IMG/VR virus record: IMGVR_UViG_3300027861_004723 | Direction: 5' to 3' (one strand) | Length of the DNA stretch: 46,900 bases | From: an uncultured virus (IMG/VR IMGVR_UViG_3300027861_004723) | Lineage: Duplodnaviria > Heunggongvirae > Uroviricota > Caudoviricetes | Shown here: positions 1-46,900 of the stretch, piece by piece | Layout of the letters: every line of letters starts with the position of its first letter | Numbering within the stretch: position 1 is the first letter of the stretch | Program-made: the position numbers and the translations under genes | Notes under the pieces: generated by a model | What the model was told of the DNA's origin: nothing | The model's database searches: none | What the model saw: the letters and a program-made list of their open reading frames with translations, nothing else

Positions 1-379
1 CGTTGCTGACGCGCTTTCCGACGAATACGGGTTTTGTATCTTTGCACTATGTATCACTCTTTTGTGCGACAGATGCGAGCAGGAAACTCGTAACAGTGAT
101 CTGGACAATAACGGGCTTTGTCCCGATTGTTGCCCCGATCCCGCTCGTGATGATCCCGAGTTTGACGAGGAATAAATGAGTGAATATAGTTGCGAGTGCG
201 ACCGCTGCCTAAAAGGCTGGGGATGTCAAAACCTAGCAGAAGGCTATCAGTGTAAGCATTGCGGGGAAACTCCGACCTACCAAGAGCTTGATAACGGTTC
301 ATGCAGCGGATGTAGTTAGCCGCTATATCTGGACAGAAAAGTGACGGCGTGCTAAGATCAAAGATCAGCGCGATTTTCA

Positions 380-415
380 GCTAACAAGGCTGCTAACAAG
401 GCTGCTAACAAGGCT
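380..415. repeat. 12-bp tandem repeat (GCTAACAAGGCT x3)
   Basis: Directly visible in the leader downstream of the promoter at 330-358. Confidence 0.9.
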
Positions 416-439
416 GATAACAACAACGAGGACGGTAAT

Positions 440-697
440 TTGCAAAACGACAATATCAGAATTGTATCACCCGGTAATATGGGTGAGGGTTACACGGTAT
501 CACACTGGTCCATTAAGATCAATTACGATCCCGTGTTAATTGGTAATTTTGATACACCCGAAGCAGCCGTTGCTTGGGCGGGCGAGTGGCTTGTTTACAA
601 CCCGCAGATCAAACTGGTAGTGCCCACTATTAGCGTTGATACTGCACAGAGAGCTATTGCTTACGCTATGAAAAAGAAAGACGATGCGGAGTTCTAG
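440..697 (+). CDS. Hypothetical protein
   Basis: ORF between two promoters, GAGG upstream; start uncertain. Confidence 0.6.
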   Translation: MQNDNIRIVSPGNMGEGYTVSHWSIKINYDPVLIGNFDTPEAAVAWAGEWLVYNPQIKLVVPTISVDTAQRAIAYAMKKKDDAEF

Positions 698-758
698 CTT
701 ATCTTGACAGTAACCAGCTACCCGATTACAATGCAACCTAACTCAACGAGGGGGAATT

Positions 759-1004
759 ATGGCTGACAGCGACATCACGGGTCTACCGGAAGCAGAGCCA
801 GAGCGCGTTGTTCATAACTTTGAACTGGACGGGCTGGAGGTTTCCCTTTACCGAGGCTCAGACGGAAAATTGATAGTGGACATTGATTCCGAGGGGCTAG
901 AGGAGGCAGACGCGCATCCCAGCACGATGGTCCCTAACATTCGCATCTGGGTCAACGAGCAAAAGATTGAGTTTGCCGCTGACGGAGAGCTACTAGAGAG
1001 TTAG
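759..1004 (+). CDS. Hypothetical acidic protein
   Basis: Promoter 704-732, SD GAGGGGG, N-terminus MADSDITGL. Confidence 0.75.
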   Translation: MADSDITGLPEAEPERVVHNFELDGLEVSLYRGSDGKLIVDIDSEGLEEADAHPSTMVPNIRIWVNEQKIEFAADGELLES

Positions 1005-1010
1005 CATCCA

Positions 1011-1052
1011 TTGACAGTAACCGGCTACCCGGTTAAGATGCAATCTCAACAG
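1011..1052 (+). promoter_or_regulatory. Sub-family A promoter with palindromic spacer TAACCGG-CTAC-CCGGTTA
   Basis: TTGACA 1011-1016, TAAGAT 1034-1039; 42 bp identical to the copy at 8812-8853. Confidence 0.9.
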
Positions 1053-1062
1053 GGAAACGATC

Positions 1063-1497
1063 ATGGCTGACACCGACGACATTACGGGCTTGGACTGGCC
1101 GGGGGTTCCCGCAACAGTCGAAGATTTCACGATCATTACGCCTGTTAAGATCGAAAAGCAGCGCGTCTGGGATCTTCTCTGCAACATCATGGAAGGCGGG
1201 AGCTACAACAGTTTTATCATTGTTGAGTATCTCCCCGAGGGGATCGAGAATCACCCCGACTGCACTTACCGGCATATCGACGTGCCGTTCCTGGGCGGCT
1301 CCATTGGCCTGATTGACAAGTATGGGGATAGCCCTATTGTTTATCAGCTTGACCGTGCAGCTATGGAGCGTGGTCTAAAGATCATGGCTAACAAGTTTCC
1401 GCGCCACTTTGCGGATTTCCTAGATCAAGGCGACGACGTTATCACGGCTGACGTGTTCCTGCAATGCTCGCTTTTGGGCGACGTTATCTACGGCTAG
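1063..1497 (+). CDS. Phage hypothetical protein
   Basis: Promoter plus SD; C-terminal DxITADVFLQxxLLGDVIYG resembles recurring phage hypotheticals (recall). Confidence 0.8.
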   Translation: MADTDDITGLDWPGVPATVEDFTIITPVKIEKQRVWDLLCNIMEGGSYNSFIIVEYLPEGIENHPDCTYRHIDVPFLGGSIGLIDKYGDSPIVYQLDRAAMERGLKIMANKFPRHFADFLDQGDDVITADVFLQCSLLGDVIYG

Positions 1498-1542
1498 CCC
1501 TTGACAGGAATGTAGCAGAAAAGCTACAATTAGTAAAACAAA

Positions 1543-1586
1543 GGCTGGGGGTTCCTTCCCCCTCCTCCTTCCGGGAGCCTCCAGCC
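1543..1586 (+). ncRNA. Hairpin RNA with 16-nt CU-only loop containing CCUCCUCC (anti-SD / cuckoo-like)
   Basis: 14-bp stem GGCTGGGGGTTCCT/GGGAGCCTCCAGCC just downstream of promoter 1501-1530. Confidence 0.6.
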
Positions 1587-1703
1587 ACCTACAACGCGCT
1601 GATCTTTGGGCTCTGAGCCCCGCGCAACTTAACAAAATCCAAAATCTCTGACAGGAGACGACCAGCCGCCCGTAATAGGGGCAACAAGGGAACGGAACGA
1701 ACA

Positions 1704-1925
1704 ATGGGTAAACGTGCAAAGCGCCGCAAGGCAAAAGCCAAAGCCAAACTAGGCTTTGTTCCAGTATTGCTGGAACAGTCGAACGGACGCAAGCGTGGCG
1801 CACAAGGGCTTGGCCTGGGCGCTCATCAGGATACCAGTCCGATGGCCCGAGCTACCCTTACACCCGATAGGCGGGAAATCCAGCGTCGTAAAGACCGCAA
1901 GGCCAAGCAACAGGGCTGGGGATAA
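1704..1925 (+). CDS. Small basic hypothetical protein
   Basis: ORF with upstream purine-rich SD, K/R-rich. Confidence 0.65.
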   Translation: MGKRAKRRKAKAKAKLGFVPVLLEQSNGRKRGAQGLGLGAHQDTSPMARATLTPDRREIQRRKDRKAKQQGWG

Positions 1926-1934
1926 AACAGGTTT

Positions 1935-2183
1935 ATGGATCAAACCCAAAACAACCCAAACGGGCTAAACGCTCACTGGCAAAACATCTTTGAGGTGCTG
2001 GGTATTACCTATACCAACACTGATAACAACCCTGAGTATACTTATCAGGGTGGTGAGATTGATGCCGAACTTTGTGCTGACCACGAAGCGCCTGCTATTG
2101 TCAACGGTTATGGTGAAACTTTGCCATTGTCAGTAAGGTCTGCTATTGCAGCGCACAGAGACGCTCGCCTTGATACCCCCTAA
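1935..2183 (+). CDS. Hypothetical protein
   Basis: ORF directly after the previous gene. Confidence 0.65.
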   Translation: MDQTQNNPNGLNAHWQNIFEVLGITYTNTDNNPEYTYQGGEIDAELCADHEAPAIVNGYGETLPLSVRSAIAAHRDARLDTP

Positions 2184-2337
2184 CGACTCAGGAGGCCGAA
2201 TTGATCGGTAAACTCTGTTGGGTCCACATCGCTAAAGGATCTTTGACCATTTTGGTCCGAGAGCCTTAGCGATGTAGGAAACCCAAAAACCTACATCTCT
2301 GAACCTTTACCAACCCTATTGGGGGAAAGGAGATGTT

Positions 2338-2613
2338 ATGGATACGCAAAAACGCCCGTCTAATCGGGTCAAGTCGAACCTCGTTTTTGTGTCAATCAAA
2401 TGCGCCCGCTGTGGTGACAACTTTGATACCGTGCAGTCGTATAGAACGCCTGTTTGCTGTATTGAGTGTTATCAGTGCTGTGTGCCGGTTGATTGCGCGG
2501 AGTGTGGTAAGACCTTTGGTGCTGTTGATCCCAGCAAGCACCGACACGTCAATCTGTCAGGTATTACTTGTAATGATTGTGTGTTTCAGCGCAACATGAA
2601 CGTGTTGAGCTAA
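2338..2613 (+). CDS. Cys-rich putative Zn-binding protein
   Basis: SD AAGGAG; several CxxC pairs. Confidence 0.65.
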   Translation: MDTQKRPSNRVKSNLVFVSIKCARCGDNFDTVQSYRTPVCCIECYQCCVPVDCAECGKTFGAVDPSKHRHVNLSGITCNDCVFQRNMNVLS

Positions 2614-2738
2614 CGTATAGTTGCCGATAGCCCCCACAGTGTAGTAACACTGGCTGGGGCTTGAGGCGATGAAGCCGACTATCCCTTGACAGTAACTAGC
2701 CACCCGGTTAAAATGCAGCAGCTAATGAGGCGGCGGTA

Positions 2739-3131
2739 ATGCGTATTTTCAAGACAGACAGCAAAACAAACTTTGTGGACATTAACGATGTTTTGGTAGG
2801 GCTTGACGCCTATCAAAGCTGTTGCGAGTCCTTTGGTCATTTCTTCATTAAAGAGATACCAGAGCAGCCTCTACACAAAGTGTACGATAGCTGGACCGAC
2901 GAGGCGAGTAGTAAGGACGACTACAGCCCCACCAATCTGGAGGATCTAGTCTTTGATCCTGATTTCTTTCAGGAGCAGCCGGATGGCGACGGTGGCGGCT
3001 TTGCTATCTTTCGCCTGCACAGCGGAGATGACGAGTCTTTTCTGGTACTCTACAATCACCATAACGGGTATTACGGGCACGGGTTTACTGTTACCCACAA
3101 GGGAACAGACCTACGAGATGGTTGCCTGTAA
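2739..3131 (+). CDS. Phage hypothetical protein (QSCCE...YNxHNGYY motif)
   Basis: Promoter 2686-2714, SD GAGG. Confidence 0.8.
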   Translation: MRIFKTDSKTNFVDINDVLVGLDAYQSCCESFGHFFIKEIPEQPLHKVYDSWTDEASSKDDYSPTNLEDLVFDPDFFQEQPDGDGGGFAIFRLHSGDDESFLVLYNHHNGYYGHGFTVTHKGTDLRDGCL

Positions 3132-3198
3132 AAAGCCTATCCCTTGACAGTTTTTCCGACTCACAGTATACTGCAATCTCACAACAACGGAGAACACA

Positions 3199-4080
3199 AT
3201 GGCAACCACCCGTAAGAAAGCCGCTAAGAAGCGCACAGTCAAGGCCGTCGCAGCGTCTCCCGCCAAGGCGGTAAAGGCAGAGCCGAAGGCAAAAAAGGTT
3301 AGTGTTACTGGCCTTATCGCCAGTCTCCAAAAGCCGAAGGCAAAGAAGAAAACGGCCCGTAAGGACGATAAGCCCCTTATTACCCTTGAGGGACGCGCTG
3401 ACGAGCTTCTAAAGCTGCAACAGGCCAAGGCGGCTATGAAGCTGGCCGAGGGCACCGTTAAGAGCCTAGAGGGCTCCCTGTTCGGTGACATTGAGGAGCA
3501 GCGGCTTGCTGTTTCCGCCAGTCGCAAGAGCTATTGCGGCTCTATCAAGGTCACGGCAACGGGCGTTGACGAAAACGGTAAGCGGGTCGATCCCGGTGTG
3601 GCTAGCTACTACATCATGAACAAGTACAAGACCTTTAACTTTTTCGACGGCAGCGACGACGAAGATATGGTGGAGTTGTACGGCGACGACGCTACCATTA
3701 AGCACGAGGCGATTCACGCCCTAATGGAAATCTTCAACGGTGAGGACACCGACGAGGGCGACGACGACTTTGTTGACTTTGACGAAGCCGAGGAAATGCT
3801 TGACAGTCGGATGATTGTTGAGCACAGCCTGGCGCTCGACCCCAGCGTCCTGGCCTGTGACGCGGACGGCACCCCAGAGCACCCAGAGGTAATTGCTATT
3901 TTGCAAGAGCACCTGGCCCCGTTCCTCGTGTCTGTTACCAAGGTGAAGCCCACCAAGGCGTTCCACGAGTCCAGCAACTTTGATCCGACCGAGAAGGCGA
4001 TCATGCAAGGGCTCAACAGCCTGGGCCTCGCTTGCCGCTACAAGGCAGTGCTAAAGCCCTCTGGCGCACCTAAGCAGTAA
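3199..4080 (+). CDS. Hypothetical protein with histone-H1-like K/A-rich N-terminus and acidic central region
   Basis: Promoter 3144-3172, SD GGAG, 293-aa ORF. Confidence 0.85.
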   Translation: MATTRKKAAKKRTVKAVAASPAKAVKAEPKAKKVSVTGLIASLQKPKAKKKTARKDDKPLITLEGRADELLKLQQAKAAMKLAEGTVKSLEGSLFGDIEEQRLAVSASRKSYCGSIKVTATGVDENGKRVDPGVASYYIMNKYKTFNFFDGSDDEDMVELYGDDATIKHEAIHALMEIFNGEDTDEGDDDFVDFDEAEEMLDSRMIVEHSLALDPSVLACDADGTPEHPEVIAILQEHLAPFLVSVTKVKPTKAFHESSNFDPTEKAIMQGLNSLGLACRYKAVLKPSGAPKQ

Positions 4081-4170
4081 AAGACCCCCTCCGACGAGCC
4101 CCGAGTCCCCCCTGGTTAGGATAACCTACCAGCGGGGGGCTTGGGGCGGCGAATTACTAGCAGGACAAAC

Positions 4171-4389
4171 ATGGCTGATACAAACCTTGATAAGCGTTTT
4201 AGAGAGTATGTTGCAGCTATTGCTGATAACGAGATTGAAGCAGCGGTGCTTTACGCTAACTACTCAGAGGACGAACGCTTTGTTGAGCGCACAAAGGCTT
4301 TTCACGATAGCCTTAATGATCTGCACAATCAGGTCGAGAGCCAGCTTGCAGAGGAGCAGCAAGACGAGCAAGAGCAAGCAGACGAGTAA
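4171..4389 (+). CDS. Hypothetical acidic protein
   Basis: AGGA SD before ATG at 4171. Confidence 0.7.
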   Translation: MADTNLDKRFREYVAAIADNEIEAAVLYANYSEDERFVERTKAFHDSLNDLHNQVESQLAEEQQDEQEQADE

Positions 4390-4464
4390 CCCTTGCTGGG
4401 CTTGCTGCATCCCTAGACAGTAACCGGCTACCATGCTACCTTATGGGCAGTGAAGGGAACGACG

Positions 4465-5097
4465 ATGCCTAGCCTAAAGCACTATCCTGACAAACCCTGG
4501 GAGCGTGGCCCCAAAGACATTCCGTCGCTTGATAACGGCCAAAACATCTGTCAACAAAAGACCGATGGTTGGCGTTGTGAGCTACTGAAAAGCCGTGGGA
4601 TATACGCCATTAGCCGCCATAACAAGCCGCTAGACCTAGAGCCGCACATCCGCGAGCAAGTTGACCTTTTACTGGAGGAGGTTCCAGACCGTAGCCAGTT
4701 TGATGGTGAGTGGCTATCACGCCGGGAAGCTACCAACAAAAAGGCTAAACCCCGTTTGGTACTTTTCGACACTATCCGCCTAAAGAAGCGGTGGAACCTA
4801 CTACTCCCATACCAAGAGCGGTTAGCGCAGCTAGAGGAAATCTTCGCTCGCGCTATTGATAAGCACGGGGCTGATGCTTTTACCAGTGTTATGCTCCCAG
4901 AAACAGCACTTGATGGTGAGTTTCTTAGCTTTTATGAAGCACAAAAGGTGTTACCACACAGCGAGGGCGTTGTTATCAAGCGCAAGAATAGCACACTGGT
5001 AGGCGACCGTAACAAGAGTGTTAAAAACGCTAACTGGGCTAAAGTCCGCTACCGTGCAGCTAGCAGTGGTAGTATGACAATGGACCACTTGAGGTAA
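4465..5097 (+). CDS. ATP-dependent ligase-like nucleotidyltransferase (adenylation domain only)
   Basis: Motifs I KTDGWR, III FDGE, IIIa LFD, IV EGVVIK, V WAKVR; no room for an OB domain. Confidence 0.8.
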   Translation: MPSLKHYPDKPWERGPKDIPSLDNGQNICQQKTDGWRCELLKSRGIYAISRHNKPLDLEPHIREQVDLLLEEVPDRSQFDGEWLSRREATNKKAKPRLVLFDTIRLKKRWNLLLPYQERLAQLEEIFARAIDKHGADAFTSVMLPETALDGEFLSFYEAQKVLPHSEGVVIKRKNSTLVGDRNKSVKNANWAKVRYRAASSGSMTMDHLR

Positions 5098-5161
5098 GCA
5101 TCTCTTGACAGCAATCTGCTACCCGGTTAAAATCTAGGGAACAACCACCAAGTAGGACCGA

Positions 5162-5611
5162 ATGTACGATTACGAAGATGAGCCAAGCTGTCCCGGTAGC
5201 TGCGGTCGCAACGATCACGGCTGGAATACGTCAGACACCCGCTTGACGCGCACCATCGCCGGTTGTCGCTGCCTAGATCAGTGCGTCTGTACTGACGAGG
5301 AAAGGGCTGACTACACCCCTGACGCCTTTGACGGCTGCATGTGCGAAGATAACGGTTGTGGCTGCGACAATGACACCACTATCAAAGTTGTTATTCAGCG
5401 GATCTGGGATAAGACGTGCGATTACTGCGAAGGCAGCGATTACCGTTGCGCCTTTAGCGTCTTGCTGGACGGTGCGAGCATAAAGCAGTTTGCCTCCCAG
5501 GCGGATGCTGACTCCTACGTCGAAAGGGTGTTCCCGACCGCTGTAGTGCCCGAGAGGGACTACGCCTGGGAGAGTGAAGCGGGCCTGCGCCGAGCAGAGG
5601 GTTGGGGTTGA
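5162..5611 (+). CDS. Cys/Asp-rich hypothetical protein
   Basis: Promoter 5105-5133, SD AGGA; many Cys. Confidence 0.75.
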   Translation: MYDYEDEPSCPGSCGRNDHGWNTSDTRLTRTIAGCRCLDQCVCTDEERADYTPDAFDGCMCEDNGCGCDNDTTIKVVIQRIWDKTCDYCEGSDYRCAFSVLLDGASIKQFASQADADSYVERVFPTAVVPERDYAWESEAGLRRAEGWG

Positions 5612-6054
5612 TATGAGCGACTGTGTACGTTGCCAATCGCAAGCCGCGACAACAGAAACAAAGTTTCCTATTCATTCAGCCTACGACGCTATTCCAGAGT
5701 GTTATTTCTCTTGGGGGAATGATACTCCTGGCGACAATCGCTGTTACATTCTCCCTACATGCCAGGACTGCAAGGATGCTTTACCAGCGGCTTTCCCCGG
5801 AAAGATAGTAGCTTGGCTAAAGACGGTTCCCACGAGTTTCTGGGACTACAGCTAACGCTGCATCACTAGACAGGATCAGCTACAATGTTTAAGATTGACG
5901 CTCCAGTTAGCTGGGTTGATGACAATGGCACTAAAATCAAAGGTGTTGTAGTCAAGATGACCTATCCCAGCAATACTGCCTATAGAGTCGTAAGAGATAC
6001 CCTGGGCCGTCTCTGGACTTGTCACGTCGCCCATTTGTCTACCGGAGAATCCTG

Positions 6055-6408
6055 ATGGCAGTAACCACTAAACACTCCGCGCTGGCGCAAAAACTGGTAA
6101 ACCTCGCTCACGAGTTTTCTGACCAACAGGTTGGGGAACGTCGTAGTCCCTACATGGGTCGTGGTACCTTTATCTCGGTCTACAAGGGCTTTATCCGCTT
6201 TGAGCGCGACTGCTACGTTGCTGGCGGCTACTACACTGGTAGTAAGACCTACAGCTTTGGTATCAAGGTTGGTGGGGCAGTATCAGGGGAAATCCACAAG
6301 GCTATTAAGGCTAAGGTCGAAGCCCTTGGTAGCGAGCACGGAGTTACTCACTTTGGTGAAACTCGTGGTAGTGCCTGGAGTTTTTACGGCTTTTTGAAGA
6401 AGCATTAG
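6055..6408 (+). CDS. Hypothetical protein
   Basis: GGAG SD, ATG overlapping the upstream TGA. Confidence 0.7.
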   Translation: MAVTTKHSALAQKLVNLAHEFSDQQVGERRSPYMGRGTFISVYKGFIRFERDCYVAGGYYTGSKTYSFGIKVGGAVSGEIHKAIKAKVEALGSEHGVTHFGETRGSAWSFYGFLKKH

Positions 6409-6610
6409 TGGCCTATCCATTGACAGGAAAGTGACAAAGGGCTAAGATCCAAGCTCAACGCAGGGGAATAGACGACGAGGTTGATACTTATATCAGCTAC
6501 CTGCGCGATAACATGCAGGGTAATTGTGAGTTTCACTATTACGACCACTATGGCACGCTGACGGCTGCTATGACCGGACAAAAGCTAGAACCAATCATCA
6601 TTGGGGTGTA

Positions 6611-7003
6611 ATGGATATGGATACTAAGCTAAGAGCACTCAAACGTCAAGCTGCTGCTGATCCTAGTCTTTATCCTGCCTATGCTCGTGCTCTTGAGAGA
6701 GCCCTGGGGGGCCAAACACAGTTTGAACAGTTTGATAGCGCCCCTGGCCTGGTCTTTGCTGAGAGTTATGTTGCAGATGCCCATCTAGAAGATTTCTTAG
6801 CTGACTGCGAGAGCGTAGGTGGCTATAACCTAGTAAGTAGCGGGAGCAGCGGCTACATCGCTAGCATGGTTGAGGTTGGGTGGGAACAAGCCTGGGATGA
6901 AAATGAGGCTCTGGAGATCAAGTCTCGTCTGTCTGATGAGTTTATAGCTCTTTTAGAATCCGCCCAAAAGCGCGGCTACGAATACATTATACTGTGGGTT
7001 TAG
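6611..7003 (+). CDS. Hypothetical protein, N-terminal MDTKLRALKRQAAADP motif
   Basis: ORF; N-terminus resembles that of 25774..26331. Confidence 0.75.
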   Translation: MDMDTKLRALKRQAAADPSLYPAYARALERALGGQTQFEQFDSAPGLVFAESYVADAHLEDFLADCESVGGYNLVSSGSSGYIASMVEVGWEQAWDENEALEIKSRLSDEFIALLESAQKRGYEYIILWV

Positions 7004-7004
7004 T

Positions 7005-7409
7005 ATGAAACAAGCACTACCAGAAAACAACCACATCCCCTGCCTTTTGTGCGAGTGTGATATGCCCGTACAAAACCCTTCGGCAACGCTGGCTGATATT
7101 AAGTCATCCAACTTTGATAACGGCGTTGAGTGCCGCACCCAAGGTAACTATGGCTCTACTGTTTGGGATATGAGCGGAACAATCTACTTTGTTATCTGTG
7201 ATAGCTGCCTGGTAAAGCACAGTAACAAGATGATTGTTATCGAAGGCGACGGCTGCCCCTGGACTAAGGGAGAGCCAAACAAACCGGCGCGTAACGGTAA
7301 AGAGTATTTTACCGAATGGGAAAAGATGGTAGAGGAACAGTATCGTATTGAACGCGAGAAGCGCGACGAACAATATAGACAGCAGCAGAAGAAGCCGAAA
7401 ATGCAGTAG
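7005..7409 (+). CDS. Hypothetical protein with CxxC motifs
   Basis: Coupled ORF. Confidence 0.7.
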   Translation: MKQALPENNHIPCLLCECDMPVQNPSATLADIKSSNFDNGVECRTQGNYGSTVWDMSGTIYFVICDSCLVKHSNKMIVIEGDGCPWTKGEPNKPARNGKEYFTEWEKMVEEQYRIEREKRDEQYRQQQKKPKMQ

Positions 7410-8246
7410 AGCAGCTAAGACTGGCTGCACTCGATAGCACTGACGGTGGAGAGACGCTAGCCCAGGGCTGCGTAGAGCTTGACGAGGACGGCAACGAAAT
7501 CGAGTAGCATCTATAGACAGGAATAGCCCAGACGGTAAAATACGAGTGTTGCCTGCCTGACTGAGCCTACGCTGTTCACGTCTGAACAGAAAGGCAGATA
7601 ACATGAGTGTTAAGATTCCGTTGGCCGAGCTTGAGGGTTTGGTCATTGAAAGTGTCGAAGATTGTGATTACAATTACGGTGAGGCGACTATTGTGTTGCA
7701 GGGTGGGATAACCATTACTGTTATACACGGTTGTTGCGGCTGCTGTGATGGTCCTTACGAGATCACTGCCTGGCGAGACTAGGCAAAAGCCCTAAGCCCC
7801 TGTTGGTAACACAACAAGGGCTTAGGGTGATGAGGGGACAATGACTAATAACAAAACACTAAACGAGTGGGCAGGTTCTTTGGAAGCCGGTAGCATTACT
7901 ATCAGTAATCCAGATAGCAAGTTTGCTAAGTGGCTTGAGATGTCAGGCAAGGCCCTCCCGTTTGTAGGATGGTTCTGGCGGTATCATGGGCGTCGGCGGC
8001 GGTGAGCGCGACCTTTCTTTGGCCGTATTGGAAACCCCGATTGGTAAGATTGTCTGTTTTGATGAGTGTGGTAAGTTTCTGGTAAACTGGGTTACTGTGA
8101 CCGAGGAACAGCGACAAACACTTGTTACCAAGGTTGAGGCTGGTGCTAACAACACTACTGAGGAAACCCTGCAAGACTTGTTTGATTTCATGCAGACGTG
8201 TAACCCCGACAACTAATACAAACCCTAAACGCGAGAGAGGACCGAG

Positions 8247-8462
8247 ATGATCAGCAACATTAAGTATAAGAACCCTAACAAGCAATTCCGTAAGCTGACC
8301 CTCGTATCGGGCGCTTACCGGGGTCGCCGGATGGAGGCTTTCGTTTACCTCCCCCTTAACGACAAGGGACGCCCGCAGATTACCCAAAAGCATCTGTGTG
8401 CTCTGTTTGCCGCTCAGGGCATCAACATGCATCAGCATACCACCTTTAGCTACGGTTGTTAG
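8247..8462 (+). CDS. Hypothetical protein
   Basis: GAGG SD, ends just before the promoter at 8472. Confidence 0.65.
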   Translation: MISNIKYKNPNKQFRKLTLVSGAYRGRRMEAFVYLPLNDKGRPQITQKHLCALFAAQGINMHQHTTFSYGC

Positions 8463-8863
8463 CTGCGTCCCTTGACAGGAAATTGAGAGCAGACTACAAT
8501 GCTCTCAACAACGAAACGAAGCTGGTACTTAAGGTGTGATAGCTAAACGGCAATCAAAAGGTTGCCCATGATTCGGACCCGAATTGGAGAATTGCGAAAC
8601 CTCAAAAGGGTGGGAAGCCCTTAAAACATTGATTCGCCCTGCCCGTTGCTGGACCCAGCACGGGCTTAGGGTGATGCCGCTAATAGGTAATAAATAACAA
8701 CAACTACAAACATTTAATAAAGTAACAATTTTAGTTTAGTAATATGTCCCGACGCTCCTGCGGCCACCATGCCGTAAGGAGCTTAGGGCGATGTATAAGA
8801 AACGCTACCCGTTGACAGTAACCGGCTACCCGGTTAAGATGCAATCTCAACAGAGGGCACAAA

Positions 8864-9301
8864 ATGGCAACTCGTGAAGTAGTGCTTGTAGTGGAACAGA
8901 GCGTTCACTATTACATTGAAGACCCAGAGGGTACCTTGACCGAAGCAGAGGTCGTAGCAGCGGCTACGGAAAAGCTAGATAAAGGCGAGCCCGATGAGAA
9001 TCCAGCTAGCGGCTGGCTAAAGGTCACCTCCTGGGCGGTTTCGGGGGTTCCCTTGGACCCGACTGCAGCCAAGACCAGAATGTTAAGTCCAGCGGAACTA
9101 CTAATCTACTTTGAAAGACCGGGATGCAAGCCGTTCACGGAAAAAGAACTAGCCGAACGGTGGGATAACTGCTCGATCAAAACAATTCGGCGGAGAAGGT
9201 CGAGTGGTGAAATACGGTCTTTCAAGCCGGGTCGGGATGCTTTGTTCACTCTTGAAGCCGTCTACGAATACGAACAAAAGATGAGTGGAAACCCATTATG
9301 A
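8864..9301 (+). CDS. Protein with C-terminal excisionase-like (HTH_17/MerR-type) DNA-binding domain
   Basis: FTEKELAERWDNCSIKTIRRRRSSGEIRSFKPGRDALF pattern. Confidence 0.7.
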   Translation: MATREVVLVVEQSVHYYIEDPEGTLTEAEVVAAATEKLDKGEPDENPASGWLKVTSWAVSGVPLDPTAAKTRMLSPAELLIYFERPGCKPFTEKELAERWDNCSIKTIRRRRSSGEIRSFKPGRDALFTLEAVYEYEQKMSGNPL

Positions 9302-9883
9302 CTCAGGCGCAGGCGAAGCCGAGCCAGCCAGTAGTGATAGCCGCAGGCGTTTTTCAAGCCTTTCAGGATTGCATAAAACGCTAGAGGACTAAGATGATTG
9401 CCAAAGAGTGAACAATGAGCACTAATGCCATTATTGCGCTAACAAAGCTAGAAGACGTTTTTCGTCGGTGCTCGGCCACTATTTTGGCGTCTAATGACGT
9501 TGCTATCTTGCTCGTGAGCGTTTATGAGGAAGCCGGTTACGAGGTTCCTGATCGCTTAGTGCAGGAAGCCGACAAATACAACAGCAGTGATAACAGGTAG
9601 GAGCGGAGAATATGATTCACGTTTATTTCACTGACGGAACCGAAAGTATCCACAATACCGTGCAAGAAGCGCAGCAAAATGTGGAAGAAACCATCCTGGG
9701 CTGTGATTTTGCGGTTAGTGTCGAGCAAATTTGCGACGATAATGGCCGTAACTACGCCTGCAACTGGTCGGTAGCTGTTACCCTGGAGTAGCCGCTATCC
9801 CTTGACAGCAACAAACAACAAACATAGAATACACTCTCAACCAACAACGGACACGACGCGGATAACCGCAGCAAGAGAAAACA

Positions 9884-10156
9884 ATGGGTAAGAGCACGAG
9901 TAGCGAAACTAAGGTCAAGCGAGGGCCGGATTTGACCTTGCAAAAGGTCCGCAAGGCGCGGCGCTGCCTCCAAAGCGCGGGTCGTCGCGGCCTTGAGGCG
10001 TTCCTGGGCCACAACCCCGACGTTAAGTCGAACAAGGTCGTGGTGTCCCTTACCAAGCGTGCGGAAGCGTTGCCCGTTCGCCCGCCCAAGGGTAAGCGCG
10101 GCCCCAAGCAGCCCTCCCAGCGGAGCAGCCCCGAGGAGCAGCCTGTTAGCGCATAG
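9884..10156 (+). CDS. Small basic hypothetical protein
   Basis: Promoter 9802-9830; GC3-rich coding pattern. Confidence 0.7.
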   Translation: MGKSTSSETKVKRGPDLTLQKVRKARRCLQSAGRRGLEAFLGHNPDVKSNKVVVSLTKRAEALPVRPPKGKRGPKQPSQRSSPEEQPVSA

Positions 10157-10303
10157 CGCAAGCTAGGAAAACCCACAGAGCCGCCTAACACCCACGGTCG
10201 ATAGGGCGTTGTTAGGCTACGCGAAGCATAACAGTGAAAACAGCAGCATTAAGTTGGCGAAAGACTGTTAGGCGGCTCGCCACAAAACATAGAAACGGCA
10301 ACC

Positions 10304-10636
10304 ATGAGTCTCAAAGTTGATAACTACGATACGTCGATCCCAGTAAAGGATCTTATCAGCCAGGCTCGCTGGCAGTTGGGAGAGCCCGTATGGCGGCTAG
10401 CTGGTCCTGAGATAGCAGCTTTTATCCGTAGTGAGGTTCAGGACGCTCTGCGGGATGCCTTTTACAAAGCTGAGTCGCTTTATATTGACAATATGGTCAA
10501 GCAAGCCGACCAATCATCCCGAAACATGATGAACGCGATTCTGGCTGGAGCAAACCTACGTCTTACCGACGAGACTGATATTGATAAGTCTGATATTGAC
10601 GTTTTTGCCAACCAAAACATTCCAGAAGGCAAATAA
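10304..10636 (+). CDS. Hypothetical protein
   Basis: ORF after a structured intergenic region. Confidence 0.7.
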   Translation: MSLKVDNYDTSIPVKDLISQARWQLGEPVWRLAGPEIAAFIRSEVQDALRDAFYKAESLYIDNMVKQADQSSRNMMNAILAGANLRLTDETDIDKSDIDVFANQNIPEGK

Positions 10637-10814
10637 ACATGAGCGCAGACGCACGAACCTTGATCGATGGGTATGGCGATGACCTGGGCTGGAGTGATTC
10701 CAGTAAGATTGACCTACTCTGTGACTACATTAACAACCAGCAAGACGGCTCCTGCCTCAATGATTTTCTGGAGCGACAAGCCCAGGAAGAAAAGAGTTAT
10801 GATGAGGATTAGTT

Positions 10815-11051
10815 ATGCCCCAAGTACGTAAAACTGTTATCACTTTGACGGTGCTATCAGCCGCCGATGCTGACGCCCCTGATCCTGCCTATAGCAGTCT
10901 TGAAGAAATCACTCAACAGATGGATACAGGCTGTTTCCTGGGTGATTGGATTGCACAAAGTAGTAGCATCCTCCCGGCTGATAAAGTCGAGAATGAGTGC
11001 GTCAAGCTGGGAAACGATGGTAGTTTCTTTGATCTTGACGATGAGGACTAG
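10815..11051 (+). CDS. Hypothetical acidic protein
   Basis: GAGG SD; ends at promoter. Confidence 0.7.
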   Translation: MPQVRKTVITLTVLSAADADAPDPAYSSLEEITQQMDTGCFLGDWIAQSSSILPADKVENECVKLGNDGSFFDLDDED

Positions 11052-11091
11052 CATCCCTTGACAGCAATGAGCTTCTTGGTAGGATGATTTT

Positions 11092-11163
11092 TCAGCCCTA
11101 GCTCAATAGTAGAGCAGCTCCCTGTTAAGGAGATGGTTCCGAGTGCAAATCTCGGGGGCTGAG
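11092..11163 (+). tRNA. tRNA-Asn(GTT)
   Basis: Acceptor TCAGCCC/GGGCTGA, D arm GCTC/GAGC, loop CTGTTAA, T arm CCGAG-TGCAAAT-CTCGG; CCA not encoded. Confidence 0.85.
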
Positions 11164-11172
11164 TGAAAACAA

Positions 11173-11310
11173 GTTTCTGCCTGGGCGTTGTGCCCTAAAT
11201 AGAGGGATGACACTAACGGGTTGGGGACGTGGAGGAAAAGCGGGTGTCTGTAAAACAATACCGCTATAACAAAGCGTTGCAGGGGGCATCATACCCTGCC
11301 AGAAACACCA
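11173..11310 (+). ncRNA. Enlarged tRNA-Tyr-like RNA (138 nt) with expanded D domain
   Basis: Acceptor GTTTCTG/CAGAAAC + ACCA, loop CTGTAAA on an extended stem, T-like arm GCAGGG/CCCTGC. Confidence 0.6.
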
Positions 11311-11489
11311 TACAACTTGGGGGACTATGAGCAATCCTGATATGCAGCAAAAGCTACTGGCCGCGCAGGAGCTACTGCAAGACGATCTAATCACGTTTCT
11401 GGATGGGTTGCCTTCGGACACTGTTACTCACGCTTGTGGTCTAGTTATTGAGAGGTTTAAGCCTCTTTTTGACGAATCGAGCGGCATGA

Positions 11490-11831
11490 ATGAGTAATAG
11501 AGGCGCACCACGAATCTCAAAGCCAGCCAGGACCAAGAATACCTACTACGTCTTTCGTCGTAATGATGGTTATGTTTCTTCGACGTGTGGTAGTCCAGCT
11601 AAGGGCTGGACTGGTACTAATGGCAAAGTTACTACTTTTGAGCAGCTAGGCCAGTTTACCGACTGGGGAGACGCTTACGCGCTTATTGCTAAAGAGCGCA
11701 GGGATACACAGAGTTTGCGAGGCTTACTGCCTAAAGGTGCTTGGCAGGGCGAGGGGGAGCCCCCAGCCTCTTTCGTTCTAGGCTATTTTGGCTTACCTTA
11801 TCAGCCAGGAAAGCGCACACCTATTTCCTAA
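11490..11831 (+). CDS. Hypothetical protein
   Basis: ORF ending just before the promoter at 11843. Confidence 0.7.
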   Translation: MSNRGAPRISKPARTKNTYYVFRRNDGYVSSTCGSPAKGWTGTNGKVTTFEQLGQFTDWGDAYALIAKERRDTQSLRGLLPKGAWQGEGEPPASFVLGYFGLPYQPGKRTPIS

Positions 11832-12307
11832 TCGCCTATCTATTGACAGAAAAGTGGCAAAGAGCTAAGATCAAAGCTCGAAGCAGGGGCGGGCCTGACA
11901 GCCCATAAGGAGCTACCATGATCCAGCTAGCGTGTTTCCTCGACGGTGGGCTTTGTATCTACCTAGCAGCAATCAGTGTCCCGTCCCTGCTGGGGTGGTT
12001 GGGCTTTAGGCGCTTTTGCAAGAGCGGCGATTGCAGTAATCACGACCACTAATGAGGCGAACTGTTACCAATCTGCTAACACGTCTGGCTCCTATTGTTG
12101 CTAGTCGTAGTATCAAGCTAGAAGGCTTGGACGACGCGGAATTACGCTCGTTACTGCTAGCTCTACAGCATATTGAGCAACGTATTAGTCGTGCAGAGCG
12201 AAAAGCCAAACAGCCTCAAACCAGCAACCTTGGCGTAGGTAGCCGGTATCCCTTGACAGGAAAGTGTCTGAGGGCTAAGATCAAAGAACAACGCAGGGGG
12301 CGACAGA

Positions 12308-12793
12308 ATGTCAGCAAAGACTGAAATCCGGGGACCAGGGTTCAAGCTGTTCAATAACTTGAGCGGCACAACCCATATTGAAACCTCTGAGGAGGCGCAA
12401 CAGATTGGTAACCTCCTAAACCTGAAATCCTCACCAACAGCAACGCTTTTGTCGGTGACTTGGGAGCCCACGGTTTATCAGCCGGATAACGACGACGACC
12501 CTTTTAGGGATTTGACTGTCTCTGAGCGGGATCTGGTTGTTTTTGATAGCCCTGCTATCACTCTAGGCTGTAGCATCAGTGACTACTGCGGCGACGGTGA
12601 AACAACGGAGCATCAGGCCCCGAATGGTAAGAACTTTACCGTGCGCGATATGGTAAAGGCTGTTTGCGAAAACCAGCAGCAAACCCGTGGACAAACTGAT
12701 TGGTTCGGTGGAATTGATGTTCACCATATCTACTTTGAGGGCTTGAACCAGTCCGAGGGTAGCGATGTTTGGACTATCTCCTGGGGCTCCTAA
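12308..12793 (+). CDS. Hypothetical protein
   Basis: Promoter 12253-12281, G-rich SD. Confidence 0.8.
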   Translation: MSAKTEIRGPGFKLFNNLSGTTHIETSEEAQQIGNLLNLKSSPTATLLSVTWEPTVYQPDNDDDPFRDLTVSERDLVVFDSPAITLGCSISDYCGDGETTEHQAPNGKNFTVRDMVKAVCENQQQTRGQTDWFGGIDVHHIYFEGLNQSEGSDVWTISWGS

Positions 12794-12860
12794 GCCCTAA
12801 CTAGCCCTTCTCTTTACAGGGATCTCAGCCCGTGCTACCTTATGGGCAGTGGAGGAAAAC

Positions 12861-13139
12861 ATGGCGACCAAGCAAAAGAAGATCATCACCTGCCAGCAGC
12901 CCAGCGGTTGCGAGCGATCCCTGGGCGGCGGGTCCAGTAGGCTCGACACCGAGGAGCTTAACGCCCCAGCGCATTGTGTACTTTGTGGTACCGTCGTATG
13001 CGACGACTGTGTGGCGACCTTGGATAACATTCCGGTTAGTGAGTTTCCGAAGAAACGGCAGCCGGTTACCCGCGACCCCAGCACTACCCACGTTTTCGGA
13101 TGGGTGTGCAGCGATCATTTCAACGAGGACTGGGCCTAA
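12861..13139 (+). CDS. Zn-finger-like hypothetical protein
   Basis: Promoter 12813-12841, GGAGG SD, CxxC pairs. Confidence 0.75.
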   Translation: MATKQKKIITCQQPSGCERSLGGGSSRLDTEELNAPAHCVLCGTVVCDDCVATLDNIPVSEFPKKRQPVTRDPSTTHVFGWVCSDHFNEDWA

Positions 13140-13561
13140 TGCTTGAATTGCGTAATATCACTGATAGCACGCCTAAAAACGCTGCTAGTCTGGCGTGGGT
13201 TGACGTTACCTATGACGGGGCATCGGTTTTCGAGGTTGTCTACCAGAGTGACGCAATCTGGGAAGCTACTGCCGAGTTGGTAACAGAGGAAAATCAAGAG
13301 TGTTATCTCGGTTATATCACCGATCAGGACCGCTTTATTGTTGGTTTTGATACATGGGAAGCCGAGGACGATGGTTTCGGTTGGCGTGACCCCGATAAGG
13401 GCAACAAGGCTAGTGTGCTCTCTTTTGTCCTGCACCAAGGCAAGATCATTGACGTTCGGTCTGTTTCTGGCATGAACCCAATGTTCTATGGCACTGGTAA
13501 TAGCAACCTCAAGATGTTGCACGAGCGGTTCCCAACCTTGTTTGATATTCGGCTGGATTAA
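13139..13561 (+). CDS. Hypothetical protein
   Basis: TAATG coupling, GAGGA SD. Confidence 0.75.
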   Translation: MLELRNITDSTPKNAASLAWVDVTYDGASVFEVVYQSDAIWEATAELVTEENQECYLGYITDQDRFIVGFDTWEAEDDGFGWRDPDKGNKASVLSFVLHQGKIIDVRSVSGMNPMFYGTGNSNLKMLHERFPTLFDIRLD

Positions 13562-13910
13562 AGTGGCAAAGTCACAAACCAATCAGAGTAACAACGAATA
13601 CTGGTCGGCAGTAGACTCCGGTTATTGCTATTTGTGTTCGGCTCGTTTGCCGGATACCCCGAATGGCCCCTGCTACCAATGCCTAAAGAACGGCTAATAT
13701 GAAACTACACGTAAGTAACGTCTGGCTGATTGTGGATACATCAGCGGTTAATGACGCTGATCCTCAAACCGCACAGGAGCGAATCACTTTTGTGAAGGAT
13801 GCCATTAGCGAGGTTAATATGCGTCTGAACGCTAGAAACCTTGGTATTAGCATTGAGGGTTTTATTGAAGATGGGGATATTAGAGTCTCTTAGTAGAAAA
13901 CCGGATTACC

Positions 13911-14240
13911 ATGAATAAAAAGACCCTTGGCTTCCTTGTAGGAGCAATCTTCCTTCAGCTTCAGCTTCTATTTGTTTTTAGGGCTCTCCCTACAAAGGTA
14001 GAGCAAGAACAGCAACAGCAAATCCCTGGATTGCTCGCGGCTGGGCCGGAGATTGTGCCTTTGGCAGTCAAAACAGTATTGATTACTAACGGTGAAACCA
14101 CGATTCTGCTGGATCTTACTACAGGCAAGTGGCGTCATGCGAATTATCACAATGATAGTGGCGACATTTTTGTAGATGCAGGTTGGTCATACAACCCCAT
14201 TAAGATCAATGGAATCTCTGTAGATCCCGACGACGACTAA
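13911..14240 (+). CDS. Membrane-anchored or secreted hypothetical protein
   Basis: N-terminal KK plus hydrophobic stretch. Confidence 0.65.
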   Translation: MNKKTLGFLVGAIFLQLQLLFVFRALPTKVEQEQQQQIPGLLAAGPEIVPLAVKTVLITNGETTILLDLTTGKWRHANYHNDSGDIFVDAGWSYNPIKINGISVDPDDD

Positions 14241-14302
14241 ACATCTCTTGACAGGATCTACCTATCCGTGCAAGATACTGCTTGCAACGGCAAGGTAAAG
14301 AT

Positions 14303-15568
14303 ATGATGATTTTTGATGAGCTACAGGCACGGGGACTGATACACCAATTCACTCTCCCTAATCAGCTTAAAATGTGCGAGTTTCTAAGCACTACTCAATG
14401 TCTCTACGCCGGATTTGATCCGTCTGCCCCTAGCCTGCACGTCGGTAACCTGATTCCCCTATTGTGTCTAAAGCGTTTTCAATTAGCTGGACACCGTGTT
14501 ATTGCGCTTGTCGGAGGAGCAACAGGACAGATTGGTGACCCAAGTGGGCGATCCAGTGAGCGTAATTTATCCAGCTTGGACCTTGTTCAAGTTAATAAAA
14601 CAAAGATCATGGGGCAGCTTAGTAGCCTGCTGGGATCTGGAGAGTTAGTAGACAATCTCGACTGGCTAAAGGATATGTCTTTACTAGATTTCTTGCGTGA
14701 CATTGGTAAGCATTTTACCGTGAATACCATGCTTCGCAAAGATTCGGTAAAGAACCGTCTTGTGAGGGACGGAGACGGGCTCTCTTTTACAGAGTTTAGT
14801 TACAGCTTACTACAAGGGTTTGATTTCCTACACCTTTCTCGCACACGAGGAGTCAGCATACAACTTGGTGGTAGTGACCAATGGGGTAATATCACGGCTG
14901 GTACGGATCTTGTCCGTCGAGCGGATAACAAGACTGTACATGGTATTACTTTCCCGTTGCTCACTAACAGCGACGGTTCCAAGTTTGGTAAGAGCGCAGG
15001 AAATGCGATCTGGCTCGACCCAAAACTTACTAGCCCCTTTGATTTCAGACAGTTTTGGGTTAATACTGACGATGCTGATGTGATAGCAAGGCTTCGCCTG
15101 TTCACCTTTTTGTCTTTAGACGAAATCAATGAGTTTGTTGCTGGGCTAAAAACAAACCCAGGAGCAGCCCAACGAAAGTTGGCTAGAGAAATGACTGTGT
15201 TGGTTCACGGCACAGAAATTGCTGATAGTGTTGAACAAGCAGCGGATGCACTCTTTCGGAATGATCCTACATCAATCCCGGCAGCAGTCTTAGTAGACGC
15301 TCTAAAAGAAGCACCGAAAACTGTTATCAGCAGGGCTGCACTAGAGGCTGGGATTCCCCTTATTGATCTGATAGTTAAGACCGTTCATAAAGGCGCACAG
15401 GCTCGTGGTAAGGCCAGACGTGAGATTGAGGTAGACAAATGCATCTCCCTCAATGGTGTTCGACGGGTGAGCGGCCCAGCGCAAGTAGGCTTGGCGGATC
15501 TGTTGCATGATAGATTCTTAGTTATTAAGAAAGGTAAGCGTTCTTTCTTCTTGGTGGAGGTGTCTTGA
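14303..15568 (+). CDS. tyrS: Tyrosyl-tRNA synthetase (bacterial type)
   Basis: YAGFDPSAPSLHVGN (HIGH), GGATGQIGDPSG, QLGGSDQWGNI, KFGKS (KMSKS), C-terminal S4-like domain ending KKGKR. Confidence 0.97.
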   Translation: MMIFDELQARGLIHQFTLPNQLKMCEFLSTTQCLYAGFDPSAPSLHVGNLIPLLCLKRFQLAGHRVIALVGGATGQIGDPSGRSSERNLSSLDLVQVNKTKIMGQLSSLLGSGELVDNLDWLKDMSLLDFLRDIGKHFTVNTMLRKDSVKNRLVRDGDGLSFTEFSYSLLQGFDFLHLSRTRGVSIQLGGSDQWGNITAGTDLVRRADNKTVHGITFPLLTNSDGSKFGKSAGNAIWLDPKLTSPFDFRQFWVNTDDADVIARLRLFTFLSLDEINEFVAGLKTNPGAAQRKLAREMTVLVHGTEIADSVEQAADALFRNDPTSIPAAVLVDALKEAPKTVISRAALEAGIPLIDLIVKTVHKGAQARGKARREIEVDKCISLNGVRRVSGPAQVGLADLLHDRFLVIKKGKRSFFLVEVS

Positions 15569-15599
15569 CAGAAACTTGCTACCCGGTTAGGATGCTCGT

Positions 15600-15884
15600 A
15601 TGACATTGAAGAAGCAACGTATGCGCTTGGGGAAAACAATCCGCCAAGCTACAGGAATCCCTTTTAGGGAGGCTATCATTCTTGCAAAGATGGTAGTTGC
15701 TGGATGCACCCTGGAAAACTTGTATTCGGAGAGTATCCAGCTTGGCTCCTTTGAGTCTTTTGGCACTACCCAAGTCTCTGATACCAAGATAGATGCGTTG
15801 GGCCGGGTAGAGGTTGCTATTGGGCCTGACGGCTGTTTTTGGGACGGGCGGATTGTTGGTCCGCGAGGAGTTTACAATGGGTGA
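15600..15884 (+). CDS. Hypothetical protein (leaderless); resembles 24598..24831
   Basis: ATG 6 nt after the -10; LGKTIRQATGIP vs LAKTIRSETGVP, both ending in GPRG. Confidence 0.7.
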   Translation: MTLKKQRMRLGKTIRQATGIPFREAIILAKMVVAGCTLENLYSESIQLGSFESFGTTQVSDTKIDALGRVEVAIGPDGCFWDGRIVGPRGVYNG

Positions 15885-16591
15885 GCAAGGTATTACTACA
15901 GGGCTCGTGGGCGACGATGATCTTGAAGATAGCACAGCTTCAATCGAGATTTTGGCGCGTCTCGACCAACTGATTCAACTTTTTGGTGATACCAAGGGGT
16001 TGGAAGATAGCAGCTTTGACTGTTGTAACAATAGCGGCTCTCTAGTCTTCAAGTTTGGTGGTCGGCTTTGGGCTGTTAGCAGTCTCGACATTGCGCCGTG
16101 TGATTAGATGAACATAGCGGGTTTTACTGAGGGCGACAAAGTAGTTGTCTGCAAGCCAACACCGGGCGGGTGGAGCGACACTGATACCAAGGTTATTGAG
16201 TCGCTTCTAGGCAAAACTGGAGAGATTACAGAGTTTGCACAACTGCGCGTATACGTGGAGTTTGATCCTAGCGATTGGGGAGGGGGTAGGCATCAGGGCT
16301 TTGGAGAATGGCTCACTGTCTACGATATTCAAAAGGTTGATGGTTGATGCATGGAGAAACTACGCCGCATGGCGCTGGGACCGTTTCCTAAGACGGAAAC
16401 GCGGGGACCATCACGCCCGCAAAGATCGCTGCGCTTATGTGTTAGACGCTAGCATACCTCTAGTATGCCCGCGCACCCTAAAACGCGGAAACAAAGGCCC
16501 TTATTGTCCGAAACATCAACGTGTTTGGGACCGCGACATCTCTGGACAGTAACCGGCTACAATGCTACCTTATGGGCAGTGGAGGTAAAAG

Positions 16592-16879
16592 ATGGAAATG
16601 CAAACTGGCGTAGATTTCTGGACAGTGCATGGGGGATGGTTCGTATTCTTCCTGTTCTTCTTTCCCCGGCTAACACTGCTATTTTCAAGTGTTGTCTCTG
16701 GTGGGTTTCTGTGGTGGCTGGGTTGGGTGCTTGCTCCCCGATTGTTGACAGCTATCCTGGCTACTTATGGCTTTTGGAACACTAACCCTGTTCTGGTTGT
16801 TTTGACGTGGATGTGGGCTTTGGGTGGTGAGAGCACAGAAAAAGGCACAGCCAGCAAGAGCGGTAAGAGTAGCAGTTAG
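16592..16879 (+). CDS. Small integral membrane protein
   Basis: GGAGG SD; three hydrophobic segments. Confidence 0.8.
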   Translation: MEMQTGVDFWTVHGGWFVFFLFFFPRLTLLFSSVVSGGFLWWLGWVLAPRLLTAILATYGFWNTNPVLVVLTWMWALGGESTEKGTASKSGKSSS

Positions 16880-17148
16880 CTACGTCTCTTGACAGTAAAC
16901 TGCTACCCGGCTAAGATGCAAACTCAACAGGAGCGAGCAGCATGAGCAACACCGAGCGTCAATACGGACTCTTTTCCCGCCCCAAGGGTAGCCCCAAAGG
17001 CACTCGCTGGACTCGCGTTTTCCCGAATATCGGGGGTAACAAGCGGTCGGTGGTGGTGCGCGGCCAAAGCGTTCTAATCAATGCTTGCTTTAGCGGACCG
17101 GACGTGATTGAGGTTCGCCCCCTGCCTAAGCAACGGCAGCGGGCCTAG

Positions 17149-17308
17149 CATGGCTGATACTGATGACCTACTTGGCGGTCACTGGGGCAAGCATCCACGT
17201 TGGCCGGTAGAAGATTGGCAATATGAGGTTGCTAACGGTGATACCAGGCTTGGTTACTGGGACTGGGTAAACAACATGCTTGATATTCATGGTGGTCGAG
17301 AAGGGTAG
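17149..17308 (+). CDS. Small phage protein (WQYEVANGDTRLGYWDWV)
   Basis: ATG MADTDD start; motif recalled from phage hypotheticals. Confidence 0.65.
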
Positions 17309-17576
17309 ATGAGCGACAACGATGTAATGCAGGCATTATCAGTATTAAAGCGTCATGGTCGCTTGGATGAGTCCATGTTCTTTGGAACAGGGCAAGACCG
17401 TGGCACCGATAAAACTTTCTTTTTGCCCGACATTAGCGGGATTATGAAAAACAAAGACAATAAACTATGGATTTATGGGTGCGGTGGGCACCAAGGGAGC
17501 GGAACTGATCTCGACTTTGGCTCCGACAAAAAAAAGCGAGATGCCTTCATACAAAAATGGAAACTGGCTCGCCTGG

Positions 17577-17648
17577 CAGCAATGCTATGCTGATCTGCAT
17601 ATCTTTACAGATCAGCAATGCTATGCTGATCTGCATATCTTTACAGAT
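17577..17648. repeat. Exact 36-bp tandem duplication
   Basis: CAGCAATGCTATGCTGATCTGCATATCTTTACAGAT x2, spanning a stop codon and a -35 box. Confidence 0.95.
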
Positions 17649-17682
17649 AGAGGATGTAAAGCTATACTGTTCTAACAAACGA

Positions 17683-17753
17683 CGCGCAGAAGTCTACGAG
17701 TACGACGCTGGCCTCATAAACCAGAGAATCGGGTGCGACTCCCGGCTGCGCTA
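17683..17753 (+). tRNA. tRNA-Met(CAT), divergent, initiator-like 1:72 mismatch
   Basis: Acceptor CGCGCAG/CTGCGCT, D GTC/GAC, loop CTCATAA, T arm TCGGG-TGCGACT-CCCGG; own promoter 17640-17668; no CCA. Confidence 0.7.
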
Positions 17754-17995
17754 TTTGGAGCTAACATGAATCCAGACCTTAATCCGACTATTACCGTTTC
17801 GATGTCCTTTCGTATTATCTGCCGCCCTCTCTTTGAGAAGGCTGTTGCTGAACTAGACATAGAGTCTGAGGCGTCTGATAAAACTAAGGTCGAGGTGTTA
17901 GTAACACATCTTGATGTTTTGGCCCATACTCGTAGTGTTGCAGAGATTGGGTGGAACGACGTGGGCTTGAGTAAAGTCTATAATGGGGCAGGCTA

Positions 17996-18613
17996 ATGAC
18001 TGAACAAATCATAGTAGGAAATGCTGATATTGTTACCGCGTTTGCGGAACAAACTATTGGCACCAAGGTACTCGACCGAAAGGGTTTTGACGCTCTTTTG
18101 TTGGATGCTATTGCGAACACTGATTTTGCGAAGCAGGATATTCCTGGGCAGGCGTTTATCAAGCTAAATGAGAGCGTAGTTAATATGCTTTCTCCGGGTG
18201 TTGCTACGCGCAATGAGGCAGACCAGCCAGAGGATTTCGTCATTAGGCGCTACCGCGAGGGTTGCAAAATGTATCTGCGTCGGTCAGTAGCAGAGGCTCA
18301 AGGCCGGAATAAGGCAACTGGTGGCGCGATTGTCGTCTACACAGCGCCAGGCTATCTGGGTGACCCGGATTTGCAAGGCGAGACGACTGCAATCCTCAAC
18401 GAGCGCCAGAGGGTAATCGAAAACGGATATACGCATATTCTGGTTGCTGTTTTGGGCTTTAGTGGGCCGGATTCACCACTTACACCCTTTCGCTTTGTAC
18501 ATAACCTTGCAGGAGGCAACAGGGAGGCCCAAATCTGGTCCGCTAGCAAGATTCGCCGCAAGGCTAAGGAGATCATTGAGTTCGCTAACAGTTATGTTCT
18601 AGTAGCGGATTAA
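17996..18613 (+). CDS. Conserved hypothetical protein (possibly DUF3228-like)
   Basis: 205-aa ORF; VVY...ILVAVL...PLTPFRFVHNLAGGN pattern; family assignment is recall only. Confidence 0.6.
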   Translation: MTEQIIVGNADIVTAFAEQTIGTKVLDRKGFDALLLDAIANTDFAKQDIPGQAFIKLNESVVNMLSPGVATRNEADQPEDFVIRRYREGCKMYLRRSVAEAQGRNKATGGAIVVYTAPGYLGDPDLQGETTAILNERQRVIENGYTHILVAVLGFSGPDSPLTPFRFVHNLAGGNREAQIWSASKIRRKAKEIIEFANSYVLVAD

Positions 18614-18625
18614 GGCAAAAACAAA

Positions 18626-18668
18626 AACTCGTGGATCACTTGACACGAGTTGGCGGCAGAGGTATAAT
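18626..18668 (+). promoter_or_regulatory. Perfect consensus promoter overlapped by inverted repeat AACTCGTG/CACGAGTT
   Basis: TTGACA 18640-18645, 17 bp, TATAAT 18663-18668. Confidence 0.85.
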
Positions 18669-18829
18669 GCCCCTGTGGAACCTGAATCTAAACAATATGA
18701 ACATGAAAACTGCGATTCTGGCAGGATTTACGAGCATGGCGGGTGCCCTTTGTGCCCGCCGCCTGTAGCTTGTTATTGCCCTAATTGCAGTATTTCGTGG
18801 GATTAAACATCCCTAACTGCAAGTGACTA

Positions 18830-19219
18830 ATGACCTGGTGGACAAAGAAAACAGTAAAAGAATTGGAAGAAGTGGTTGGGTATCACATTGATACTTGTCC
18901 CGAGTGCCAGCGGTGCCTAGAAAGCCCGCCGCCCGACGATGATGACAATGATGAGCCCTACTTTTGCCCGGAAGGCGAGGAGCTAGTAGAGGAGTTTTCT
19001 GATGCTGAAACCTACTATTCTTGGCAACACAGTTTCCCAGGAAATGATCCTAACTACTCCGAGTTTTGTCCGTGCAATTCTTGTTTCATCCAAACAATGA
19101 CACGTTCGATTGATCCTGCTAATTCCAAACTGGAGAAGCGTATCAAGCGTATCAAGGGGCTCAAGAAAAGAAACAAGCAGCGAAACAAGAAGAACAAGAA
19201 AACCAAAAAGAAAACTTGA
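18830..19219 (+). CDS. Cys-rich protein with Lys-rich C-terminal tail
   Basis: ORF composition. Confidence 0.7.
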   Translation: MTWWTKKTVKELEEVVGYHIDTCPECQRCLESPPPDDDDNDEPYFCPEGEELVEEFSDAETYYSWQHSFPGNDPNYSEFCPCNSCFIQTMTRSIDPANSKLEKRIKRIKGLKKRNKQRNKKNKKTKKKT

Positions 19220-19220
19220 T

Positions 19221-19526
19221 ATGACCACCATTTATTACAGCCCCGAAGACTACGGTTTGGAAGTAGTAGGACATCTGGAACAGCCGGATATGTCTTACGA
19301 GTTTCATATTCTCGGAGTCTGGAAAGACACGAAAACTGGTAGGATCTTTTGGGCAGAAGATAGTGGCTGTTCGTGCCCCATCCCTTTTGAGGATTTCCAT
19401 TTTCACAGTGCGGATGATACCAACCTAGACTCTGATATGGTAGCACTCCATGCGGAGATTTCTGATTTTCCTACAACGGAAAATGAGAAAGAGATGCTGT
19501 TGGGCTGGTTGGCAGAAAAGGGTTAG
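19221..19526 (+). CDS. Phage hypothetical protein (SYEF...DSGCSCP motif)
   Basis: Motif recalled from many phage hypotheticals. Confidence 0.75.
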   Translation: MTTIYYSPEDYGLEVVGHLEQPDMSYEFHILGVWKDTKTGRIFWAEDSGCSCPIPFEDFHFHSADDTNLDSDMVALHAEISDFPTTENEKEMLLGWLAEKG

Positions 19527-20539
19527 ATGAAATGCTGTTCTTACTGGCTAATACGGTCTGGTTGCTGCATAATCAATTTGTGGCTACGTTGCCGAGCTAG
19601 CACAGAGCGTGCTCACTATATTTTCTCCCCCAAAGCAGGGCGGTTCCAACTCTGGTTTAGTTTCGCTCCCGAGAATCCTAAAAAAGATAGCCGAAGAAAA
19701 CTACGTTTGATTGCGTGATAGGCCATGACCCTTGACAGGAACCACGCTCTAGGTTACGATCTACAGCAGACAAGGGGAGGGCATTATGCCTCGCATTGAT
19801 TTCAGCTTCCGTGGACACGTCAATGGTGCTCTGGTGACAGAGGCTACTGACGAGAGCGGTAACATTGTAGATGTCAGCAAGATGTCTCCTACCCTGCTCA
19901 CGCTAAAGCTGAATAGTGGTGCTCTGTTTATCTCTCTGGGGGACCACCTTTACGAGAGTGACGATGCCGAGATTTGTCTGGAGGATTTCCAGGCTCCCTA
20001 CTCCAGAGTTCCCTTTTGCCCAGATAGCGCGTAGCATGGAAAAAACTGTTACTGTTGTCTCCAGCCCGCATGACATTGATACTGGTCTTCCCTGGGCCTA
20101 TAAGGAAGGCGCTTTTTGTGCCTGGGTCTGGGAGGTTTTTATAGGGGATCTAAACCGAGAATCACTTTGATCGAAGTACTAATCGTGGGCTGTACCATTT
20201 TTATCATTGCGGCTATTGCTATTGCGGGAGCGGCTGGATAACACTTGACAGGAATTGTGCTGTAGAGTAGAATCCCTGCATGACAATCAAGAAATGTGAA
20301 AGATGTGATGTAGAGGAGTCAGAGGACGAGGTGATTGCGCCTCTCAATGATCCCCGCAGCTACCTCAACGGCACTAACCTCTGTAGCTTTTGCCATCAAG
20401 AGCACTATGAGGATATGCAACACGCTCTCGACTGTGAAGATACCGACCGCAGGCACCGAGAAGCGCAGATTCGGGAATCGGTAGGTTTTAAGCCTGGTTG
20501 TGATTACAAAAGACTGTAAGCGAAAGCGCAGGAGTTGGT

Positions 20540-20959
20540 ATGGGAAACTGCCCATCGGTTGACGTTTTTTACGGATTTGCTACGCAAGACGCTAGCTTGA
20601 TTCCTGATAAGGATGATGACTCCTACGAGCCGATCTTCGATCATTACGAGTGGCAAGAGGAGTTTTACAAGCGGATTGGTAAGCCCTATCCTGGCTGGAC
20701 TGTAAAACCTCAGCCCGAAATTGCAGAAGCCGGTTGTATCATTGATACTCACGGCTATTGCGATGAGCCAGGACTCTTTTTGGGGATCATTGGTTCCCAC
20801 TTGCACAGTGATTGGGATTCTATCAAAGTTGTAGATCCTTCGCACTTTCTATCGGGGATGCATCCGAATCATTGGGACCAAAAGCTGCAACAGTTTTGTG
20901 AGCTAATGGGAATCAACTTTCAAAAGCCACAATGGCTGATGGTCTGTAGTTATGGATAG
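20540..20959 (+). CDS. Hypothetical protein
   Basis: AGGAG SD. Confidence 0.75.
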   Translation: MGNCPSVDVFYGFATQDASLIPDKDDDSYEPIFDHYEWQEEFYKRIGKPYPGWTVKPQPEIAEAGCIIDTHGYCDEPGLFLGIIGSHLHSDWDSIKVVDPSHFLSGMHPNHWDQKLQQFCELMGINFQKPQWLMVCSYG

Positions 20960-21185
20960 GTTGCCCCAGGAATGGCTTGTTCCGGGTCTAAAAGTCAGAG
21001 TAAACTACGGCGCAGGCAATCGTAACAATGAGTTGCTTCATATCAGGGGTATTGTTGGCGGTCTATTCGTTACCCGGCGATGGATAAAACACAAAAGACG
21101 CTGGGCCTACGAGTGTAAAACTCTTGCCCACTTTGCGCTGTTGCATGACGAAGGATGTTTGGAGAAGGCATGAAGGAGTTGAAAC

Positions 21186-21548
21186 ATGAGTGATCCTACC
21201 CGTCGCTATATCAAGAAAAAGATCATTCGAGCTTTTAAGCGCACCATTTGCAAAGAGATGGGTAAGACTGGATCTTCGCTTATTGCTATCCAGACCTTGC
21301 CCCTTTGTATGGAGATTGGTATGGCTCTGGGGGAAGACCCTGTAGAGTTTGCTAGGGAAACAGGCTTTAGAAATGTGGTGGAACGAAACGCAGGCCAAGT
21401 CATCTTCGATCTTCGCTTTGATAAAAGTATTGGCACGGATAAGGTGCTAGGTATTCTCAGAAACCTGGCTGAGACGAACGGGGATGCAGAGATTACTCTT
21501 TCTGAGGAAATTGTTGCATATCTTGACGAGCAGGGCTCAAAGAACTAA
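21186..21548 (+). CDS. Hypothetical protein
   Basis: AAGGAG SD; 3' end runs through promoter 21523-21551. Confidence 0.75.
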   Translation: MSDPTRRYIKKKIIRAFKRTICKEMGKTGSSLIAIQTLPLCMEIGMALGEDPVEFARETGFRNVVERNAGQVIFDLRFDKSIGTDKVLGILRNLAETNGDAEITLSEEIVAYLDEQGSKN

Positions 21549-22269
21549 GATCAGCGCAGTAGGGGTCAAAGTGAAGAAGGTCTATATCAACTCTTATTAC
21601 CATTACCAGCTTCAACAGCATCCCGAAGATCCTAACAAGCTACTGTTCCTAGAGTTTGGAACAGGTGACCCTGACGATGAGGATTACGAATTATGTCCAG
21701 GCTTGGAGCAAAGGGCAGCGTTTAAGCCGCACGAGGGCAAAGTAATTGCGGAGTTTGTGGGCGGTGAGGAGGTAGAGTTTATCTCTGGCTCTTTTAAGTC
21801 CAAAATCACGGCTGATAAAGCTGATAAGCGTGTTCGCTGCGCTGACGATCTAAGCTACCATTTCGGAATCTTGCTGGAGGAGAATTAACATGCTTTTGGA
21901 AGCAGAGCGCGAACAGCTAATTGACTACGTGGCTCGTGAAAGAGCAGAAACGTGGGTCGTATCGGGGTCTGATATTGAGGCTGATATTGGGTGGTCTTCA
22001 GACAATGAAGATTTGTGGTATCACATCGCTCGTAAGACTGGTATCAGTGAGTGGGATTTCTCGCCACTAGACAACAGGACCGATGCCCAGCTTATTGATT
22101 ACTTTCTTTATCAGTATGATGTAGACCCTGCCGCCCACAAGATGGATGCCCTGGTAACAGGCTGGATTTTTCGTGGTGCCCTAGCACTCCTTAGTGCCCT
22201 AGCACCCATTGACAGTAACTAGATCGAAGGGTAGGATACAGCCATGAAGATCAAAAGAGGTTGTGAATA

Positions 22270-22650
22270 ATGGCTATCCCCGAAGACACCTTTACCAATA
22301 CAGTAGCGGGCGCTGCCGCTTATGAGGCTTATCGTTCCGGTGGTGGTCGTCGCTCCTATAGCGATGAGTGTGACTATTACGGCTATGATGGCTCCTGCGA
22401 TCCCGATTACGCCCAAAAGTTTCTCGACCCAATGGTTGAGAGGGCTATTACGGAGATACAAAACCTAGAAGATCAGATTTCTAAGTCTGGGCAAGACCCC
22501 CACCCTTGGACGAGAGAGCGTTACTGGCTTTCGATCTTTAACGAGGAGGGCGAGGATGCTCTCCAAGAGGAACTTGAGGAGTGGTTTAGGGATGAGGCAG
22601 AGGAGGAAGCCCAGGAGGAGGCTCGTGAGGAAGCCTACAACCAGCCCTGA
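22270..22650 (+). CDS. Acidic hypothetical protein preceded by a coupled leaderless 8-codon uORF (22244-22270)
   Basis: Promoter 22209-22237; MKIKRGCE* overlaps the ATG (TAATG). Confidence 0.7.
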   Translation: MAIPEDTFTNTVAGAAAYEAYRSGGGRRSYSDECDYYGYDGSCDPDYAQKFLDPMVERAITEIQNLEDQISKSGQDPHPWTRERYWLSIFNEEGEDALQEELEEWFRDEAEEEAQEEAREEAYNQP

Positions 22651-22899
22651 TGTAGTGATTTTTGCTGCCCGTGTGGTGGCTAAAGGAAACTGTTATGGCT
22701 ACTAATGAATCCGCTCTTGATAAGAGACGAAAGCTACGGGCCACGGAACAAGCCCTGGTCTTTGATGCAGCTATCAAGCTGCTAACAGCTTTTGGGTGGC
22801 GCAAACCCCGTCTTTCCCTCGAAGATGCAGTAAAACTTGCCAGAGATACCTTGACTGAGGTTAAAAGACAAAACAACGGTCAACCGGAAGGAGAATAAA

Positions 22900-23289
22900 A
22901 TGGGAACTCGATCTACTACAGTTGTTTTTGATGGTGACCATCCTATTCTGGCTATTTATCGCCAGATGGATGGTTACTGGAGCGGTCATGGGGCTGACCT
23001 AAAAGCGTTTTTGGCTCCTGTTACCCTTATCAATGGTATTAGCGGGCAGCAAGCTGGTGCTCACGCTAATGGTATGGGCTGTCTTGCAGCGCAGCTTGTT
23101 GCTAACCTGAAAACTGGAATTGGTAGTATCTATCTCACTACCCCAGACGATAAGCAAGGTTACCACTATGAAATCCGACAGGGCAGTAATGGTAGTATCA
23201 ACTTGAAGGCTTTCGTTTACGATACCTTGGGGTATGAGGGGCCAATTTCTGAGTTTGATCCGAACAAAGAGCCAGAGGATGAGGAGTAG
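22900..23289 (+). CDS. Conserved phage protein (MGTRS...YRQxDGY family)
   Basis: AAGGAG SD; characteristic N-terminal motif (recall). Confidence 0.8.
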   Translation: MGTRSTTVVFDGDHPILAIYRQMDGYWSGHGADLKAFLAPVTLINGISGQQAGAHANGMGCLAAQLVANLKTGIGSIYLTTPDDKQGYHYEIRQGSNGSINLKAFVYDTLGYEGPISEFDPNKEPEDEE

Positions 23290-24187
23290 TCCCTGATGAA
23301 CGTCACCGACTACACGCACAAGTTCGACTACATGGCTGGCGTAGTCGAGAGAACCCCGCTAGAGATGCTGCAATGTATTGCGGCTCGCGGGGAACCGGCT
23401 GCGCTGGAGTTGCTGCAAACCATCCCACATCACGCTGGGGAAATACGCGGTACCAAGATGGAAGTCGGTACAATGAACGCGCACATCACAGCCACCATTA
23501 CCCGCATCATGGTCGCGGAAGATATTGAAATAAGTTTCAGTCTTTAATAGCTATAGCCACCCCTTGACAGCAATCCTGAAAAGTTTAAGATACCTGCATG
23601 ACAATACGTTACCGGGCCGGTGGCGAACCCGTACGCCTGGCTCACCAAAAGTGGAAAAAAGAAGCGGCTGAATTGCGGCATCCTGTTGTTGCCTTTGTCG
23701 CTGGATGGAACGCTGCAATGGCTCAAGCAAAGGCATCATCATCGCAAGCAACTTGTCGCTGCGCTAACCGTAATTGCAGGGACGCGGTTTCTAGCCCTGG
23801 TCTTTGTGATGTCTGCCATCGTATTCAAGCTGAAACTGTAGCGAAGGCCCGCGATCAGCACGCAGTACGCTCCGCCCCTTGACAGGGAGACAACTTTCTA
23901 GTAAAATTAGGGTAGTCTCAAAGGAGGTCTGATGAATACTACAACCGTTTACGCACAAAACACAAACGGACGGTGGGAGCAAGCGAACCCCATTCACGAC
24001 TATAATGACAAGTCCATTGTTGTTATTGAGCGCCCAAACGGCGATAAGGTTTTTGATTTTGACGGTTGCAAGATGGCTACCACTGATGAATTGAGTGCCT
24101 TTTTCCGCCACCTTGGTATCCAGATTGGTCGCAAGCGCAGCAATCGTGTTTACCCGAGTATTCCAACACCAAAAAACTAATACAAAA

Positions 24188-24306
24188 AGAATGGTGAGGT
24201 AATTTAGCAACCCTACTGGCGATCTGCTCTGCAAAGTAGTGAACTGGTGAGTTTTGATGATTGCAGCATTATCAAACTGTTGCGGGTGCAAGTCCCGTCC
24301 ATTCTC
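24188..24306 (+). ncRNA. Enlarged tRNA-Cys-like RNA (119 nt), double-length anticodon arm and ~11-bp variable arm
   Basis: Acceptor AGAATGG/CCATTCT, D GGT/ACC, loop CTGCAA(A), T arm GCGGG-TGCAAGT-CCCGT. Confidence 0.7.
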
Positions 24307-24859
24307 ATACACTTACAGAAATTCAAACGATGAAGTTTTTCTTTAGCGCCCCGTGGTGGTACATTGTTTTTGCACCGCTCTTTTGGGCTGTATTTGCCCC
24401 ATTCTTGAGCCTTTGCATTGTGCTGTGGCCCAAGCTATCATTAAGCTGGGTCGAGCGTAAAGAGCTTGTTGCAACGCTCTGGTGGATTCCTACTATTGTG
24501 CTGCTGGCTACTAGGTAGCCGATTATCTGCCTCTAAGCTAGGGTATCTTGACAGCTATCCTGAGCCGTGTTACCTTATGGGCAGTGAAGGGAACGGCATG
24601 ACCGAGAAACGCACTGTCAGGAGGCTGGCAAAGACAATTCGCTCTGAGACGGGAGTGCCACTGGCCCATGCCAACATTATCGCCCGATTCGTCTGGGCGT
24701 GGGACTACTGGTCCTTAAAAGAGCATGATGTGGTCGGAAAACACTGCACAGTGTCCCGTAGCAGTTGTACTTGCTGCGGAATGACGGAGCTTACTGTTAG
24801 TGGCCCCAGAGGCACTTTCTATAAACCATAGAGGAAAACAGAAAAAATACAAAATACAC

Positions 24860-25001
24860 GATTGGATAGCTTAGTTGGCAGAGCGTCGAGACGTGCTCTA
24901 TCATGCGGAGAAAAGGTTGATGCGGCCACCACGCCATAGATACCAAATCTACAAAGATAGTAATAAATCTCGGAGGTAGGGTTCAAATCCCGTTCCAATC
25001 A
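24860..25001 (+). ncRNA. tRNA-scaffold RNA (142 nt), anticodon loop replaced by a ~77-nt domain
   Basis: Acceptor GATTGGA/TCCAATC, TAGCTTAGTTGGCAGAGC D arm, stem TCGAGA/TCTCGG, GGGTTCAAATCCC T arm. Confidence 0.75.
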
Positions 25002-25023
25002 CCTACACCTTGGAGTAATCTCG

Positions 25024-25230
25024 TTAAGCTGTTAGTGTTTTCAGCTTATCGTGTGCTCCCAGCAAATCCATAGCAAAGAAGGCCAGTGCTCCTGTAGCAA
25101 AGTAGAAAACCGGCTTAGGCGGGTAAAAATCAGTTACTTTGTAGGCATATTGCAGACCGAGCGCAGAGATTAGTGTTGCAGTACCGACTGCTGCTGTCCC
25201 GATAAGTGTGCTCTTAATGTTCATACCCAC
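25024..25230 (-). CDS. Small two-TM membrane protein on the opposite strand
   Basis: Two hydrophobic segments; fills the gap between + strand units. Confidence 0.65.
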   Translation of the reverse strand: MGMNIKSTLIGTAAVGTATLISALGLQYAYKVTDFYPPKPVFYFATGALAFFAMDLLGAHDKLKTLTA

Positions 25231-25773
25231 AGTCTATCAAATAATCCTTACTTTGGTCTAACCTTTCTTGGCACCCCTTGACAGCAGATACGGCATACAG
25301 TAGGATGCACTTGATTGACAACACGATCTGGAGCACACAGAATGTCTGATAAGCAAGATAAGCGGGAAGGGTTCGAGTTTGAGGCAATCGTTATTTTGCC
25401 TAAGAGCGCGAGCCCAGCTTTGAGAAAGACCTGTATTGATCTTTTTGATGCGATGGTGGTTTTTGCGCGTAACCCGTCAGAGTTCAACTTTGCGCTGCTA
25501 CGCGATCTGGAATATGCTTATCGGAATGGGATTGACGAGGCGCACAAGGCGCTCTTTCAAGATACCGCTGAATCCATGCCCGACCAAAATCTGCGTGGAC
25601 CATCGGATAGTGATACTCCTGCGTGGGAAAAGGAATTGAGCTTTCCCCCAAACCAAGCAGAGTTTGTCGGGTGCTGCCAGGCAAAGGGCTGTATTAGCCC
25701 CCCAATGTCAAGTGATTATTGCTGGTGCTTCCGGCATCTACCTACCACCCCCGATACTCGCAAGTAGAAACCA

Positions 25774-26331
25774 ATGTCTGATACCAGACTCAGACAACTT
25801 GAGCGCCTAGCGGCGCTTGGCGATCCGCAAGCCGAAGCTGCCTTTGTGCGGCTTTGGGAGCGTTGTGGTAAGCCAGAAAACTTCCTCGCAAGCAAGATTG
25901 CTTGGGACTCTGTGGTGGGTGGTATAAAGCCACCTACTGTTGAGAGGACACGGCAGATTCTTAATGTTCTCTGGTATCGTATCAGGGATGATAATCCTCT
26001 TGCTACCGTAAGCGTTTTCAGTCGTGATATTCACCAACCCGGTAAAAAGCAAGCCCAGAGGCAAGCACGCAGACAGAAACGAGCTACTAAGAAACAGGCT
26101 AGTAGTAACAGAGCTAGCAATCTTAATTTTGCCCATGCCCGCGAACAGCGCAAGGGTCTAGGGATAGGGTTAGGTGGGTGGAGCTATAGTGAGTGGAAGC
26201 TGGGTAGATGTGCTGACTGTAATGAACTAGCTAATGTTCGTCGTAGTTGGAAACGTATGCAGCTTAATTGCAGAGATTGTTTTCAAAAACCCAGGAAAAA
26301 ACGCAAGAAAACCAAAACGAGTAAAGCATGA
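25774..26331 (+). CDS. Basic hypothetical protein, N-terminal MSDTRLRQLERLAALGDP motif, C-terminal CxxC pairs
   Basis: 185-aa ORF. Confidence 0.75.
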   Translation: MSDTRLRQLERLAALGDPQAEAAFVRLWERCGKPENFLASKIAWDSVVGGIKPPTVERTRQILNVLWYRIRDDNPLATVSVFSRDIHQPGKKQAQRQARRQKRATKKQASSNRASNLNFAHAREQRKGLGIGLGGWSYSEWKLGRCADCNELANVRRSWKRMQLNCRDCFQKPRKKRKKTKTSKA

Positions 26332-28572
26332 ACAGACTTACTGAGGATGAAATCGCAGAACATCACGCCACGTTGCGGATTGCGTGCGACCCTGATTCTC
26401 CTTTTCACGGCATGATTGATTTTAGTGACGGTTTACTGGCTTTGCCAGTTTCTCAGCAACACCAAATCTATAATGCTATGCCTGATGATCTGCGTAATAT
26501 GGTCGAAGGAAAGGGAAACTAAAAGGCTTCCCTTGACAGAAACAGCACGATGCTGTAAAATGAAAGTATGACTGAACAACGCAAAGACCTAGAAGACTCT
26601 GCTAATGCTCTCCGCTCTCGGTTAAACCAAATGGAAGGAAAGAGGGATCTTTCCGACCTAGAACGCCCTATTCACGAGGTTGGAGTGCTTGCTGTACGCG
26701 CCGAACTTACCAAGGTTGGCAGGAAGCTCGACCGCTTAGACCGCAGACACGGCTAGTAAACACTACACGAACACTACTCGAAAGAGAGGACAATATGAAG
26801 TTGTCTTGCTCCAAAGACCCTTCCCATAAAAAGTTTTCCGCGCAGGTCCACGAGGTTCGTGGCTGGATCGTAGACGAAAACGGCGATTGGGAGCGCAATG
26901 ACGACCAGGGCTGTCAGATGGTAGCCTCTGGACCGGATTTCTATAGTAGCGTCTGCATGGTCGAAGGCTGTGATGGGGAAACCGAGATTTCCGATGACGA
27001 TGACTGACTACTTGGAAGCTGTATGACAAGATCAAAACAATTTATGGAAAGCCTCAACAACCATCCCAGCATTGTGGAATCACTTTCTGGATTGGAGTTG
27101 CTTGACGGAGTTAGCATAGAAGCGACCCGACCGCTTAACAAGGGAATTGCATTCAAGCTATCTACAGGACAAGTAATCATCTTGAGGGTTTTCCTGGGGG
27201 AAAGCTGGGACAAGTTCGACCGTCATATGACCAAGATGCAAGAAATAAAGGACAGGCATAAGAAAGCATGAAATTCAAAACTCGTATCAGGCGTGATATT
27301 GAGAGTATTGACGCGGAAATGGTCTTGATGCTAGCATCGGACTGGGCTCCTAAAATCAAAAGTGCGGTAATATCAGGGCTCGAAGCTCAAAGATCAAAGC
27401 TGCTTGTGCATTTGATGGTTCACCAAAGGGCTGACGACGTTGAAGCATACCTAGACAGTAATCGTAACTAGGGTATGATCGAGTTGGGCGCTGATTGGAG
27501 TGATCCAGAGTTTGTAGCGATTAACGGCCCAAAGGGATGCGATTGTTCCGGCTGTGATTATTGCTCCGTGCATTGCGTTCCTGATTGTGCGAGCAATCAG
27601 GGCATGACGTGCGATGACGTTATCGAATAAAGAGGTAATCTGGTATGACCCCTTTTCAAGTTAGGGACGTTTCCCTGCCCGGTAATCCGGTTGGGGATGT
27701 TATCAGCATTGACTGGAAAACCGGGCTGATGGTTGTTCGTTATGAGCAGCATGGAACGCACCACAATGTTGATGTAAATTCGATCTTCATTGATATTATC
27801 CCCGCAACAGAGGCGGCTGATGAACCTTGATGAATACATCAAAGAACATGGTATCAAGGGGATCAGCACTCTAGTTAAAGAGCTTATACTAAAAGCACCC
27901 GAGTTTGGGGGGGATAAGGATTTAGCTAAAAAACTAGCTCTTGTGGTTACGGACCTTGAGTATGCTCTGGTGGTCTATAAAAACAAATCTGACAGTAATC
28001 AGAGGGCTGCTGGAGATGAGTGTCGTTGGGATGGATAAAGAGCACGAACATAAATGGTCTGAATGGGCACCAATGCGAAACATTGGAGTCCCTCCCTATA
28101 CCCCGGTTACTGGAGCAAAGTGTCGCTATTGTCGGATTTGTGATGAAACCGAAATTGAGGGAACGCCTGTAGAGCTACCTTGGGGTTATGCTCCCAAGCC
28201 TTTGTGGCTGGTAGCACTTGAGTTGGCTCTTGTAGGGCTTTTGGTCTATTACGTGTTTGCATGATTAAGAAGCAGGAGCTTAAAACAGCAGCTTTTCTAG
28301 TAGTGGCTGTCTTGCTGATTCTCCTGCCACTAATGTTTCGTTCTCCCTTTATGGATTTGCCTTACATACCGGACGCTCTGGAGATGGTTGAGCTAGCTAG
28401 TTATCCCGAATATCGGTGGGGGGTTGTACGCTGGGCTATTAGTACACAAACAGGGTTCTTAGTCATTGTTTGGATGCTTTTACAGTTGGTTGTTATGAGG
28501 AATAAGAATCGGGAGTCTTGACAGGAACCGGGCAGAGGAGTAAAATCGAGACAACACGAAGGGACGTAAAAC

Positions 28573-28791
28573 ATGGATCGCTGCGACGATTATCCGTGCT
28601 GTGGGCACGGACCTGCACCGCACGGGGATAATGGCGGCTGTCCTGACAGCGAGGGCCGTTTTAAGTGCGTTGAGTGTGGCCTCAAACTGCGTCGAGGTGC
28701 TTCCTCCGCTCTTTGCGGGGCCTGCCGACATAGTGGTTGCTGCCTGAGTTGCGGCCAGAACTTTCTGGACTGCTTCTGCGAGGATTACTAA
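28573..28791 (+). CDS. Cys-rich small protein (CDDYPCCGH)
   Basis: Promoter 28518-28546, SD; multiple CxxC. Confidence 0.75.
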   Translation: MDRCDDYPCCGHGPAPHGDNGGCPDSEGRFKCVECGLKLRRGASSALCGACRHSGCCLSCGQNFLDCFCEDY

Positions 28792-28927
28792 TGCTGGTAG
28801 ATCAAGCCGTGTACCTGATAACAACTTTTCCTGCTGAAACCTGTACTCTAGTAATAGTTCTTGTTGGGGGTTATATGGCGCGGATTATAGGAGCACTGGA
28901 TGACTTGGGTGATTTGGGAGGTAGTAG

Positions 28928-29344
28928 GTGACAACCTCAACACTGGAAACAATTATTCATAAGCTAGCTCGTGATCTTCCGATTGCTTATGTCAATTTGG
29001 TAGCTGCTGCCTGTGGAGAACCTTTTGATCCAGAGGATGAAATACCTGATATTGAGGTATCCGTAGAATTTACGCCTGGATGGTTTACTCCTGGGCGTTT
29101 GTCTGGGCCACCAGAAAACTGCTACCCTGATGAGGGGGAATCCCCGGAAATTATCAAGGTTACTATCCTTGAGGGCGATCACGACATTACTGCTGATTGC
29201 ACCCCGGAAGAAATTCAAAGGCTGGAAGATGAAGCCTGGGAAAGCCAGCAAGAATCAGACGATGATTATTATCCCGATGATCGGGATGACTATCAGGATG
29301 ATGACTATCAGGAACAGGATTATGATTGTTATGGGCCGTGTTAG
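28928..29344 (+). CDS. Highly acidic protein (GPPENCYPDE motif)
   Basis: GGAGG SD, GTG start. Confidence 0.75.
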   Translation: MTTSTLETIIHKLARDLPIAYVNLVAAACGEPFDPEDEIPDIEVSVEFTPGWFTPGRLSGPPENCYPDEGESPEIIKVTILEGDHDITADCTPEEIQRLEDEAWESQQESDDDYYPDDRDDYQDDDYQEQDYDCYGPC

Positions 29345-29397
29345 CCCTATATCTTGACAGATCCGAGGTAAAAGATATAATTCTGAAAACAAAACAT

Positions 29398-29431
29398 GCC
29401 GCGTGAGGTCTTAGGACTGATCGTGGCTCCA
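29398..29431 (+). ncRNA. Minihelix ending in UCCA
   Basis: GCCGCG/CGTGGC + TCCA with inner GGTC/GACT hairpin; first unit after promoter 29354-29381. Confidence 0.4.
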
Positions 29432-29436
29432 AACAT

Positions 29437-29625
29437 GGGAATCTAGCTCAAGAGAGAGGTACCATCTCAGCGGTAGACAAAACCCCTAAAGCTACGGGGC
29501 TAGTCGTGTAAAGGCCCTCGCAACCCTTCCCGGTACAAGGAAAATAGGTTGCGTATTAGCCAATACAGCCGAAGCAGAGCAACCGGGTAACCGGAAGGCT
29601 CCGGGTGCAAATCCTGGGGTTCCCT
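29437..29625 (+). ncRNA. tRNA-scaffold RNA (189 nt): ~125-nt domain in the D loop, GTAA tetraloop instead of an anticodon loop
   Basis: Acceptor GGGAATC/GGTTCCC, TA-GCTC...GAGC D stem, CCGG-GTAA-CCGG, T arm CCGGG-TGCAAAT-CCTGG. Confidence 0.8.
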
Positions 29626-29633
29626 TCCTACAT

Positions 29634-29717
29634 GCGAGGCCAGAAGATAATCAGAACCTAATGGGCAACAGTTTACTGTTCGCAGCGGTTTATCTTTTGG
29701 GAGTACTCCTCGCGCCA
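29634..29717 (+). ncRNA. Structured RNA ending in GCCA
   Basis: GCGAGG/CCTCGC + GCCA enclosing the CCAGAAGATAA/TTATCTTTTGG stem. Confidence 0.5.
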
Positions 29718-29744
29718 TACAAACAATGAAGCGGGAGGTGCTTT

Positions 29745-30077
29745 ATGACACTTAAAGAAGGTGCTGTTACTGCGGGAGCGGGCGCTTTAATTCTTGTAGT
29801 CCTCTTTTTTATGGCTTTTGGTATTAAGGGCTGTGCTGGGCAAAGCGGATTCTTTAGTAGATGGACGGGGGTTGCTGTTAAGTTGCCTGTCCCAGAAGAC
29901 TGCGTAAGGATTATCAACTTTAGCAAGACCGGGGAAACCAAACTGCTGAGTTATATCAATGACAAAGGCGAAGCGGTAATGCACGAATACAGCGATCATG
30001 GTGTGCTGGAAGCCACCTATAAGATTGATGGTGCTAGCTTCAATGCTGATTTGACGAGGCAACCGGCCAACAAATGA
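29745..30077 (+). CDS. Membrane-anchored or lipoprotein-like hypothetical protein
   Basis: GGAGG SD; hydrophobic N-terminus followed by KGC. Confidence 0.75.
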   Translation: MTLKEGAVTAGAGALILVVLFFMAFGIKGCAGQSGFFSRWTGVAVKLPVPEDCVRIINFSKTGETKLLSYINDKGEAVMHEYSDHGVLEATYKIDGASFNADLTRQPANK

Positions 30078-30365
30078 CTTACGCATGATTTCACACGATA
30101 TGGTACAAGCTGCGGAGGAACTAGCAAGAGACCTAAAGTTTGCTAAAGACTCCTGTTACAAGGTAACGGATTCCAGCTTGGAAAAGCCCTTGAAAATCCC
30201 CAGCAATGTTGCTAGAAAACTAGCCAAACCGTTTGGTAATCCCGGCATTTTGTATAGGTGCTCTGGATGTCCTGAGTGGCATATCAGAAACTCTGGGCTA
30301 CCAGATGGCGTAACTCGTCAAGGTTTTATTGCGTTGATGAAACTGATTAGAGCTTAGGAGGATTT

Positions 30366-30779
30366 ATGGGCACAACAACATTGGAAAACTGGAGAGAGGT
30401 TGATTGGGACTTGCTTGATATTCCCCAGCTTGAGTGTATTCAAGCTAAGTTGCTGCGAGAGCGCAGAAAGCTGCAAAAACAAAAAGATAAGGCCCCGCGT
30501 CAGAGGGGCCTTCGTCTGAAGAAACGTCTGGGTACGAACAGGAAACAGCTACAAGGCGTTATCAGCCGTATTTCTAGACATCGTAAAAAGGGTGATCTTC
30601 CTTTTGTCTATAAGAAAGCATTGTGTTTGGCCCTAGCCAGGGGAGAGTTTCCTGATGAGGTTAGGGACTTGTTGGTAAGGGCTAAAAAAGCAAGTAATTC
30701 TAAAATAGATGGCTGGCTTCACGACTTTGTGGAGTATTCCAAACGAAATAACCCAAAACCCTCGGAGGACGAGGATTAA
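30366..30779 (+). CDS. Basic coiled-coil hypothetical protein
   Basis: AGGAGG SD. Confidence 0.75.
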   Translation: MGTTTLENWREVDWDLLDIPQLECIQAKLLRERRKLQKQKDKAPRQRGLRLKKRLGTNRKQLQGVISRISRHRKKGDLPFVYKKALCLALARGEFPDEVRDLLVRAKKASNSKIDGWLHDFVEYSKRNNPKPSEDED

Positions 30780-30780
30780 A

Positions 30781-31097
30781 ATCATGGTCGGTGAGTGAGC
30801 AATCTCTTTCTAGCTCTTGTGAGATACTATTCCGCAGTGGTATCAGTCACGAGAGGCGTAGGCTAAGATAGAAGCATGTGCTTCAGCGTTTTACCTACTT
30901 ATTCCTTCGTAAAATAGCAACAGCAGGATTACCTCCTTTCTTTGCTTGAACGTAGAATAGGGCTCACCAATAGAAGCAAGGGGCTTAGAGTTTAGAGCGG
31001 TTAATAGTTTTTACATTCCTGCCAATGGGCAGATTTGGAACAGGCTATAGCTAAAACAACTAAACTCAGCCCCAGGCTTCGCCTTTACATCGGTGGT
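30781..31097 (+). ncRNA. Candidate ~320-nt structured RNA containing a 16S-3'-end-like anti-SD tract
   Basis: No convincing ORF; stems TCTTGTGA/TCACGAGA, TTGCTT/AAGCAA, GGGGCT(TA)GAGTTTAG/CTAAACTCAGCCCC; GGATTACCTCCTTTCT at 30926-30941. Confidence 0.5.
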
Positions 31098-31102
31098 AAT
31101 AA

Positions 31103-31267
31103 ATGACTGATAATGAACAACTACGAGCCTGGCTCGACAAAGAAAACTGTGATATGGATGCTGTTCGTCGGGCAGTTGAACTGTTGGTAGAAAAACATAA
31201 TCATAGATACCTGCTAAATAAGAAACTTGGAAACCAGCAAGTAGCAGAGAAACTCGGGGAAATTTAG
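31103..31267 (+). CDS. 54-aa hypothetical protein (below the ORF-track cutoff)
   Basis: MTDNEQLRAWLDKENC...; GGTGG SD; abuts the next ATG. Confidence 0.6.
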   Translation: MTDNEQLRAWLDKENCDMDAVRRAVELLVEKHNHRYLLNKKLGNQQVAEKLGEI

Positions 31268-31711
31268 ATGTTTCAAAAAATGTTAAATGATCTTCGGGAG
31301 AGGCGGGCAGACGCCAAATGCGAAGGGCAAACCATCTATTGTCGAGTTTGTGGGCTAGAAGCTCGCTCATTTGATTACTTTGATGATTCTAAACCCTCAC
31401 CCGAACAAACCTGTTATCATTGTTCAGATATGATTAGCAAAGGTTTTAATCCTGAAACAGAGAGCTTTCCTGATTCATGGTTTACCACTAATGGAACAAT
31501 CGAGTTTTCCCAAACACTTACTGGGGAGCAGGCTACAGCCTTTGAAGCTCTGCTAAGAATTGAGTGCAGGCAGGATAGGACCAGCCGAGCCCAAGCCAAG
31601 GAGGGTTCTGGTAATTGTGGTTATCAGTGGTGTAGGGCTAGAGAGCAGCTAAAAGCTGCCTTTGGCGTGGTGGCACCGGCACCCATTGACAGTAGTGGGG
31701 ATCAAGGGTAG
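31268..31711 (+). CDS. Zn-binding hypothetical protein
   Basis: CxxC pairs; C-terminus runs through the promoter at 31686. Confidence 0.7.
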   Translation: MFQKMLNDLRERRADAKCEGQTIYCRVCGLEARSFDYFDDSKPSPEQTCYHCSDMISKGFNPETESFPDSWFTTNGTIEFSQTLTGEQATAFEALLRIECRQDRTSRAQAKEGSGNCGYQWCRAREQLKAAFGVVAPAPIDSSGDQG

Positions 31712-31751
31712 ACTGCTATCTCACGACGGATCAAAGAGAAAAGAGGGTTAC

Positions 31752-32156
31752 ATGGGTTACTGCATGAGCCAGTGCGAGTCAGATTTTTTCGTTCCCGCCG
31801 ATAAGCTGGGCGCGATGGTTGCGGCTATTCAAGCCCTTCACGGCGAGGAAACCATTGGAGACAGTAGCGGACGGCACTTCTCCTGGGTGCCGCAGAATTT
31901 CCACACCATCTCTGATCCAGTCGAGTCTTTGCGGGCGTGGCGCTGGGACGCTGAATTGGACGACGAGGGCAACATCAATGTTCTTTACTTTGGTGGGGAA
32001 AAGGTGGGAGACGAAGACACTTTGTTCTCCGCTATCGCCCCTTTCGTTAAGGCGGGTTCCTACATTGAGATGCAGGGTGAGGAAGGGGAGCGTTGGCGCT
32101 GGCTCTTTGACGGGCAGGAGATGACCGAAAAGAGTGCTACTATTACTTGGGATTAG
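31752..32156 (+). CDS. Conserved phage hypothetical protein (MGY...GEK...IAPFV..GSYIEMQGEEGERWRW)
   Basis: Promoter, GAGG SD, recalled motif. Confidence 0.8.
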   Translation: MGYCMSQCESDFFVPADKLGAMVAAIQALHGEETIGDSSGRHFSWVPQNFHTISDPVESLRAWRWDAELDDEGNINVLYFGGEKVGDEDTLFSAIAPFVKAGSYIEMQGEEGERWRWLFDGQEMTEKSATITWD

Positions 32157-33059
32157 CCTTGACAGTAAGAATTGGAAAGGCTAACATCAGGTTTCCTATG
32201 AGGGGAACATAACATGGACGCACTCTGCAATTCACAAACACAAGAATCTAAAGAAACAACAGAGGCCCAGTCTGCATCCTGGCGAGAAGCCCAGGACGCT
32301 CTAGGTGACTGGCCGGGTTGGGAGTAACTATGGCTTTTTTTGACGTTGACGTTGATGAAACCCGCCACTATCGTATGCGCTACCGCATTGAAGCTGATAG
32401 CCCAGAACAGGCTATTCTTATGGCCGAGGAGGGCAACACTACCCAAGAGTGGGAGGATTCCTTTGAGGGGATTCTAAACCGTGGGGTGGATTCCGAAGTA
32501 ACCCCGATTCCAATGTTTTTTGCGGTAGAGTATGATCTGAGCTACTTTGGTGGCGACTATCATGGTTGTGGGGAAGATGTTTTTCTCCCTGCCGAGGGCC
32601 TGACAGACGAAAACCTACCAGAGAGGTTCCGAGAAAAGACCGGGCACGATCCAGTGCATATTGTTCATTACTGTTTTGACGAGCCAGTAGACGAATCCGG
32701 TGAATCATTAAATGGCTAAATGGACCGCCGCCCCTGATGGTTTGAGTGTTGCCCTTCTTACCACCGAGGAGGATGCAGCTTCTACTCAAGCGCGAGAAAA
32801 CAAAGACCCATCTTGGGCTTATTTCCACGTTGAGCTTGAACTTCTTAGCGATAATTCTGGCACTTGGGCCGCTCATCTAGGCGAACGAATTGGTGATAGG
32901 ATGTGGACTATCCTTAAAGGCGGGGGCTGCTGGTGGTGTGAGAATAAGCGCGATCTAGCAGCTAAGGAAAAGTCCAAGGTGAACCAGAGTTTGAACACCC
33001 ACATCCATTGACAGTAATCCCGTTCCGTGCTACCTTATGGGCAGTAAGAGGAGAGAAAC

Positions 33060-33518
33060 ATGGCGAACAACTATTATCAGGCAACCATGTTGCCCGACAG
33101 CATTAGCCTCAACCCGATGCATCAAGCCTATCTAGCAATGACCGGGGCTAGCTTGGATTCGGAGAGCGATGGTCGTTTCTACGTCTACTGGGAGGAATCT
33201 CTTTCTGAGGAGGTAGACGAGTGGGCTATTGACGACGCATTGGATGAGGGAACGATTACCCAGGAGTTTGCTGACTTTATCAAAAAGAACAACTTTAACG
33301 ATATGATGCGTCATATCTTGATGTATAACCCCGAGGTTACGCATCTTGAGATTTCTGGTGCTTGGACTTGTAGCAAGATGCGGCCCGGTGAGTTTGGTGG
33401 AGCAACTTGTATTGTTTCCCGCACTGAGCATCTTGATATGAACACGGGGTCAGCTTCCTTCAATAAGGAAACTGGTAAGATTGAAGTTAGGTTTAACATT
33501 AGGACTTTTGATGAGTAA
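33060..33518 (+). CDS. Conserved hypothetical protein (TCSKMRPGEFGGA motif)
   Basis: Sub-family C promoter at 33008, GAGGAG SD. Confidence 0.8.
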   Translation: MANNYYQATMLPDSISLNPMHQAYLAMTGASLDSESDGRFYVYWEESLSEEVDEWAIDDALDEGTITQEFADFIKKNNFNDMMRHILMYNPEVTHLEISGAWTCSKMRPGEFGGATCIVSRTEHLDMNTGSASFNKETGKIEVRFNIRTFDE

Positions 33519-34190
33519 CCCTCTGACCATAGTTCTCCACAAAGACCTAACCCCGCACCAAATCGCAACAAGTCTTCGTATTTTTGCCGGTATCATGGAA
33601 CAAAGTGATACTCAAGATGAGGCCCGTAAACAGCTAAAACTGTTGGCTGATATGATTGGGGAAACTCCTGCGGCGAAAAAGCTGTTAGACGAAATGAGTG
33701 CAGGAGAAAAGCAAAAGCGTAGAATCCTCATTTCCGACGAGGAAAGTGATAATATCAATCGGTTGGTAGAGCCCTTTGTTAAGGCAGAACGCCAGGTAAA
33801 TCACCACCCAACTACGGTTGGAATGACTGAGCGCGGAGTCGTTATCACCCTGCATGATGCCAGTAAGATTCTAGTTCGCACATATCAGCCAGGGGAGAAG
33901 ATCCCGCAAGGATAGAAATGAGAAACGTGAGTAAGCCGACTGCGGAGGATTACGCCGAAGCTGGTAAAAATCAGCCTAAGATTGTGGCCCAGGAGAACCC
34001 TCGCCCGATATTCCAAAAGAGCATTAGGCGGAAGGATCCAATCACCCGAAAACTTTCTAGGGTTCTAGTAGGAAAGCGCGTTCAGGGTTTTTACGATGCG
34101 GGTGGAAATCTGCGGGTGGAAATCTGAAGACACGACAAATGTTTGACAGACAAGTGGCTCTAAGAGGTCTTAGAGGCAGGAGGTGGTATC

Positions 34191-35345
34191 ATGCCCCTAA
34201 ATGTACAGAAGTATCTGCGTGATGGGGGCACCCTAGAGGGGCTTACTGAGGATCTTGGTATCCGCATCCATCATCATTCCGAGCTACCCCTTGTGGGATT
34301 TAGCTATAGCCAAATCGACAGCCCTAAGACGAACAACATCGTACGTGAGAGCCGGGGCCTTACTCTGGAAAAAGGCTCCTGGCGTATTGTCGCTAAGGCT
34401 TTCAACCGCTTCTTCCGTCTAGGAGAGTTTGCGGAGGAGTACGAAACTTTCAACTGGAGCGATTTTGATTGCTATACCAAGGCTGATGGTAGCCTAGTAT
34501 TGGTCTATAACTATCAGGGAAAGTGGTATGCCAAGACTCGTGGTAGTTTTGGAGGCGGCGAGGTTCCAAACAATCTGCCTGATTACTCCCCCAGTTTCAG
34601 TGAGTTGTTCTGGGACATCATGAAGGATAAGGGCATTGATCTTAGCAAGGTTTTGGATCCTGCTAACACCTATGTTTTCGAGATGTGCAGCAAGTTTAAC
34701 AAGGTTGTTCGGCTTTACGAAAAGCCTACTGCCTACCTACTTGCTGTTTTTAACAACGAGACTGCAAAGGAGCTTGCTCATGATTCCGTGGATACCCTTT
34801 CTGTGGAAGCTGGCCTGGATCGAGTGGAGCGATTCCACTTTACCTCTCTTGGGGAGGTCCAGGCTTATATGAAGCAGCAAGAGGATGCGGACCCCACTTA
34901 TGAGGGGGTTATCGTTTGCGACGACAAGCTGTTGCGCTTCAAGGTAAAGAGTATCACTTATGATGCCCTGCATCATATGTTTGATAACGGAAACATCTAT
35001 AACCCGAAGCGCCTTGTTCCTTGGGCTCTGAACCCTGATCCTAGCACTCTGCTAGAAACATACCCAGAGGTAAAGGAGCACCTTGATGCTGTTAAGGGCA
35101 AGGTAGACGAGTCTTACGACCAGCTACTAAAGGTCTGGAAAGAGCACCACAAGATTGAGGAGCAACGGACATTCGCCCAGGCTATTAAGGGCAAGACACC
35201 TTTCATGGGTCTACTGTTTGCCCTTCGTAAGAAGACTGGTATCCGAGGCCCTGGCGGGTTCGCCCCTGGCGAACAAACCGAGGAGCAGCTTTATACTCTT
35301 TGGCGTGATAGCGTGGACGGGATTGTTAAGGTTCTGTTCAAGTGA
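34191..35345 (+). CDS. T4 Rnl1-type RNA ligase
   Basis: RESRGL, FNRFF, motif I KADGS, FE, motif IV YEGVIV, motif V KVKSITY; AGGAGG SD. Confidence 0.9.
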   Translation: MPLNVQKYLRDGGTLEGLTEDLGIRIHHHSELPLVGFSYSQIDSPKTNNIVRESRGLTLEKGSWRIVAKAFNRFFRLGEFAEEYETFNWSDFDCYTKADGSLVLVYNYQGKWYAKTRGSFGGGEVPNNLPDYSPSFSELFWDIMKDKGIDLSKVLDPANTYVFEMCSKFNKVVRLYEKPTAYLLAVFNNETAKELAHDSVDTLSVEAGLDRVERFHFTSLGEVQAYMKQQEDADPTYEGVIVCDDKLLRFKVKSITYDALHHMFDNGNIYNPKRLVPWALNPDPSTLLETYPEVKEHLDAVKGKVDESYDQLLKVWKEHHKIEEQRTFAQAIKGKTPFMGLLFALRKKTGIRGPGGFAPGEQTEEQLYTLWRDSVDGIVKVLFK

Positions 35346-35798
35346 AACAAGTCCGTGACGAAATTGATAGCGCCCATAGTGATCCTATGGGCGCTATCGC
35401 TTCCGAGCATTGGTGTCCAGTGCTTAGTTACATAGTCTTGAATCCAGAACTAATGTCTCCTGATGTATGGCATCGGGCAGGGCGGTTTCTTGGTCATGGA
35501 GCGGGGTGGCCTTTTATCCCTGTAAGGTACGGCGTTCTCTTTACACTAATAGAAGATGAGGATAAGATATGAAAACCGGAATTATCAGTGACCACCCATA
35601 CTACAAAAAGTTGGTTGAAGCATTCATTGTGGAGAGGGGTCGTCCTCCCAATGACCTAGACAAATTGTCTCTGCAAAAGGATTTTGAAATCCAGCTTTTG
35701 ATTGGAATCCAGCAACGTCTTGACCGTATTGAAGATAGGATTATTAGGATTGAACCAAAATAAAACGGCCAACGAAAAAGCGATGAAGGGGATACCAG

Positions 35799-36040
35799 AT
35801 GGGTAGTGCTAGTGGACGATAGAATGCCCTAAGTGCGAGTATGCAGAAGCATATTCGGATAGTTATTACAAAGAGGGCTCCCTTTACATAGAGTGCCCCA
35901 AATGTCGATACAGCTATTCGCGAACTAGAATACTAGCTCCCGAGGGTAGCGAAGATTACTTTCTGGGCGACGGTAGCCAAGATGACCACTTTGAAATCGA
36001 AGAGGGTTATCGGTCTGAAAGTAAGGCTCTTGATCCTTAA
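35799..36040 (+). pseudogene. Frameshifted Zn-ribbon protein gene
   Basis: SD + ATG GGT AGT GCT AGT GGA stops at codon 8; the -1 frame continues IECPKC...YYK...CPKC to TAA 36040 and has no start of its own. Confidence 0.55.
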
Positions 36041-36063
36041 AACGGCTGTGATACTATTTCTGT

Positions 36064-36933
36064 ATGAAATATACAACCGTAAGAGAGTCCCGACTCGACA
36101 CCACCAAAAAGTTCGTTTTTAGCGTTAAAAATCAAGAAGTTGAGTTTAGCTACATACATAAAAACGATGGTAAAGACATCATCGTTTGCCCTACGCAGAC
36201 ATCCTGCAAAATGGGATGCACCTTTTGCTTCCTAACAGGAATGGATCTTCCTGTAGTCAATCTAACCGCAGAGGATATTGCTACTGGAGTGCAGGCTGTT
36301 GTAGAGAAAGCTGGGTTGCCAGAATCACCGGAATTGCTACTATCCTTTATGGGTGCTGGCGAGCCCCTACTAAACTATAAGCACGTAATAAACGGCTGCA
36401 AAAAGGTGTGCCAGACAGCGCAATCGCACGTCGGATATAAGACTCTGCGTTTCGCTATAGCGACTATGATTCCAAGCTCTGCTTTAATGCGAGGGTTTAC
36501 GGAGGCATCTAAGCTGTTTAATTTTAAGGTCCACTTATCATTGCATAGCCCCTTTGACGACGTTCGCCGCAAGATGATGCCGCAGGCTGTGCTGGTAAAA
36601 GAGAGCCTAGAGCTTCTGCGTGAGCATAAGGCTTATACAGGCCATGATATAGAGATTCATTACACTTTGATTGATGGGTTTAATGATAGAGACGAAGACC
36701 TTGAGAAATTGTTAAAACTTCTTGACGCTGATACTCCCATTAAGTTTCTCGATTTTAAGGCCAAGCCCGGAACAACAATGCGTAAATCTAGTCGTGTAGA
36801 TGAGTTTAGAGATGCACTAGAGAACGCGGGAATCATAACAGAGTTTTACAATCCCCCTGGATCTGATATTGGCAGTAGTTGCGGACAGTTTGAAAGAAAA
36901 GTGATTCCGCTGGCAAAAACTGCTGTATCTTGA
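36064..36933 (+). CDS. RlmN/Cfr-family radical SAM RNA methyltransferase, N-terminally truncated
   Basis: CKMGCTFC, FMGAGEP, LSLH, C-terminal DIGSSCGQ. Confidence 0.88.
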   Translation: MKYTTVRESRLDTTKKFVFSVKNQEVEFSYIHKNDGKDIIVCPTQTSCKMGCTFCFLTGMDLPVVNLTAEDIATGVQAVVEKAGLPESPELLLSFMGAGEPLLNYKHVINGCKKVCQTAQSHVGYKTLRFAIATMIPSSALMRGFTEASKLFNFKVHLSLHSPFDDVRRKMMPQAVLVKESLELLREHKAYTGHDIEIHYTLIDGFNDRDEDLEKLLKLLDADTPIKFLDFKAKPGTTMRKSSRVDEFRDALENAGIITEFYNPPGSDIGSSCGQFERKVIPLAKTAVS

Positions 36934-37964
36934 CAGAATAAGGGAATCGGTTATCATCATTCGCAATGAAGATTGAAAACTGGGGCGACGTTCCTGATGG
37001 AGCGAGGGTTATTGAGGACACCTACAACGAGGTTTATACCATCTTTACCCGTAGAGGGCAAAAGTGGCTTAGGCAGACTGGTTGGTGTGGTGGAAGAAAT
37101 AATCCACCTATTCCCGAAAACAGTGAACGATTTATTGACTTTGAGCCTAATGCTTTTATGGATCAGCCTTGGTATAGGATTGACTAATGAAGTTTCGAGA
37201 CACTAATATCAGCCAAAGCAATCTTACTGATTTCCTTGATCGGATTCGTAAGGAAGAAATCACAGAGGAAGTTGCTCTTTGTGAGATTATTTCCCGGCGA
37301 GAGGGTTTGGAGCTAACCTTGCTTGAGGCCGAGGAGCTACTTGCTAGGGCAGAGGACATTTATGTTCTGGAGGAGATGGCTGATAAGTATGACCAGCCGG
37401 ATTCTTCGGCTAAACCTTTGCTTGATACAATCAAAGAGGGCAGGGGTTGGGGTTGGTCCCCGGAAAAAGAGTCTGTAGGGTCTGGGTCTGGAGTTGGTAA
37501 ATGCTCTGACCCGGAGCATCCCCAGGATGATCACACCTGCCAGTGGCGGAAAAGTTGATATGAAACACAAACACGAAAACGACACCCGCGTTGAGTTTAT
37601 TCCTGATCCTCGCCGGGATGATCCCGAGGAGGGCCATACCGGCAAGGTGATTTACTACACCACCGATGGCTGGCATCGTCTTACGTGGGATGAGCCGAAT
37701 CCCAATCCTGATTTCTTCAACACCGAGCGCGTGTTCAAGCCAGAGCAGTTGAGGGCGCTGCGTAGAGTAATTGAGGCTACATCCACTATCATTGTTCACC
37801 CCCATCCTGGGGAGGGCGATGATGAGGCTATCAGCCGATTCCTTAGTGAGAACGGTGCTATTGAGTTCTTCGACGTTACTAATACGTGGGAGGAGTGGGA
37901 GTAAGCCTTGACAGGTTTCTGGAACTAAGGTAGCCTCTTAGGCATAGACCAACAGGAGCTAACC

Positions 37965-38351
37965 ATGCGCCGCAGCCAGAAAATTGAAAAGATCATCAAG
38001 GGTTTGCGCGAGCCTACTCCTGAGTCGGGTGTGGTGCGTGACGCAATCCTGCTTTTGCAGCGGGAGTTTGACAAATCCCATGCGGAGGAGTTTGAGCCCC
38101 GTGCGGGATGGGAATGTCCAGACCCAGAGCATGAGAAATGGTATGGGAAGCCCTATGAAGGCCCTACATCTCCTGATGGAGTTTGTGTTTACTACTCTCA
38201 GGCAGGCCGGGATGAGCACGCAGGAAAGCGTGTTGTTCGTCTAAAAATCGGAGCGGATTGGGTGATTCACCCTCTACCCGATGATCACGACGAGGGTGGT
38301 GAGAGCGAAGATTGGTGTGTCTTTTGTGGTCAGCCGGATGAGCGAAAGTAA
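37965..38351 (+). CDS. Hypothetical protein (CVFCGQPDERK C-terminus)
   Basis: Promoter at 37908, AGGAG SD. Confidence 0.75.
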   Translation: MRRSQKIEKIIKGLREPTPESGVVRDAILLLQREFDKSHAEEFEPRAGWECPDPEHEKWYGKPYEGPTSPDGVCVYYSQAGRDEHAGKRVVRLKIGADWVIHPLPDDHDEGGESEDWCVFCGQPDERK

Positions 38352-38678
38352 TGAGTAAAGAGAAACAGAAAACACCAAAGGCCCCTACGCCTAAAACACC
38401 AAAGCGTAAGCACAAGCATCCTGCGCGTGAAGACCCTAACGGGCCATTTGCGCCGCGAGCTACCACTAAAGACCTTGACGCAACTAAGTGCGTGGCTGCA
38501 CAACTAGGTGCTGTAGGTAATGAGCGCCAATGCGGAAGGGCTCGTGTTGATGGTGAGTGGTGCAAATGGCACGGACCTACCCACAGAGCCGAACAGAAAA
38601 CTTTGTCAGCTAACTCTGCGGCGTCTATTGACAGTGCCGCAAAAACAGGCTAAACTGGCCCTAACACGAAACAAAAGG

Positions 38679-39022
38679 AGGTAGTTACGAGCTTTGAACT
38701 TTGATCTTAGAGACAGGGATTAGTGCCCTGCGTGCTGATTATCCGAGGGTCGGATGGCAAGACGCCACTCTTAATAAGTGGTAACACTGGGTTCGATTCC
38801 CAGTCGGAACAAGTAATCAGTCCAGTGATTGAGAATATGTTATATTAAAGTTATTACTCAACACTGTTAGTTCTTGAAAGTATAAGATATTTACTACTAT
38901 GGACCTAGACTTGACCTAGACTTGCGGCCACCATGCCATTACGCCTAGCATAAAAGACTCCATAATAAATATAGAAATAAGAACTAAGCTCTAAGATCAA
39001 AGTTCAAGGCTCGAAACTACCT
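38679..39022 (+). ncRNA. ~345-nt multibranch RNA closed by a 34-bp inverted repeat, with an embedded tRNA-like (UAA) branch
   Basis: Arms 38679-38712 and 38989-39022 (32/34 Watson-Crick + one G-U); promoter 38628-38656; internal helices tile the interval. Confidence 0.75.
38740..38811 (+). tRNA. Degenerate tRNA-like domain, anticodon TAA, short variable loop
   Basis: D GTC/GAC, CCACT-CTTAATA-AGTGG, CTGGG-TTCGATT-CCCAG; acceptor only 5 bp (TCCGA/TCGGA). Confidence 0.55.
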
Positions 39023-39068
39023 ACCACACAAACCTGTTACGAAATCCAAAAGAGAAACTGAGAACATC

Positions 39069-40148
39069 ATGCCTGGTATCCTGATTGACTGGAAGCCCAC
39101 CAAGCCGCTTTCCGAGTATTCGGATGTCGAGCTTCGCCAGACTCCCCCTTACAAGCAGATTACTGCTTACGCGCAAATCGATGACCACTATGGTCTGCGG
39201 CTGACGCGAGACTGTATCACACAGTTGGAGCAGGCTCTTGCCGAGGAAGCTAGGATTGAGGATAACTTGAAGGCCGAGCCTGATATTAGTCTTTTTCCGT
39301 ATGAGAACGCTAGTCGCCGCACTAAGCAGCGGTGGAGCGCCCATATCACTGGACGTTGCAACCTTACCTGCCGTTTCTGTCGGCGTGAAGATTCACAGTT
39401 CCATCAGTGGGGGGATACGGGAGATGTCTCTCTGGAGACGGGAGATGTCTCTCTTGCAGGAGCATGTTTGCTTTGCGGGGATCAGAACGCCGCGTTCTGC
39501 GGTGACCATATCACTGGTGTTACTACTACCCAAGCGGCTACTGCCGAGATTGTTGAGGCCGAGGTGGACGAGGTGATGACTGCTGACGAGGTTCTTACCG
39601 AGGTTGTTGCTGACGAACTTTGGGATGCTGCACAGCTTGTTGCTGCTACCAAGGCTAAGGTCGAGATCAATCAGGAGGCTCTGATTCAGGGCATGTTGGT
39701 CTGGCACCGTTTCGGCCACTACCCTTGTATCTTGCTTGAGGATATGAGCAATGGATTCTGGATGATCCAGACTAAGGATGGGGATATTGAGCGCCAGGTG
39801 CGCGGTGCTATCCTGACTCCTGTTAAGCCGAACATCTTCAAGCGGGTTTGGGCTAGCCTCAAGCATCGCAAAGAGGAGAAGCAGGAGCAAGCTGCGGAAG
39901 CGGCTTTCCAGACTGCTAGGTTGCCACGCTCTGCTCATGGTGGTGGTAGTATTGTCCTCCAAGGCGGTTATGGTGGCACCACCGGAAACAGTGGGCCTGT
40001 AACTGTCAAGGGTGGTAACAACACCGAAGCCAAGCCGAAGCCAAGCCGGAAGATGCGTTATGCACTTTTGGCGGTCACTGCAACGGCTTTGACTGCGGTT
40101 GCTGTGCAACCCGAGCTTCTCGCCACCCTTACCAGTCTTATCTGGTAA
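39069..40148 (+). CDS. Multi-domain hypothetical protein: Zn-finger-like region, acidic linker, C-terminal membrane anchor
   Basis: 359-aa ORF; CxxC motifs; internal GDVSL repeat; hydrophobic C-terminus. Confidence 0.8.
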   Translation: MPGILIDWKPTKPLSEYSDVELRQTPPYKQITAYAQIDDHYGLRLTRDCITQLEQALAEEARIEDNLKAEPDISLFPYENASRRTKQRWSAHITGRCNLTCRFCRREDSQFHQWGDTGDVSLETGDVSLAGACLLCGDQNAAFCGDHITGVTTTQAATAEIVEAEVDEVMTADEVLTEVVADELWDAAQLVAATKAKVEINQEALIQGMLVWHRFGHYPCILLEDMSNGFWMIQTKDGDIERQVRGAILTPVKPNIFKRVWASLKHRKEEKQEQAAEAAFQTARLPRSAHGGGSIVLQGGYGGTTGNSGPVTVKGGNNTEAKPKPSRKMRYALLAVTATALTAVAVQPELLATLTSLIW

Positions 40149-40168
40149 GGTAGACAACTTTTCTTTCT

Positions 40169-40198
40169 GATACTCCCTGGATTAGTCCAGGGAGTATC
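40169..40198. other. Perfect 13-bp hairpin
   Basis: GATACTCCCTGGA-TTAG-TCCAGGGAGTATC; no downstream U tract on either strand. Confidence 0.7.
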
Positions 40199-41209
40199 GC
40201 TCATCACCTAAGAAACGCAGGGCAGTGATGCTTGATACTCTCAAAGAGATTGCTATTGCCTTTGGTGGTGCTGTCGTTGGGCTAGTCTGTTGTTCTATTG
40301 GTGCTATCCTTTTCGCTATTCCCTGCGCTGCTATTCTCTTGGGCCTGGTTTGGGCTTTGATGGAAATCACTGGCTTGGGACAAAACGCTGCTACAATTTG
40401 GGTGTCTGGTATAGGGGGTTTGGTTTGTATGACTATTGCTGTCTATCAACAAAACCAAGTTCATAAACGATGGATGGCCGGGATTATGGCAGAGGTAGAT
40501 CGCAAGATTGCTGCTGAGAACACGGAAGGGTAGAGAGATGTCTGACCAAGATGAAAACAGGATTTCTCTAGACGAGCTTTGGGTAATAGCTGATTATGGC
40601 TATCATGGAGATCCGGGGTGTAATGGTTACGCCTACTCCTCAAAAGAGGAAGCCCAAGCTATTGTTGATAAAACCAAAAAGAATTATCCTAAGCTACACT
40701 ACAAAGTAATGAGTGTGCAAGACTATATCTGGCAGAACAAGCGTTACCAAGACCATAACTGTGGTATTTGTTAGTGGTCTATTGCGATTACAGAAACCCA
40801 CCTTGCAATAACGAAGCTGAAAAGTTGGGGCTTGGCTGGTATGAAATTTCATTCGCAGGAATGAAACCCAAGTATTTCTGCTGTAAGGCTCATGCTATTT
40901 ATGCTATCTCCGATCCGGTCAAACATTGTGAGCTAGATGACCTTGAAGACCTAAAAGACAAAGACGGCAATGACATTAGAGGCTGAAGATGAAAGTAAAA
41001 GAAACTGTACTCTCTGGCGGTCGGACCAAGACCGACATCACTATTGACATTCTCAATAGCTGCGATATGCCCCAGACCATCTCTGCGGTAACCGTCAACC
41101 CAGACAAGAGCATTAGCTGGTCCATCTTTGGGCAGCGCAGCCCTGCTGTAGCCAGGGAAATGGCACAGGCTCTTATCAAAGCCGCTGAAATCGCAGAACG
41201 CAGCATCCA

Positions 41210-41767
41210 ATGAAACTTACCTGTCAGATGATCCTGCCGGGAGGCATAGCCGGAATAGCCTGCGGCAAGCCAGTAGGCGATGCCTTCTGTCCCGAGCATC
41301 TTGAGCTATTTATGAACCAAGATCAAATTACTGATTTCCTCAACAAAGCACTTGATAAGGGTTTTGACGTTCACGCCATCCTTAATCGAGTAACAACCAT
41401 TCGTTGTGGGCTTGCGGATACTACGGCTCGAAACCGCGAGTGGGGAACTAATAGCAAATACATCTTTGGTGTTAAAACCAAGGATGAGTGCTTTGACGAC
41501 CTGTGGGGTGGATTCTGTATCGGAATCGTTAAAAAGGATTTCTGGGAAAACGAGCGGCGATGTCTTGAAGATCGCCATATTAGTGGAGAAATCTATCTTC
41601 CGGATGACGGCCTGGGATTTAGCGAGGAGATGGAGAGCACCTTTGGTTGCGTCAGTAATACTGCAATGGGCGTGGTTACTCGTGAGATGGTGATTAGGTC
41701 ACTAACCCAAGCCGGATTTATACATTCAACTGATTTACAGGATTGGATATTGGACCACGACCCATGA
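41210..41767 (+). CDS. Hypothetical protein
   Basis: Coupled ORF (ATGA overlaps). Confidence 0.7.
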   Translation: MKLTCQMILPGGIAGIACGKPVGDAFCPEHLELFMNQDQITDFLNKALDKGFDVHAILNRVTTIRCGLADTTARNREWGTNSKYIFGVKTKDECFDDLWGGFCIGIVKKDFWENERRCLEDRHISGEIYLPDDGLGFSEEMESTFGCVSNTAMGVVTREMVIRSLTQAGFIHSTDLQDWILDHDP

Positions 41768-42760
41768 GCAAACCTAAGAAAACAAAACGCAAGAAACCGC
41801 AAGCTGTCTACGTCCTAAACACTTTTACCAGCGGAGGATCAGCCGTTCCTCATATCGGTAGCAAAGGCTGGTTGTGTTCTGATAAAGACCACAATCACTT
41901 TGCAGGACAAGTTGGTAGGGTCTGTGTAGTGTTTCGTGCTTGCTTTGATCCGTCAACCGGCGAACCTAGAGTCCCTAAAGGCTATATGCCTGTTCACTTG
42001 TATTTCCCTCTTGATCATCTGAGCAAGCGCAAGATTGGTATCAAGCGAACGGCTTTGCTGCGTGGGCAGTTTAAGATGGCGCTGGAGGAGAAGCGGGCGA
42101 AGCTGGCAAAGGAAAGCGCACAAGCTAGTAAGGATCTAAAGAAGGTTTTTGAGAGATTGGACAAATTGCTACCCGAGACTAAAAATGTGGTAAGGGATCT
42201 TTGGGATAAAGCAGGCCGAAAAAGCTGATATGGTTTGGATAAAACTTCTTAAAGCCCAGGAAACTACCCCTAAACCTAAAGAGCGTTGGTATATACATTG
42301 TAGGATTGGTAGACAATACTTTATCGTTTCTAGGTTTGGTATTAGGTGGATTAGGTGATTAAAAACGCAGAATGGTCTTGCGAATGGTGTGGAGATACAA
42401 AACCACTTTCCTGGCTTGAGTCTTTGTTCAGTTGGCTACAGCCGCGCTATTGTGCAGTATACGGGGAGGCGGCTGGTTGGCCCAGCCCCTCTTGTCGCCT
42501 ATCTGCTAGGCTAGCCGAACGAATCGCTGCTAGAACGGCTGCAACGGCTAAGAAAAAAACCCTTAAAGAGCTTCGTGGGCTGACGCTAGGTCGATTGCGC
42601 GGTAATGATCTTGCTGCGCCTTCAAACACTGCTGCTGGAATAATGAATAAGGGCTTTGATGGTGTTGGACCGTGGAGACTTGATGATGCGTCTCTTGACA
42701 GGAAAACCACGAAAGACTAAAATTGCGGCATAACGCAACCGAGCCAGAGAGCAAAACACA

Positions 42761-43108
42761 ATGGGCATGGGCAGTATGATTACTACTGACGAGCGCAAGG
42801 CAGAGGTCCGCAAGACCATCGCTGACGCGGGGCTGGATTGGTTTCGCTGTGAGCCGGGATTTCGGTTTCTCGATGCAGATGGTGACGAGTGTATTGTCAT
42901 CGGATGGGGTGGTTGGCGCGAGCCGGATCTTCTAGGAGCCCTAGACCTTTGCCCCGATGAGCATCATGGACATAGGCGCAATCATTCTCTCTTTACACTG
43001 CAATTCAAGCCTGCTACCCTGGTGGGCGCTTATTCTTACAAGGGGGAGCAATGCTTGATGAGCATCCCAGATATGGAGTTTCTATCGTGCTGTAAACCCG
43101 CTTCCTAA
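42761..43108 (+). CDS. Hypothetical protein
   Basis: Promoter 42695-42723. Confidence 0.7.
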   Translation: MGMGSMITTDERKAEVRKTIADAGLDWFRCEPGFRFLDADGDECIVIGWGGWREPDLLGALDLCPDEHHGHRRNHSLFTLQFKPATLVGAYSYKGEQCLMSIPDMEFLSCCKPAS

Positions 43109-43115
43109 CACCAAT

Positions 43116-43188
43116 GGAGGCGTAGCTCAGATGGTAGAGCAGCAGGCTTTTAACCTGCGGGTCCAGGGTTCGATCCCCTGCGCCTTCA
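43116..43188 (+). tRNA. tRNA-Lys(TTT)
   Basis: Canonical cloverleaf: GGAGGCG/CGCCTTC, GCAGG-CTTTTAA-CCTGC, CAGGG-TTCGATC-CCCTG. Confidence 0.93.
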
Positions 43189-43195
43189 TCAACAT

Positions 43196-43312
43196 GGCAT
43201 GTTAGCATAATAGTATGCGTCTTTGCTAGTGATACCGCCAATAAGAAGCGGGCAAGGAATTTTTATCACGTTTTGAGCAAAGAAGATGTAGGTGCGAGCC
43301 CTACACTTGCCT
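43196..43312 (+). ncRNA. tRNA-scaffold RNA (117 nt) with an extended, anticodon-less arm
   Basis: Acceptor GGCATGT/ACTTGCC, D GCAT/ATGC, TCTTTGCT/AGCAAAGA + GTGATA/TATCAC, T arm GTAGG-TGCGAGC-CCTAC. Confidence 0.75.
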
Positions 43313-43374
43313 TACCTAGAAAATCTCGCTAGTGATTGACAGGAAAACCCCTGCGGGCTATGATGCTATCACAA

Positions 43375-43517
43375 CCCGCACAGGAGACAGGCGTCTCACT
43401 TTTTCAATCGTGCAAGTATTACGCTGATCGGACGCGATAATCCTTCGGTTAGGATTTGAAAACAGCACAGTATTTGTAGGGAAAGACGTAAGCCAGGTTC
43501 GAGTCCTGGGTGCGGGG
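43375..43517 (+). ncRNA. tRNA-scaffold RNA (143 nt): acceptor + T arm, novel D hairpin and branched long arm
   Basis: CCCGCAC/GTGCGGG, CCAGG-TTCGAGT-CCTGG, GAGAC/GTCTC, TGCAAGTATT/AGTATTTGTA, AATCCT/AGGATT; own promoter 43336-43364. Confidence 0.7.
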
Positions 43518-43908
43518 TTATGACAAACGACAATGAGACTGTTGCAGAGTGCTATAACTGTTGCTACTGGGGCGATAGTGAGTTTTCGACGGGGCAGGAT
43601 AGAAGCAAGGTTCAGTTGTGCGTGAAGCGTGCAGTGAATCATGCAAATCCGCCAGAAACGCCGGATAGCTTTAGCTGTCCGCTTTACAAAGAAGCAGGTA
43701 ACCGTGACTGAGTGTAAGTTGGAAAAGCGTCGAGTGGTTTTTACTGCTACCTTTGAGTGCGAAATTGAGTTTGATCCCGAGACGGAGGACGAGCAGGATG
43801 CGATCTCCAATATCGACATCCCCGAAGGCGGGATCAATACTTCCATTTATTGCGAGAACTCGTTTGATATTATCGAGGTTCACAACCCGAATGAGTCAGA
43901 GGTAGACA

Positions 43909-44304
43909 ATGGGGTTTAATTCAGTTATCCTTATCGCAAATGTTGATCTTCATCGCATTGGTGACGATGAGCAGTTTGGTGCCAAGGTGAGTGAGCAACT
44001 TGGGCTCCACTGTACTGGTAGAAATAGTCCCTGGCTTACCGATGGCTTCAAAGTTGTAGCACAGCATCACGCTAATAATGTTTCGGTGATTCTAGTTGGT
44101 GGTAACACTGCTAAAATTATTGGAATGAGCCGTCGAGGTGATGGTAGCTGGGCACGAGATGGCGAAGAAGGCCAACAAGATGTTGTGCGTATCTTGAAAG
44201 AGGTTGCTCAAGATCATGGTTACCGGCTTGTCAAGATGACCGACGCGCAAAAAGCTAACAAACCTTGGGCAAAACCGTATGACGGTAATGGATGGGCAAT
44301 GTGA
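43909..44304 (+). CDS. Conserved phage hypothetical protein (MGFNSVILI...HHA...LVGGN)
   Basis: GAGGT SD. Confidence 0.75.
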   Translation: MGFNSVILIANVDLHRIGDDEQFGAKVSEQLGLHCTGRNSPWLTDGFKVVAQHHANNVSVILVGGNTAKIIGMSRRGDGSWARDGEEGQQDVVRILKEVAQDHGYRLVKMTDAQKANKPWAKPYDGNGWAM

Positions 44305-44464
44305 AGGGTCAAGTTGTTAAAAGTATTTTCGTCGGGGCTGTAATGGGTATTACAGTAGGCTACTTTGCTAGTGACCCGTGGCTGGGGCTGGGCTTTGCTG
44401 CTGGTGGTGCTGTGGGTGATCTAGCTTACAGCATGTATAAGAAGCTCACCAAGAAAAAAGATTG

Positions 44465-45151
44465 ATGGGTCAAGTGTCTGGGCGCGGAGATGTGGAAAGA
44501 TCCGGCATCATTCCCCTTGATGAGGTTTTGCCTTTTGTTTCAACGGGCAAGCCTGAACATGGGAAAGAAAAGCTGAAGGGCCGACCGCAGAAGGTTTTTA
44601 ACGGCCAGTCTGTTCATATGGACAGCCTGCGCTATCAGACATTTGTTAAATCAGGAGTAGTTTGTGTTGCTTGTGGTCTGGAGGGTAAGTATTTTGCCCT
44701 AGAGAGGCAGCTTCACCAAAAAAGCCCTCGGTATCATCTCAATCTTTACGGGCTTACGGATGGTGTGGAAATTATTTTCACTAAAGATCATATCCTTCCG
44801 CGTGGAAAAGGTGGGTCTGATCATCTCAGCAATCTACAGACGATGTGCCAACCCTGTAATTCGGCTAAAGGCTCAGATAGCAAATTTACTATTGCTCGTA
44901 AACAACGAAAGAGTCGCATTAAAAACCTGATGCACAAAGTACAAACCCAGCTTGGAGAAAACAAGCAAGAGCGCAAGCAGTATTATCAGGAGGGGTCATC
45001 GGATGGCGGGCCTGGTTTTGTTGCCTATAAAAAGCGATATGGAGTTTTGAGGGCAAGGCTCAATAGGCTAGAGCAACTAAAGGATAATAGCCGAGCACGC
45101 AGGAAAGCGGCTAGGGTTGCATCTATGGACAGTAGCACAGATCCATGCTAG
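44465..45151 (+). CDS. HNH endonuclease family protein
   Basis: CVACG...[31 protein letters not shown]. Confidence 0.88.
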
Positions 45152-45868
45152 TCTATGGGCAGTGGAGATCCTGATGAAACTCTGGCAAATCACTCAGTGG
45201 GGCAATCCGAAAGAGGGGCCTAATGGCTGGGACACTAGCGTTATTGTTCGTGCTACCTCTTTCGACAGTGCTCTAGCTGTTGGTGAAACCTTTTTTACAT
45301 CCTTCCCAAAAACAGAAGATGGTAAGCCTTACCGGGAGGGGGAGGCGAACCTAGTTGTTTTGATGGGCGACGACTTCAGTAAACTAGCTGAAGAAAAGAT
45401 TGTAATTCACGATTTTGTGCTACCTGCATTTAACTTGGGGCATTACCAAAGTTGGAAAAAAGATTGTGTCTTCAAGGATGGGAAAATAACAGGCTATGAG
45501 TGGTTTGAAAACCCTATGAAGGAAGCATGACTAAAGTAGAAATCAAGGTTCCTGCTTGTTCAAAATGCGATTGCACTATGACAGTGCAGGATGTTATTAC
45601 CAATCACCCTAAAAATGATGTAGATACTGTTATCTACTTTTGTGAAGTTTGTGGAGTTTGATGTGCCCGAGTTTGAATACCAGTTTCGTCGTGAACAACG
45701 AGTTGACTTTACCATCACTGCTGATACCAGAGAAGATGCGGATGATCTAGCCGACGACCACATCCAAAACGTCGATCTGGACTCTCCTGATGATAACAGT
45801 GATGATCCGGGTGAGTTGGAGTTTATGGGGGTTGACCATGTGGTTGATCTGCTGACCGGGATTAACAC

Positions 45869-45902
45869 AAAAAAGCCCCCAAAGTGAATTGAGGGCTTTT
45901 CT
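45869..45902. terminator. Bidirectional intrinsic terminator
   Basis: AAAAAAGCCC...GGGCTTTTCT between convergent genes. Confidence 0.7.
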
Positions 45903-45925
45903 GGGCGATAATAGTTAGCTTAGTC

Positions 45926-46405
45926 TTAGCGACGGCTACGACGACGACGACGTTTGCGGCTGCTCTTACGCTTACGCTTTCTTGCTGCTACGGTAATTGG
46001 CTCACCGGCTTCTTCGCGGAGCCAGTGACGAGCTTCTGCTAAGAGGCCCTTTTGGTTTGCGGTTAGTCTCTTACGTGAAACTGCTCCACGCTTACCACGC
46101 TTGGTGTATCGACGTAGACGAGCAAGCATCTTGTTTCTGGTCTTGAGATCCGCTTTGGTCCAAGTAGGGAATATGATGTTTTTAAGATCGCCCCAAGCGT
46201 TTCCTGGTGTTCCTTTTTTTGTAGCTTTTCTACGGAGCCTGTAGAGTCTATTAACACGGCTACGTGCTTGGCGACCCCATGAACGCTTCTTACGACTCTT
46301 ACGAATCTTTGCCTTCTTGCTTCTACGTTTACGTCCGGCCTTTGACCGCCAGTATTTTTTCATAGCGGCTACGCGCTTTCTGCTTTTCCTAGTTTTTTTT
46401 GCCAT
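45926..46405 (-). CDS. Protamine/histone-like highly basic protein
   Basis: AGGAG SD on the minus strand before MAKKTRKSRKR...; roughly two-fifths K/R by eye. Confidence 0.85.
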   Translation of the reverse strand: MAKKTRKSRKRVAAMKKYWRSKAGRKRRSKKAKIRKSRKKRSWGRQARSRVNRLYRLRRKATKKGTPGNAWGDLKNIIFPTWTKADLKTRNKMLARLRRYTKRGKRGAVSRKRLTANQKGLLAEARHWLREEAGEPITVAARKRKRKSSRKRRRRRSRR

Positions 46406-46582
46406 TTGATATATCTCCTGATTAAATAGTAGCAAAAAATAGCAAAGATTGATTCTTATTTTTCCCTATTTTTCTTATTTTTCTTATTTAATTTTTCCGT
46501 GAAAATTTAGCTGTGTCTTGACTGAATCTCTCGATGGTGCATAATGTAAGATGCCAGCCGAGAATGGTGCCTGGAGAAAAAA

Positions 46583-46900
46583 ATGAGAAACTCTGTTGCC
46601 CCTACTGACACTCAACCCCAACCCCAACCCCAACCCCAGAAGGCTTATTTCGTCTGGGTGCGTTGGAAATCTGGGGGCGTCGATAGGTTTCATATTACTC
46701 ACAATGCGGCTGCATGGTGGGCCAGTAACAGCGACAGGTATCAAGAGAAGGTTCGTCTTTCTACCCCGACAGGACAGTGCATTACTCTCGACATAACAGA
46801 AATGGTTGCCCACAAGTTGCTTGTAAAGACTATTACTATTCCAGATAGCAATAGAAATCCTCTGGAAGACGACGAGCATTACGAAAATCCGTGTAGCTAA
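46583..46900 (+). CDS. Hypothetical protein with (QP)n linker
   Basis: Promoter 46518-46545, GGAG SD. Confidence 0.7.
   Translation: MRNSVAPTDTQPQPQPQPQKAYFVWVRWKSGGVDRFHITHNAAAWWASNSDRYQEKVRLSTPTGQCITLDITEMVAHKLLVKTITIPDSNRNPLEDDEHYENPCS

Follow-up and report, generated by a model that had tools for sequence, protein, structure and literature searches.

Why does one 15-nucleotide sequence, TGCGGCCACCAYGCC, recur in three different non-coding settings of a single phage genome? The window, i.e. the whole stretch of 46,900 nucleotides analysed here, contains exactly three exact copies, all on the + strand (Table 1), compared with 0.11 expected, and a count of three was reached in none of 100 shuffles. 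As a look-elsewhere control we used first-order Markov simulations of the window in which any 15-mer was allowed; not one of 300 simulated windows contained a 15-mer present in two exact copies together with a third differing at one position or fewer. The triple is above chance, even when corrected for the search over all 15-mers. No excess of degenerate copies was found when the 14-mer core was searched with up to three mismatches (8 matches versus 5.07 expected; at least 8 in 13 of 100 shuffles), and the five extra matches have two or three mismatches. The 2 kb past the window held no further copy. The original prediction, that the same 15-mer sits at these three sites in non-coding DNA, was borne out: all copies lie outside + strand ORFs in large non-coding gaps. 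Of the window, 23.5% is gap sequence, and 6.7% falls in gaps of at least 400 nt.

Table 1. Positions of the motif copies, their carriers and associated elements in the window.
Feature	Position	Strand	Remarks
Motif copy 1 (TGCGGCCACCATGCC)	8759..8773	+	exact match; apex of hairpin B
Motif copy 2 (TGCGGCCACCACGCC)	24921..24935	+	exact match to Y-degenerate pattern
Motif copy 3 (TGCGGCCACCATGCC)	38923..38937	+	exact match
Full module, region 2	24914..24968	+	GGTTGA, box 1, 25-nt spacer, box 2 TAATAAAT (24961-24968)
Box 2 TAATAAAT, region 3	38963..38970	+	+40 offset equal to region 2
Decayed second module copy, region 1	8668..8722	+	box 1 TGCCGCTAATAGGTA (7/15); TAATAAA 40 nt after box 1 start
Hairpin B	8748..8786	+	MFE -26.7 kcal/mol, z -3.2, 2/200 shuffles
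Sigma-70-type promoter TTGACA-17-TACAAT	8472..8500	+	heads non-coding stretch with copy 1
tRNA-framed RNA, 76-78-nt anticodon-loop insert	24860..25003	+	Rfam RF00005, ARAGORN
Paralogous tRNA-framed RNA	24188..24306	+	ARAGORN at -ps95
Sigma-70-type promoter	38628..38656	+	heads ~345-nt non-coding stretch with copy 3

The window belongs to a marine phage of an undescribed lineage without recognisable T4 kinship; no DNA relative was matched in 50,697 phage records, and protein matches are at most 45% identical. All 28 TTGACAG promoters are on the + strand, and since there are so many in the window, early transcription is evidently carried out by host sigma-70. Every motif copy is sense to these promoters and downstream of one of its own. 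The 15-mer is the sole repeated 15-mer family in the window without sigma-70-type promoter or leader cassette identity; the other triple-repeated 15-mers (45 of 45) belong to such cassettes, and the remaining repeated motif families are all transcription signals at the DNA level. Across the other two copies the 15-mer is identical at 29 of 30 positions, with neighbouring sequence at random-level identity: the flanks of copy 1 are unrelated to those of the other copies, and the spacers following copies 2 and 3 agree at 6 of 25 positions. Because the copies are identical while their flanks are unrelated, this comparison indicates that the 15-mer is under selection. In a sample of four sequencing runs the phage population was clonal, and purifying selection on the motif within the population was not evident.

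Each copy had been expected to fold as GGC-CACCAY-GCC, and the calculations agree. In 11 of 12 native context lengths the GGC/GCC stem closes an open CACCAY loop with a predicted P of 0.75–1.0, the exception being copy 2 with flanks of ±150 nt (P 0.08), and the loop is predicted to be unpaired at P 0.78–1.0 in 11 of 12 contexts. Together with a RUW extension the motif spans 18 nt, with the stem UGCGGC/GCCRUW and a six-base loop. Sequence conservation covers the loop and the two strands of the stem and stops sharply at their edges; the single variable base is U/C. The predicted hairpin is largely a consequence of the motif's own sequence. Pairs that enclose the motif are not unusually numerous (the observed count is equalled or exceeded in a fraction of 0.19, 0.64 and 0.08 of the null), and at copies 2 and 3 the minus strand folds equally well or better.

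The three carriers differ. In hairpin B, the terminator-type stem-loop that carries copy 1, a lower stem CCC/GGG and an upper stem GCUCC-UGCGGC / GCCGUA-(A)-GGAGC present the loop CACCAU; five flanking non-motif base pairs thus lengthen the motif stem to an 11-bp hairpin. The surrounding 311-nt region is significantly folded (z -4.7, 0 of 100 shuffles). On the 3′ side follow a tail, CTTAGGGCGATG, and a promoter at 8812-8840 (10/12 match), both homologous to a cassette at 2656-2717 (alignment score 32). The tail is common to hairpin B and the hairpins at 7795-7832 and 8640-8676, whose tips differ. As members of this intergenic stem-loop family combine the same tail with different tips, the tip at copy 1 gives the impression of having been swapped in. 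A comparison is offered by the PeSL cassettes of T4-type phages, on which Comeau et al. reportedly also published in 2014 (PMC4122927). As characterised by Arbiol et al. (2010, PMC2839356), they combine strong sigma-70-type early promoters with stable intergenic stem-loops and AT-rich DNA, and many repeats precede ORFan genes and are shuffled by recombination. The carrier of copy 1 fits the stem-loop and promoter definition given there. The likeness accounts for the carrier and for the spread of the module described below, but leaves the invariant 15-mer unexplained, and PeSL cassettes are known from T4-type phages, to which this phage shows no recognisable relationship.

Copy 2 lies in a tRNA-framed RNA, its loop at the exact centre of the anticodon-arm insert. 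The RNA scores 34.5 bits against Rfam RF00005 (gathering 29; E 7.5e-6; model positions 1-71 with 78 inserted nt), and ARAGORN, with introns allowed at the default threshold, calls it tRNA-Tyr(ata) with a 69-nt intron. It was not reported by the whole-window tRNA scan. Its T stem comprises three G-C pairs and one non-standard or deleted position in place of a regular 5-bp stem, and, read from the sequence, neither insert end provides a U33-type 7-nt anticodon loop. The insert folds no better than shuffles (z -0.41). No joint across it was found in DNA contigs of the four runs. Group I introns measure at least about 140 nt and this insert 69-78 nt; only tRNA matches were returned by Rfam at E<=10 in 24800-25060, and a group I or catalogued tRNA intron or a small ribozyme was rejected. 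We also rejected a YrlA-type Y RNA (RF02553), a family whose 5′ and 3′ ends pair into a Ro-binding helix: Rfam did not match its model over the window, either at the gathering threshold or at E<=1, or locally at E<=10. Beyond the tRNA, nothing in Rfam matches the motif or its carriers. This RNA has a paralogue at 24188 that matches it in the T arm, in the 3′ trailer and over the 5′ portion of the insert but misses the motif core: the 3′ ends align (score 19), with an 11-column gap opposite CCACCACGCCA. Including these two, tRNA-framed genes with an anticodon-loop insert lie at 24188, 24860, 43196 and 43375. The placement of copy 2 makes sense at the RNA level only. Large phages are known to carry tRNA-framed RNAs with 'enigmatic' tRNA introns, and the tRNAs covered in the consulted part of Devoto et al. 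(2019, PMC6784885) are alike in the tRNA body, the non-group-I anticodon-loop insert and the occurrence of several per genome. In the present case the insert has the exact motif and a longer module in common with non-tRNA intergenic regions, of which that part of the paper gives no description that we found.

The carrier of copy 3 is an AT-rich spacer, part of a stretch that also holds a weak tRNA-Leu-like element (38739-38812). The long arm that had been proposed around this copy is not significantly folded (z -0.71 and -1.19). Of the 'three structured RNAs' of the original prediction, the hairpin of copy 1 and the tRNA frame of copy 2 thus stand, whereas neither the copy 2 insert nor the copy 3 arm is significantly folded. 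The idea of one cargo on several chassis is supported in so far as the carriers are three different ones, with the motif at or near the centre of each inverted repeat.

Our first choice, held tentatively, is that the 15-mer serves as a sequence-specific RNA hairpin docking one trans-acting factor. The phage would put the 18-nt hairpin at the tips of three unrelated early non-coding transcripts, and every copy would dock the same factor, for which an RNA-binding protein of the phage or its host is the likeliest candidate. Docking may serve to tether or titrate this factor, or to label the RNA for processing, in a mode akin to operator or nut-type hairpins. We infer RNA as the acting form, as well as protein binding and its consequences, from several observations: the non-random triple, which alone among repeated 15-mers falls beyond the promoter and leader cassettes; the sense orientation of all copies behind their own promoters; the 11-bp hairpin of copy 1 within strongly folded RNA and its origin in a stem-loop family with a common tail and differing tips; the central position of copy 2 in an insert whose paralogue has a related insert without the motif; and the conservation of both stem strands and loop in a hairpin predicted in nearly all contexts. 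Conserved stem strands and loops with sharp edges are typical of protein-bound operator hairpins. Against this reading stand the copy 2 insert and the copy 3 arm, which fold no better than shuffles, the unremarkable enclosing pairs and the minus-strand folds, and the DNA-level nature of the other repeated families. Nor was any RNA-binding protein recognised among 107 ORFs compared with Pfam, seven of them also with PHROGs. Finally, homologous sequences without the motif exist, namely the tRNA-like paralogue (24188-24306) and a decayed module (8668-8721), so that the refuting condition set with the original prediction, absence of the motif from homologous RNAs, applies in part.

Operator and nut-type phage hairpins (lambda-type boxB, coat-protein and translational operators) are about 15–18 nt long and fixed in stem and loop; the early transcripts of a genome carry two or three of them, which differ by one loop base. 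By analogy, the motif would likewise be a fixed hairpin of about 15–18 nt with three copies and one loop-base difference. It differs in its six-base loop, which is unlike known loops, in having no boxA-like partner common to the three copies, in the copy on a tRNA frame, and in that neither an arginine-rich protein nor any other RNA binder was identified. A lambda-type nut site is a hairpin with a 5-bp stem and a GNRA-like five-base loop that follows a conserved boxA at a distance of a few nt and is served by an N-type protein. This candidate was rejected, as the motif has a loop of six bases, no upstream block common to the three copies and no N-type protein recognised.

A bolder version is improbable: one binding hairpin would have been grafted onto a tRNA frame, a terminator-type stem-loop and a third RNA, making stable early decoys that soak up one host factor ('aptamer on scaffold'), e.g. 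an RNA-targeting defence protein or a processing enzyme. If true, large phages would use their tRNA-framed RNAs as frames on which exchangeable binding modules are displayed.

Large phages have many tRNA-shaped RNAs with unexplained inserts, and one such insert has an exact selected motif and a longer module in common with ordinary intergenic regions of the same genome, making the 18-nt hairpin a concrete handle on the function of these inserts. Should a factor bind the RNA, tRNA-framed RNAs would be linked to operator-hairpin and decoy logic.

The hairpin tip does not explain a second feature. At copies 2 and 3, TAATAAAT (box 2) starts exactly 40 nt downstream of the start of the 15-mer, i.e. 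after a fixed 25 nt; for a pair of gap windows, an 8-nt run would coincide at one shared offset with a chance of 0.0019. From the sequence comparison, the 15-mer belongs as box 1 to a longer module whose two boxes keep a fixed spacing. This module and the differing carriers of the three copies are the new findings. Region 1 holds a decayed copy, whose local alignment with 24914-24967 scores 23 (maximum 14 among 904 other windows; 23 reached in 0 of 2000 block shuffles). The spacing is constant in copies 2, 3 and the decayed copy while the spacer diverges. Since the RNA-loop reading leaves the fixed spacing unexplained, a DNA-level signal stays in play: the 15-mer and TAATAAAT would form a two-box site in duplex or locally melted DNA, such as a promoter for a phage polymerase or sigma factor, a regulator site for the next promoter or an origin-type element by AT-rich DNA. 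The three sites are spaced 14-16 kb apart and, on this reading, would set off or time a second transcription wave across the early region. We consider this unlikely in itself, yet nearly as likely as the RNA hairpin. It fits the exact sequence conservation, stem included, without compensatory change, and the company of 45 triple-repeated 15-mers from promoter or leader cassettes. TAATAAAT is over-represented in the window (5 versus 1.43 expected; 1 of 100 shuffles), with three of its four + strand copies in motif-bearing gaps. TAAGAT at 38992, the next -10 box in region 3, has lost its -35 box, as in activator-dependent promoters, and the gene directly after copy 1 gives a weak HTH_17 DNA-binding match (E 0.0026, below the Pfam cut-off). 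Several points speak against a DNA site: a tRNA-framed RNA gene contains one copy at its middle, directed at the gene's own T arm; copy 1 has no box 2 at +40 and has complementary flanks, needless for a DNA site; the half-sites are poorly symmetric around an invariant CACCAY spacer, the opposite of the pattern of dimeric DNA-binding proteins; and no polymerase or sigma gene was recognised in 49 kb of genome. The 25-27-nt gap presumably fits no sigma-70-family geometry, and we take the motif to be without the AT-rich and TATA parts of T7-type promoters. Promoters of T7/Syn5-type single-subunit polymerases are exact 15–20-nt motifs in a handful of intergenic copies on the coding strand, and N4 hairpin-type early promoters are hairpin-forming sequences in three copies. 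The 15-mer may be compared with both in its exact repetition, few copies, single strand and hairpin potential; it differs in that no polymerase gene was recognised, one copy is inside an RNA gene and host sigma-70 evidently serves early transcription. Such a promoter would have its transcript start at a fixed place beside the motif; no RNA sequencing run was found to contain the phage. PeSL stem-loops, too, commonly overlap promoters, according to the part of PMC2839356 considered. A DNA signal would define the second-phase transcription signal of this lineage and would show that regulatory cassettes can hit a tRNA-like gene.

The decayed module also bears on whether the 15-mer has any function of its own. 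Its identity could be a by-product of recombination copying short intergenic pieces between stem-loop and promoter cassettes, by PeSL-type shuffling or short-patch gene conversion, with the tRNA-frame insert as one pasted piece. Region 1 does hold a true homologue of the region 2 module, shuffled cassettes abound in the window, PeSL cassettes mediate shuffling in the account cited (PMC2839356), and the clonal population gave no signal of purifying selection. We still regard this as rather improbable, as neutral decay would not spare one 15-nt block three times amid random-level neighbours. Moreover, box 1 is the most diverged part of the decayed copy (8 of 15 positions changed versus about a quarter of the flanks), which looks like replacement rather than drift.

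Least probable in our estimate is an antisense or kissing-loop seed, in which the open loop and the 3′ stem strand of the RNA hairpin would pair with a host RNA, the three RNAs being sibling regulators or sponges with one shared seed. Sibling small RNAs are separate promoter-driven RNAs with one short identical stretch, which the three motif RNAs resemble; the loop is predicted to be open, the variable U/C could pair with a single target G, and the complement, GGCRUGGUGGCCGCA, contains AUG or GUG. Both stem strands are conserved, needless for a seed, and the three motif regions each contain 0 terminator-like sites when searched for intrinsic terminators. Pairing with phage mRNAs fared poorly: the strongest pairing within the window, -25.9 kcal/mol with a site at 31657 that lies in an ORF, was equalled or beaten by 4 of 30 shuffled motifs. 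The suggested resemblance of the complement to a tRNA 5′ end was not seen at any of six fetched genome matches, none of which is in a tRNA gene. A mimic of the ACCA tRNA end gains no support from the position of ACCA in the loop, not at an end, or from the + strand, which has no acceptor partner strand. A CRISPR-repeat mimic (a solitary repeat unit or RNA anti-CRISPR) likewise gained no support in a search of catalogued genomes for pairs of complete motif cores; cores 38-66 nt apart occurred at 17 loci in 185,579 species genomes, none of them an array, and these loci turned out to be GC-rich coding repeats or an insertion-sequence-like repeat.

The 15-mer TGCGGCCACCAYGCC, which can fold as a small hairpin with a GGC/GCC stem and a CACCAY loop, occurs as an exact match three times in the window, each time on the plus strand, and none of 100 shuffled sequences reached three copies. 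When up to three mismatches were allowed, additional matches in the window stayed at chance level. Since the motif had originally been found by scanning, we asked how often any 15-mer would recur at this sequence size and dinucleotide make-up. Exact pairs alone were frequent in the matched simulations (1.29 per simulation); an exact pair accompanied by a third copy with one change appeared in 0 of 300. The real window contains 46 15-mers with this pattern, 45 of which represent TTGACAG promoter cassettes or the TACCTTATGGGCAGTG leader family, leaving the motif as the sole remaining one. Each of the three copies falls in a gap of 400 nt or more that separates plus-strand ORFs, gaps of this size making up 6.7% of the window, and short ORFs spanning the motif have no frame or start in common among the copies. 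The recurrence, strand and non-coding placement in the original prediction were thus borne out.

The window belongs to a 66.9-kb contig from a seawater metagenome and represents a region of early type in a large and so far undescribed phage. Nearly every gene is on the plus strand, several tRNA genes are present, and 28 exact TTGACAG-N16-TANNNT promoters were found, exclusively on the plus strand, vs 0.11 expected. GC-rich stem-loops adjoin many of these promoters in a PeSL-like (stem-loop and promoter) architecture; the phage is not a recognisable T4 relative. Pfam scans of two ORF sets (n=14 and n=93) identified a tyrosyl-tRNA synthetase, an Rnl1-type RNA ligase, a second ligase-like protein, a radical-SAM protein and an HNH nuclease; in the 93-ORF set, matches were limited to two products with domains of unknown function. 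No DNA match to the window was found among phage records, where the closest protein matches were 37-45% identical and none was close, and PHROGs gave zero matches for seven neighbour proteins. The same genotype is present, nearly unchanged, in DNA runs from at least eight studies, and 182 of 202 contig pieces from four DNA runs are at least 99% identical to the window sequence. Over 19100-39099, contigs of four DNA runs showed neither variants at the motifs nor joints and therefore carry no comparative signal. Among the 14 sequencing runs listed, no RNA run carried the phage.

Window coordinates of the features discussed
Feature	Position	Strand	Remarks
15-mer, copy 1	8759-8773	+	
15-mer, copy 2	24921-24935	+	
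15-mer, copy 3	38923-38937	+	
Homologue of the copy-2 module	8668-8721		aligned with 24914-24967
Other hairpins followed by CTTAGGGYGATG	7795-7832, 8640-8676		intergenic
Cassette homologous to the copy 1 tail and next promoter	2656-2717		
TTGACAG-N16-TANNNT promoters	704-43364	+	
tRNA-framed RNAs with inserts	43196-43312, 43375-43517, also 24188-24306		41-52-nt inserts in the anticodon arm
Gene near copy 2	25042-25230	-	63-aa product
T loops of tRNA and tRNA-like genes	11140-11150, 24286-24292, 29608-29616, 43286-43292		
Small-protein genes	24598-24831, 15600-15884		
Promoter-driven non-coding stretch	29345-29744		400 nt
Perfect 36-nt tandem duplication	17577-17648		includes promoter-like TTTACAG box
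Weak tRNA	17683-17753		Rfam 36.7 bits; not called by ARAGORN
Second promoter class	4437, 12836, 16566, 24571, 33031, 45154		-10 box TACCTT

Copy 1 caps an 11-bp hairpin, five base pairs of which lie outside the motif (z -3.2). Around this hairpin, 311 nt of non-coding sequence driven by a promoter fold much better than shuffles (z -4.7). Its tail, CTTAGGGYGATG, also follows two other intergenic hairpins, and the tail and the next promoter are homologous to a further cassette. Stem-loop and promoter cassettes of T4-type phages are called PeSLs (PMC2839356). The shared tail and the homologous promoter cassette therefore place the copy 1 carrier among cassettes of the PeSL kind, with a different tip; this tip looks swapped within the hairpin family.

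Copy 2 is carried by a tRNA-shaped RNA whose anticodon stem strands are separated by a 76-78-nt insert, with the motif in the middle of that insert. The RNA is detected as a tRNA by Rfam (34.5 bits) and by ARAGORN with introns allowed, and its readable anticodon loop is gone. The T arm, the trailer and the start of the insert recur in a paralogue located 670 nt upstream, which has a gap precisely opposite the motif core. Rfam gave no matches other than tRNA. 'Enigmatic' tRNA introns are described for Lak megaphages (PMC6784885). Of the other tRNA-framed RNAs in the window, the one at 43375-43517 directly follows a promoter (fold z -4.6). Both kinds of carrier, the PeSL-type cassette and the tRNA-framed phage RNA, are thus already known. 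A gene on the minus strand, where genes are few, has a product resembling a small membrane protein and is convergent with the copy 2 RNA, and read-through would yield RNA antisense to the motif. In the T loops of the phage's tRNA and tRNA-like genes, TGCAAAT or TGCGAGC often replaces the usual TTCRANY, which puts G at the position expected to hold U55.

Copy 3 is located in a promoter-driven non-coding stretch, 3′ of a weak tRNA-Leu-like element. Inverted repeats can be drawn here, yet the fold is at shuffle level (z -0.71 and -1.19). Of the three structured RNAs in the original prediction, the copy 1 fold and the tRNA-shaped copy 2 carrier are supported; the fold at copy 3 is not. In a distant relative (locus L122), a tmRNA gene at 10996-11308 lies ~3 kb downstream of an RNA ligase (38% identical), a position similar to that of the copy 3 stretch; no sequence likeness was seen.

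Box 2, TAATAAAT, begins 40 nt after the start of the motif at both copies 2 and 3, and the 25 nt in between show no relationship. Among random gap-window pairs, 0.19% had an 8-nt run at one common offset. In addition, the gap holding copy 1 contains a homologue of the copy-2 module 84 nt upstream of that copy, with an alignment score of 23; the highest score in 904 other windows was 14, and none of 2000 block shuffles attained 23. TAATAAA is likewise found at +40 in this homologue, and the 15-mer is its most altered part (7 of 15 nucleotides kept). The +40 position of box 2 at copies 2 and 3 and the homologue indicate that the 15-mer serves as box 1 in a ~50-nt two-box module, copied between non-coding regions. 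The 15-mer is also present by itself, at the hairpin tip of copy 1, where box 2 is absent at +40.

Our leading but tentative reading, inferred from anatomy alone, is that the motif may act as an RNA docking hairpin. The sense orientation of the copies, the tRNA frame of copy 2, and the complementary flanks and seemingly swapped tip of copy 1 favour RNA over a signal in the DNA. The hairpin is predicted for 11 of 12 context lengths, mostly as a consequence of the motif's own sequence. However, two of the three carriers fold at shuffle level, the enclosing-pair statistic was not significant, and the plus strand had no folding advantage over the minus strand. These results argue against RNA and for a DNA signal, as do the invariant stem sequence, the fixed spacing of boxes 1 and 2, the finding that all other repeated motifs in the window are transcription signals, and a weak HTH_17 DNA-binding match, below the Pfam cut-off, in the gene after copy 1. 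We regard a DNA signal as almost as probable as the RNA hairpin. By mode of action, the nearest comparisons are presumably hairpins of the operator or nut type and phage promoters present in few copies; those of their defining features that could be checked were not found here. A neutral by-product of cassette shuffling is improbable, because the 15-mer was kept amid surroundings of random-level identity. We leave a slight chance for explanations not thought of.

The 15-mer alone matched at least 120 loci in IMG/VR; those among the matches listed had a single 15-mer per locus, the surrounding sequence being unrelated and mostly GC-rich, with no flanks in common with the window. The motif followed by N25 and TAATAAAT had 0 matches in IMG/VR; with N22-28, JGI metagenomes returned the phage's own 66.9-kb contig twice and one unrelated 1,580-nt contig. 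IMG/VR likewise held no match to a leader 20-mer or a tRNA-like 3′ 22-mer and no relatives of a 359-aa neighbour protein. Two RNA-ligase relatives (38-42% identity) have AT-rich, unrelated DNA, in which the motif was not found with up to two mismatches. No relatives with the motif were found, and our reading covers 49 kb of one genome.

Several other readings were dropped or judged improbable. An ACCA acceptor-end mimic lacks the partner strand for an acceptor helix, and its ACCA is internal; apart from two chance minus-strand sites, GGCCGCA is present solely in the complement of the motif itself. Action as an antisense seed is improbable; for the best site inside the window, 4 of 30 shuffled motifs do as well. 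The complement had been likened to a tRNA 5′ end. Extended by AR, two D-arm letters, it matched in 95 of 401 genomes from a single bacterial class, a tally to which the unpublished genomes G143 and G310 each contribute one match; none of six of these loci, a thin sample, contained a tRNA gene. A link to CRISPR repeats found no backing: across 185,579 species genomes, two spaced cores occurred at 17 loci, none of them an array. The T4-type late promoter ATAAATA showed no enrichment (5 vs 4.81 expected). In a Rhodobacter-labelled MAG (G002, behind locus L140), the 13-mer complement occurs 114 times (control 2), often ~1 kb apart, as part of a high-copy, probably insertion-sequence-like repeat unrelated to the phage.

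Further elements were observed in the window. By eye, two small proteins, both without Pfam or PHROGs matches, have in common a K/R-rich N-terminal segment and, after it, KTIRxxTG(V/I)P. The 400-nt non-coding stretch has no Rfam match; a T-arm-like hairpin and a GGAAGG/CCTTCC helix form its end, and its alignment to the tRNA-Asn gene region is weak (score 21). The weak tRNA lies just downstream of the tandem duplication. Finally, the six promoters of the second class have an invariant start region, ATGGGCAGTGRAGG, after the -10 box, and a transcribed leader conserved in this way suggests either a 5′ RNA element common to them or a fixed design of start plus ribosome site.

What the first reader, a model, noticed from the sequence alone, without database searches (positions are those of the whole stretch)
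11173..43517. A family of phage 'tRNA-scaffold' RNAs: tRNA ends and T arm kept, decoding arm swapped for cargo domains
Seen: six elements (11173-11310, 24188-24306, 24860-25001, 29437-29625, 43196-43312, 43375-43517) each have a 7-bp acceptor stem (one mismatch at 43196) abutting a T arm, and most have a D stem. They are 117-189 nt long because unrelated, internally base-paired domains occupy the D loop or anticodon arm. Four have no anticodon loop at all. They sit in promoter-driven non-coding gaps, two directly after true tRNAs, behind A/C-rich spacers. Known: RNase P, RNase Z and CCA-adding enzyme mainly read the acceptor/T-arm elbow. Inference: the phage may use the tRNA chassis to excise and stabilise a panel of small RNAs (decoys for anticodon nucleases or RNA-sensing defences, ribosome or synthetase ligands), alongside TyrRS, Rnl1 and RlmN in the same region. 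I do not recognise this as a described system.
Basis: partly seen in the sequence, partly recalled or inferred. Interest (0 to 1): 0.92.

Follow-up and report, generated by a model that had tools for sequence, protein, structure and literature searches.

The report
Non-decoding tRNA-shaped RNA genes in phage
An uncultured marine phage carries about six genes for RNAs that keep the outer frame of a tRNA but cannot read codons, the same puzzling kind of RNA long known, with no known function, from phages T4 and T5.

Summary
The observation largely holds. Four elements (24188, 29437, 43196, 43375) have a canonical T arm directly followed by a 7-bp acceptor stem. Such T arms occur 8 times on the + strand, 0 on the - strand, and 0.69 times in shuffles. 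Element 24860 passes Rfam's tRNA cut-off (34.5 bits) with 78 nt in place of the anticodon loop. Element 11173 is looser: it has a terminal 7-bp stem, an encoded ACCA end and a CUGUAAA loop, but an odd T hairpin and a competing fold.

None of the other five matches any Rfam family. No single deletion turns any element into one defined ordinary tRNA.

The kind is not undescribed. T4 rnaC and T5 RNA1 and RNA2, annotated as tRNA-like stable RNAs of unknown function, show the same design in the same gene context. This scan has also noted similar tRNA-shaped phage RNAs on other DNA.

I found no relatives of these six elements, no strain variants and no RNA data. Conservation, covariation and expression are therefore untested.

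Most likely they are tRNA-derived stable RNAs, excised by host tRNA-processing enzymes. Their function is unknown. I rate them a new member of a known, unexplained kind.

The parts
11173..11310 (+). Element e1 (138 nt). Acceptor 11173-11179 / 11300-11306 (7 Watson-Crick pairs), long hairpin 11180-11220, arm 11226-11278 with loop CUGUAAA at 11248-11254, odd T-like hairpin 11279-11299 (6 bp, 9-nt loop), A73 at 11307, encoded CCA at 11308-11310.
   Evidence: Acceptor pairing probability 0.98 in isolation. No Rfam match. Weakest of the six as a tRNA shape.
24188..24306 (+). Element e2 (119 nt). Acceptor 24188-24194 / 24299-24305 (perfect), arm 24214-24249, 11-bp hairpin 24250-24278, T arm 24282-24298 (loop UGCAAGU), discriminator C at 24306. 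No anticodon loop.
   Evidence: (no Rfam match).
24860..25001 (+). Element e3 (142 nt), a tRNA gene with 78 nt (24891-24968) in place of the anticodon loop. Acceptor 24860-24866 / 24994-25000, D arm 24869-24884, anticodon stem 24886-24890 / 24969-24973, T loop 24982-24988. The insert carries the hairpin motif at 24921-24935.
   Evidence: Rfam tRNA 34.5 bits, E 2.4e-5. ARAGORN -i calls a 69-nt intron and a non-canonical loop UAAUAAA. Motif.
29437..29625 (+). Element e4 (189 nt). Acceptor 29437-29443 / 29618-29624 (one G-U), D stem GCUC 29446-29449 / GAGC 29577-29580 enclosing a 127-nt insert (29450-29576) that still contains AGCGGUAGA, a 4-bp hairpin with GUAA loop at 29583-29594 in place of the anticodon arm, T arm 29601-29617 (loop UGCAAAU).
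   Evidence: 12-nt 83% complementarity, 29525-29536 with 29587-29598; no credible Rfam match.
29354..29381 (+). Promoter-like site TTGACA-16-TATAAT (12/12), about 55 nt upstream of e4.
43115..43190 (+). True tRNA-Lys(UUU), directly upstream of e5.
   Evidence: 69 bits.
43196..43312 (+). Element e5 (117 nt). Acceptor 43196-43202 / 43305-43311 (one U-U mismatch), D hairpin 43205-43218, long arm 43220-43283 (8 + 6 + 4 bp) in place of the anticodon arm, T arm 43288-43304 (loop UGCGAGC).
   Evidence: (no Rfam match). Competing 5' partner at 43250-43256.
43336..43364 (+). Promoter-like site TTGACA-17-TATGAT (11/12), ending about 10 nt before e6.
43375..43517 (+). Element e6 (143 nt). Acceptor 43375-43381 / 43510-43516 (perfect), D-like hairpin 43384-43397, 91-nt branched arm 43398-43488, T arm 43493-43509 (loop UUCGAGU), discriminator G at 43517. 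The ATG of a 63-aa Cys-rich ORF starts at 43520.
   Evidence: z -4.63, 0 of 200 shuffles. Arm z -3.04..
11091..11164 (+). True tRNA-Asn(GUU) with T loop UGCAAAU, directly upstream of e1.
14282..15568 (+). Tyrosyl-tRNA synthetase gene.
   Evidence: Pfam tRNA-synt_1b 3.2e-79.
34191..35345 (+). T4 Rnl1-type RNA ligase gene.
   Evidence: Pfam RNA_lig_T4_1 7.2e-19. PHROG 562 1.9e-42.
36064..36933 (+). RlmN/Cfr-like radical SAM gene (below the curated cut-offs).
   Evidence: TIGR00048 3.3e-34, 118 bits against a cut-off of 290.

Best explanation
These are genes for non-decoding, tRNA-shaped small RNAs. Five are solid (24188, 24860, 29437, 43196, 43375) and one is looser (11173). They are the same kind of thing as the tRNA-like stable RNAs of phage T4 (rnaC) and T5 (RNA1, RNA2).

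Origin: they derive from the phage's own tRNA genes.

What they kept: the parts that tRNA-maturation enzymes read, namely a 7-bp acceptor stem stacked on a 5-bp T arm with a T loop, and usually a D stem. The D loop or anticodon arm has been expanded into 60-130-nt arms that cannot present an anticodon.

Inferred life cycle:
1. They are transcribed rightward with true tRNAs and small early ORFs from sigma-70-type promoters.
2. Host RNase P cuts at +1.
3. An RNase Z-type cut follows the discriminator. Five of the six, like the window's true tRNAs, lack an encoded CCA.
4. CCA is added, and the RNAs persist as stable species.

The same cuts would also split the polycistronic transcripts; e6 ends 2 nt before an ATG.

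What the arms do is not shown. My best guess is that they offer RNA modules on a tRNA look-alike to a protein partner, for example as a decoy for a tRNA-directed host factor.
For: Shown:
- Canonical T arm plus acceptor geometry far above chance and strand-specific: 8 T arms on +, 0 on -, 0.69 expected.
- e3 passes Rfam's tRNA cut-off with a 78-nt anticodon-loop replacement.
- e2, e4 and e5 share the unusual T loop U-G-C-R-A with this phage's true tRNA-Asn and tRNA(CAU), which argues for descent from the phage's own tRNAs.
- e4 keeps AGCGGUAGA inside a GCUC/GAGC D stem.
- All six lie in gaps between + strand ORFs, co-oriented with 4 true tRNAs, and two abut true tRNAs.
- Strong promoter-like sites lie just upstream of e4 and e6.
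- None of the - strand ORFs that overlap them has a Pfam family.
- e6 is far more stable than its shuffles (z -4.63).

Precedent:
- T4 rnaC has a CCGGGUUCGAAUCCCGG T arm, z -4.57.
- T5 RNA1 and RNA2 have acceptor, D and T arms around enlarged middles, among tRNAs, small ORFs, promoters and HNH genes.
- The T4 tRNA-cluster transcript is the precursor of 8 tRNAs plus the species I and II RNAs (PMC2330249, passages).
- A 15-nt hairpin motif in e3's insert recurs exactly in two other non-coding places: 3 found, 0.11 expected.
Against: - I found no homolog of any of the six, so there is no conservation or covariation.
- There are no expression or end data.
- Fold stability is unremarkable for five of the six whole elements (z -1.07 to -1.78), and for every insert piece tested outside e6 (z -0.69 to -1.86).
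- e3's T stem has only 3 good pairs.
- e1's T hairpin is non-canonical and has a competing fold.
- e5 has a competing 5' partner.
- Processing by RNase P and RNase Z, stability and any partner are inferred, not shown.
- The function of the T4 and T5 precedents is itself unknown (PMC9697503, passages).
Confidence: 0.55

Rival explanations
1. The elements are intron-bearing tRNA genes. The inserts are removed by an unknown endonuclease, the halves are sealed by the phage Rnl1-type ligase, and ordinary decoding tRNAs result.
For: - e3 is a tRNA by Rfam, and its insert sits exactly in the anticodon loop.
- ARAGORN -i calls e3 an intron-bearing tRNA.
- A distant relative, L001 17962-18077, has the same design (Rfam tRNA 41.6 bits, 36 nt in the loop).
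- Lak megaphages are reported to have tRNAs with 'enigmatic introns' (10.1101/356790, passages).
- An Rnl1-type ligase is encoded nearby.
Against: - The e3 loop left after the called intron is UAAUAAA, without U33.
- No single-segment deletion gives one defined tRNA. ARAGORN called 0 of 1545 variants for e1, 2 of 1545 for e4, and 63-154 of 1545 for the others, with many different anticodons. Shuffled-interior controls gave 0-419 calls.
- e4's anticodon arm is a closed 4-bp GUAA hairpin, and its insert is in the D loop.
- No group I intron or other Rfam match.
- No splicing endonuclease domain among the 112 window ORFs scanned.
- Inserts of 78-127 nt are shorter than group I introns (from general knowledge).
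Confidence: 0.12
2. The elements are dead or dying tRNA genes, disrupted by insertions or small mobile elements and kept only by chance. Any processing is incidental.
For: - Relatives by Rnl1 (L001, L002) carry many ordinary tRNAs (13 and 5 ARAGORN calls) where this phage has few.
- Insert stability is mostly unremarkable.
- e3's insert carries a motif that also lies in two other gaps, one of them bracketed by a 34-nt inverted repeat. That could mark a small mobile element.
Against: - Acceptor stems are intact: 7 of 7 pairs in five elements and 6 of 7 in e5. T arms are intact in four elements despite the large inserts.
- Two elements have their own strong promoter-like sites.
- The inserts are unique, not repeated elements.
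- e6 is strongly structured.
- The genome is otherwise tightly packed.
- The same design is kept as stable RNAs in T4 and T5.
Confidence: 0.15
3. The point is the cut, not the RNA. The tRNA shapes would be processing signals, like plant-mitochondrial t-elements or mascRNA, that let RNase P and RNase Z split early polycistronic transcripts and set mRNA ends.
For: - e2 and e3 sit between ORFs without a promoter of their own.
- e6's discriminator (43517) lies 2 nt before the ATG of a plausible 63-aa Cys-rich ORF with no room for a ribosome-binding site.
Against: - A minimal acceptor plus T-arm shape would be enough for cutting. The 60-130-nt arms, the strongly structured e6 arm and the shared hairpin module in e3 are not explained.
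- e1, e4 and e5 are not followed closely by a start codon.
- This reading does not exclude the best explanation.
Confidence: 0.13
4. For e1 only: it is an oversized tyrosine-accepting RNA that partners with the phage TyrRS, either as a decoding tRNA-Tyr or as a nuclease-resistant stand-in.
For: - e1 has G1-C72, A73, the only encoded CCA among the ten tRNA-type genes of the window, and a hairpin loop CUGUAAA (anticodon GUA).
- A TyrRS gene lies 3 kb downstream.
- No ordinary tRNA-Tyr was found in the window.
Against: - The loop sits on a 5 + 3-bp arm with an internal loop, and the minimum-energy fold closes it to a triloop.
- The T hairpin is non-canonical, U8 is absent, and the D region is a 17-bp rod.
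- ARAGORN called 0 of 1545 deletion variants.
- The TyrRS identity rules I used are recalled, not tested here.
Confidence: 0.1

Closest known systems
Phage T4 stable RNAs rnaC (species 1, 139 nt) and rnaD (species 2, 119 nt), AF158101 70908-71171
   Same: - They lie at the end of the tRNA gene cluster, co-oriented with it and next to a tRNA.
- rnaC has a canonical T arm followed by an imperfect acceptor stem, long structured arms in the middle, and z -4.57, like e6.
- They are made from the same precursor transcript as the tRNAs (PMC2330249, passages).
- Their function is still unknown (PMC9697503, passages).
   Different: - No sequence similarity: blastn of the elements against 50,697 phage records gave no match.
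- By my reading of the sequence, the rnaC acceptor has two U-U mismatches.
- rnaD shows no T arm in its fold.
- T4 has two such RNAs; this 32-kb region has six.
Phage T5 RNA1 (144 nt), RNA2 (125 nt) and RNA3 (73 nt), annotated 'tRNA-like stable RNA with unknown functions' (AY543070)
   Same: - The genomic setting is the same: tRNA genes interleaved with small ORFs, promoters, HNH endonuclease genes and stable RNAs.
- RNA1 and RNA2 fold with a 6-8-bp terminal stem, a D arm, canonical T arms (GAAGGUUCAACUCCUUC, CAGGUUCGAAUCCUG) and enlarged middles.
   Different: No sequence similarity. The T5 RNAs were seen as RNA species; these six are predictions only.
tRNAs with 'enigmatic introns' of Lak megaphages (Devoto et al., bioRxiv 10.1101/356790)
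   Same: They are oversized phage tRNA genes that bacterial tRNA finders fail on. The inserts are conserved, no splicing mechanism is known, and a T4-type RNA ligase is encoded in the same genomes (passages). e3 and L001 17962-18077 are of this type.
   Different: The Lak cases were assigned anticodons by a eukaryote-mode tRNA finder. Here only e3 can be read that way, and its remaining loop is non-canonical. Their Table S6, which holds the intron sequences, is a bioRxiv supplement that I could not open, so I made no direct comparison.
Engineered 'tRNA scaffold' for recombinant RNA expression (Ponchon and Dardel; method recalled, with a related paper, PMC3753655, seen only as a search listing)
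   Same: In both, the anticodon arm is replaced by a cargo RNA, while the acceptor and T arm give processing and stability.
   Different: It is a laboratory design, not a natural system. Whether these phage RNAs work this way is not shown.
tmRNA
   Same: It has a tRNA-like acceptor and T arm with a large domain in place of the anticodon arm. A distant relative of this phage (L002 10996-11308) encodes one.
   Different: ARAGORN finds no tmRNA in the window. None of the six has a G3-U70 pair (read from the sequence), and I identified no tag reading frame.

Membership tests
tRNA (Rfam RF00005) | Score at or above the gathering cut-off of 29 bits | tested here: inconclusive
   Met by e3 only: 34.5 bits when 24180-25010 was searched alone. 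It was missed in the whole-window scans. Not met by e1, e2, e4, e5 or e6, even at E up to 10 with lax filters.
tRNA (Rfam RF00005) | A 7-nt anticodon loop with U33 on a 5-bp stem | tested here: not met
   - e2, e5 and e6 have long arms there.
- e4 has a 4-bp GUAA hairpin.
- e3 has 78 nt there, and the leftover loop is UAAUAAA.
- e1 has a CUGUAAA loop, but on an irregular arm.
Phage tRNA-like stable RNAs (T4 rnaC type, T5 RNA1/RNA2 type): an architectural class, not a homology family | Lies among phage tRNA genes, on the same strand | tested here: met
   All six are on the + strand with the 4 true tRNAs. Two abut tRNA-Asn and tRNA-Lys.
Phage tRNA-like stable RNAs (T4 rnaC type, T5 RNA1/RNA2 type) | Terminal acceptor-like stem abutting a T arm, with an enlarged non-decoding middle, about 100-190 nt | tested here: met
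   for e2, e4, e5 and e6; for e3. e1 meets it only loosely. T4 and T5 were folded for comparison.
Phage tRNA-like stable RNAs (T4 rnaC type, T5 RNA1/RNA2 type) | Accumulates as a discrete stable RNA in infected cells | not testable with these tools
   No RNA run was available for this DNA. Contigs of DNA runs cannot show RNA ends.
Phage tRNA-like stable RNAs (T4 rnaC type, T5 RNA1/RNA2 type) | Sequence homology to T4 or T5 members | tested here: not met
   blastn (word size 11) of the elements against 50,697 phage records, which include T4 and T5, gave no match.
tmRNA | ARAGORN or Rfam tmRNA call, G3-U70 pair, tag reading frame | tested here: not met
   No tmRNA call in the window. None of the six acceptor stems has G3-U70 (read).
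Group I intron in a tRNA gene | Match to the group I intron model; intron of about 200 nt or more inside the anticodon loop | tested here: not met
   No Rfam intron match at any threshold. Inserts are 78-127 nt. The size rule is from general knowledge.
Bacterial Y RNA-like RNAs (YrlA) with Ro protein | Rfam YrlA match; RNA ends in a Ro-binding stem at the anticodon side; Ro/TROVE gene nearby | tested here: not met
   No Rfam match. Here the ends are in the acceptor stem. No TROVE domain among the 112 window ORFs scanned. The YrlA topology is recalled.

The most novel reading that the evidence does not exclude
Large phages use the tRNA frame as a natural expression scaffold. Host tRNA enzymes cut out and stabilise a panel of exchangeable RNA modules, such as the GCGGC-CACCAY-GCCRU hairpin in e3 and the branched arm of e6. 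These modules would bind or mislead host factors, for example tRNA-directed defence enzymes. That would make the 50-year-old T4 and T5 'stable RNAs' the first seen members of a widespread RNA-based counter-defence or host-takeover toolkit.
Probability: 0.2. Interest if true: 0.8.

Novelty: new member of a known kind. Interest (0 to 1): 0.5.

Why it matters
Phage tRNA-like stable RNAs have had no known function since they were found in T4 and T5. This window adds a dense set: six in 32 kb, each with a different insert, next to TyrRS, Rnl1 and RlmN-like genes. Two have their own strong promoters, and one insert shares a hairpin module with two other non-coding transcripts.

Together with the similar cases this scan has noted on other DNA, this suggests a common design in large phages that is still uncatalogued in Rfam. 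If the arms prove functional, the design would be a natural counterpart of the engineered tRNA scaffold and a new class of phage regulatory or anti-defence RNA.

On its own, this window cannot show function. Nothing here is conserved or expressed as far as the available data can tell.

Tried and rejected
1. **Relatives for covariation.**
   - Rnl1 found only L001 (42% identity), L002/L006 (38%), L005 (53%), L007 (32%) and the window's own contig (L003, L004).
   - tblastn of 110 window ORFs against L001, L002, L005, L007, L008 and L009 hit nothing but Rnl1.
   - blastn of the six elements against the same loci gave only 2 chance-level hits.
   - TyrRS, the 359-aa ORF and the RlmN-like ORF found no relative in viral contigs.
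   - The Rnl1 profile found none in genome contigs.
   - 3'-half patterns of e6 and e4 gave 0 hits in viral contigs. A full-frame e6 pattern gave 0 in genome contigs.
   - There is no match in the phages collection.
2. **The e3 hairpin motif in viral contigs.** It gave 27 hits, about my own rough chance estimate. All 27 lie in open frames of 132 aa or more, and none is related to the window. I rejected them as chance.
3. **Sequencing runs.** No RNA holder was listed. Laying contigs of 4 DNA runs gave only fragments identical to the window. The one variant listed (43146 G>A, inside tRNA-Lys) came with loose ends typical of other organisms' tRNA genes. There was therefore no strain variation to test pairing.
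4. **Splicing test.** See: no defined product.
5. **Thermodynamic pairing probabilities with 40-nt flanks**. These were as poor for the true tRNAs as for the elements, so they were not informative.
6. **Relaxed scan with any T-loop sequence**. It was no better than shuffles, so I did not use it to call further members.
7. **Whole genome.** None is held for this window, and L003, L005 and L007 could not be extended.
8. **Literature.** Four searches found no paper that assigns a function to such phage RNAs.

Full report
**What the window is.** All credible genes run on the + strand. Most are short ORFs without any family: 20 and 92 ORFs were scanned, and few had hits. The recognisable genes are these:
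- a tyrosyl-tRNA synthetase (14282-15568)
- a T4 Rnl1-type RNA ligase (34191-35345)
- an RlmN/Cfr-like radical SAM protein (36064-36933; 118 bits, below the curated cut-off of 290)
- a small ligase-like protein (4450-5097)
- an HNH endonuclease (44462-45151)

The DNA is identical to part of a 66.9-kb marine metagenome contig (L003). It has no nucleotide match among 50,697 phage records. Its Rnl1 is at best 37% identical to that of any phage record. Two distant Rnl1 relatives in IMG/VR are estimated 22% and 7% complete at 42 and 14 kb, so this lineage is probably of the 200-kb class.

**True tRNAs.** ARAGORN finds tRNA-Asn (11091-11164), tRNA-Leu(UAA) (38739-38812) and tRNA-Lys (43115-43190), and no tmRNA. 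Rfam adds a CAU tRNA at 17683-17753. Neither tool calls any of the six flagged elements in whole-window scans.

- Such T arms occur 8 times on the + strand and never on the - strand. The mean in 100 shuffles was 0.69 (largest 3).
- The eight are the four true tRNAs plus 24188, 29437, 43196 and 43375.
- Acceptor stems are perfect in 24188 and 43375. 29437 has one G-U and 43196 has one U-U mismatch.
- T arm plus acceptor hits were 10 observed against a mean of 0.17 in shuffles.

Element 24860 was missed because its T stem has only three G-C pairs. When 24180-25010 is searched alone, Rfam's tRNA model scores it 34.5 bits (cut-off 29, E 2.4e-5), with 78 nt where the 7-nt anticodon loop should be.

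Element 11173 is the weak one. Its terminal 7-bp stem is perfect and it ends in an encoded ACCA. But the 'T arm' is a 6-bp stem with a 9-nt loop, and that region can pair instead with 11173-11195 (23 nt, 74% complementary). Geometry of that loose kind is common by chance: 49 and 37 hits on the two strands against about 27 in shuffles.

**Anatomy** (read).
- e2: acceptor, a weak D region, an 11-bp arm with an internal loop, an 11-bp hairpin and a T arm.
- e3: a textbook acceptor, D arm, 5-bp anticodon stem, variable loop and T loop. The 78-nt insert begins with a 7 x 8-nt internal loop and a 5-bp helix (CUAUC/GAUAG).
- e4: the D stem GCUC/GAGC encloses 127 nt that still contain the D-loop-like AGCGGUAGA. 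The anticodon arm is a closed 4-bp hairpin with a GUAA loop. A 12-nt stretch of the insert is 83% complementary to that hairpin and the variable region.
- e5: a D hairpin, then an 8 + 6 + 4-bp arm where the anticodon arm should be.
- e6: a 5-bp D-like hairpin, then a 91-nt branched arm.
- e1: two long arms, one of which ends in CUGUAAA.

e2, e4 and e5 share the unusual T loop U-G-C-R-A with this phage's own tRNA-Asn and tRNA(CAU). This points to descent from the phage's own tRNA genes.

**Stability.** Only e6 is clearly more stable than its shuffles: z -4.63 with 0 of 200 shuffles as stable, and z -3.04 for the arm alone. The others range from -1.07 to -1.78 as whole elements, and from -0.69 to -1.86 for the insert pieces.

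**Setting.**
- e1 follows tRNA-Asn after 9 nt, and e5 follows tRNA-Lys after 5 nt.
- e4 and e6 each have a near-consensus promoter-like site just upstream (12/12 and 11/12).
- e2 and e3 sit between ORFs without one.
- Five of the six, like the four true tRNAs, lack an encoded CCA.
- e6's discriminator (43517) lies 2 nt before the ATG of a plausible 63-aa Cys-rich ORF.
- The - strand ORFs that overlap the elements have no family.

**Are they split tRNAs?**
- ARAGORN in intron mode calls only e3. It gives a 69-nt intron and a leftover loop UAAUAAA that lacks U33.
- I deleted every single segment that would leave 67-96 nt (1545 variants per element) and ran ARAGORN. It called 0 variants for e1, 2 for e4 and 63-154 for the others. 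The calls were spread over many anticodons, and shuffled-interior controls gave 0-419 calls. No defined spliced tRNA emerges.
- No group I intron or ribozyme model matches.
- No splicing endonuclease domain was seen.

**A module shared by e3.** The 15-mer TGCGGCCACCAYGCC in e3's insert (24921) recurs exactly at 8759 and 38923, both non-coding. That is 3 matches against 0.11 expected, and 0 of 100 shuffles reached 3. The flanks differ but each extends the hairpin GCGGC-CACCAY-GCCRU. This is the only hint I found that an insert carries a reused functional piece. It could equally mark a small mobile element. The motif is not enriched in IMG/VR: 27 hits, all inside long open frames.

**Comparison with what is known.**
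- The T4 record annotates rnaC (139 nt) and rnaD (119 nt) as small stable RNAs next to tRNA-Arg.
- rnaC folds with the T arm CCGGGUUCGAAUCCCGG, an imperfect terminal stem and long arms, z -4.57.
- The T5 record annotates RNA1, RNA2 and RNA3 as tRNA-like stable RNAs of unknown function, among tRNAs, small ORFs, promoters and HNH genes.
- T5 RNA1 and RNA2 fold with acceptor, D and T arms around enlarged middles.
- The T4 cluster transcript is the common precursor of the tRNAs and the species I and II RNAs (PMC2330249, passages).
- The function of RNAC and RNAD was still unknown in 2022 (PMC9697503, passages).
- Lak megaphage tRNAs with conserved 'enigmatic introns' are reported (10.1101/356790, passages). 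e3 and L001 17962-18077 (Rfam tRNA 41.6 bits with 36 nt in the loop) are of that type.
- Earlier notes of this scan describe comparable tRNA-shaped RNAs in other phage genomes, with the same closest-known RNAs. I used these as leads and checked the T4, T5 and Lak points myself.

**What could not be done.** No relative of any of the six elements was found by any route. The public DNA runs hold only identical fragments. No RNA run was available. Conservation, covariation, transcript ends and function therefore remain open.

**Verdict.** The structural observation is real for five elements and plausible for the sixth. The elements are best read as new, sequence-unrelated members of the known but unexplained class of phage tRNA-like stable RNAs. 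Excision by host tRNA-processing enzymes is inferred. The decoy or scaffold idea is possible but has no direct support here.

Noticed in passing
window 8759-8773, 24921-24935, 38923-38937 (+): The exact 15-mer TGCGGCCACCAYGCC occurs three times in non-coding DNA (0.11 expected). It forms the hairpin GCGGC-CACCAY-GCCRU with different closing helices. One copy lies inside e3's insert.
   Followed up: partly
window 38679-38712 and 38989-39022: A 34-nt inverted repeat (94% complementary) brackets 276 nt that hold the tRNA-Leu(UAA)-like gene and one copy of the hairpin motif. This 'tRNA-Leu' has no long variable arm and only 5 good acceptor pairs. A further 6-bp helix (UGAUUA/UAAUCA) extends the stem.
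   Followed up: partly
window 17577-17648: A perfect 36-nt x 2 tandem repeat, each unit holding the hairpin GATCTG...CAGATC, lies just upstream of the CAU tRNA (17683-17753).
   Followed up: no
window 1533-1642, 8468-8577, 30800-30909: These non-coding gaps hold strongly structured stretches (z -5.6, -6.6 and -5.4). The values are rough: 25 shuffles, and the best of several sliding windows. The one at 8468 follows a TTGACA-17-TACAAT site that I read by eye. They may be further small RNAs.
   Followed up: no
window 7820, 8664, 8781 (+): GCTTAGGGYGATG occurs three times exactly. Two of the copies directly follow hairpins in the 8463-8863 gap.
   Followed up: no
window 43517-43711: e6 ends 2 nt before the ATG of a 63-aa ORF with CxxCC and CP motifs and no room for a ribosome-binding site. 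A cut at the tRNA-like 3' end would leave a nearly leaderless mRNA.
   Followed up: partly
L002 10996-11308; L001 16998-17082 and 17962-18077: Distant Rnl1 relatives carry a tmRNA (tag VPNVQVAAL) and a 115-nt tRNA with 36 nt in the anticodon loop. They also carry tRNAs with an alternative T loop, AGCRUWA, some of which ARAGORN misses (for example a Tyr-GUA gene at L001 16998-17082).
   Followed up: partly
window 11092-11162, 17683-17752, 24188, 29437, 43196: T loops with G instead of the near-universal U at the second loop position (UGCRANY) occur in two true tRNAs and three tRNA-shaped elements of this phage.
   Followed up: no

Follow-up and report, generated by a model that had tools for sequence, protein, structure and literature searches.

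The DNA analyzed here, a window of 46.9 kb from an uncultured phage, belongs to a marine metagenome contig of 66.9 kb and contains a 138-nt element (11173-11310, + strand) directly behind a tRNA-Asn gene. This locus raises the question of whether the element is a tyrosine tRNA, an RNA derived from one that no longer decodes, or an ordinary mRNA leader that resembles a tRNA by coincidence. An earlier note had described it as an oversized mimic of tRNA-Tyr, located about 3 kb from a tyrosyl-tRNA synthetase (TyrRS) gene of the phage.

Genomic context of the element

The window consists of small genes on the + strand, with recurrent sigma-70-like promoters ahead of them, and contains four tRNA genes: Asn-GUU, Lys-UUU, a weak Leu-UAA type and a weak CAU type. 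The canonical tRNA-Asn(GUU) gene (11092-11163, + strand; ARAGORN call at 11091-11164; 59.2 bits with the Rfam model RF00005) has no encoded CCA, which is also missing from the other three. It is preceded by a sigma-70-like promoter (11058-11085, + strand) with TTGACA, a 16-nt spacing, TAGGAT and a TG before the -10 box (10 of 12 matches), the predicted start of which is at about the first base of the tRNA-Asn. This is one of eight promoter-like sites with TTGACA or TTTACA as the -35 box on the + strand between positions 9000 and 19000. The tRNA-Asn gene and the element are separated by 9 nt (UGAAAACAA; 11164-11172, + strand), a spacing that resembles that of tandem tRNA genes, and the element takes up the space between the tRNA and the ribosome-binding site of the following gene (its ATG is at 11327). 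That gene (11327-11497, + strand), which encodes 56 amino acids and belongs to no family, lies in the same transcription unit. Stretches of 100-400 nt that contain no + strand ORF of 35 aa or more are frequent in the window (18 of the 27 listed measure at least 100 nt), and the gap in which the element lies is therefore unremarkable in itself. Minus-strand ORFs across the element matched no Pfam family, and no paralogue of the element was found within the window with blastn-short.

The element overlaps a 28-codon ORF (11244-11330, + strand) with a GTG start, a GGAGG sequence 8 nt upstream, and a TGA overlapping the ATG of the next gene. The position of the GGAGG ahead of the GTG and the ATGA overlap would favor a view of the locus as an ordinary leader containing a micro-gene of 28 aa. 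Nevertheless, the + strand has 63 copies of GGAGG, most of them lacking a usable start, and 28 open codons are common in random sequence.

The TyrRS gene lies where the earlier note had placed it, about 3 kb from the element, and is complete (14282-15568, + strand; 428 aa; Pfam PF00579, 3.2e-79, and PF22421, 6.1e-09). Its product has the motifs HVGN and KFGKS, an intact class I core and a C-terminal SYY domain. This enzyme may charge the element or be regulated by it, or the element may act as a decoy for host nucleases. Further genes of the window encode an Rnl1-type RNA ligase (34191-35345), a second ligase-like protein, a radical SAM protein and an HNH endonuclease. The Rnl1-type ligase, the tRNA-Lys and the tRNA-Asn of the window were counted for the look-alike reading presented below.

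Predicted structure of the element

The G1-C72 pair, A73 and the encoded CCA reported in the earlier note are all present in the sequence of 11173-11310. The 5' strand of the acceptor-like helix, GUUUCUG (11173-11179, + strand), is complementary to CAGAAAC (11300-11306), forming 7 bp, all Watson-Crick, with pair probabilities of 0.88-0.99 in the ViennaRNA ensemble; the 3' strand is followed by the discriminator A (11307) and the encoded CCA (11308-11310), such that the 3' side of the helix and its tail together span 11300-11310 on the + strand. A T-like hairpin (11279-11299, + strand; GCAGGG/CCCUGC, 6 bp, P 0.95-0.98) joins the 3' strand of the closing helix without a spacer, and the two helices therefore contribute 13 consecutive Watson-Crick pairs, 7 acceptor-like and 6 T-like. 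The loop of this hairpin, GGCAUCAUA, has the 9 nt that had been attributed to it.

About 59 nt separate the closing helix from the long arm, in agreement with the D domain of about 60 nt described previously. The predicted fold assigns 11180-11225 (+ strand) to this oversized 5' (“D”) domain and a linker. Within the domain is a 4-bp hairpin (11193-11196/11203-11206, loop AAAUAG, P about 0.9), which covers a D-arm candidate identified by eye, CCC-UAAAUAGA-GGG (11193-11206). The domain is followed by a predicted arm of 53 nt (11226-11278, + strand) consisting, from its base upward, of a 5-bp helix, an 8x8 internal loop, a second 5-bp helix (11239-11243/11261-11265) and a tip containing CUGUAAA (11248-11254). 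Two alternative structures were obtained for the tip: 3 bp closing a 7-nt loop, or 3+3 bp with an AAA triloop. In the minimum free energy (MFE) fold, G-U-A is paired and only the AAA triloop is left; the fold with the 7-nt loop lies 0.8 kcal/mol above it, a gap within the error of the method. The heptamer is thus present as claimed, but the probability of the register in which it loops out as 7 nt above 3 bp (UGU/ACA) is only 0.07-0.08. The short variable hairpin proposed at 11268-11278 did not withstand the analysis (P about 0.0), as these bases instead pair with 11226-11230 (P 0.85-0.99).

The fold of the whole molecule had a z-score of -1.41. When the tRNA-Asn and the element were folded as a co-transcript, the tRNA-Asn cloverleaf and the element remained separate domains.

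tRNA detection, tyrosine identity and chance expectation

ARAGORN made no call on the element (+ strand), whether run with default, -ps60, -ps80, intron or mitochondrial settings, and an Rfam search of the region 10950-11500 gave no match to it at E values up to 10. The UUCRA consensus of the T loop occurs nowhere in it and a GG-type D loop is likewise absent. The element does have a 7-bp acceptor stem, a discriminator base and a 3' CCA. Three conventional identities were considered and discarded. A canonical tRNA was ruled out, as both ARAGORN and Rfam were silent and the T-like stem has 6 bp with a 9-nt loop. A tmRNA was ruled out by the lack of a call from either program and by a third pair that is U3-A70 instead of G3-U70. 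For a tRNA gene interrupted by an intron, ARAGORN -i was blank at the element and no single excision found by eye yields a family-like cloverleaf.

A review identifies A73 and U35 as critical, with G1-C72 as the bacterial form of the first pair (PMC9976931). Both parts of the bacterial identity pair and discriminator, G1-C72 and A73, are found in the element. CUGUAAA is flanked by 3 bp, as opposed to the 5-bp anticodon stem of the bacterial tRNA-Tyr identity set. No class II long variable arm was found: the arm and the T-like hairpin are 13 nt apart, and the 3-bp hairpin proposed there has a P of about 0. Of the identity elements invoked in the earlier note, A73 is confirmed as critical by the review, as is U35 (PMC9976931); a long variable arm in the element is unsupported.

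A part of this set is common by chance. A 7-bp helix followed by NCCA was found 12 times in the window, against 9.7 expected from 100 simulations. Once a directly adjoining hairpin with 5 bp or more was also required, there were two matches in the window, against 0.08 expected; the second of these minihelix-plus-NCCA matches lies inside the RNA ligase coding gene. The frequency of the simple helix, this second match and the modest fold z-score of the element all speak for a coincidental resemblance within a leader. A different result came from a grammar in which a CUGUAAA hairpin of 3 or more bp was combined with a 7-bp helix and ACCA: no match in 40 Mb of simulated sequence, and two in 880 kb of real DNA, namely the element and a tRNA-Tyr gene of another phage (L085, 16998-17086). 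These grammars were drafted after the element had been seen, and the figures are therefore strong hints rather than clean P values. The co-occurrence of the tyrosine hallmarks is far beyond chance. The description of the element as a tRNA-Tyr mimic is reasonably supported, since G1-C72, A73, U3-A70, CUGUAAA in cloverleaf order and the encoded CCA occur together more often than chance would allow.

Search for relatives and read support

No relative of the phage was found in the collections searched. Searches of the GenBank phages with blastn, with 901 nt and 7.9 kb as queries, returned nothing relevant, and tblastn with a 78-aa neighbor protein returned no match. With TyrRS and Rnl1 as tblastn queries, all matches were below 60% identity, the best among the matches listed being 44.9% and 37.1%, respectively. 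IMG/VR yielded no relative with a 113-aa neighbor protein or TyrRS, and no match when the T-like arm or the loop hairpin was sought as an exact pattern, or when a feature-type T-loop pattern was used. Two IMG/VR contigs bearing Rnl1 had nothing but the Rnl1 gene in common with the window. In 185,579 species genomes, the feature-type pattern gave 19 matches, about the number expected by chance according to our estimate, all of which failed the helix test. JGI metagenomes searched with TyrRS returned the contig itself (100%), every other match being no more than 50% identical.

The stretch, or part of it, was detected in 17 public runs, 10 of which contain at least half of the sampled words; none of the 17 was an RNA run containing the stretch. 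Contigs from four DNA runs were compared over 10000-13000, and no differences were found inside the element, with the pieces from run X4 lacking 11228-11255. A single G>A difference was present at 10450 in one of the four runs. The identity of the element in four public runs argues against an assembly artifact. Due to this identity and the lack of relatives, the element provides no covariation signal.

A family of phage tRNA-Tyr genes missed by standard finders

A single-sequence covariance model of the element (R2) was searched against the window, four T4-type loci and 37 of 80 TyrRS loci, and matched only the element itself. In the IMG/VR contig L085, however, R2 matched an 89-nt tRNA-Tyr gene (13.5 bits, E 0.1 over 35 kb) at 16998-17086, the predicted fold of which is a perfect class II tRNA-Tyr cloverleaf. 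Its features include G1-C72, A73, the T loop AGCAUUA, a variable hairpin, CUGUAAA on a stem of 5 bp and an encoded CCA; those in common with the element are G1-C72, A73, the encoded CCA, CUGUAAA and a T loop of the GCAU type. The phage contig carrying it is unrelated to the phage of the window, the only gene in common being an RNA ligase, and a search with a neighboring protein returned only L085 itself.

A motif scan based on the element and this gene gave at least 119 matches in IMG/VR, at least 20 of which passed a helix filter, corresponding to at least 12 distinct genes of 86-89 nt. In the alignment of the 12 genes among the matches listed (hereafter referred to as A3), 17 of 20 pairs had compensatory changes, and the D loop UAAAGA, the T loop AGCAUUA and U8 A9 were invariant. 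The members among the matches listed are located in tRNA arrays, several of them beside tRNA-Asn or tRNA-Asp. None of these 12 genes was called by ARAGORN, and none was matched by the Rfam tRNA model at E values up to 1. A3 is therefore a real, covariation-supported family of class II phage tRNA-Tyr genes with non-canonical D and T loops, missed by standard finders, a matter of some importance for phage annotation; a literature search on non-canonical T loops of phage tRNA-Tyr returned nothing on such a family. The existence of phage tRNA-Tyr genes invisible to the detectors raises the prior for an element derived from tRNA-Tyr. TyrRS was found in none of the 11 family records among the matches listed, including records rated 88-100% complete; unusual phage tRNA-Tyr genes are therefore not generally accompanied by a phage TyrRS.

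The element resembles the A3 genes in having A73, an encoded CCA, the CUGUAAA loop and a G-C or C-G first pair. Their T loops are both built on GCAU-A (AGCAUUA in A3, GGCAUCAUA in the element), a likeness that is partly circular, because the search motif came from the element and L085. In both, moreover, 3 bp close a D loop rich in A (nUAAAGAnn in A3, UAAAUAGA in the element), and D-like mini-hairpins of the kind present in the element occur 15 times in the window. The A3 members are, however, 86-89 nt long, with an anticodon stem of 5-6 bp, a real variable hairpin and U8 A9, whereas the element has 138 nt and none of these features, its closing helix being followed by CC in place of U8 A9. 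No oversized member was found among the 20 matches listed that passed the filter. The covariance model of the family (R3) gave 10.1 bits on the element, for 11244-11310 only (E 1.8 window-wide, 0.012 over 301 nt), and scored the tRNA-Asn higher (16.4 bits). An nhmmer profile of the family matched 11245-11256, the CUGUAAA segment, alone (1.1 bits). Judging from these sequence comparisons, membership of the A3 family is not demonstrable for the element.

Nature of the element

Weighing these results, we favor, as an evenly balanced judgment, the interpretation of the element as a real RNA gene derived from tRNA-Tyr, which would most likely specify a non-decoding look-alike of this tRNA. A class II tyrosine tRNA of bacterial or phage type may have been expanded by about 50 nt, retaining the “top half” of the tRNA (the acceptor helix on a T-like hairpin, A73 and CCA) and the tyrosine heptamer on a lengthened arm, and losing the canonical D and T loops. 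It would be transcribed together with the tRNA-Asn from the promoter at 11058-11085. RNase P recognizes an acceptor/T minihelix with a 3' RCCA. It could thus cut before G11173, which would also free a short 3' trailer of the tRNA-Asn, and 3' trimming would halt at the encoded CCA, yielding a stable RNA of 138 nt. The look-alike might then be bound, and possibly tyrosylated, by TyrRS, or might divert host factors that target tRNA-Tyr. Nucleases directed against tRNA-Tyr do exist in hosts, and phage tRNA-Tyr acts against them (PMC11555353). What the sequence shows is the set of features, their non-random combination, the location in a tRNA-led unit and the TyrRS nearby; that the RNA is expressed, processed, stable, bound or charged is our inference.

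It is unlikely that the element has no role in trans, as a decaying tRNA-Tyr pseudogene or as a cis-acting RNase P “punctuation” between the tRNA-Asn and the mRNA. In favor of an element with no such role, it lies in the leader of the genes at 11327-11831, in one promoter-defined unit, the D- and T-loop consensus has gone, tRNA models fail, and the element was an orphan in our searches. However, the 13 Watson-Crick pairs, ACCA and CUGUAAA are intact despite insertions totaling about 50 nt, which would not be expected in the absence of selection, and punctuation alone would have no need of a tyrosine loop.

A working, if bizarre, tyrosine tRNA is improbable. In this scenario, the 5' domain would be tolerated or removed and the phage TyrRS would charge the molecule, which would provide Tyr-tRNA once that of the host had been depleted or cleaved; the two would form an orthogonal pair resistant to host defense. 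The element has the full set of tyrosine identities at the acceptor end and the exact heptamer of tRNA-Tyr (by the rules given in PMC9976931), and a complete TyrRS is present in a window in which ARAGORN and Rfam found no canonical tRNA-Tyr, although this absence concerns the 46.9-kb window, about 20 kb of the 66.9-kb contig lying outside it. An E. coli tRNA-Tyr of 183 nt, expanded by an aptamer in its variable loop, is charged (with a 2.7-fold lower kcat/Km), binds EF-Tu and is active on the ribosome (PMC5397188). We also found, in another phage contig, a tRNA-Asn-type gene with an insert of about 54 nt in its anticodon loop. Phage tRNA-Tyr counters a defense that degrades tRNA-Tyr and rescues infection from retron-Eco7 (PMC11555353). 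In the element, however, the extra bases lie 5' of the anticodon arm, and in the study of E. coli tRNA-Tyr, insertions in the D loop and the T loop gave no detectable tRNA (PMC5397188). Decoding is also unlikely because the acceptor/T stack has 13 layers, the T- and D-loop motifs and the elbow motif between these loops are missing, and the stem adjacent to the heptamer has only 3 bp, with a probability of 0.07 for the GUA register. Finally, the extra mass 5' of the anticodon arm is combined with a long arm, in which the predicted distance of the loop from the junction is roughly double that in a tRNA.

We attribute a similarly low probability to a private tyrosine system, in which the phage TyrRS would tyrosylate the element, and host nucleases directed against tRNA-Tyr would be evaded or soaked up. 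If it did exist, such a system would allow Tyr charging, or a Tyr-dependent signal, to outlast a host defense that destroys tRNA-Tyr, and would parallel, in a bacterial virus, the plant-virus tRNA-like structures that can be tyrosylated. An ordinary leader with its 28-aa micro-gene (11244-11330), in which the tRNA-like features would be coincidental, is very unlikely, given that the joint tyrosine grammar was absent from the 40 Mb simulation and that the placement right behind a tRNA would be left unexplained.

Comparison with known systems

The look-alike that we favor can be compared with three known types of RNA. The tRNA-Tyr(GUA) of phage T5 (NC_005859, 35340-35427), annotated as convertible to an effective suppressor, has the class II outline, G1-C72, A73, encoded CCA and CUGUAAA found in the element, but is 88 nt long, with standard D and T loops, and is called by ARAGORN. 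It scores 45.8 bits with the A3 family model, and yet has normal loops. Canonical phage tRNA-Tyr of this type is known to counter a defense that degrades tRNA-Tyr (PMC11555353).

The tyrosine-accepting tRNA-like structure of bromoviruses (BMV TLS-Tyr) is an oversized viral RNA that is not classically L-shaped and has a CCA end; it is tyrosylated via A73 and an anticodon-like U35 and A36 (PMC9976931). It differs from the element in forming the 3' end of a eukaryotic plus-strand genome, in its C1-G72 pair and in its pseudoknotted acceptor, and there is no homology between the two. It is a functional precedent for the idea of a tyrosylatable mimic, as it indicates that a TyrRS can accept a mimic that is not L-shaped.

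The closest parallel in architecture is provided by phage T4 (NC_000866), in which rnaD (119 nt) begins 1 nt behind a tRNA-Arg gene and rnaC (species 1 RNA; 70908-71046) comes 6 nt further on. The rnaC gene is 139 nt long, versus 138 nt for the element, and, like the element, rnaC and rnaD belong to a tRNA transcription unit in which they come right behind a tRNA gene. When four rnaC sequences were aligned, compensatory changes at 11 of 47 pairs supported a structure with an acceptor-like helix, a 5' arm of about 70 nt, another arm and a T arm of canonical form. The predicted four-way junction is common to RNA C and the element: its closing helix, acceptor-like, stacks on the T arm, and its two other arms include an oversized one on the 5' side. 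Unlike the element, rnaC lacks both an encoded CCA and a tyrosine loop, its T loop is canonical (UUCGAAU) and its closing helix contains U-U mismatches; it is conserved in 748 phage records. Fold z-scores were -4.57 for rnaC and -0.83 for rnaD, with the -1.41 of the element lying between them. A covariance model built from the four rnaC sequences gave 20 matches in the window at E values up to 10, none overlapping 11173-11310; because this model misses the element, the likeness is one of design rather than of demonstrable descent. In predicted topology and in position, the element is nonetheless analogous to T4 RNA C. Look-alikes of tRNAs have been known in phages since the discovery of RNA C, and the functions of RNA C and RNA D are still described as unknown (PMC3014915, PMC9697503, PMC12685909); the element differs in retaining tyrosine identity in the vicinity of a TyrRS gene. 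If it were charged or bound, this old class of RNA would be tied to the attack of hosts on specific tRNAs and the response of phages with tRNAs of their own (PMC11555353, PMC12673091).

Cryptic tRNA-Tyr genes and other unusual RNA genes in phage contigs

Class II tRNA-Tyr genes of 86–89 nt, located in the tRNA arrays of IMG/VR phage contigs, constitute one family (alignment A3) of at least 12 distinct genes, with members in contigs L085 (16998–17086), L090, L097, L102, L115, L128, L144, L154, L158, L187, L200 and L201. The D loop (UAAAGA), the T loop (AGCAUUA) and an encoded ACCA were all invariant among the matches listed, and compensatory changes were found in 17 of the 20 pairs of the alignment. 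ARAGORN called none of these 12 genes, and none matched the Rfam model RF00005 at E-values of up to 1. In L102, the family member lies 5 nt after a canonical tRNA-Tyr gene.

In two of these contigs (L115, 628–750, minus strand; L090, 730–852, minus strand), a tRNA gene whose body is canonical (RF00005, 52.5 bits) has an insert of about 54 nt in its anticodon loop, a length insufficient for a group I intron. Judging by eye, the excision of about 51 nt would yield CUGUUAA, an Asn-GUU loop. Two additional tRNA-like genes encoding CCA, both missed by ARAGORN, were present in L085 (16907–16986 and 17444–17516). One, which resembles a Pro(UGG) tRNA and scores 40.7 bits with RF00005, has GGCGGAG as its T loop; the sole match of the other was a weak one, to the Tymovirus tRNA-like model (21.4 bits, E-value 0.39). 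In a further IMG/VR phage contig, L086, the tRNA array has as neighbours a tmRNA gene (10996–11308), scoring 86 bits with Rfam, and a group I intron (13673–13874), scoring 70 bits.

Other tRNA genes and RNA elements of the window

A weak tRNA-Leu(UAA)-type gene was detected at 38739–38812 (Rfam, 35.3 bits). Its inner acceptor helix has only 5 bp, and it is surrounded by a further perfect 7-bp helix (38735–38741 with 38814–38820), with a 5-nt bulge; this outer helix is followed by U and then CCA (38735–38824). A tRNA with a CAU anticodon and the T loop UGCGACU (17683–17753) was identified by Rfam only (36.7 bits), and was not called by ARAGORN. It is closely preceded by a promoter-like site (17640–17668) and by a unit of about 35 nt that, on visual inspection, is tandemly repeated (17578–17647).

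A second perfect 7-bp helix followed by CCCA, with an abutting 5-bp hairpin, was found at 34976–35066, within the RNA ligase coding sequence, where it probably occurs by chance. The promoter-bearing stretch at 12235–12299 also matches other contigs of three public runs, with 7–12 differences, and may be a promoter module that recurs at other places in this phage or in phages related to it.

The tyrosyl-tRNA synthetase and tRNA-related genes

The phage TyrRS gene (14282–15568) begins with a TTG start codon. Signature motif 1 of the enzyme is HVGN rather than the usual H-x-G-H, and its KFGKS motif is intact. The window also encodes an Rnl1-type RNA ligase (34191–35345), a second ligase or capping-enzyme-like protein (4450–5097), tRNA-Lys(UUU) (43115–43190) and tRNA-Asn(GUU) (11091–11164); the window ORFs scanned yielded no polynucleotide kinase. 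Alongside TyrRS, the two ligase or ligase-like genes and these two tRNAs look like answers to host attack on tRNA.

What the first reader, a model, noticed from the sequence alone, without database searches (positions are those of the whole stretch)
24860..25001. tRNA body with a 77-nt multi-hairpin in place of the anticodon loop
Seen: textbook 5' half (TAGCTTAGTTGGCAGAGC) and T loop. The insert is closed by CTATC/GATAG and holds the CACCAC hairpin and TAGAT/ATCTA. Removing it does not restore a Y32-U33 loop. This is the same design as engineered tRNA-scaffold expression vectors.
Basis: partly seen in the sequence, partly recalled or inferred. Interest (0 to 1): 0.75.

Follow-up and report, generated by a model that had tools for sequence, protein, structure and literature searches.

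The report
Insert-split tRNA-like gene, marine megaphage
A very large marine phage carries a gene with the body of a tRNA whose anticodon loop is replaced by about 76 extra bases, so it probably cannot read codons, and whether the RNA is a working tRNA look-alike or a broken tRNA gene is still open.

Summary
Window 24860-25001 (+) has a perfect 7-bp acceptor stem, a textbook D arm and T loop, and a 6-bp anticodon stem enclosing about 76 nt instead of a 7-nt loop. ARAGORN finds it only in intron mode. Rfam finds nothing. No single excision gives an anticodon stem plus U33. The sequence is natural: contigs from four seawater metagenome runs match it exactly, and a neighbouring gene lies on a contig of 599,739 bp. 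It is not a group I intron and shows no bulge-helix-bulge. It does not match the commonest mini-intron family I found in IMG/VR phage tRNA genes. New here: the insert carries a phage-specific 17-mer (TGCGGCCACCAYGCCRT). This motif occurs three times in the window, and two copies have TAATAAAT exactly 23 nt downstream. The T stem has only 3 Watson-Crick pairs and the insert folds no better than shuffles. My best reading (0.4) is an unspliced, non-decoding tRNA-shaped RNA whose body serves as a processing and stability handle for the insert. Rivals are a dead tRNA relic (0.3) and a tRNA spliced by an undescribed route (0.17). No RNA data or diverged relatives were available. Closest known: the 'enigmatic' tRNA introns of Lak megaphages.

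The parts
24548..24576 (+). sigma-70-type promoter (TTGACA 24548-24553, 17-nt spacer, TACCTT 24571-24576) of the transcription unit that holds the element
   Evidence: Member of repeat family D2; sequence read. Function inferred from consensus only.
24598..24831 (+). 77-codon ORF upstream of the element, no family match
   Evidence: The longer TTG-started reading 24466-24831 had no Pfam or PHROG hit. The ATG 24598 start was read by eye.
24860..25001 (+). tRNA-derived gene: acceptor 24860-66/24994-25000, D arm 24867-84, anticodon stem 24886-91/24968-73, T arm 24977-93, A73 at 25001
24892..24967 (+). 76-nt insert in place of the anticodon loop (ARAGORN: 69-nt intron 24892-24960 plus loop TAATAAA 24961-24967)
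24921..24937 (+). copy B of the phage-specific 17-mer TGCGGCCACCAYGCCRT, which holds the CACCAC hairpin
   Evidence: 3 exact copies in the window; 0 of 100 shuffles reach 3 even with up to 3 mismatches.
24961..24968 (+). TAATAAAT box 23 nt after the 17-mer, the same spacing as at copy C (38963-38970)
   Evidence: coordinates read.
8759..8775 (+). copy A of the 17-mer, in an intergenic region inside an 11-bp hairpin, 38 nt upstream of the TTGACA of the promoter of the gene at 8864
   Evidence: D1 copy 8809-8853; -24.7 kcal/mol, z -4.56.
38923..38939 (+). copy C of the 17-mer, 111 nt downstream of the odd tRNA-like gene 38739-38812 and upstream of the gene at 39069
24875..24904 (+). promoter-like site spanning the D loop and the start of the insert (TTGGCA, 18 nt, TATCAT; 10 of 12 matches)
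   Evidence: 4 sites found in the region against 1.3 expected. A consensus match only.
24920..24979 (+). 19-codon ORF inside the insert (MRPPRHRYQIYKDSNKSRR*) preceded by GGAGAAAAGG; probably fortuitous
   Evidence: Read by eye; not tested.
25024..25224 (-). convergent 66-codon ORF, hydrophobic, whose stop codon lies 22 nt beyond the element's 3' end
25278..25306 (+). next sigma-70-type promoter (TTGACA, 17 nt, TAGGAT), for the gene starting at 25342

Best explanation
This is a tRNA-derived gene of a very large marine phage (at least 600 kb) that no longer encodes a codon-reading tRNA. About 76 nt occupy the anticodon loop. They include the phage's own two-box motif (the 17-mer TGCGGCCACCACGCCAT, then TAATAAAT 23 nt later). 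I think the RNA is made unspliced. It would be transcribed with the 77-codon ORF from the sigma-70-type promoter at 24548. RNase P would then cut it at G24860, its 3' end would be trimmed after A25001, and CCA would be added, giving a tRNA-shaped RNA of about 142-145 nt. In this reading the tRNA body is a processing and stability handle. The long arm displays the 17-nt motif, which acts as a binding site or decoy for a phage or host factor. Shown: the anatomy; the absence of any canonical anticodon loop; the natural origin; the repeated motif. Inferred: transcription, processing, lack of splicing and any function of the RNA.
For: The acceptor stem (7/7), D arm, T loop and a 6-bp anticodon stem are intact. 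The insert sits exactly in the loop and is closed by CTATC/GATAG, so the arm can continue the anticodon helix. That placement is expected for an RNA-level design and is unlikely for a random DNA insertion.

No single excision yields a stem plus U33 (0 solutions). Rfam's tRNA model does not see the element, although it spanned 16 of 20 insert-bearing IMG/VR phage tRNA genes at 42-56 bits.

The 17-mer occurs 3 times exactly in 46.9 kb, always on the gene strand and always in non-coding stretches. Copies B and C share TAATAAAT at identical spacing, while I counted by eye only 5 of 23 identical spacer bases. So the boxes, not the whole segment, are kept. Copy C lies next to another aberrant tRNA-like gene.

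Precedent within my own data: L160, L223 and L155 are tRNA bodies without a usable anticodon arm. Their closing stem changes in a compensatory way (CACCC/GGGTG, CTCCC/GGGAG, CGTCC/GGACG).

The sequence is identical in contigs of 4 of 4 runs laid, with no insert-free joint.
Against: There is no RNA evidence at all and there are no diverged relatives, so neither expression nor selection is shown. The insert and the whole RNA fold no better than shuffles (z -1.49 and -1.24). The T stem has only 3 Watson-Crick pairs. The junction between the D and anticodon stems and the variable loop are off-canonical, unlike the window's Asn and Lys tRNAs; this could be decay and could weaken RNase P recognition. 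The hairpin around the 17-mer is strong only in copy A (-24.7 against -9.0 and -4.9 kcal/mol). Copies A and C lie roughly 65-90 nt upstream of likely transcription starts (by eye). Both points fit a DNA-level protein site as well as an RNA motif. 17 of 57 IMG/VR insert-bearing genes also failed my simple excision test, and some of those failures come from the method, so failing it does not prove that the RNA is not spliced.
Confidence: 0.4

Rival explanations
1. Dead relic. A tRNA gene, possibly once intron-bearing, was disrupted and is decaying. The two-box motif in the insert works, if at all, at the DNA level as a binding site for a transcription factor, as at the two intergenic copies. Any RNA made is a by-product.
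For: There is no anticodon loop. The T stem is 3/5, with a 2-nt spacer at position 26 and a short variable loop. Rfam is silent. The two boxes have fixed 23-nt spacing with an unrelated spacer, which is typical of protein-binding DNA sites. Copies A and C sit upstream of sigma-70-like promoters. Hairpin strength is not conserved. The insert fold is not significant.
Against: The acceptor stem (7/7), D stem, T loop and 6-bp anticodon stem are untouched. The insert lies exactly in the loop and is closed by a 5-bp stem. I found no promoter at the matching distance downstream of copy B (by eye; one search lists none there).
Confidence: 0.3
2. Intron-bearing tRNA of the huge-phage kind. The insert would be cut out by an undescribed nuclease and the halves joined by a phage RNA ligase. 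The T4 Rnl1-like gene at 34191-35345 is a candidate. The product would be a tRNA with an unusual loop (TAATAAA, A33).
For: ARAGORN in intron mode calls it at default stringency. The phage is huge (longest contig 599,739 bp), and huge phages are reported to carry unexplained tRNA introns (Devoto et al., passages read). In IMG/VR I found 57 distinct insert-bearing tRNA genes, of which 40 of 57 give a canonical arm on excision. An Rnl1-like ligase and a second ligase-like ORF are in the window. All 3 near-complete IMG/VR records examined have at least one RNA ligase.
Against: No excision gives U33. ARAGORN's anticodon ATA (Tyr) is, from memory, not known in nature. There is no group I core and no Rfam hit, and I saw no bulge-helix-bulge by eye. 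No EndA-type endonuclease, RtcB or Pnkp was found among the 108 window ORFs scanned. The covariance model of the main IMG/VR mini-intron family does not match the element. The ligase co-occurrence has no base-rate control.
Confidence: 0.17
3. Embedded mini-gene. The D loop plus the start of the insert form a promoter (TTGGCA, 18 nt, TATCAT). The insert then supplies a ribosome-binding site (GGAGAAAAGG) and a 19-codon basic peptide ORF (24920-24979).
For: The promoter-like site matches 10 of 12. The RBS-like run and the ATG were read. AAAAGGTTG also precedes another short ORF near 8560 (by eye).
Against: These are consensus matches only. In the other two motif copies the same 17-mer is read in frames that stop after 2 to 8 codons or lack a start codon (by eye). 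There are no homologues to test for coding.
Confidence: 0.05

Closest known systems
'Enigmatic' introns in tRNA genes of Lak megaphages and of a 596-kb phage genome (Devoto et al., bioRxiv 10.1101/356790 / PMC6784885; passages read, search listing)
   Same: Both are in a huge phage genome. Both have a short non-group-I insert in the anticodon region of an otherwise tRNA-like gene, with identical sequence across samples and an unknown removal mechanism. That paper also notes many phage tRNAs of 'unknown or mismatch isotypes'.
   Different: As described there, the Lak introns leave a typable tRNA (Phe, Gly, Thr, Tyr) when removed. Here no excision gives a canonical loop, and the insert carries a repeat of the phage's own intergenic motif. 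I could not read their Table S6, because bioRxiv supplements are closed and I did not open the PMC supplements, so I made no direct sequence comparison.
Insert-bearing tRNA genes in IMG/VR phage contigs collected here (57 distinct; hairpin-ACAGCAA family, 23 of 57)
   Same: They have the same architecture: a 7/7 acceptor stem across a 36-66-nt insert in the anticodon arm, mostly on large contigs.
   Different: 12 of 57 give a perfect anticodon arm on removal of an insert placed after position 28, and 40 of 57 give a canonical arm. Rfam's tRNA model scores 16 of 20 of them. The window element shares no motif with them: blastn-short found only 7-11-nt chance words, and model R1 did not match.
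Engineered tRNA-scaffold RNAs (anticodon stem-loop replaced by a cargo RNA; recalled, no paper read)
   Same: The cargo sits in place of the anticodon loop, closed by a stem, and the tRNA body supplies processing and stability.
   Different: This sequence is natural. The body is imperfect (T stem 3/5), and no evidence exists that it is processed or stable.
Group I introns in bacterial and phage tRNA anticodon loops (Rfam Intron_gpI)
   Same: The insert is in the anticodon loop of a tRNA gene.
   Different: At 69-77 nt it is far below the roughly 200 nt or more of the smallest group I introns (recalled). There is no Rfam match at E<=10.
YrlA / Y RNA-like tRNA mimics (Rfam RF02553)
   Same: It is a non-decoding RNA with a tRNA-like module found in bacteria and phages.
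   Different: There is no Rfam match. In YrlA the 5' and 3' ends lie in the Ro-binding stem rather than in the acceptor stem (recalled), whereas here the ends form a normal acceptor stem.

Membership tests
Canonical decoding tRNA (Rfam RF00005) | 7-bp acceptor stem, D arm with G18 G19, T loop TTCRANY | tested here: met
Canonical decoding tRNA (Rfam RF00005) | 5-bp anticodon stem closing a 7-nt loop with U33 and a purine at 37, directly or after one excision | tested here: not met
   0 solutions. The best loops are TAATAAA or AATAAAT, both with A33.
Canonical decoding tRNA (Rfam RF00005) | Model score at or above the gathering threshold of 29 bits | tested here: not met
   no hit even at E<=10. 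16 of 20 IMG/VR insert-bearing genes scored 42-56 bits.
Canonical decoding tRNA (Rfam RF00005) | 5-bp T stem | tested here: not met
   GGG/CCC plus A:G and T:T.
Group I intron in tRNA | Catalytic core (P3-P9), about 200 nt or more, Rfam Intron_gpI match | tested here: not met
   the insert is 69-77 nt.
Archaeal/eukaryal protein-spliced tRNA intron | Bulge-helix-bulge at the exon-intron junctions | tested here: inconclusive
   By eye. The anticodon stem is followed by a 4-nt/7-nt internal loop and then a 5-bp helix, with no 3-4-3 motif. I ran no dedicated BHB scorer.
Archaeal/eukaryal protein-spliced tRNA intron | EndA-type splicing endonuclease available | tested here: not met
   No PF01974 hit among the 108 window ORFs. 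0 of 5 IMG/VR records with insert-bearing tRNAs have one. The rest of this phage genome and its host could not be searched.
IMG/VR phage mini-intron family 1 (hairpin + ACAGCAA) | Covarying 6-bp hairpin followed by CAGCAA (model R1 built from 19 sequences) | tested here: not met
   There is no match in 24860-25001; the three window hits (E 4 to 9) lie elsewhere.
Lak-type 'enigmatic' phage tRNA introns | Short insert in the anticodon region of a tRNA gene of a huge phage, invariant across samples | tested here: met
Lak-type 'enigmatic' phage tRNA introns | Removal leaves a typable tRNA | tested here: not met
   (no isotype could be assigned).
tmRNA | ARAGORN or Rfam tmRNA call; tag reading frame | tested here: not met
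   Position 3:70 is U:A rather than G:U.
Engineered tRNA scaffold | Synthetic origin | tested here: not met
   Present in environmental DNA runs from 2012 to 2019.

The most novel reading that the evidence does not exclude
The megaphage uses a natural tRNA scaffold. The tRNA body would recruit RNase P, 3' trimming and CCA addition to release and stabilise a small RNA whose long arm presents a phage-specific 17-nt motif. That motif would work as a sponge or decoy for a protein that also recognises it in two other non-coding transcripts. If so, the window's other aberrant tRNA-like genes (38739-38812 and 17683-17753) may belong to the same non-decoding repertoire.
Probability: 0.3. Interest if true: 0.75.

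Novelty: new variant of a known kind. Interest (0 to 1): 0.45.

Why it matters
Huge phages carry many tRNA genes that annotation tools call pseudo, mismatched or intron-bearing, and nobody knows how, or whether, the inserts are removed. This case cannot be explained by simple splicing, and its insert is tied to a repeat of the phage's own genome. That makes it a clean test of whether some phage 'tRNAs' are really tRNA-shaped carriers for other RNA functions. If it is only a relic, it is a caution against counting such genes as decoding capacity.

Tried and rejected
- **Close relatives.** INPHARED phages gave no match with blastn or megablast. IMG/VR gave no match to exact 26-27-mers of the element, to the neighbouring ORF or to TyrRS. 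The neighbouring ORF has no homologue other than itself among 5.8 billion proteins. So no covariation test of the element was possible.
- **Exon-based searches.** The 18-mer AGTTGGCAGAGCGTCGAG gave 1 non-tRNA hit in IMG/VR. In GTDB genomes it gave 9 hits, of which 1 is a tRNA, a Gly(TCC). No intron-less relative and no isotype emerged. Comparison with 510 phage tRNAs also gave no isotype.
- **Metagenome scan with the 17-mer.** The rest of that record could not be reached. No whole genome is held for this window.
- **RNA evidence.** No RNA holder was listed, so expression is untested.
- **The 17-mer in IMG/VR.** It gave 27 single hits, which is about the chance level by my rough estimate.
- **Rejected readings.** A tmRNA reading, a YrlA reading and known ribozymes all had no Rfam hit. 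I first suspected a shared 'GTAGAT' motif with L105 and L064; it turned out to be part of their own closing stems (by eye).
- **Other checks that led nowhere.** Low-stringency ARAGORN (-ps85) produced 41 mostly spurious calls and was not used. Ligase co-occurrence in 5 IMG/VR records lacks a control set and is only a hint. Earlier notes of this scan held nothing for this genome or this sequence.

Full report
**What is there.** The stretch 24860-25001 (+) is clearly tRNA-derived.
- GATTGGA pairs 7/7 with TCCAATC, followed by discriminator A25001.
- The D arm is TAGCTTAGTTGGCAGAGC and the T loop is TTCAAAT between GGG and CCC.
- TCGAGA (24886-24891) pairs with TCTCGG (24968-24973). This stem encloses 76 nt instead of a 7-nt loop.

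A D-arm/T-loop pattern with an 80-110-nt gap occurs once in the window and in 0 of 100 shuffles. ARAGORN in its default mode lists three other tRNAs and not this one. With introns allowed it calls tRNA-Tyr(ATA) with a 69-nt intron directly after the 5' strand of the anticodon stem and the loop TAATAAA. Rfam finds four tRNAs in the window but nothing here, even at E<=10 on a 451-nt slice.

**Can it be spliced into a tRNA?** I enumerated every single deletion between the D stem and the T arm. I allowed a 1-2-nt spacer, a 3-6-nt variable loop and four T-stem starts, and asked for a 5-bp stem (score >=3.6) with U at loop position 2. There were 0 solutions.

The body is off-canonical in other ways too. 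The T stem has 3 G-C pairs plus A:G and T:T. ARAGORN needs a 2-nt spacer at position 26 and a 4-nt variable loop. The window's Asn and Lys tRNAs are clean by comparison. The fold of the whole RNA (z -1.24) and of the insert with its closing stem (z -1.49; 11 of 200 shuffles fold as well) is not exceptional.

**Is it real and natural?**
- 14 listed DNA runs of seawater or marine metagenomes, from at least 8 studies between 2012 and 2019, hold the surrounding 8-kb stretch. No RNA run was listed.
- I laid contigs of four runs on 24300-25600. Every piece was identical to the window. Two pieces span the whole element (24407-25600 and 24718-25124) and one covers all but its last 16 nt. There was no joint that skips the insert.
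- The downstream ORF has no homologue but itself, and its cluster's longest contig is 599,739 bp. So this is a megaphage.
- The window encodes a TyrRS, a T4 Rnl1-like RNA ligase, a second ligase-like ORF, a radical-SAM protein and an HNH nuclease among mostly orphan ORFs.
- It is full of sigma-70-type promoters of the form TTGACAG-N16-TAAGAT.
- One such promoter (24548-24576) precedes a 77-codon ORF (24598-24831). That ORF ends 28 nt before the element. The next promoter is at 25278. A 66-codon ORF converges from the other strand.

**A new feature of the insert.** The 17-mer TGCGGCCACCAYGCCRT occurs three times exactly in the window, all on the + strand: at 8759, at 24921 (inside the insert) and at 38923. 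In 100 shuffles none reached three matches, even with three mismatches allowed. In IMG/VR it gives only 27 scattered single hits, about the chance level, so it is specific to this phage.
- Copies B (insert) and C (38923) both have TAATAAAT exactly 23 nt downstream, while I count only 5 of 23 identical spacer bases (the spacer count is by eye).
- Copies A and C lie in homologous intergenic regions upstream of promoters.
- Copy C is 111 nt downstream of another aberrant tRNA-like gene.
- The hairpin around the 17-mer is very stable in copy A (-24.7 kcal/mol, z -4.56) but weak in B and C.

So the sequence boxes are conserved, not a fold. This fits a protein recognition site, on DNA or on RNA.

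**The wider class.** Two pattern scans of IMG/VR used the same D arm and T loop.
- The first scan was dominated by tandem tRNAs.
- The second used a gap of 62-92 nt and returned 112 loci. Of these, 66 pair at least 6 of 7 acceptor positions across the insert, giving 57 distinct genes, mostly on large contigs.
- 23 of 57 share a hairpin followed by ACAGCAA. In a gap-free alignment of 19 of them, all 6 hairpin pairs show compensatory changes next to an invariant CAGCAA.
- 12 of 57 give a perfect anticodon arm when an insert placed after position 28 is removed. 40 of 57 give a canonical arm by the same test that the window element fails, and 17 do not.
- Three or four are canonical 37/38 tRNA-Tyr introns, three of them on giant-virus contigs.
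- L160, L223 and L155 are tRNA bodies without a usable anticodon arm whose closing stem covaries.
- Rfam's tRNA model spans 16 of 20 insert-bearing genes tested and finds no ribozyme family in the inserts.
- A covariance model of the hairpin-ACAGCAA motif does not match the window element. blastn-short finds only 7-11-nt chance words between its insert and the 57.
- Among 5 IMG/VR records, Rnl1 is in 1, RtcB in 2, a PF09414 ligase in 3 and an EndA-type endonuclease in 0. There is no base-rate control for these counts.

**Literature.** Six searches found one line of work on this subject. Devoto et al. describe highly conserved, 'enigmatic' introns in Lak megaphage tRNAs. They predict at least four such tRNAs in a 596-kb phage genome that also has many tRNAs of unknown isotype (passages read). 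I found no paper that explains how such inserts are removed. Earlier notes of this scan describe similar oddities in other phages. I used them as leads only.

**Interpretation.** Three facts speak for RNA-level logic rather than a random DNA insertion: the insert sits exactly in the loop, a 5-bp stem closes it, and the acceptor stem, D arm and anticodon stem are intact. The missing U33, the weak T stem and Rfam's silence speak against a decoding tRNA.

My odds are:
- Unspliced, non-decoding tRNA-shaped RNA whose body is a processing and stability handle for an arm that displays the 17-nt motif: 0.40.
- Dead relic whose motif matters only as DNA: 0.30.
- Splicing by an undescribed nuclease plus a phage ligase: 0.17.
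- Embedded promoter plus 19-codon mini-gene: 0.05.
- Something else: the remainder.

None of these could be settled, because there are no RNA data and no diverged relatives.

Noticed in passing
IMG/VR loci L126, L127, L131, L134, L138, L140, L145, L148, L152, L156, L157, L163, L166, L170, L172, L188, L198, L203, L209, L215, L226, L230, L231: A family of 40-60-nt inserts in phage tRNA genes (23 of 57 insert-bearing genes). Each has an A-rich lead, a covarying 6-bp hairpin and then an invariant (A)CAGCAA. The insert often lies inside the 5' strand of the anticodon stem (after position 28), and the 3' exon carries a complete anticodon hairpin (Lys TTT, Asn GTT, Phe GAA, Ile TAT, Pro TGG). There is no Rfam family for it, and I found no paper on it in the searches.
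   Followed up: partly
IMG/VR loci L161, L174, L177, L181, L187, L189, L206, L208, L217, L220, L141 and L105: A second insert type ends in (G)TTACTT or ATACTT just before the 3' exon. It often has a closing stem, an inner GNRA-type hairpin and a purine-rich joining strand.
   Followed up: no
IMG/VR loci L160, L223, L155: These are tRNA bodies (acceptor AGAAGTG/CACTTCT) with no usable anticodon arm. Their closing stem changes in a compensatory way (CACCC/GGGTG, CTCCC/GGGAG, CGTCC/GGACG) around a conserved GAAGGACCG(A/T)AA. They look like a conserved tRNA-scaffolded RNA.
   Followed up: no
window 8759-8775 and 38923-38939: Two further exact copies of the 17-mer TGCGGCCACCAYGCCRT lie in homologous intergenic regions upstream of promoters. 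Copy A sits in an 11-bp hairpin (z -4.56). Its function is unknown.
   Followed up: partly
window 38735-38820: The 'tRNA-Leu(TAA)' gene is only 74 nt, with no long variable arm. It has U at position 37 and a poor outer acceptor stem (Rfam matches model positions 3-68 only, 35 bits). It is flanked by a perfect 7-bp outer stem CTGATTA/TAATCAG. It may be another non-standard tRNA-like RNA.
   Followed up: partly
window 17577-17753: An exact tandem duplication of 36 nt (17577-17612 and 17613-17648) lies just upstream of a low-scoring tRNA with anticodon CAT (17683-17753; 36.7 bits), which ARAGORN does not call.
   Followed up: no
window, e.g. 701, 1008, 2683, 5102, 8809, 15562, 16886, 22206, 31683, 43333: A dense family of sigma-70-type promoters, (C)CCTTGACAG-N16-TAAGAT, has 13 or more copies. 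Conserved leaders (families D2 and D7) lie in front of small orphan ORFs. This looks like an early region read by host RNA polymerase.
   Followed up: no
window 14282-15568, 34191-35345, 4450-5097, 36064-36933: The phage encodes a TyrRS (PHROG E 8e-133), a T4 Rnl1-like RNA ligase, a small ligase/capping-enzyme-like ORF and a radical-SAM protein. This translation and RNA-repair gene set fits a huge phage.
   Followed up: partly

Follow-up and report, generated by a model that had tools for sequence, protein, structure and literature searches.

A Stem-Closed, tRNA-Like Non-coding Unit of 344 nt, Possibly a Stable-RNA Unit, in an Uncultured Tailed Virus

Genomic Setting and Predicted Transcription

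The window analyzed here is a 46.9-kb stretch (46,900 nt) of an uncultured virus of the Caudoviricetes (IMGVR_UViG_3300027861_004723). Amid a tightly packed region of the window lies a gap of 415 nt (38654–39068), which accommodates a 344-nt unit (38679–39022) closed by a 34-nt inverted repeat. The unit contains no real ORF, the largest frame within it being a 41-aa frame with a GTG start. An early-type promoter (TTGACA-17-TAAACT; 38628–38656, + strand; 10/12 consensus positions) ends 23 nt 5′ of the unit, with its −10 box overlapping the stop codon of the upstream ORF (38351–38653); it is the sole promoter-like site in 38300–39300. It is also one of 54 TTGACAg-type sites on the + strand of the window (vs. 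2 on the − strand), and this predicted promoter agrees with the phage’s own extended consensus. The retention of a strong consensus promoter directly upstream, in a compact genome, argues against the unit being a neutral relic (see section “Alternative Interpretations”).

The promoter is followed by a short leader (38657–38678, + strand) ending in a Shine-Dalgarno-like sequence, AAAGGAGG, with GGAGG at 38677–38681. No start codon lies at normal spacing after this GGAGG, the expected place of ATG being taken by ACG; the nearest start beyond it is a TTG at 38694, which opens a frame of only nine codons. No terminator-like site was found in 38300–39300, and transcription should therefore run through the unit into the downstream gene (39069–40148, + strand; 359 aa in the ORF list), which is preceded by a 46-nt leader that begins at 39023. 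Without a consensus promoter to itself, this gene is presumably co-transcribed with the unit. Its product is an ORFan: no family was identified in Pfam or PHROG, no relative was found in the PDB, and a search of 5.8 billion proteins matched two, one of which is its own cluster, located on a contig of 599,739 nt; the Atlas model has a pLDDT of 0.47. Matches to radical SAM proteins were weak (E of at least 0.06) and confined to the CX3CX2C motif, and a tRNA-modifying radical SAM enzyme under the control of a tRNA-mimic leader was rejected on the weakness of this evidence.

Several genes related to RNA repair, modification or translation are encoded elsewhere in the window: an Rnl1-type RNA ligase (34191–35345) located 3.3 kb upstream of the unit, an RlmN/Cfr-like radical SAM RNA methyltransferase (36064–36933), a second ligase-like nucleotidyltransferase (4450–5097), TyrRS (14282–15568), and tRNAs for Lys (anticodon UUU) and Asn. 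Distant relatives of the Rnl1-type ligase were identified in the uncultured phage LR756511.1 (37% identity) and in two IMG/VR loci (L105, 42%; L106, 38%). All three loci have tRNA genes or tRNA clusters, and no comparable inverted repeat was found in any of them. In LR756511.1, an 84-nt tRNA-Leu(UAA) (positions 6309–6392 of locus L001) is encoded 2.5 kb upstream of the Rnl1 homolog.

Closing Stem and Secondary Structure

A repeat scan and folding both identified the arms of the inverted repeat (38679–38712 and 38989–39022, + strand), which are complementary at 32 of 34 positions (94%), are separated by 276 nt, and constitute the longest of 13 inverted pairs in the window. In RNA of the + strand, the arms would form a closing duplex of 33 pairs (including one G·U) plus one A·A, arranged as 8 bp, the mismatch A38687·A39014, and then 25 bp that include the wobble pair U38693·G39008. 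The predicted free energy of this duplex is −52.6 kcal/mol, with a pair probability of ∼1.0 at 33 of the 34 positions. The transition by which the arms differ gives G·U on the + strand and A·C on the − strand, which weakly favors an RNA transcribed from the + strand.

The 3′ arm has a recognizable counterpart elsewhere in the genome. It contains TAAGAT (38992–38997) followed by CAAAGTTCAAGGC, and reproduces the −10/leader module found in a promoter subfamily of the phage (families D6/D7), common to the promoters at 330, 6420, 11843, and 12253. The −10-like TAAGAT of the arm is not accompanied by TTGACA at −35, and the TAAGAT-CAAAG module occurs in both arms in divergent orientation. Given that the 3′ arm is a paralog of a promoter module, the arms may have originated at the DNA level, and could represent a recent inverted duplication without any selected role; two differences in 34 nt would fit a young repeat.

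The minimum free energy (MFE) of the whole unit is −121.7 kcal/mol (z = −8.2), a value equaled by none of 100 shuffled sequences. Inside the closing stem, the MFE structure has a small hairpin, CAGGG-AUUAGUG-CCCUG (38714–38730; also in the centroid structure), the outer helix and anticodon arm of a tRNA-like branch (38735–38820), an AT-rich hairpin, CAGUG.UUGAG...CUCAA.CACUG (38823–38866), and a long, imperfect, AT-rich arm (38867–38987), all on the + strand. Imposing a complete cloverleaf on the tRNA-like branch costs 1.1 kcal/mol and leaves all other helices in place. When the inner 276 nt were folded alone, z was −2.0 for the + strand (8/200 shuffles as good) and −2.8 for the − strand (3/200). 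The fold signal thus comes mostly from the closing stem, whereas the interior is marginally above shuffled sequence on both strands alike, and the significance of the unit rests on the closing stem together with the tRNA match described below. Since the interior palindromes are similar on the two strands, they fit DNA palindromes as well as RNA helices. The interior is also low in GC: 0.33 in 38823–38988, with the 150-nt stretch 38831–38980 (0.327) being the second lowest in the window.

The long arm (38867–38987) has two tandem copies of the 11-mer GACCTAGACTT (38902–38923) and is tipped by GGC-CACCAU-GCC (38923–38939), a motif that recurs at 8759–8775 and 24921–24937, both noncoding. The shared hairpin motif, TGCGGCCACCAYGCCRT, is found three times in the window against 0.29 expected, and none of 100 shuffles reached three; sharing of this kind with two other noncoding sites, far beyond chance, counts against a mere relic. 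RNAalifold applied to the three CACCAY arms recovered 8 pairs (−4.2 kcal/mol), three sequences being too few for a conclusion. The 27 CACCAY matches in IMG/VR were rejected as chance, given that 26 of them fall in open frames and none is near a tRNA.

A preliminary description of the locus, made from the letters alone, had proposed an ORF-free RNA with its own promoter, a 34-bp closing stem, the set of helices listed here and a CACCAT hairpin shared with other sites, and had noted a tRNA-like branch with a UAA loop lacking the variable arm of tRNA-Leu. Each of these structural statements is borne out by the scans and folds reported here and in the following section.

The tRNA-Like Branch

The tRNA-like branch (38735–38820, + strand) was identified by ARAGORN, Rfam, and constrained folding. 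It comprises an outer 7-bp helix, CUGAUUA (38735–38741) with UAAUCAG (38814–38820), a 5-nt 3′ bulge, ACAAG (38809–38813), and a cloverleaf core (38742–38808) with the anticodon UAA at 38772–38774. ARAGORN reports a tRNA-Leu at 38739–38812 (anticodon taa), and the Rfam tRNA model RF00005 matches 38742–38808 with 35.3 bits (gathering score, 29), over model positions 3–68 only; the tRNA-Asn and tRNA-Lys of the window score 59.2 and 69 bits, respectively. Like a canonical tRNA-Leu(UAA), the branch has U33 and UAA in the anticodon loop, a 5-bp anticodon stem, and a canonical T arm (CUGGG-UUCGAUU-CCCAG).

The branch departs from a canonical tRNA-Leu(UAA) in several other respects. The long variable arm of bacterial-type tRNA-Leu is absent, the variable loop being 5 nt; in a pairwise alignment with the branch, the tRNA-Leu(UAA) of LR756511.1 has extra letters at the variable-arm position. 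The tRNA consensus has U8, A14, U33, and a purine at position 37; the branch has G8, G14, and U37, and U33 alone is kept among the positions checked. The acceptor according to ARAGORN has 8 positions with 2 mismatches (five contiguous pairs, then A·A and U·C), and its strands run on into the outer 7-bp helix in place of a seven-pair stem with a free 3′ end. Judged by these features, the branch is a defective match to a known family and probably not a working leucine tRNA. UUA is the rarest leucine codon in the 48 ORFs of the window (37/667; UUG, 142/667).

The preliminary description could not assign the RNA to a known class, and had listed a known Rfam hit as an outcome that would count against novelty. 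Such a hit was obtained for the tRNA-like branch; for the rest of the unit, and over the window as a whole, no Rfam family other than tRNA was matched at the gathering score, and the best non-tRNA match in 38600–39100 (E up to 10) reached 21.1 bits, the gathering score for that family being 65.7.

Search for Relatives and Population Variation

Searches of 50,697 phage records returned no homolog of 38500–39200 (blastn), nothing for 30000–46900 (megablast), and nothing for the 359-aa neighbor (tblastn); in IMG/VR, no homolog was found for the arm 19-mer or for the 359-aa protein. The tRNA-like 86-mer matched 61 phage records, none of which covers ≥80% of the query, and the matches listed extend over ≤45% of it, mostly in the T-arm part. 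In GTDB genomes, a pattern of the anticodon arm plus the T arm gave no match, and the two matches to the arm 19-mer, both in archaeal MAGs, were taken as chance. A 17-mer scan of metagenomes (103 loci) recovered both arms in a single locus (L046), where 5314 nt align to the window at 100% identity. Approximately 15–20 other 17-mer loci, on unrelated contigs, are low-complexity CTTTG/CAAAG hairpins of period 8 and were not regarded as relatives; the best extended match (L015; 30/35) lies inside a 268-aa ORF and was treated as chance or low complexity. No homolog, and hence no compensatory change that would show the pairing to be under selection, was found in the collections searched.

Variation within the population was assessed with 13 contig pieces from 4 runs, picked out of 16 for intermediate word shares. 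Twelve of the 13 pieces have no differences to the window, and the remaining one matches partially, over 35 nt with 4 differences, and its flanks are unrelated. No joints were present, and neither covariation nor an empty site nor an inversion was found among the 13 pieces, whose cover is gappy and which as contigs show presence and not absence. Arm junctions are crossed by six of the pieces (4 runs), each in the orientation of the window, although rare forms can escape contigs.

These results bear on the suggestion of the preliminary description that the unit represents a novel large ncRNA, which is not sustained: no homolog was found in the collections searched, no covariation was seen, and the interior is barely above shuffled sequence, on either strand.

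Comparison With T5 Stable RNAs and Other Systems

The closest parallels were identified in phage T5, in which features are annotated as “stable RNA with unknown functions” and “tRNA-like stable RNA” (GenBank AY543070.1), the tRNA-like ones being rna1, rna2, and rna3; the functions of these RNAs are still given as unknown in this record. In our repeat scan of T5, inverted repeats of 18, 20, and 15 nt enclose rnaIII (6285–6390), rnaIV (8839–8941), and rna2H (7809–7980), respectively, and for rnaIII and rnaIV the annotated ends are located within the repeat arms. The T5 region and the window are alike in having sigma-70-type promoters of an early region, small ORFs, HNH genes, and tRNAs, and the T5 RNAs resemble the unit in being ORF-free and closed by long 5′/3′ inverted repeats. 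Furthermore, tRNA-shaped folds with expanded anticodon arms occur both in T5 (rna1, rna2) and in the window (24860–25001, 43375–43517). Thus, the proposal of the preliminary description that the unit is a precursor processed at its stem gains a precedent. The unit differs from the T5 RNAs in being 2–3 times larger, with a 34-bp stem, and in enclosing a normal-sized tRNA-like cloverleaf together with further arms, whereas each T5 feature is one small RNA. Sequence matches to the T5 tRNA region (blastn) are only T-arm-sized (12–29 nt), and the T5 annotation treats its RNAs as stable RNAs that were observed, whereas the unit is known here from its sequence.

Bacterial rRNA operons have leader–trailer stems that RNase III cuts, and the polycistronic transcripts of T7 and T4 likewise contain sites for this enzyme. 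McClain (1979; cited in PMC4810235) reportedly assigned RNase III a role in the synthesis of phage T4 tRNAs. As in rRNA leader–trailer stems, the flanks of a putative stable RNA inside a longer transcript would here form a long duplex, and by analogy a cut would release the downstream message as well as the RNA within the stem. The unit differs from rRNA operons in that the RNA inside is of another kind, the arms duplicate a promoter/leader module, and cleavage is predicted only.

In size class, in tRNA association in phages, and in combining a tRNA-like module with a long stem, the unit is reminiscent of GOLLD, ROOL, and Y RNAs. In YrlA, a long stem replaces the anticodon arm, whereas in the unit the anticodon arm is intact. 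GOLLD, ROOL, and YrlA, which we take to be among the 4227 Rfam models scanned, were not matched by the unit, for which tRNA was the only Rfam family recovered. No TROVE/Ro60 family was identified among the 93 ORFs of the window scanned with Pfam. YrlA is described as a tRNA-mimicking Y RNA (PMC4201824). A survey of the literature on phage tRNA introns, RNase III–tRNA precursors, tRNA-like phage ncRNAs, CTTTG repeats, and T5 stable RNAs found no comparable unit described.

A T5-Style Stable-RNA Unit as the Favored Interpretation

We tentatively favor the interpretation that the unit is a stable-RNA unit in the style of T5, with its long leader–trailer duplex serving as an RNase III processing stem. 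The setting would be the early, promoter-dense tRNA region of a marine phage with a genome of roughly 600 kb. Host RNA polymerase would start at the promoter 38628–38656 and transcribe, in order, the 5′ arm, the small hairpin, the defective tRNA-Leu(UAA)-like cloverleaf, the AT-rich hairpin, the CACCAU-tipped arm, and lastly the 3′ arm; as no terminator follows, the polymerase would read on into the ORFan gene (39069–40148). Once made, the 3′ arm would pair in vivo with the 5′ arm to give the 34-bp leader–trailer duplex, on which host RNase III would be expected to act. This enzyme cleaves duplexes from a length of about 20 bp upward, and the closing stem is a near-perfect duplex beyond this general length. 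Cleavage would part an RNA of ∼300 nt with clamped ends, presumably stable, from the downstream mRNA, and the clamped RNA may be cut further into a tRNA-like piece and an arm piece. Against this interpretation, both arms would be cut together only if the host possesses RNase III, the T5 examples are far smaller than the unit, and the T arm is the only sequence that they have in common with it.

The window, from a phage unrelated to T5, contains the same kinds of object, namely a non-coding unit clamped by a stem and RNAs of tRNA shape whose anticodon arms are expanded. They are more extreme here, in that the clamp around the tRNA look-alike measures 34 bp. Should the unit prove to be expressed and processed, RNAs of this sort would be recurrent in large virulent phages as opposed to an oddity of T5, and the unit would provide a tractable substrate for assays of RNase III cutting, RNase P cutting, charging, and ligation.

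Alternative Interpretations

The main rival is that the unit is a neutral relic, a possibility that we consider somewhat doubtful: a promoter −10/leader module, recently duplicated in inverted orientation, would have come to flank a decaying phage tRNA-Leu(UAA) and AT-rich filler, the region would serve gene 39069 simply as a long 5′ UTR, and cleavage of the duplex, if any, would be incidental. Much of the tRNA-like branch is compatible with decay, including a bit score well below those of tRNA-Asn and tRNA-Lys, the mismatched top of the acceptor, the substitutions at positions 8, 14, and 37, and the rarity of the UUA codon that it would read. Likewise, the 3′ arm belongs to promoter family D6/D7 with a decayed −35, the marginal z-scores of the interior are alike on the two strands in a region of low GC, and the unit is kept in no relative found. 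The retained promoter and the recurrent CACCAY arm stand against decay, as does the T5 precedent for such units being real stable RNAs. If the relic account is correct, the locus documents the turnover of phage tRNA genes and promoter modules.

An autonomous functional ncRNA, for example, a tRNA mimic or decoy for tRNA-targeting host defenses or for RNA-repair and -modification enzymes of the phage, is unlikely. The abundance of RNA repair and modification genes in the neighborhood (Rnl1, RlmN/Cfr-like, nucleotidyltransferase, TyrRS, tRNAs) is consistent with such a role, as is the position of the cloverleaf within a continuous helix and not at a free end. RNase III leaves 5′-phosphate and 3′-OH ends, as Rnl1-type ligases need, and this end chemistry suggests that the ends might be joined by the nearby RNA ligase after an RNase III cut. 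However, the sole link between ligase and RNA is their distance of 3.3 kb, Rnl1 genes beside tRNA genes are common in large phages (both IMG/VR loci found, plus LR756511.1), and no conservation of the unit was found.

A MITE-like mobile insertion without transposase, located in the leader of gene 39069, is quite improbable. Correia elements of Neisseria have promoter boxes in their terminal repeats and their transcripts are cut by RNase III, and the unit resembles MITEs of this kind in its 34-nt terminal inverted repeats with a −10-like box, a hairpin-forming transcript, and a non-coding, AT-rich interior of a composition unlike its surroundings; the GGAGG at 38677–38681 without an ORF behind it looks as if it had been parted from its gene. 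Unlike MITEs, the unit is single-copy in the data searched and has no target-site duplication, the flanks (...AAAAGG and ACCACA...) sharing no direct repeat; the preliminary description had allowed for multiple copies with such duplications, and neither was observed in the 46.9-kb window of the roughly 600-kb genome. A scan of the window with the arm-core 19-mer (≤3 mismatches) recovered the two arms and one 3-mismatch site (27379–27397), the one metagenome locus of 103 with both arms is identical to the window, and no empty-site or rearranged piece was seen among the 13 contig pieces. In addition, no transposase family was identified among the 93 ORFs scanned with Pfam, and the arm resembles the phage’s own promoter module and not a foreign end.

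An element acting at the DNA level, with back-to-back −10/leader modules or protein-binding sites around an AT-rich unwinding region, which could be a transcription-primed replication origin or a regulatory or invertible segment, is very improbable: the divergent TAAGAT-CAAAG modules, the combination of a strong promoter with an AT-rich stretch and a tandem 11-mer, and the strand symmetry of the interior palindromes are compatible with it, but neither arm has a −35, the cumulative GC skew rises monotonically across the window with no turn at the unit, Pfam scans of 93 ORFs of the window identified neither a recombinase nor a replication-initiator family, and the junction-crossing contig pieces, which can miss rare forms, have a single orientation. 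Least probable of all is a precursor of a clamped or circular tRNA-mimic RNA, cut by RNase III to leave 5′-phosphate and 3′-OH ends next to each other and joined by Rnl1 into an exonuclease-proof decoy or adaptor, directed at tRNA-targeting defenses of the host or at RNA-repair and -modification enzymes of the phage, that would display a non-chargeable tRNA-Leu look-alike and the CACCAU-tipped arm, the latter being, if this were true, a portable RNA module, given its presence in the anticodon loop of a second tRNA-like gene (24860–25001).

Other tRNA-Like Genes in the Window

The window holds three more aberrant tRNA-like genes. The genes at 24860–25001 and 43375–43517 are tRNA-shaped with expanded anticodon arms, and in the former the CACCAY-tipped arm is located within the anticodon loop, which carries an insert of 69–78 nt. 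Promoters lie directly before tRNA-Asn (promoter at 11058), a tRNA-like gene at 17683 (promoter at 17640), and the gene at 43375–43517 (promoter at 43336).

Fold and Transcription Signals of the 38679–39022 Unit

The 344-nt unit at 38679–39022 is bounded by a 34-nt inverted repeat (5' arm, 38679–38712; 3' arm, 38989–39022) that is 94% complementary across a 276-nt spacer, and which is the longest among 13 inverted pairs in the 46.9-kb window, the runners-up being local palindromes of at most 25 nt. In the plus-strand RNA, the two non-complementary positions are an A·A mismatch (38687/39014) and a U·G wobble (38693/39008), so the duplex comprises 8 bp, the mismatch, and a further 25 bp; on the minus strand the wobble becomes an A·C mismatch, a weak and single hint in favor of the plus strand. 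The closing duplex (−52.6 kcal/mol) is predicted with pair probabilities near 1, and the 344-nt fold reaches −121.7 kcal/mol (z = −8.2; 0 of 100 shuffles as good). The closing stem supplies most of this signal; for the 276 nt inside it, z = −2.0 on the plus strand (8 of 200 shuffles equal or better) and z = −2.8 on the minus strand (3 of 200), and for the AT-rich 168 nt of the interior z = −2.5 (1 of 200).

A promoter (TTGACA-17-TAAACT, 38628–38656) that matches 10 of 12 consensus positions is the sole promoter-like site within 38300–39300, an interval in which no terminator-like site was found. The longest ORF within the unit is a 41-aa GTG frame. The preliminary description is confirmed: the inverted repeat was recovered, the minimum free energy structure includes every helix that it listed, and the unit has its own promoter and no real ORF. 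Because no consensus promoter was found for the gene just downstream (39069–40148), the promoter at 38628 presumably drives both unit and gene. A Shine-Dalgarno-like GGAGG (38677–38681) is followed by ACG at the position of the ATG in other leaders of the window, with no ORF behind it. The promoter is one member of a dense family: a loose scan of the whole window for (c)TTGACAg-N15-19-TAnnnT returned 54 sites on the plus strand and 2 on the minus strand, usually one ahead of each small gene.

The most economical reading, which we put forward tentatively, is a stable-RNA unit in the style of phage T5, with its own early promoter and a leader–trailer duplex cut by RNase III. Transcription would begin at this promoter, the duplex would clamp the transcript, and RNase III would cut the duplex, thereby freeing both a ~300-nt RNA bearing the tRNA-like part and the downstream message. 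Given the established specificity of RNase III, such a duplex should be cleaved.

Origin of the Arms

With the sequence CTC-TAAGAT-CAAAGTTCAAGGC..., the 3' arm matches the −10 box and first transcribed bases of the promoter subfamily at 330, 6420, 11843, and 12253 (TAAGAT then CAAAG(N)TC(N)A(N)GC); ATATAG/TATAGA stands at its −35 position, where TTGACA is otherwise invariant. An inverted copy of this −10/leader module makes up the 5' arm. Since both arms are the phage's own promoter module, we infer that they are home-grown rather than foreign ends; with 2 differences in 34 positions, they could represent a fairly young inverted duplication. The main rival to the T5-style reading, a decaying tRNA gene accompanied by a neutral inverted duplication of the promoter module, we regard as possible but less probable. 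Promoter subfamilies of the window with a common −10 and first transcribed bases (TACCTT-ATGGGCAGTG, TAAGAT-GCAATCTCAAC, and TAAGAT-CAAAG) imply that promoter/leader modules were duplicated, or that regulation is shared. The leader between the promoter at 330 and the ORF at 440 contains a 12-nt tandem repeat in three copies (GCTAACAAGGCT; 380–423).

tRNA-like Branch

ARAGORN identified a 74-nt tRNA-Leu(taa) at 38739–38812, and the Rfam tRNA model matched 38742–38808 with 35.3 bits (gathering score 29) over model positions 3–68 only; the variable loop is 5 nt, in agreement with the tRNA-like branch without a Leu variable arm proposed initially. With the same model, other tRNAs of the window scored 59.2 bits (tRNA-Asn) and 69 bits (tRNA-Lys). 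U33 is kept, and both the T arm and the anticodon stem (5 bp) have the canonical form; the acceptor has five contiguous pairs followed by A·A and U·C, and the Rfam alignment places G at 8, G at 14, and U at 37. Past a 5-nt bulge, the acceptor strands extend into a 7-bp helix (CUGAUUA/UAAUCAG), and forcing the cloverleaf in a constrained fold carries a penalty of only 1.1 kcal/mol, with this helix and all others kept. Across 48 window ORFs, UUA is the Leu codon used least often (37 of 667). We conclude that the branch derives from a tRNA but probably does not function as a tRNA-Leu.

Phage T5 Precedent and Other tRNA-Shaped RNAs

The window and T5 (annotation of AY543070.1) are alike in having early promoters, small ORFs, HNH genes (here, an HNH endonuclease at 44462–45151), and tRNAs; beyond T arms, no homology to T5 sequence was found. 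The T5 record includes eight misc_RNA features, described as 'stable RNA with unknown functions' or 'tRNA-like stable RNA'. In a repeat scan, rnaIII, rnaIV, and rna2H of the T5 tRNA region each proved to lie between inverted repeats (18, 20, and 15 nt, respectively, against 34 nt in the unit); for rnaIII and rnaIV, the repeat arms contain the annotated ends. The processed precursor suggested in the preliminary description is a reasonable idea, with a precedent in these stable RNAs.

In T5, the folds of rna1 and rna2 are cloverleaves whose anticodon arm is much extended, and the window has two such objects. The first (24860–25001; Rfam tRNA, 34.5 bits in a local search) has a perfect 7-bp acceptor, a canonical D arm, and an anticodon 'loop' of 78 nt, which ARAGORN reads as containing a 69-nt intron. 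A group I intron would have to be longer than this insert, and simple excision of any kind leaves no 7-nt anticodon loop that makes sense; the insert may be an intron spliced by proteins (the phage carries RNA ligases), or the whole could be a T5 rna1-like RNA. The second, a 143-nt candidate RNA (43375–43517) directly behind the promoter at 43336, folds with a 7-bp acceptor (CCCGCAC/GTGCGGG), a D-like hairpin, a branched arm of ~90 nt, and a canonical T arm (CCAGG-TTCGAGT-CCTGG), with z = −3.8 (0 of 200 shuffles equal or better); it had no match in the Rfam search, and its architecture is similar to that of rna1 and rna2. A further tRNA-like element (17683–17753; Rfam tRNA, 36.7 bits, anticodon CAU) was uncalled by ARAGORN and also has a weak Tymovirus tRNA-like match; ahead of it lies a perfect tandem 36-nt repeat (17577–17648) that includes the −35 of its promoter.

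Shared CACCAY Arm

The window has three copies of TGCGGCCACCAYGCCRT (expected, 0.29; 0 of 100 shuffles reach three), always on the plus strand and in non-coding sequence: at the tip of the unit's long arm (38923–38939), within the insert in the anticodon loop of the 24860 tRNA (tip GGC-CACCAC-GCC), and at 8759, in a predicted non-coding transcript behind the promoter at 8472. Each of the three folds into a long imperfect arm with a GGC-CACCAY-GCC tip, and they have common flanks (5' CTAT...GGA; 3' ATA-(A/G)TAATAAAT). Beyond this phage, 27 IMG/VR matches (26 in open frames, none near a tRNA) are attributable to chance, so the arm is a module repeated within this phage. Between the promoters at 8472 and 8812 lie ~330 nt without an ORF of at least 50 aa (ORF pick), ending in a well-paired CACCAU-tipped hairpin (8753–8781, within 8733–8800; fold z = −3.2); 8472–8812 is a candidate for another stable RNA.

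Relatives and Gene Neighborhood

Searched as DNA and as protein, the locus had no match in 50,697 phage records or in IMG/VR. Among 241 million metagenome records, an arm 17-mer returned 103 loci, only one of which has both arms, and this is 100% identical to the window; a novel ncRNA class, as first proposed, is supported by neither conservation nor expression evidence. The other loci were ruled out as relatives, being chance or low-complexity matches, and the promising L015 falls in a coding region. Seven unrelated contigs (L102, L040, L088, L054, L085, L023, and L053) have long hairpins of period-8 CTTTG/CAAAG-type repeats containing the 17-mer; in L040, two arms upstream of an ATG resemble back-to-back −10/leader modules.

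An autonomous decoy or circular RNA is improbable, a MITE is very improbable, and a DNA-level element is the least probable reading. A Pfam scan of 93 window ORFs found no transposase, recombinase, reverse transcriptase, or Ro60 family. Contigs of four marine runs yielded 13 pieces, of which 12 match the window exactly, with no deletion, inversion, or empty site seen.

The protein cluster of the downstream gene (39069–40148) occurs on contigs of up to 599,739 nt; the source of the window is a very large marine phage. The 359-aa product of this ORFan carries a CNLTCRFC (CX3CX2C) motif; its middle part is acidic and of low complexity, and its C-terminal tail is hydrophobic. No family was found for it (Atlas model pLDDT 0.47), and among 5.8 billion proteins it has one distant relative only (52% identical across 25% of the query). 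RNA-directed enzymes are grouped in the window: an Rnl1-type RNA ligase (34191–35345), an RlmN/Cfr-like radical SAM RNA methyltransferase (36064–36933; NCBIfam E = 3e-34, below the equivalog cutoff), a second ligase-like (ligase or capping-like) nucleotidyltransferase (4450–5097), and a full-length TyrRS (14282–15568). Distant Rnl1-bearing phages (37–42% identity) have tRNA genes or clusters close by, and no comparable inverted repeat was found in them. The closest Rnl1 in the phage collection (37% identity) belongs to LR756511.1, a 595-kb uncultured phage in which a canonical 84-nt tRNA-Leu(UAA) (L001, 6309–6392) lies 2.5 kb upstream of Rnl1, with AAAGCTGTA motifs on both sides.
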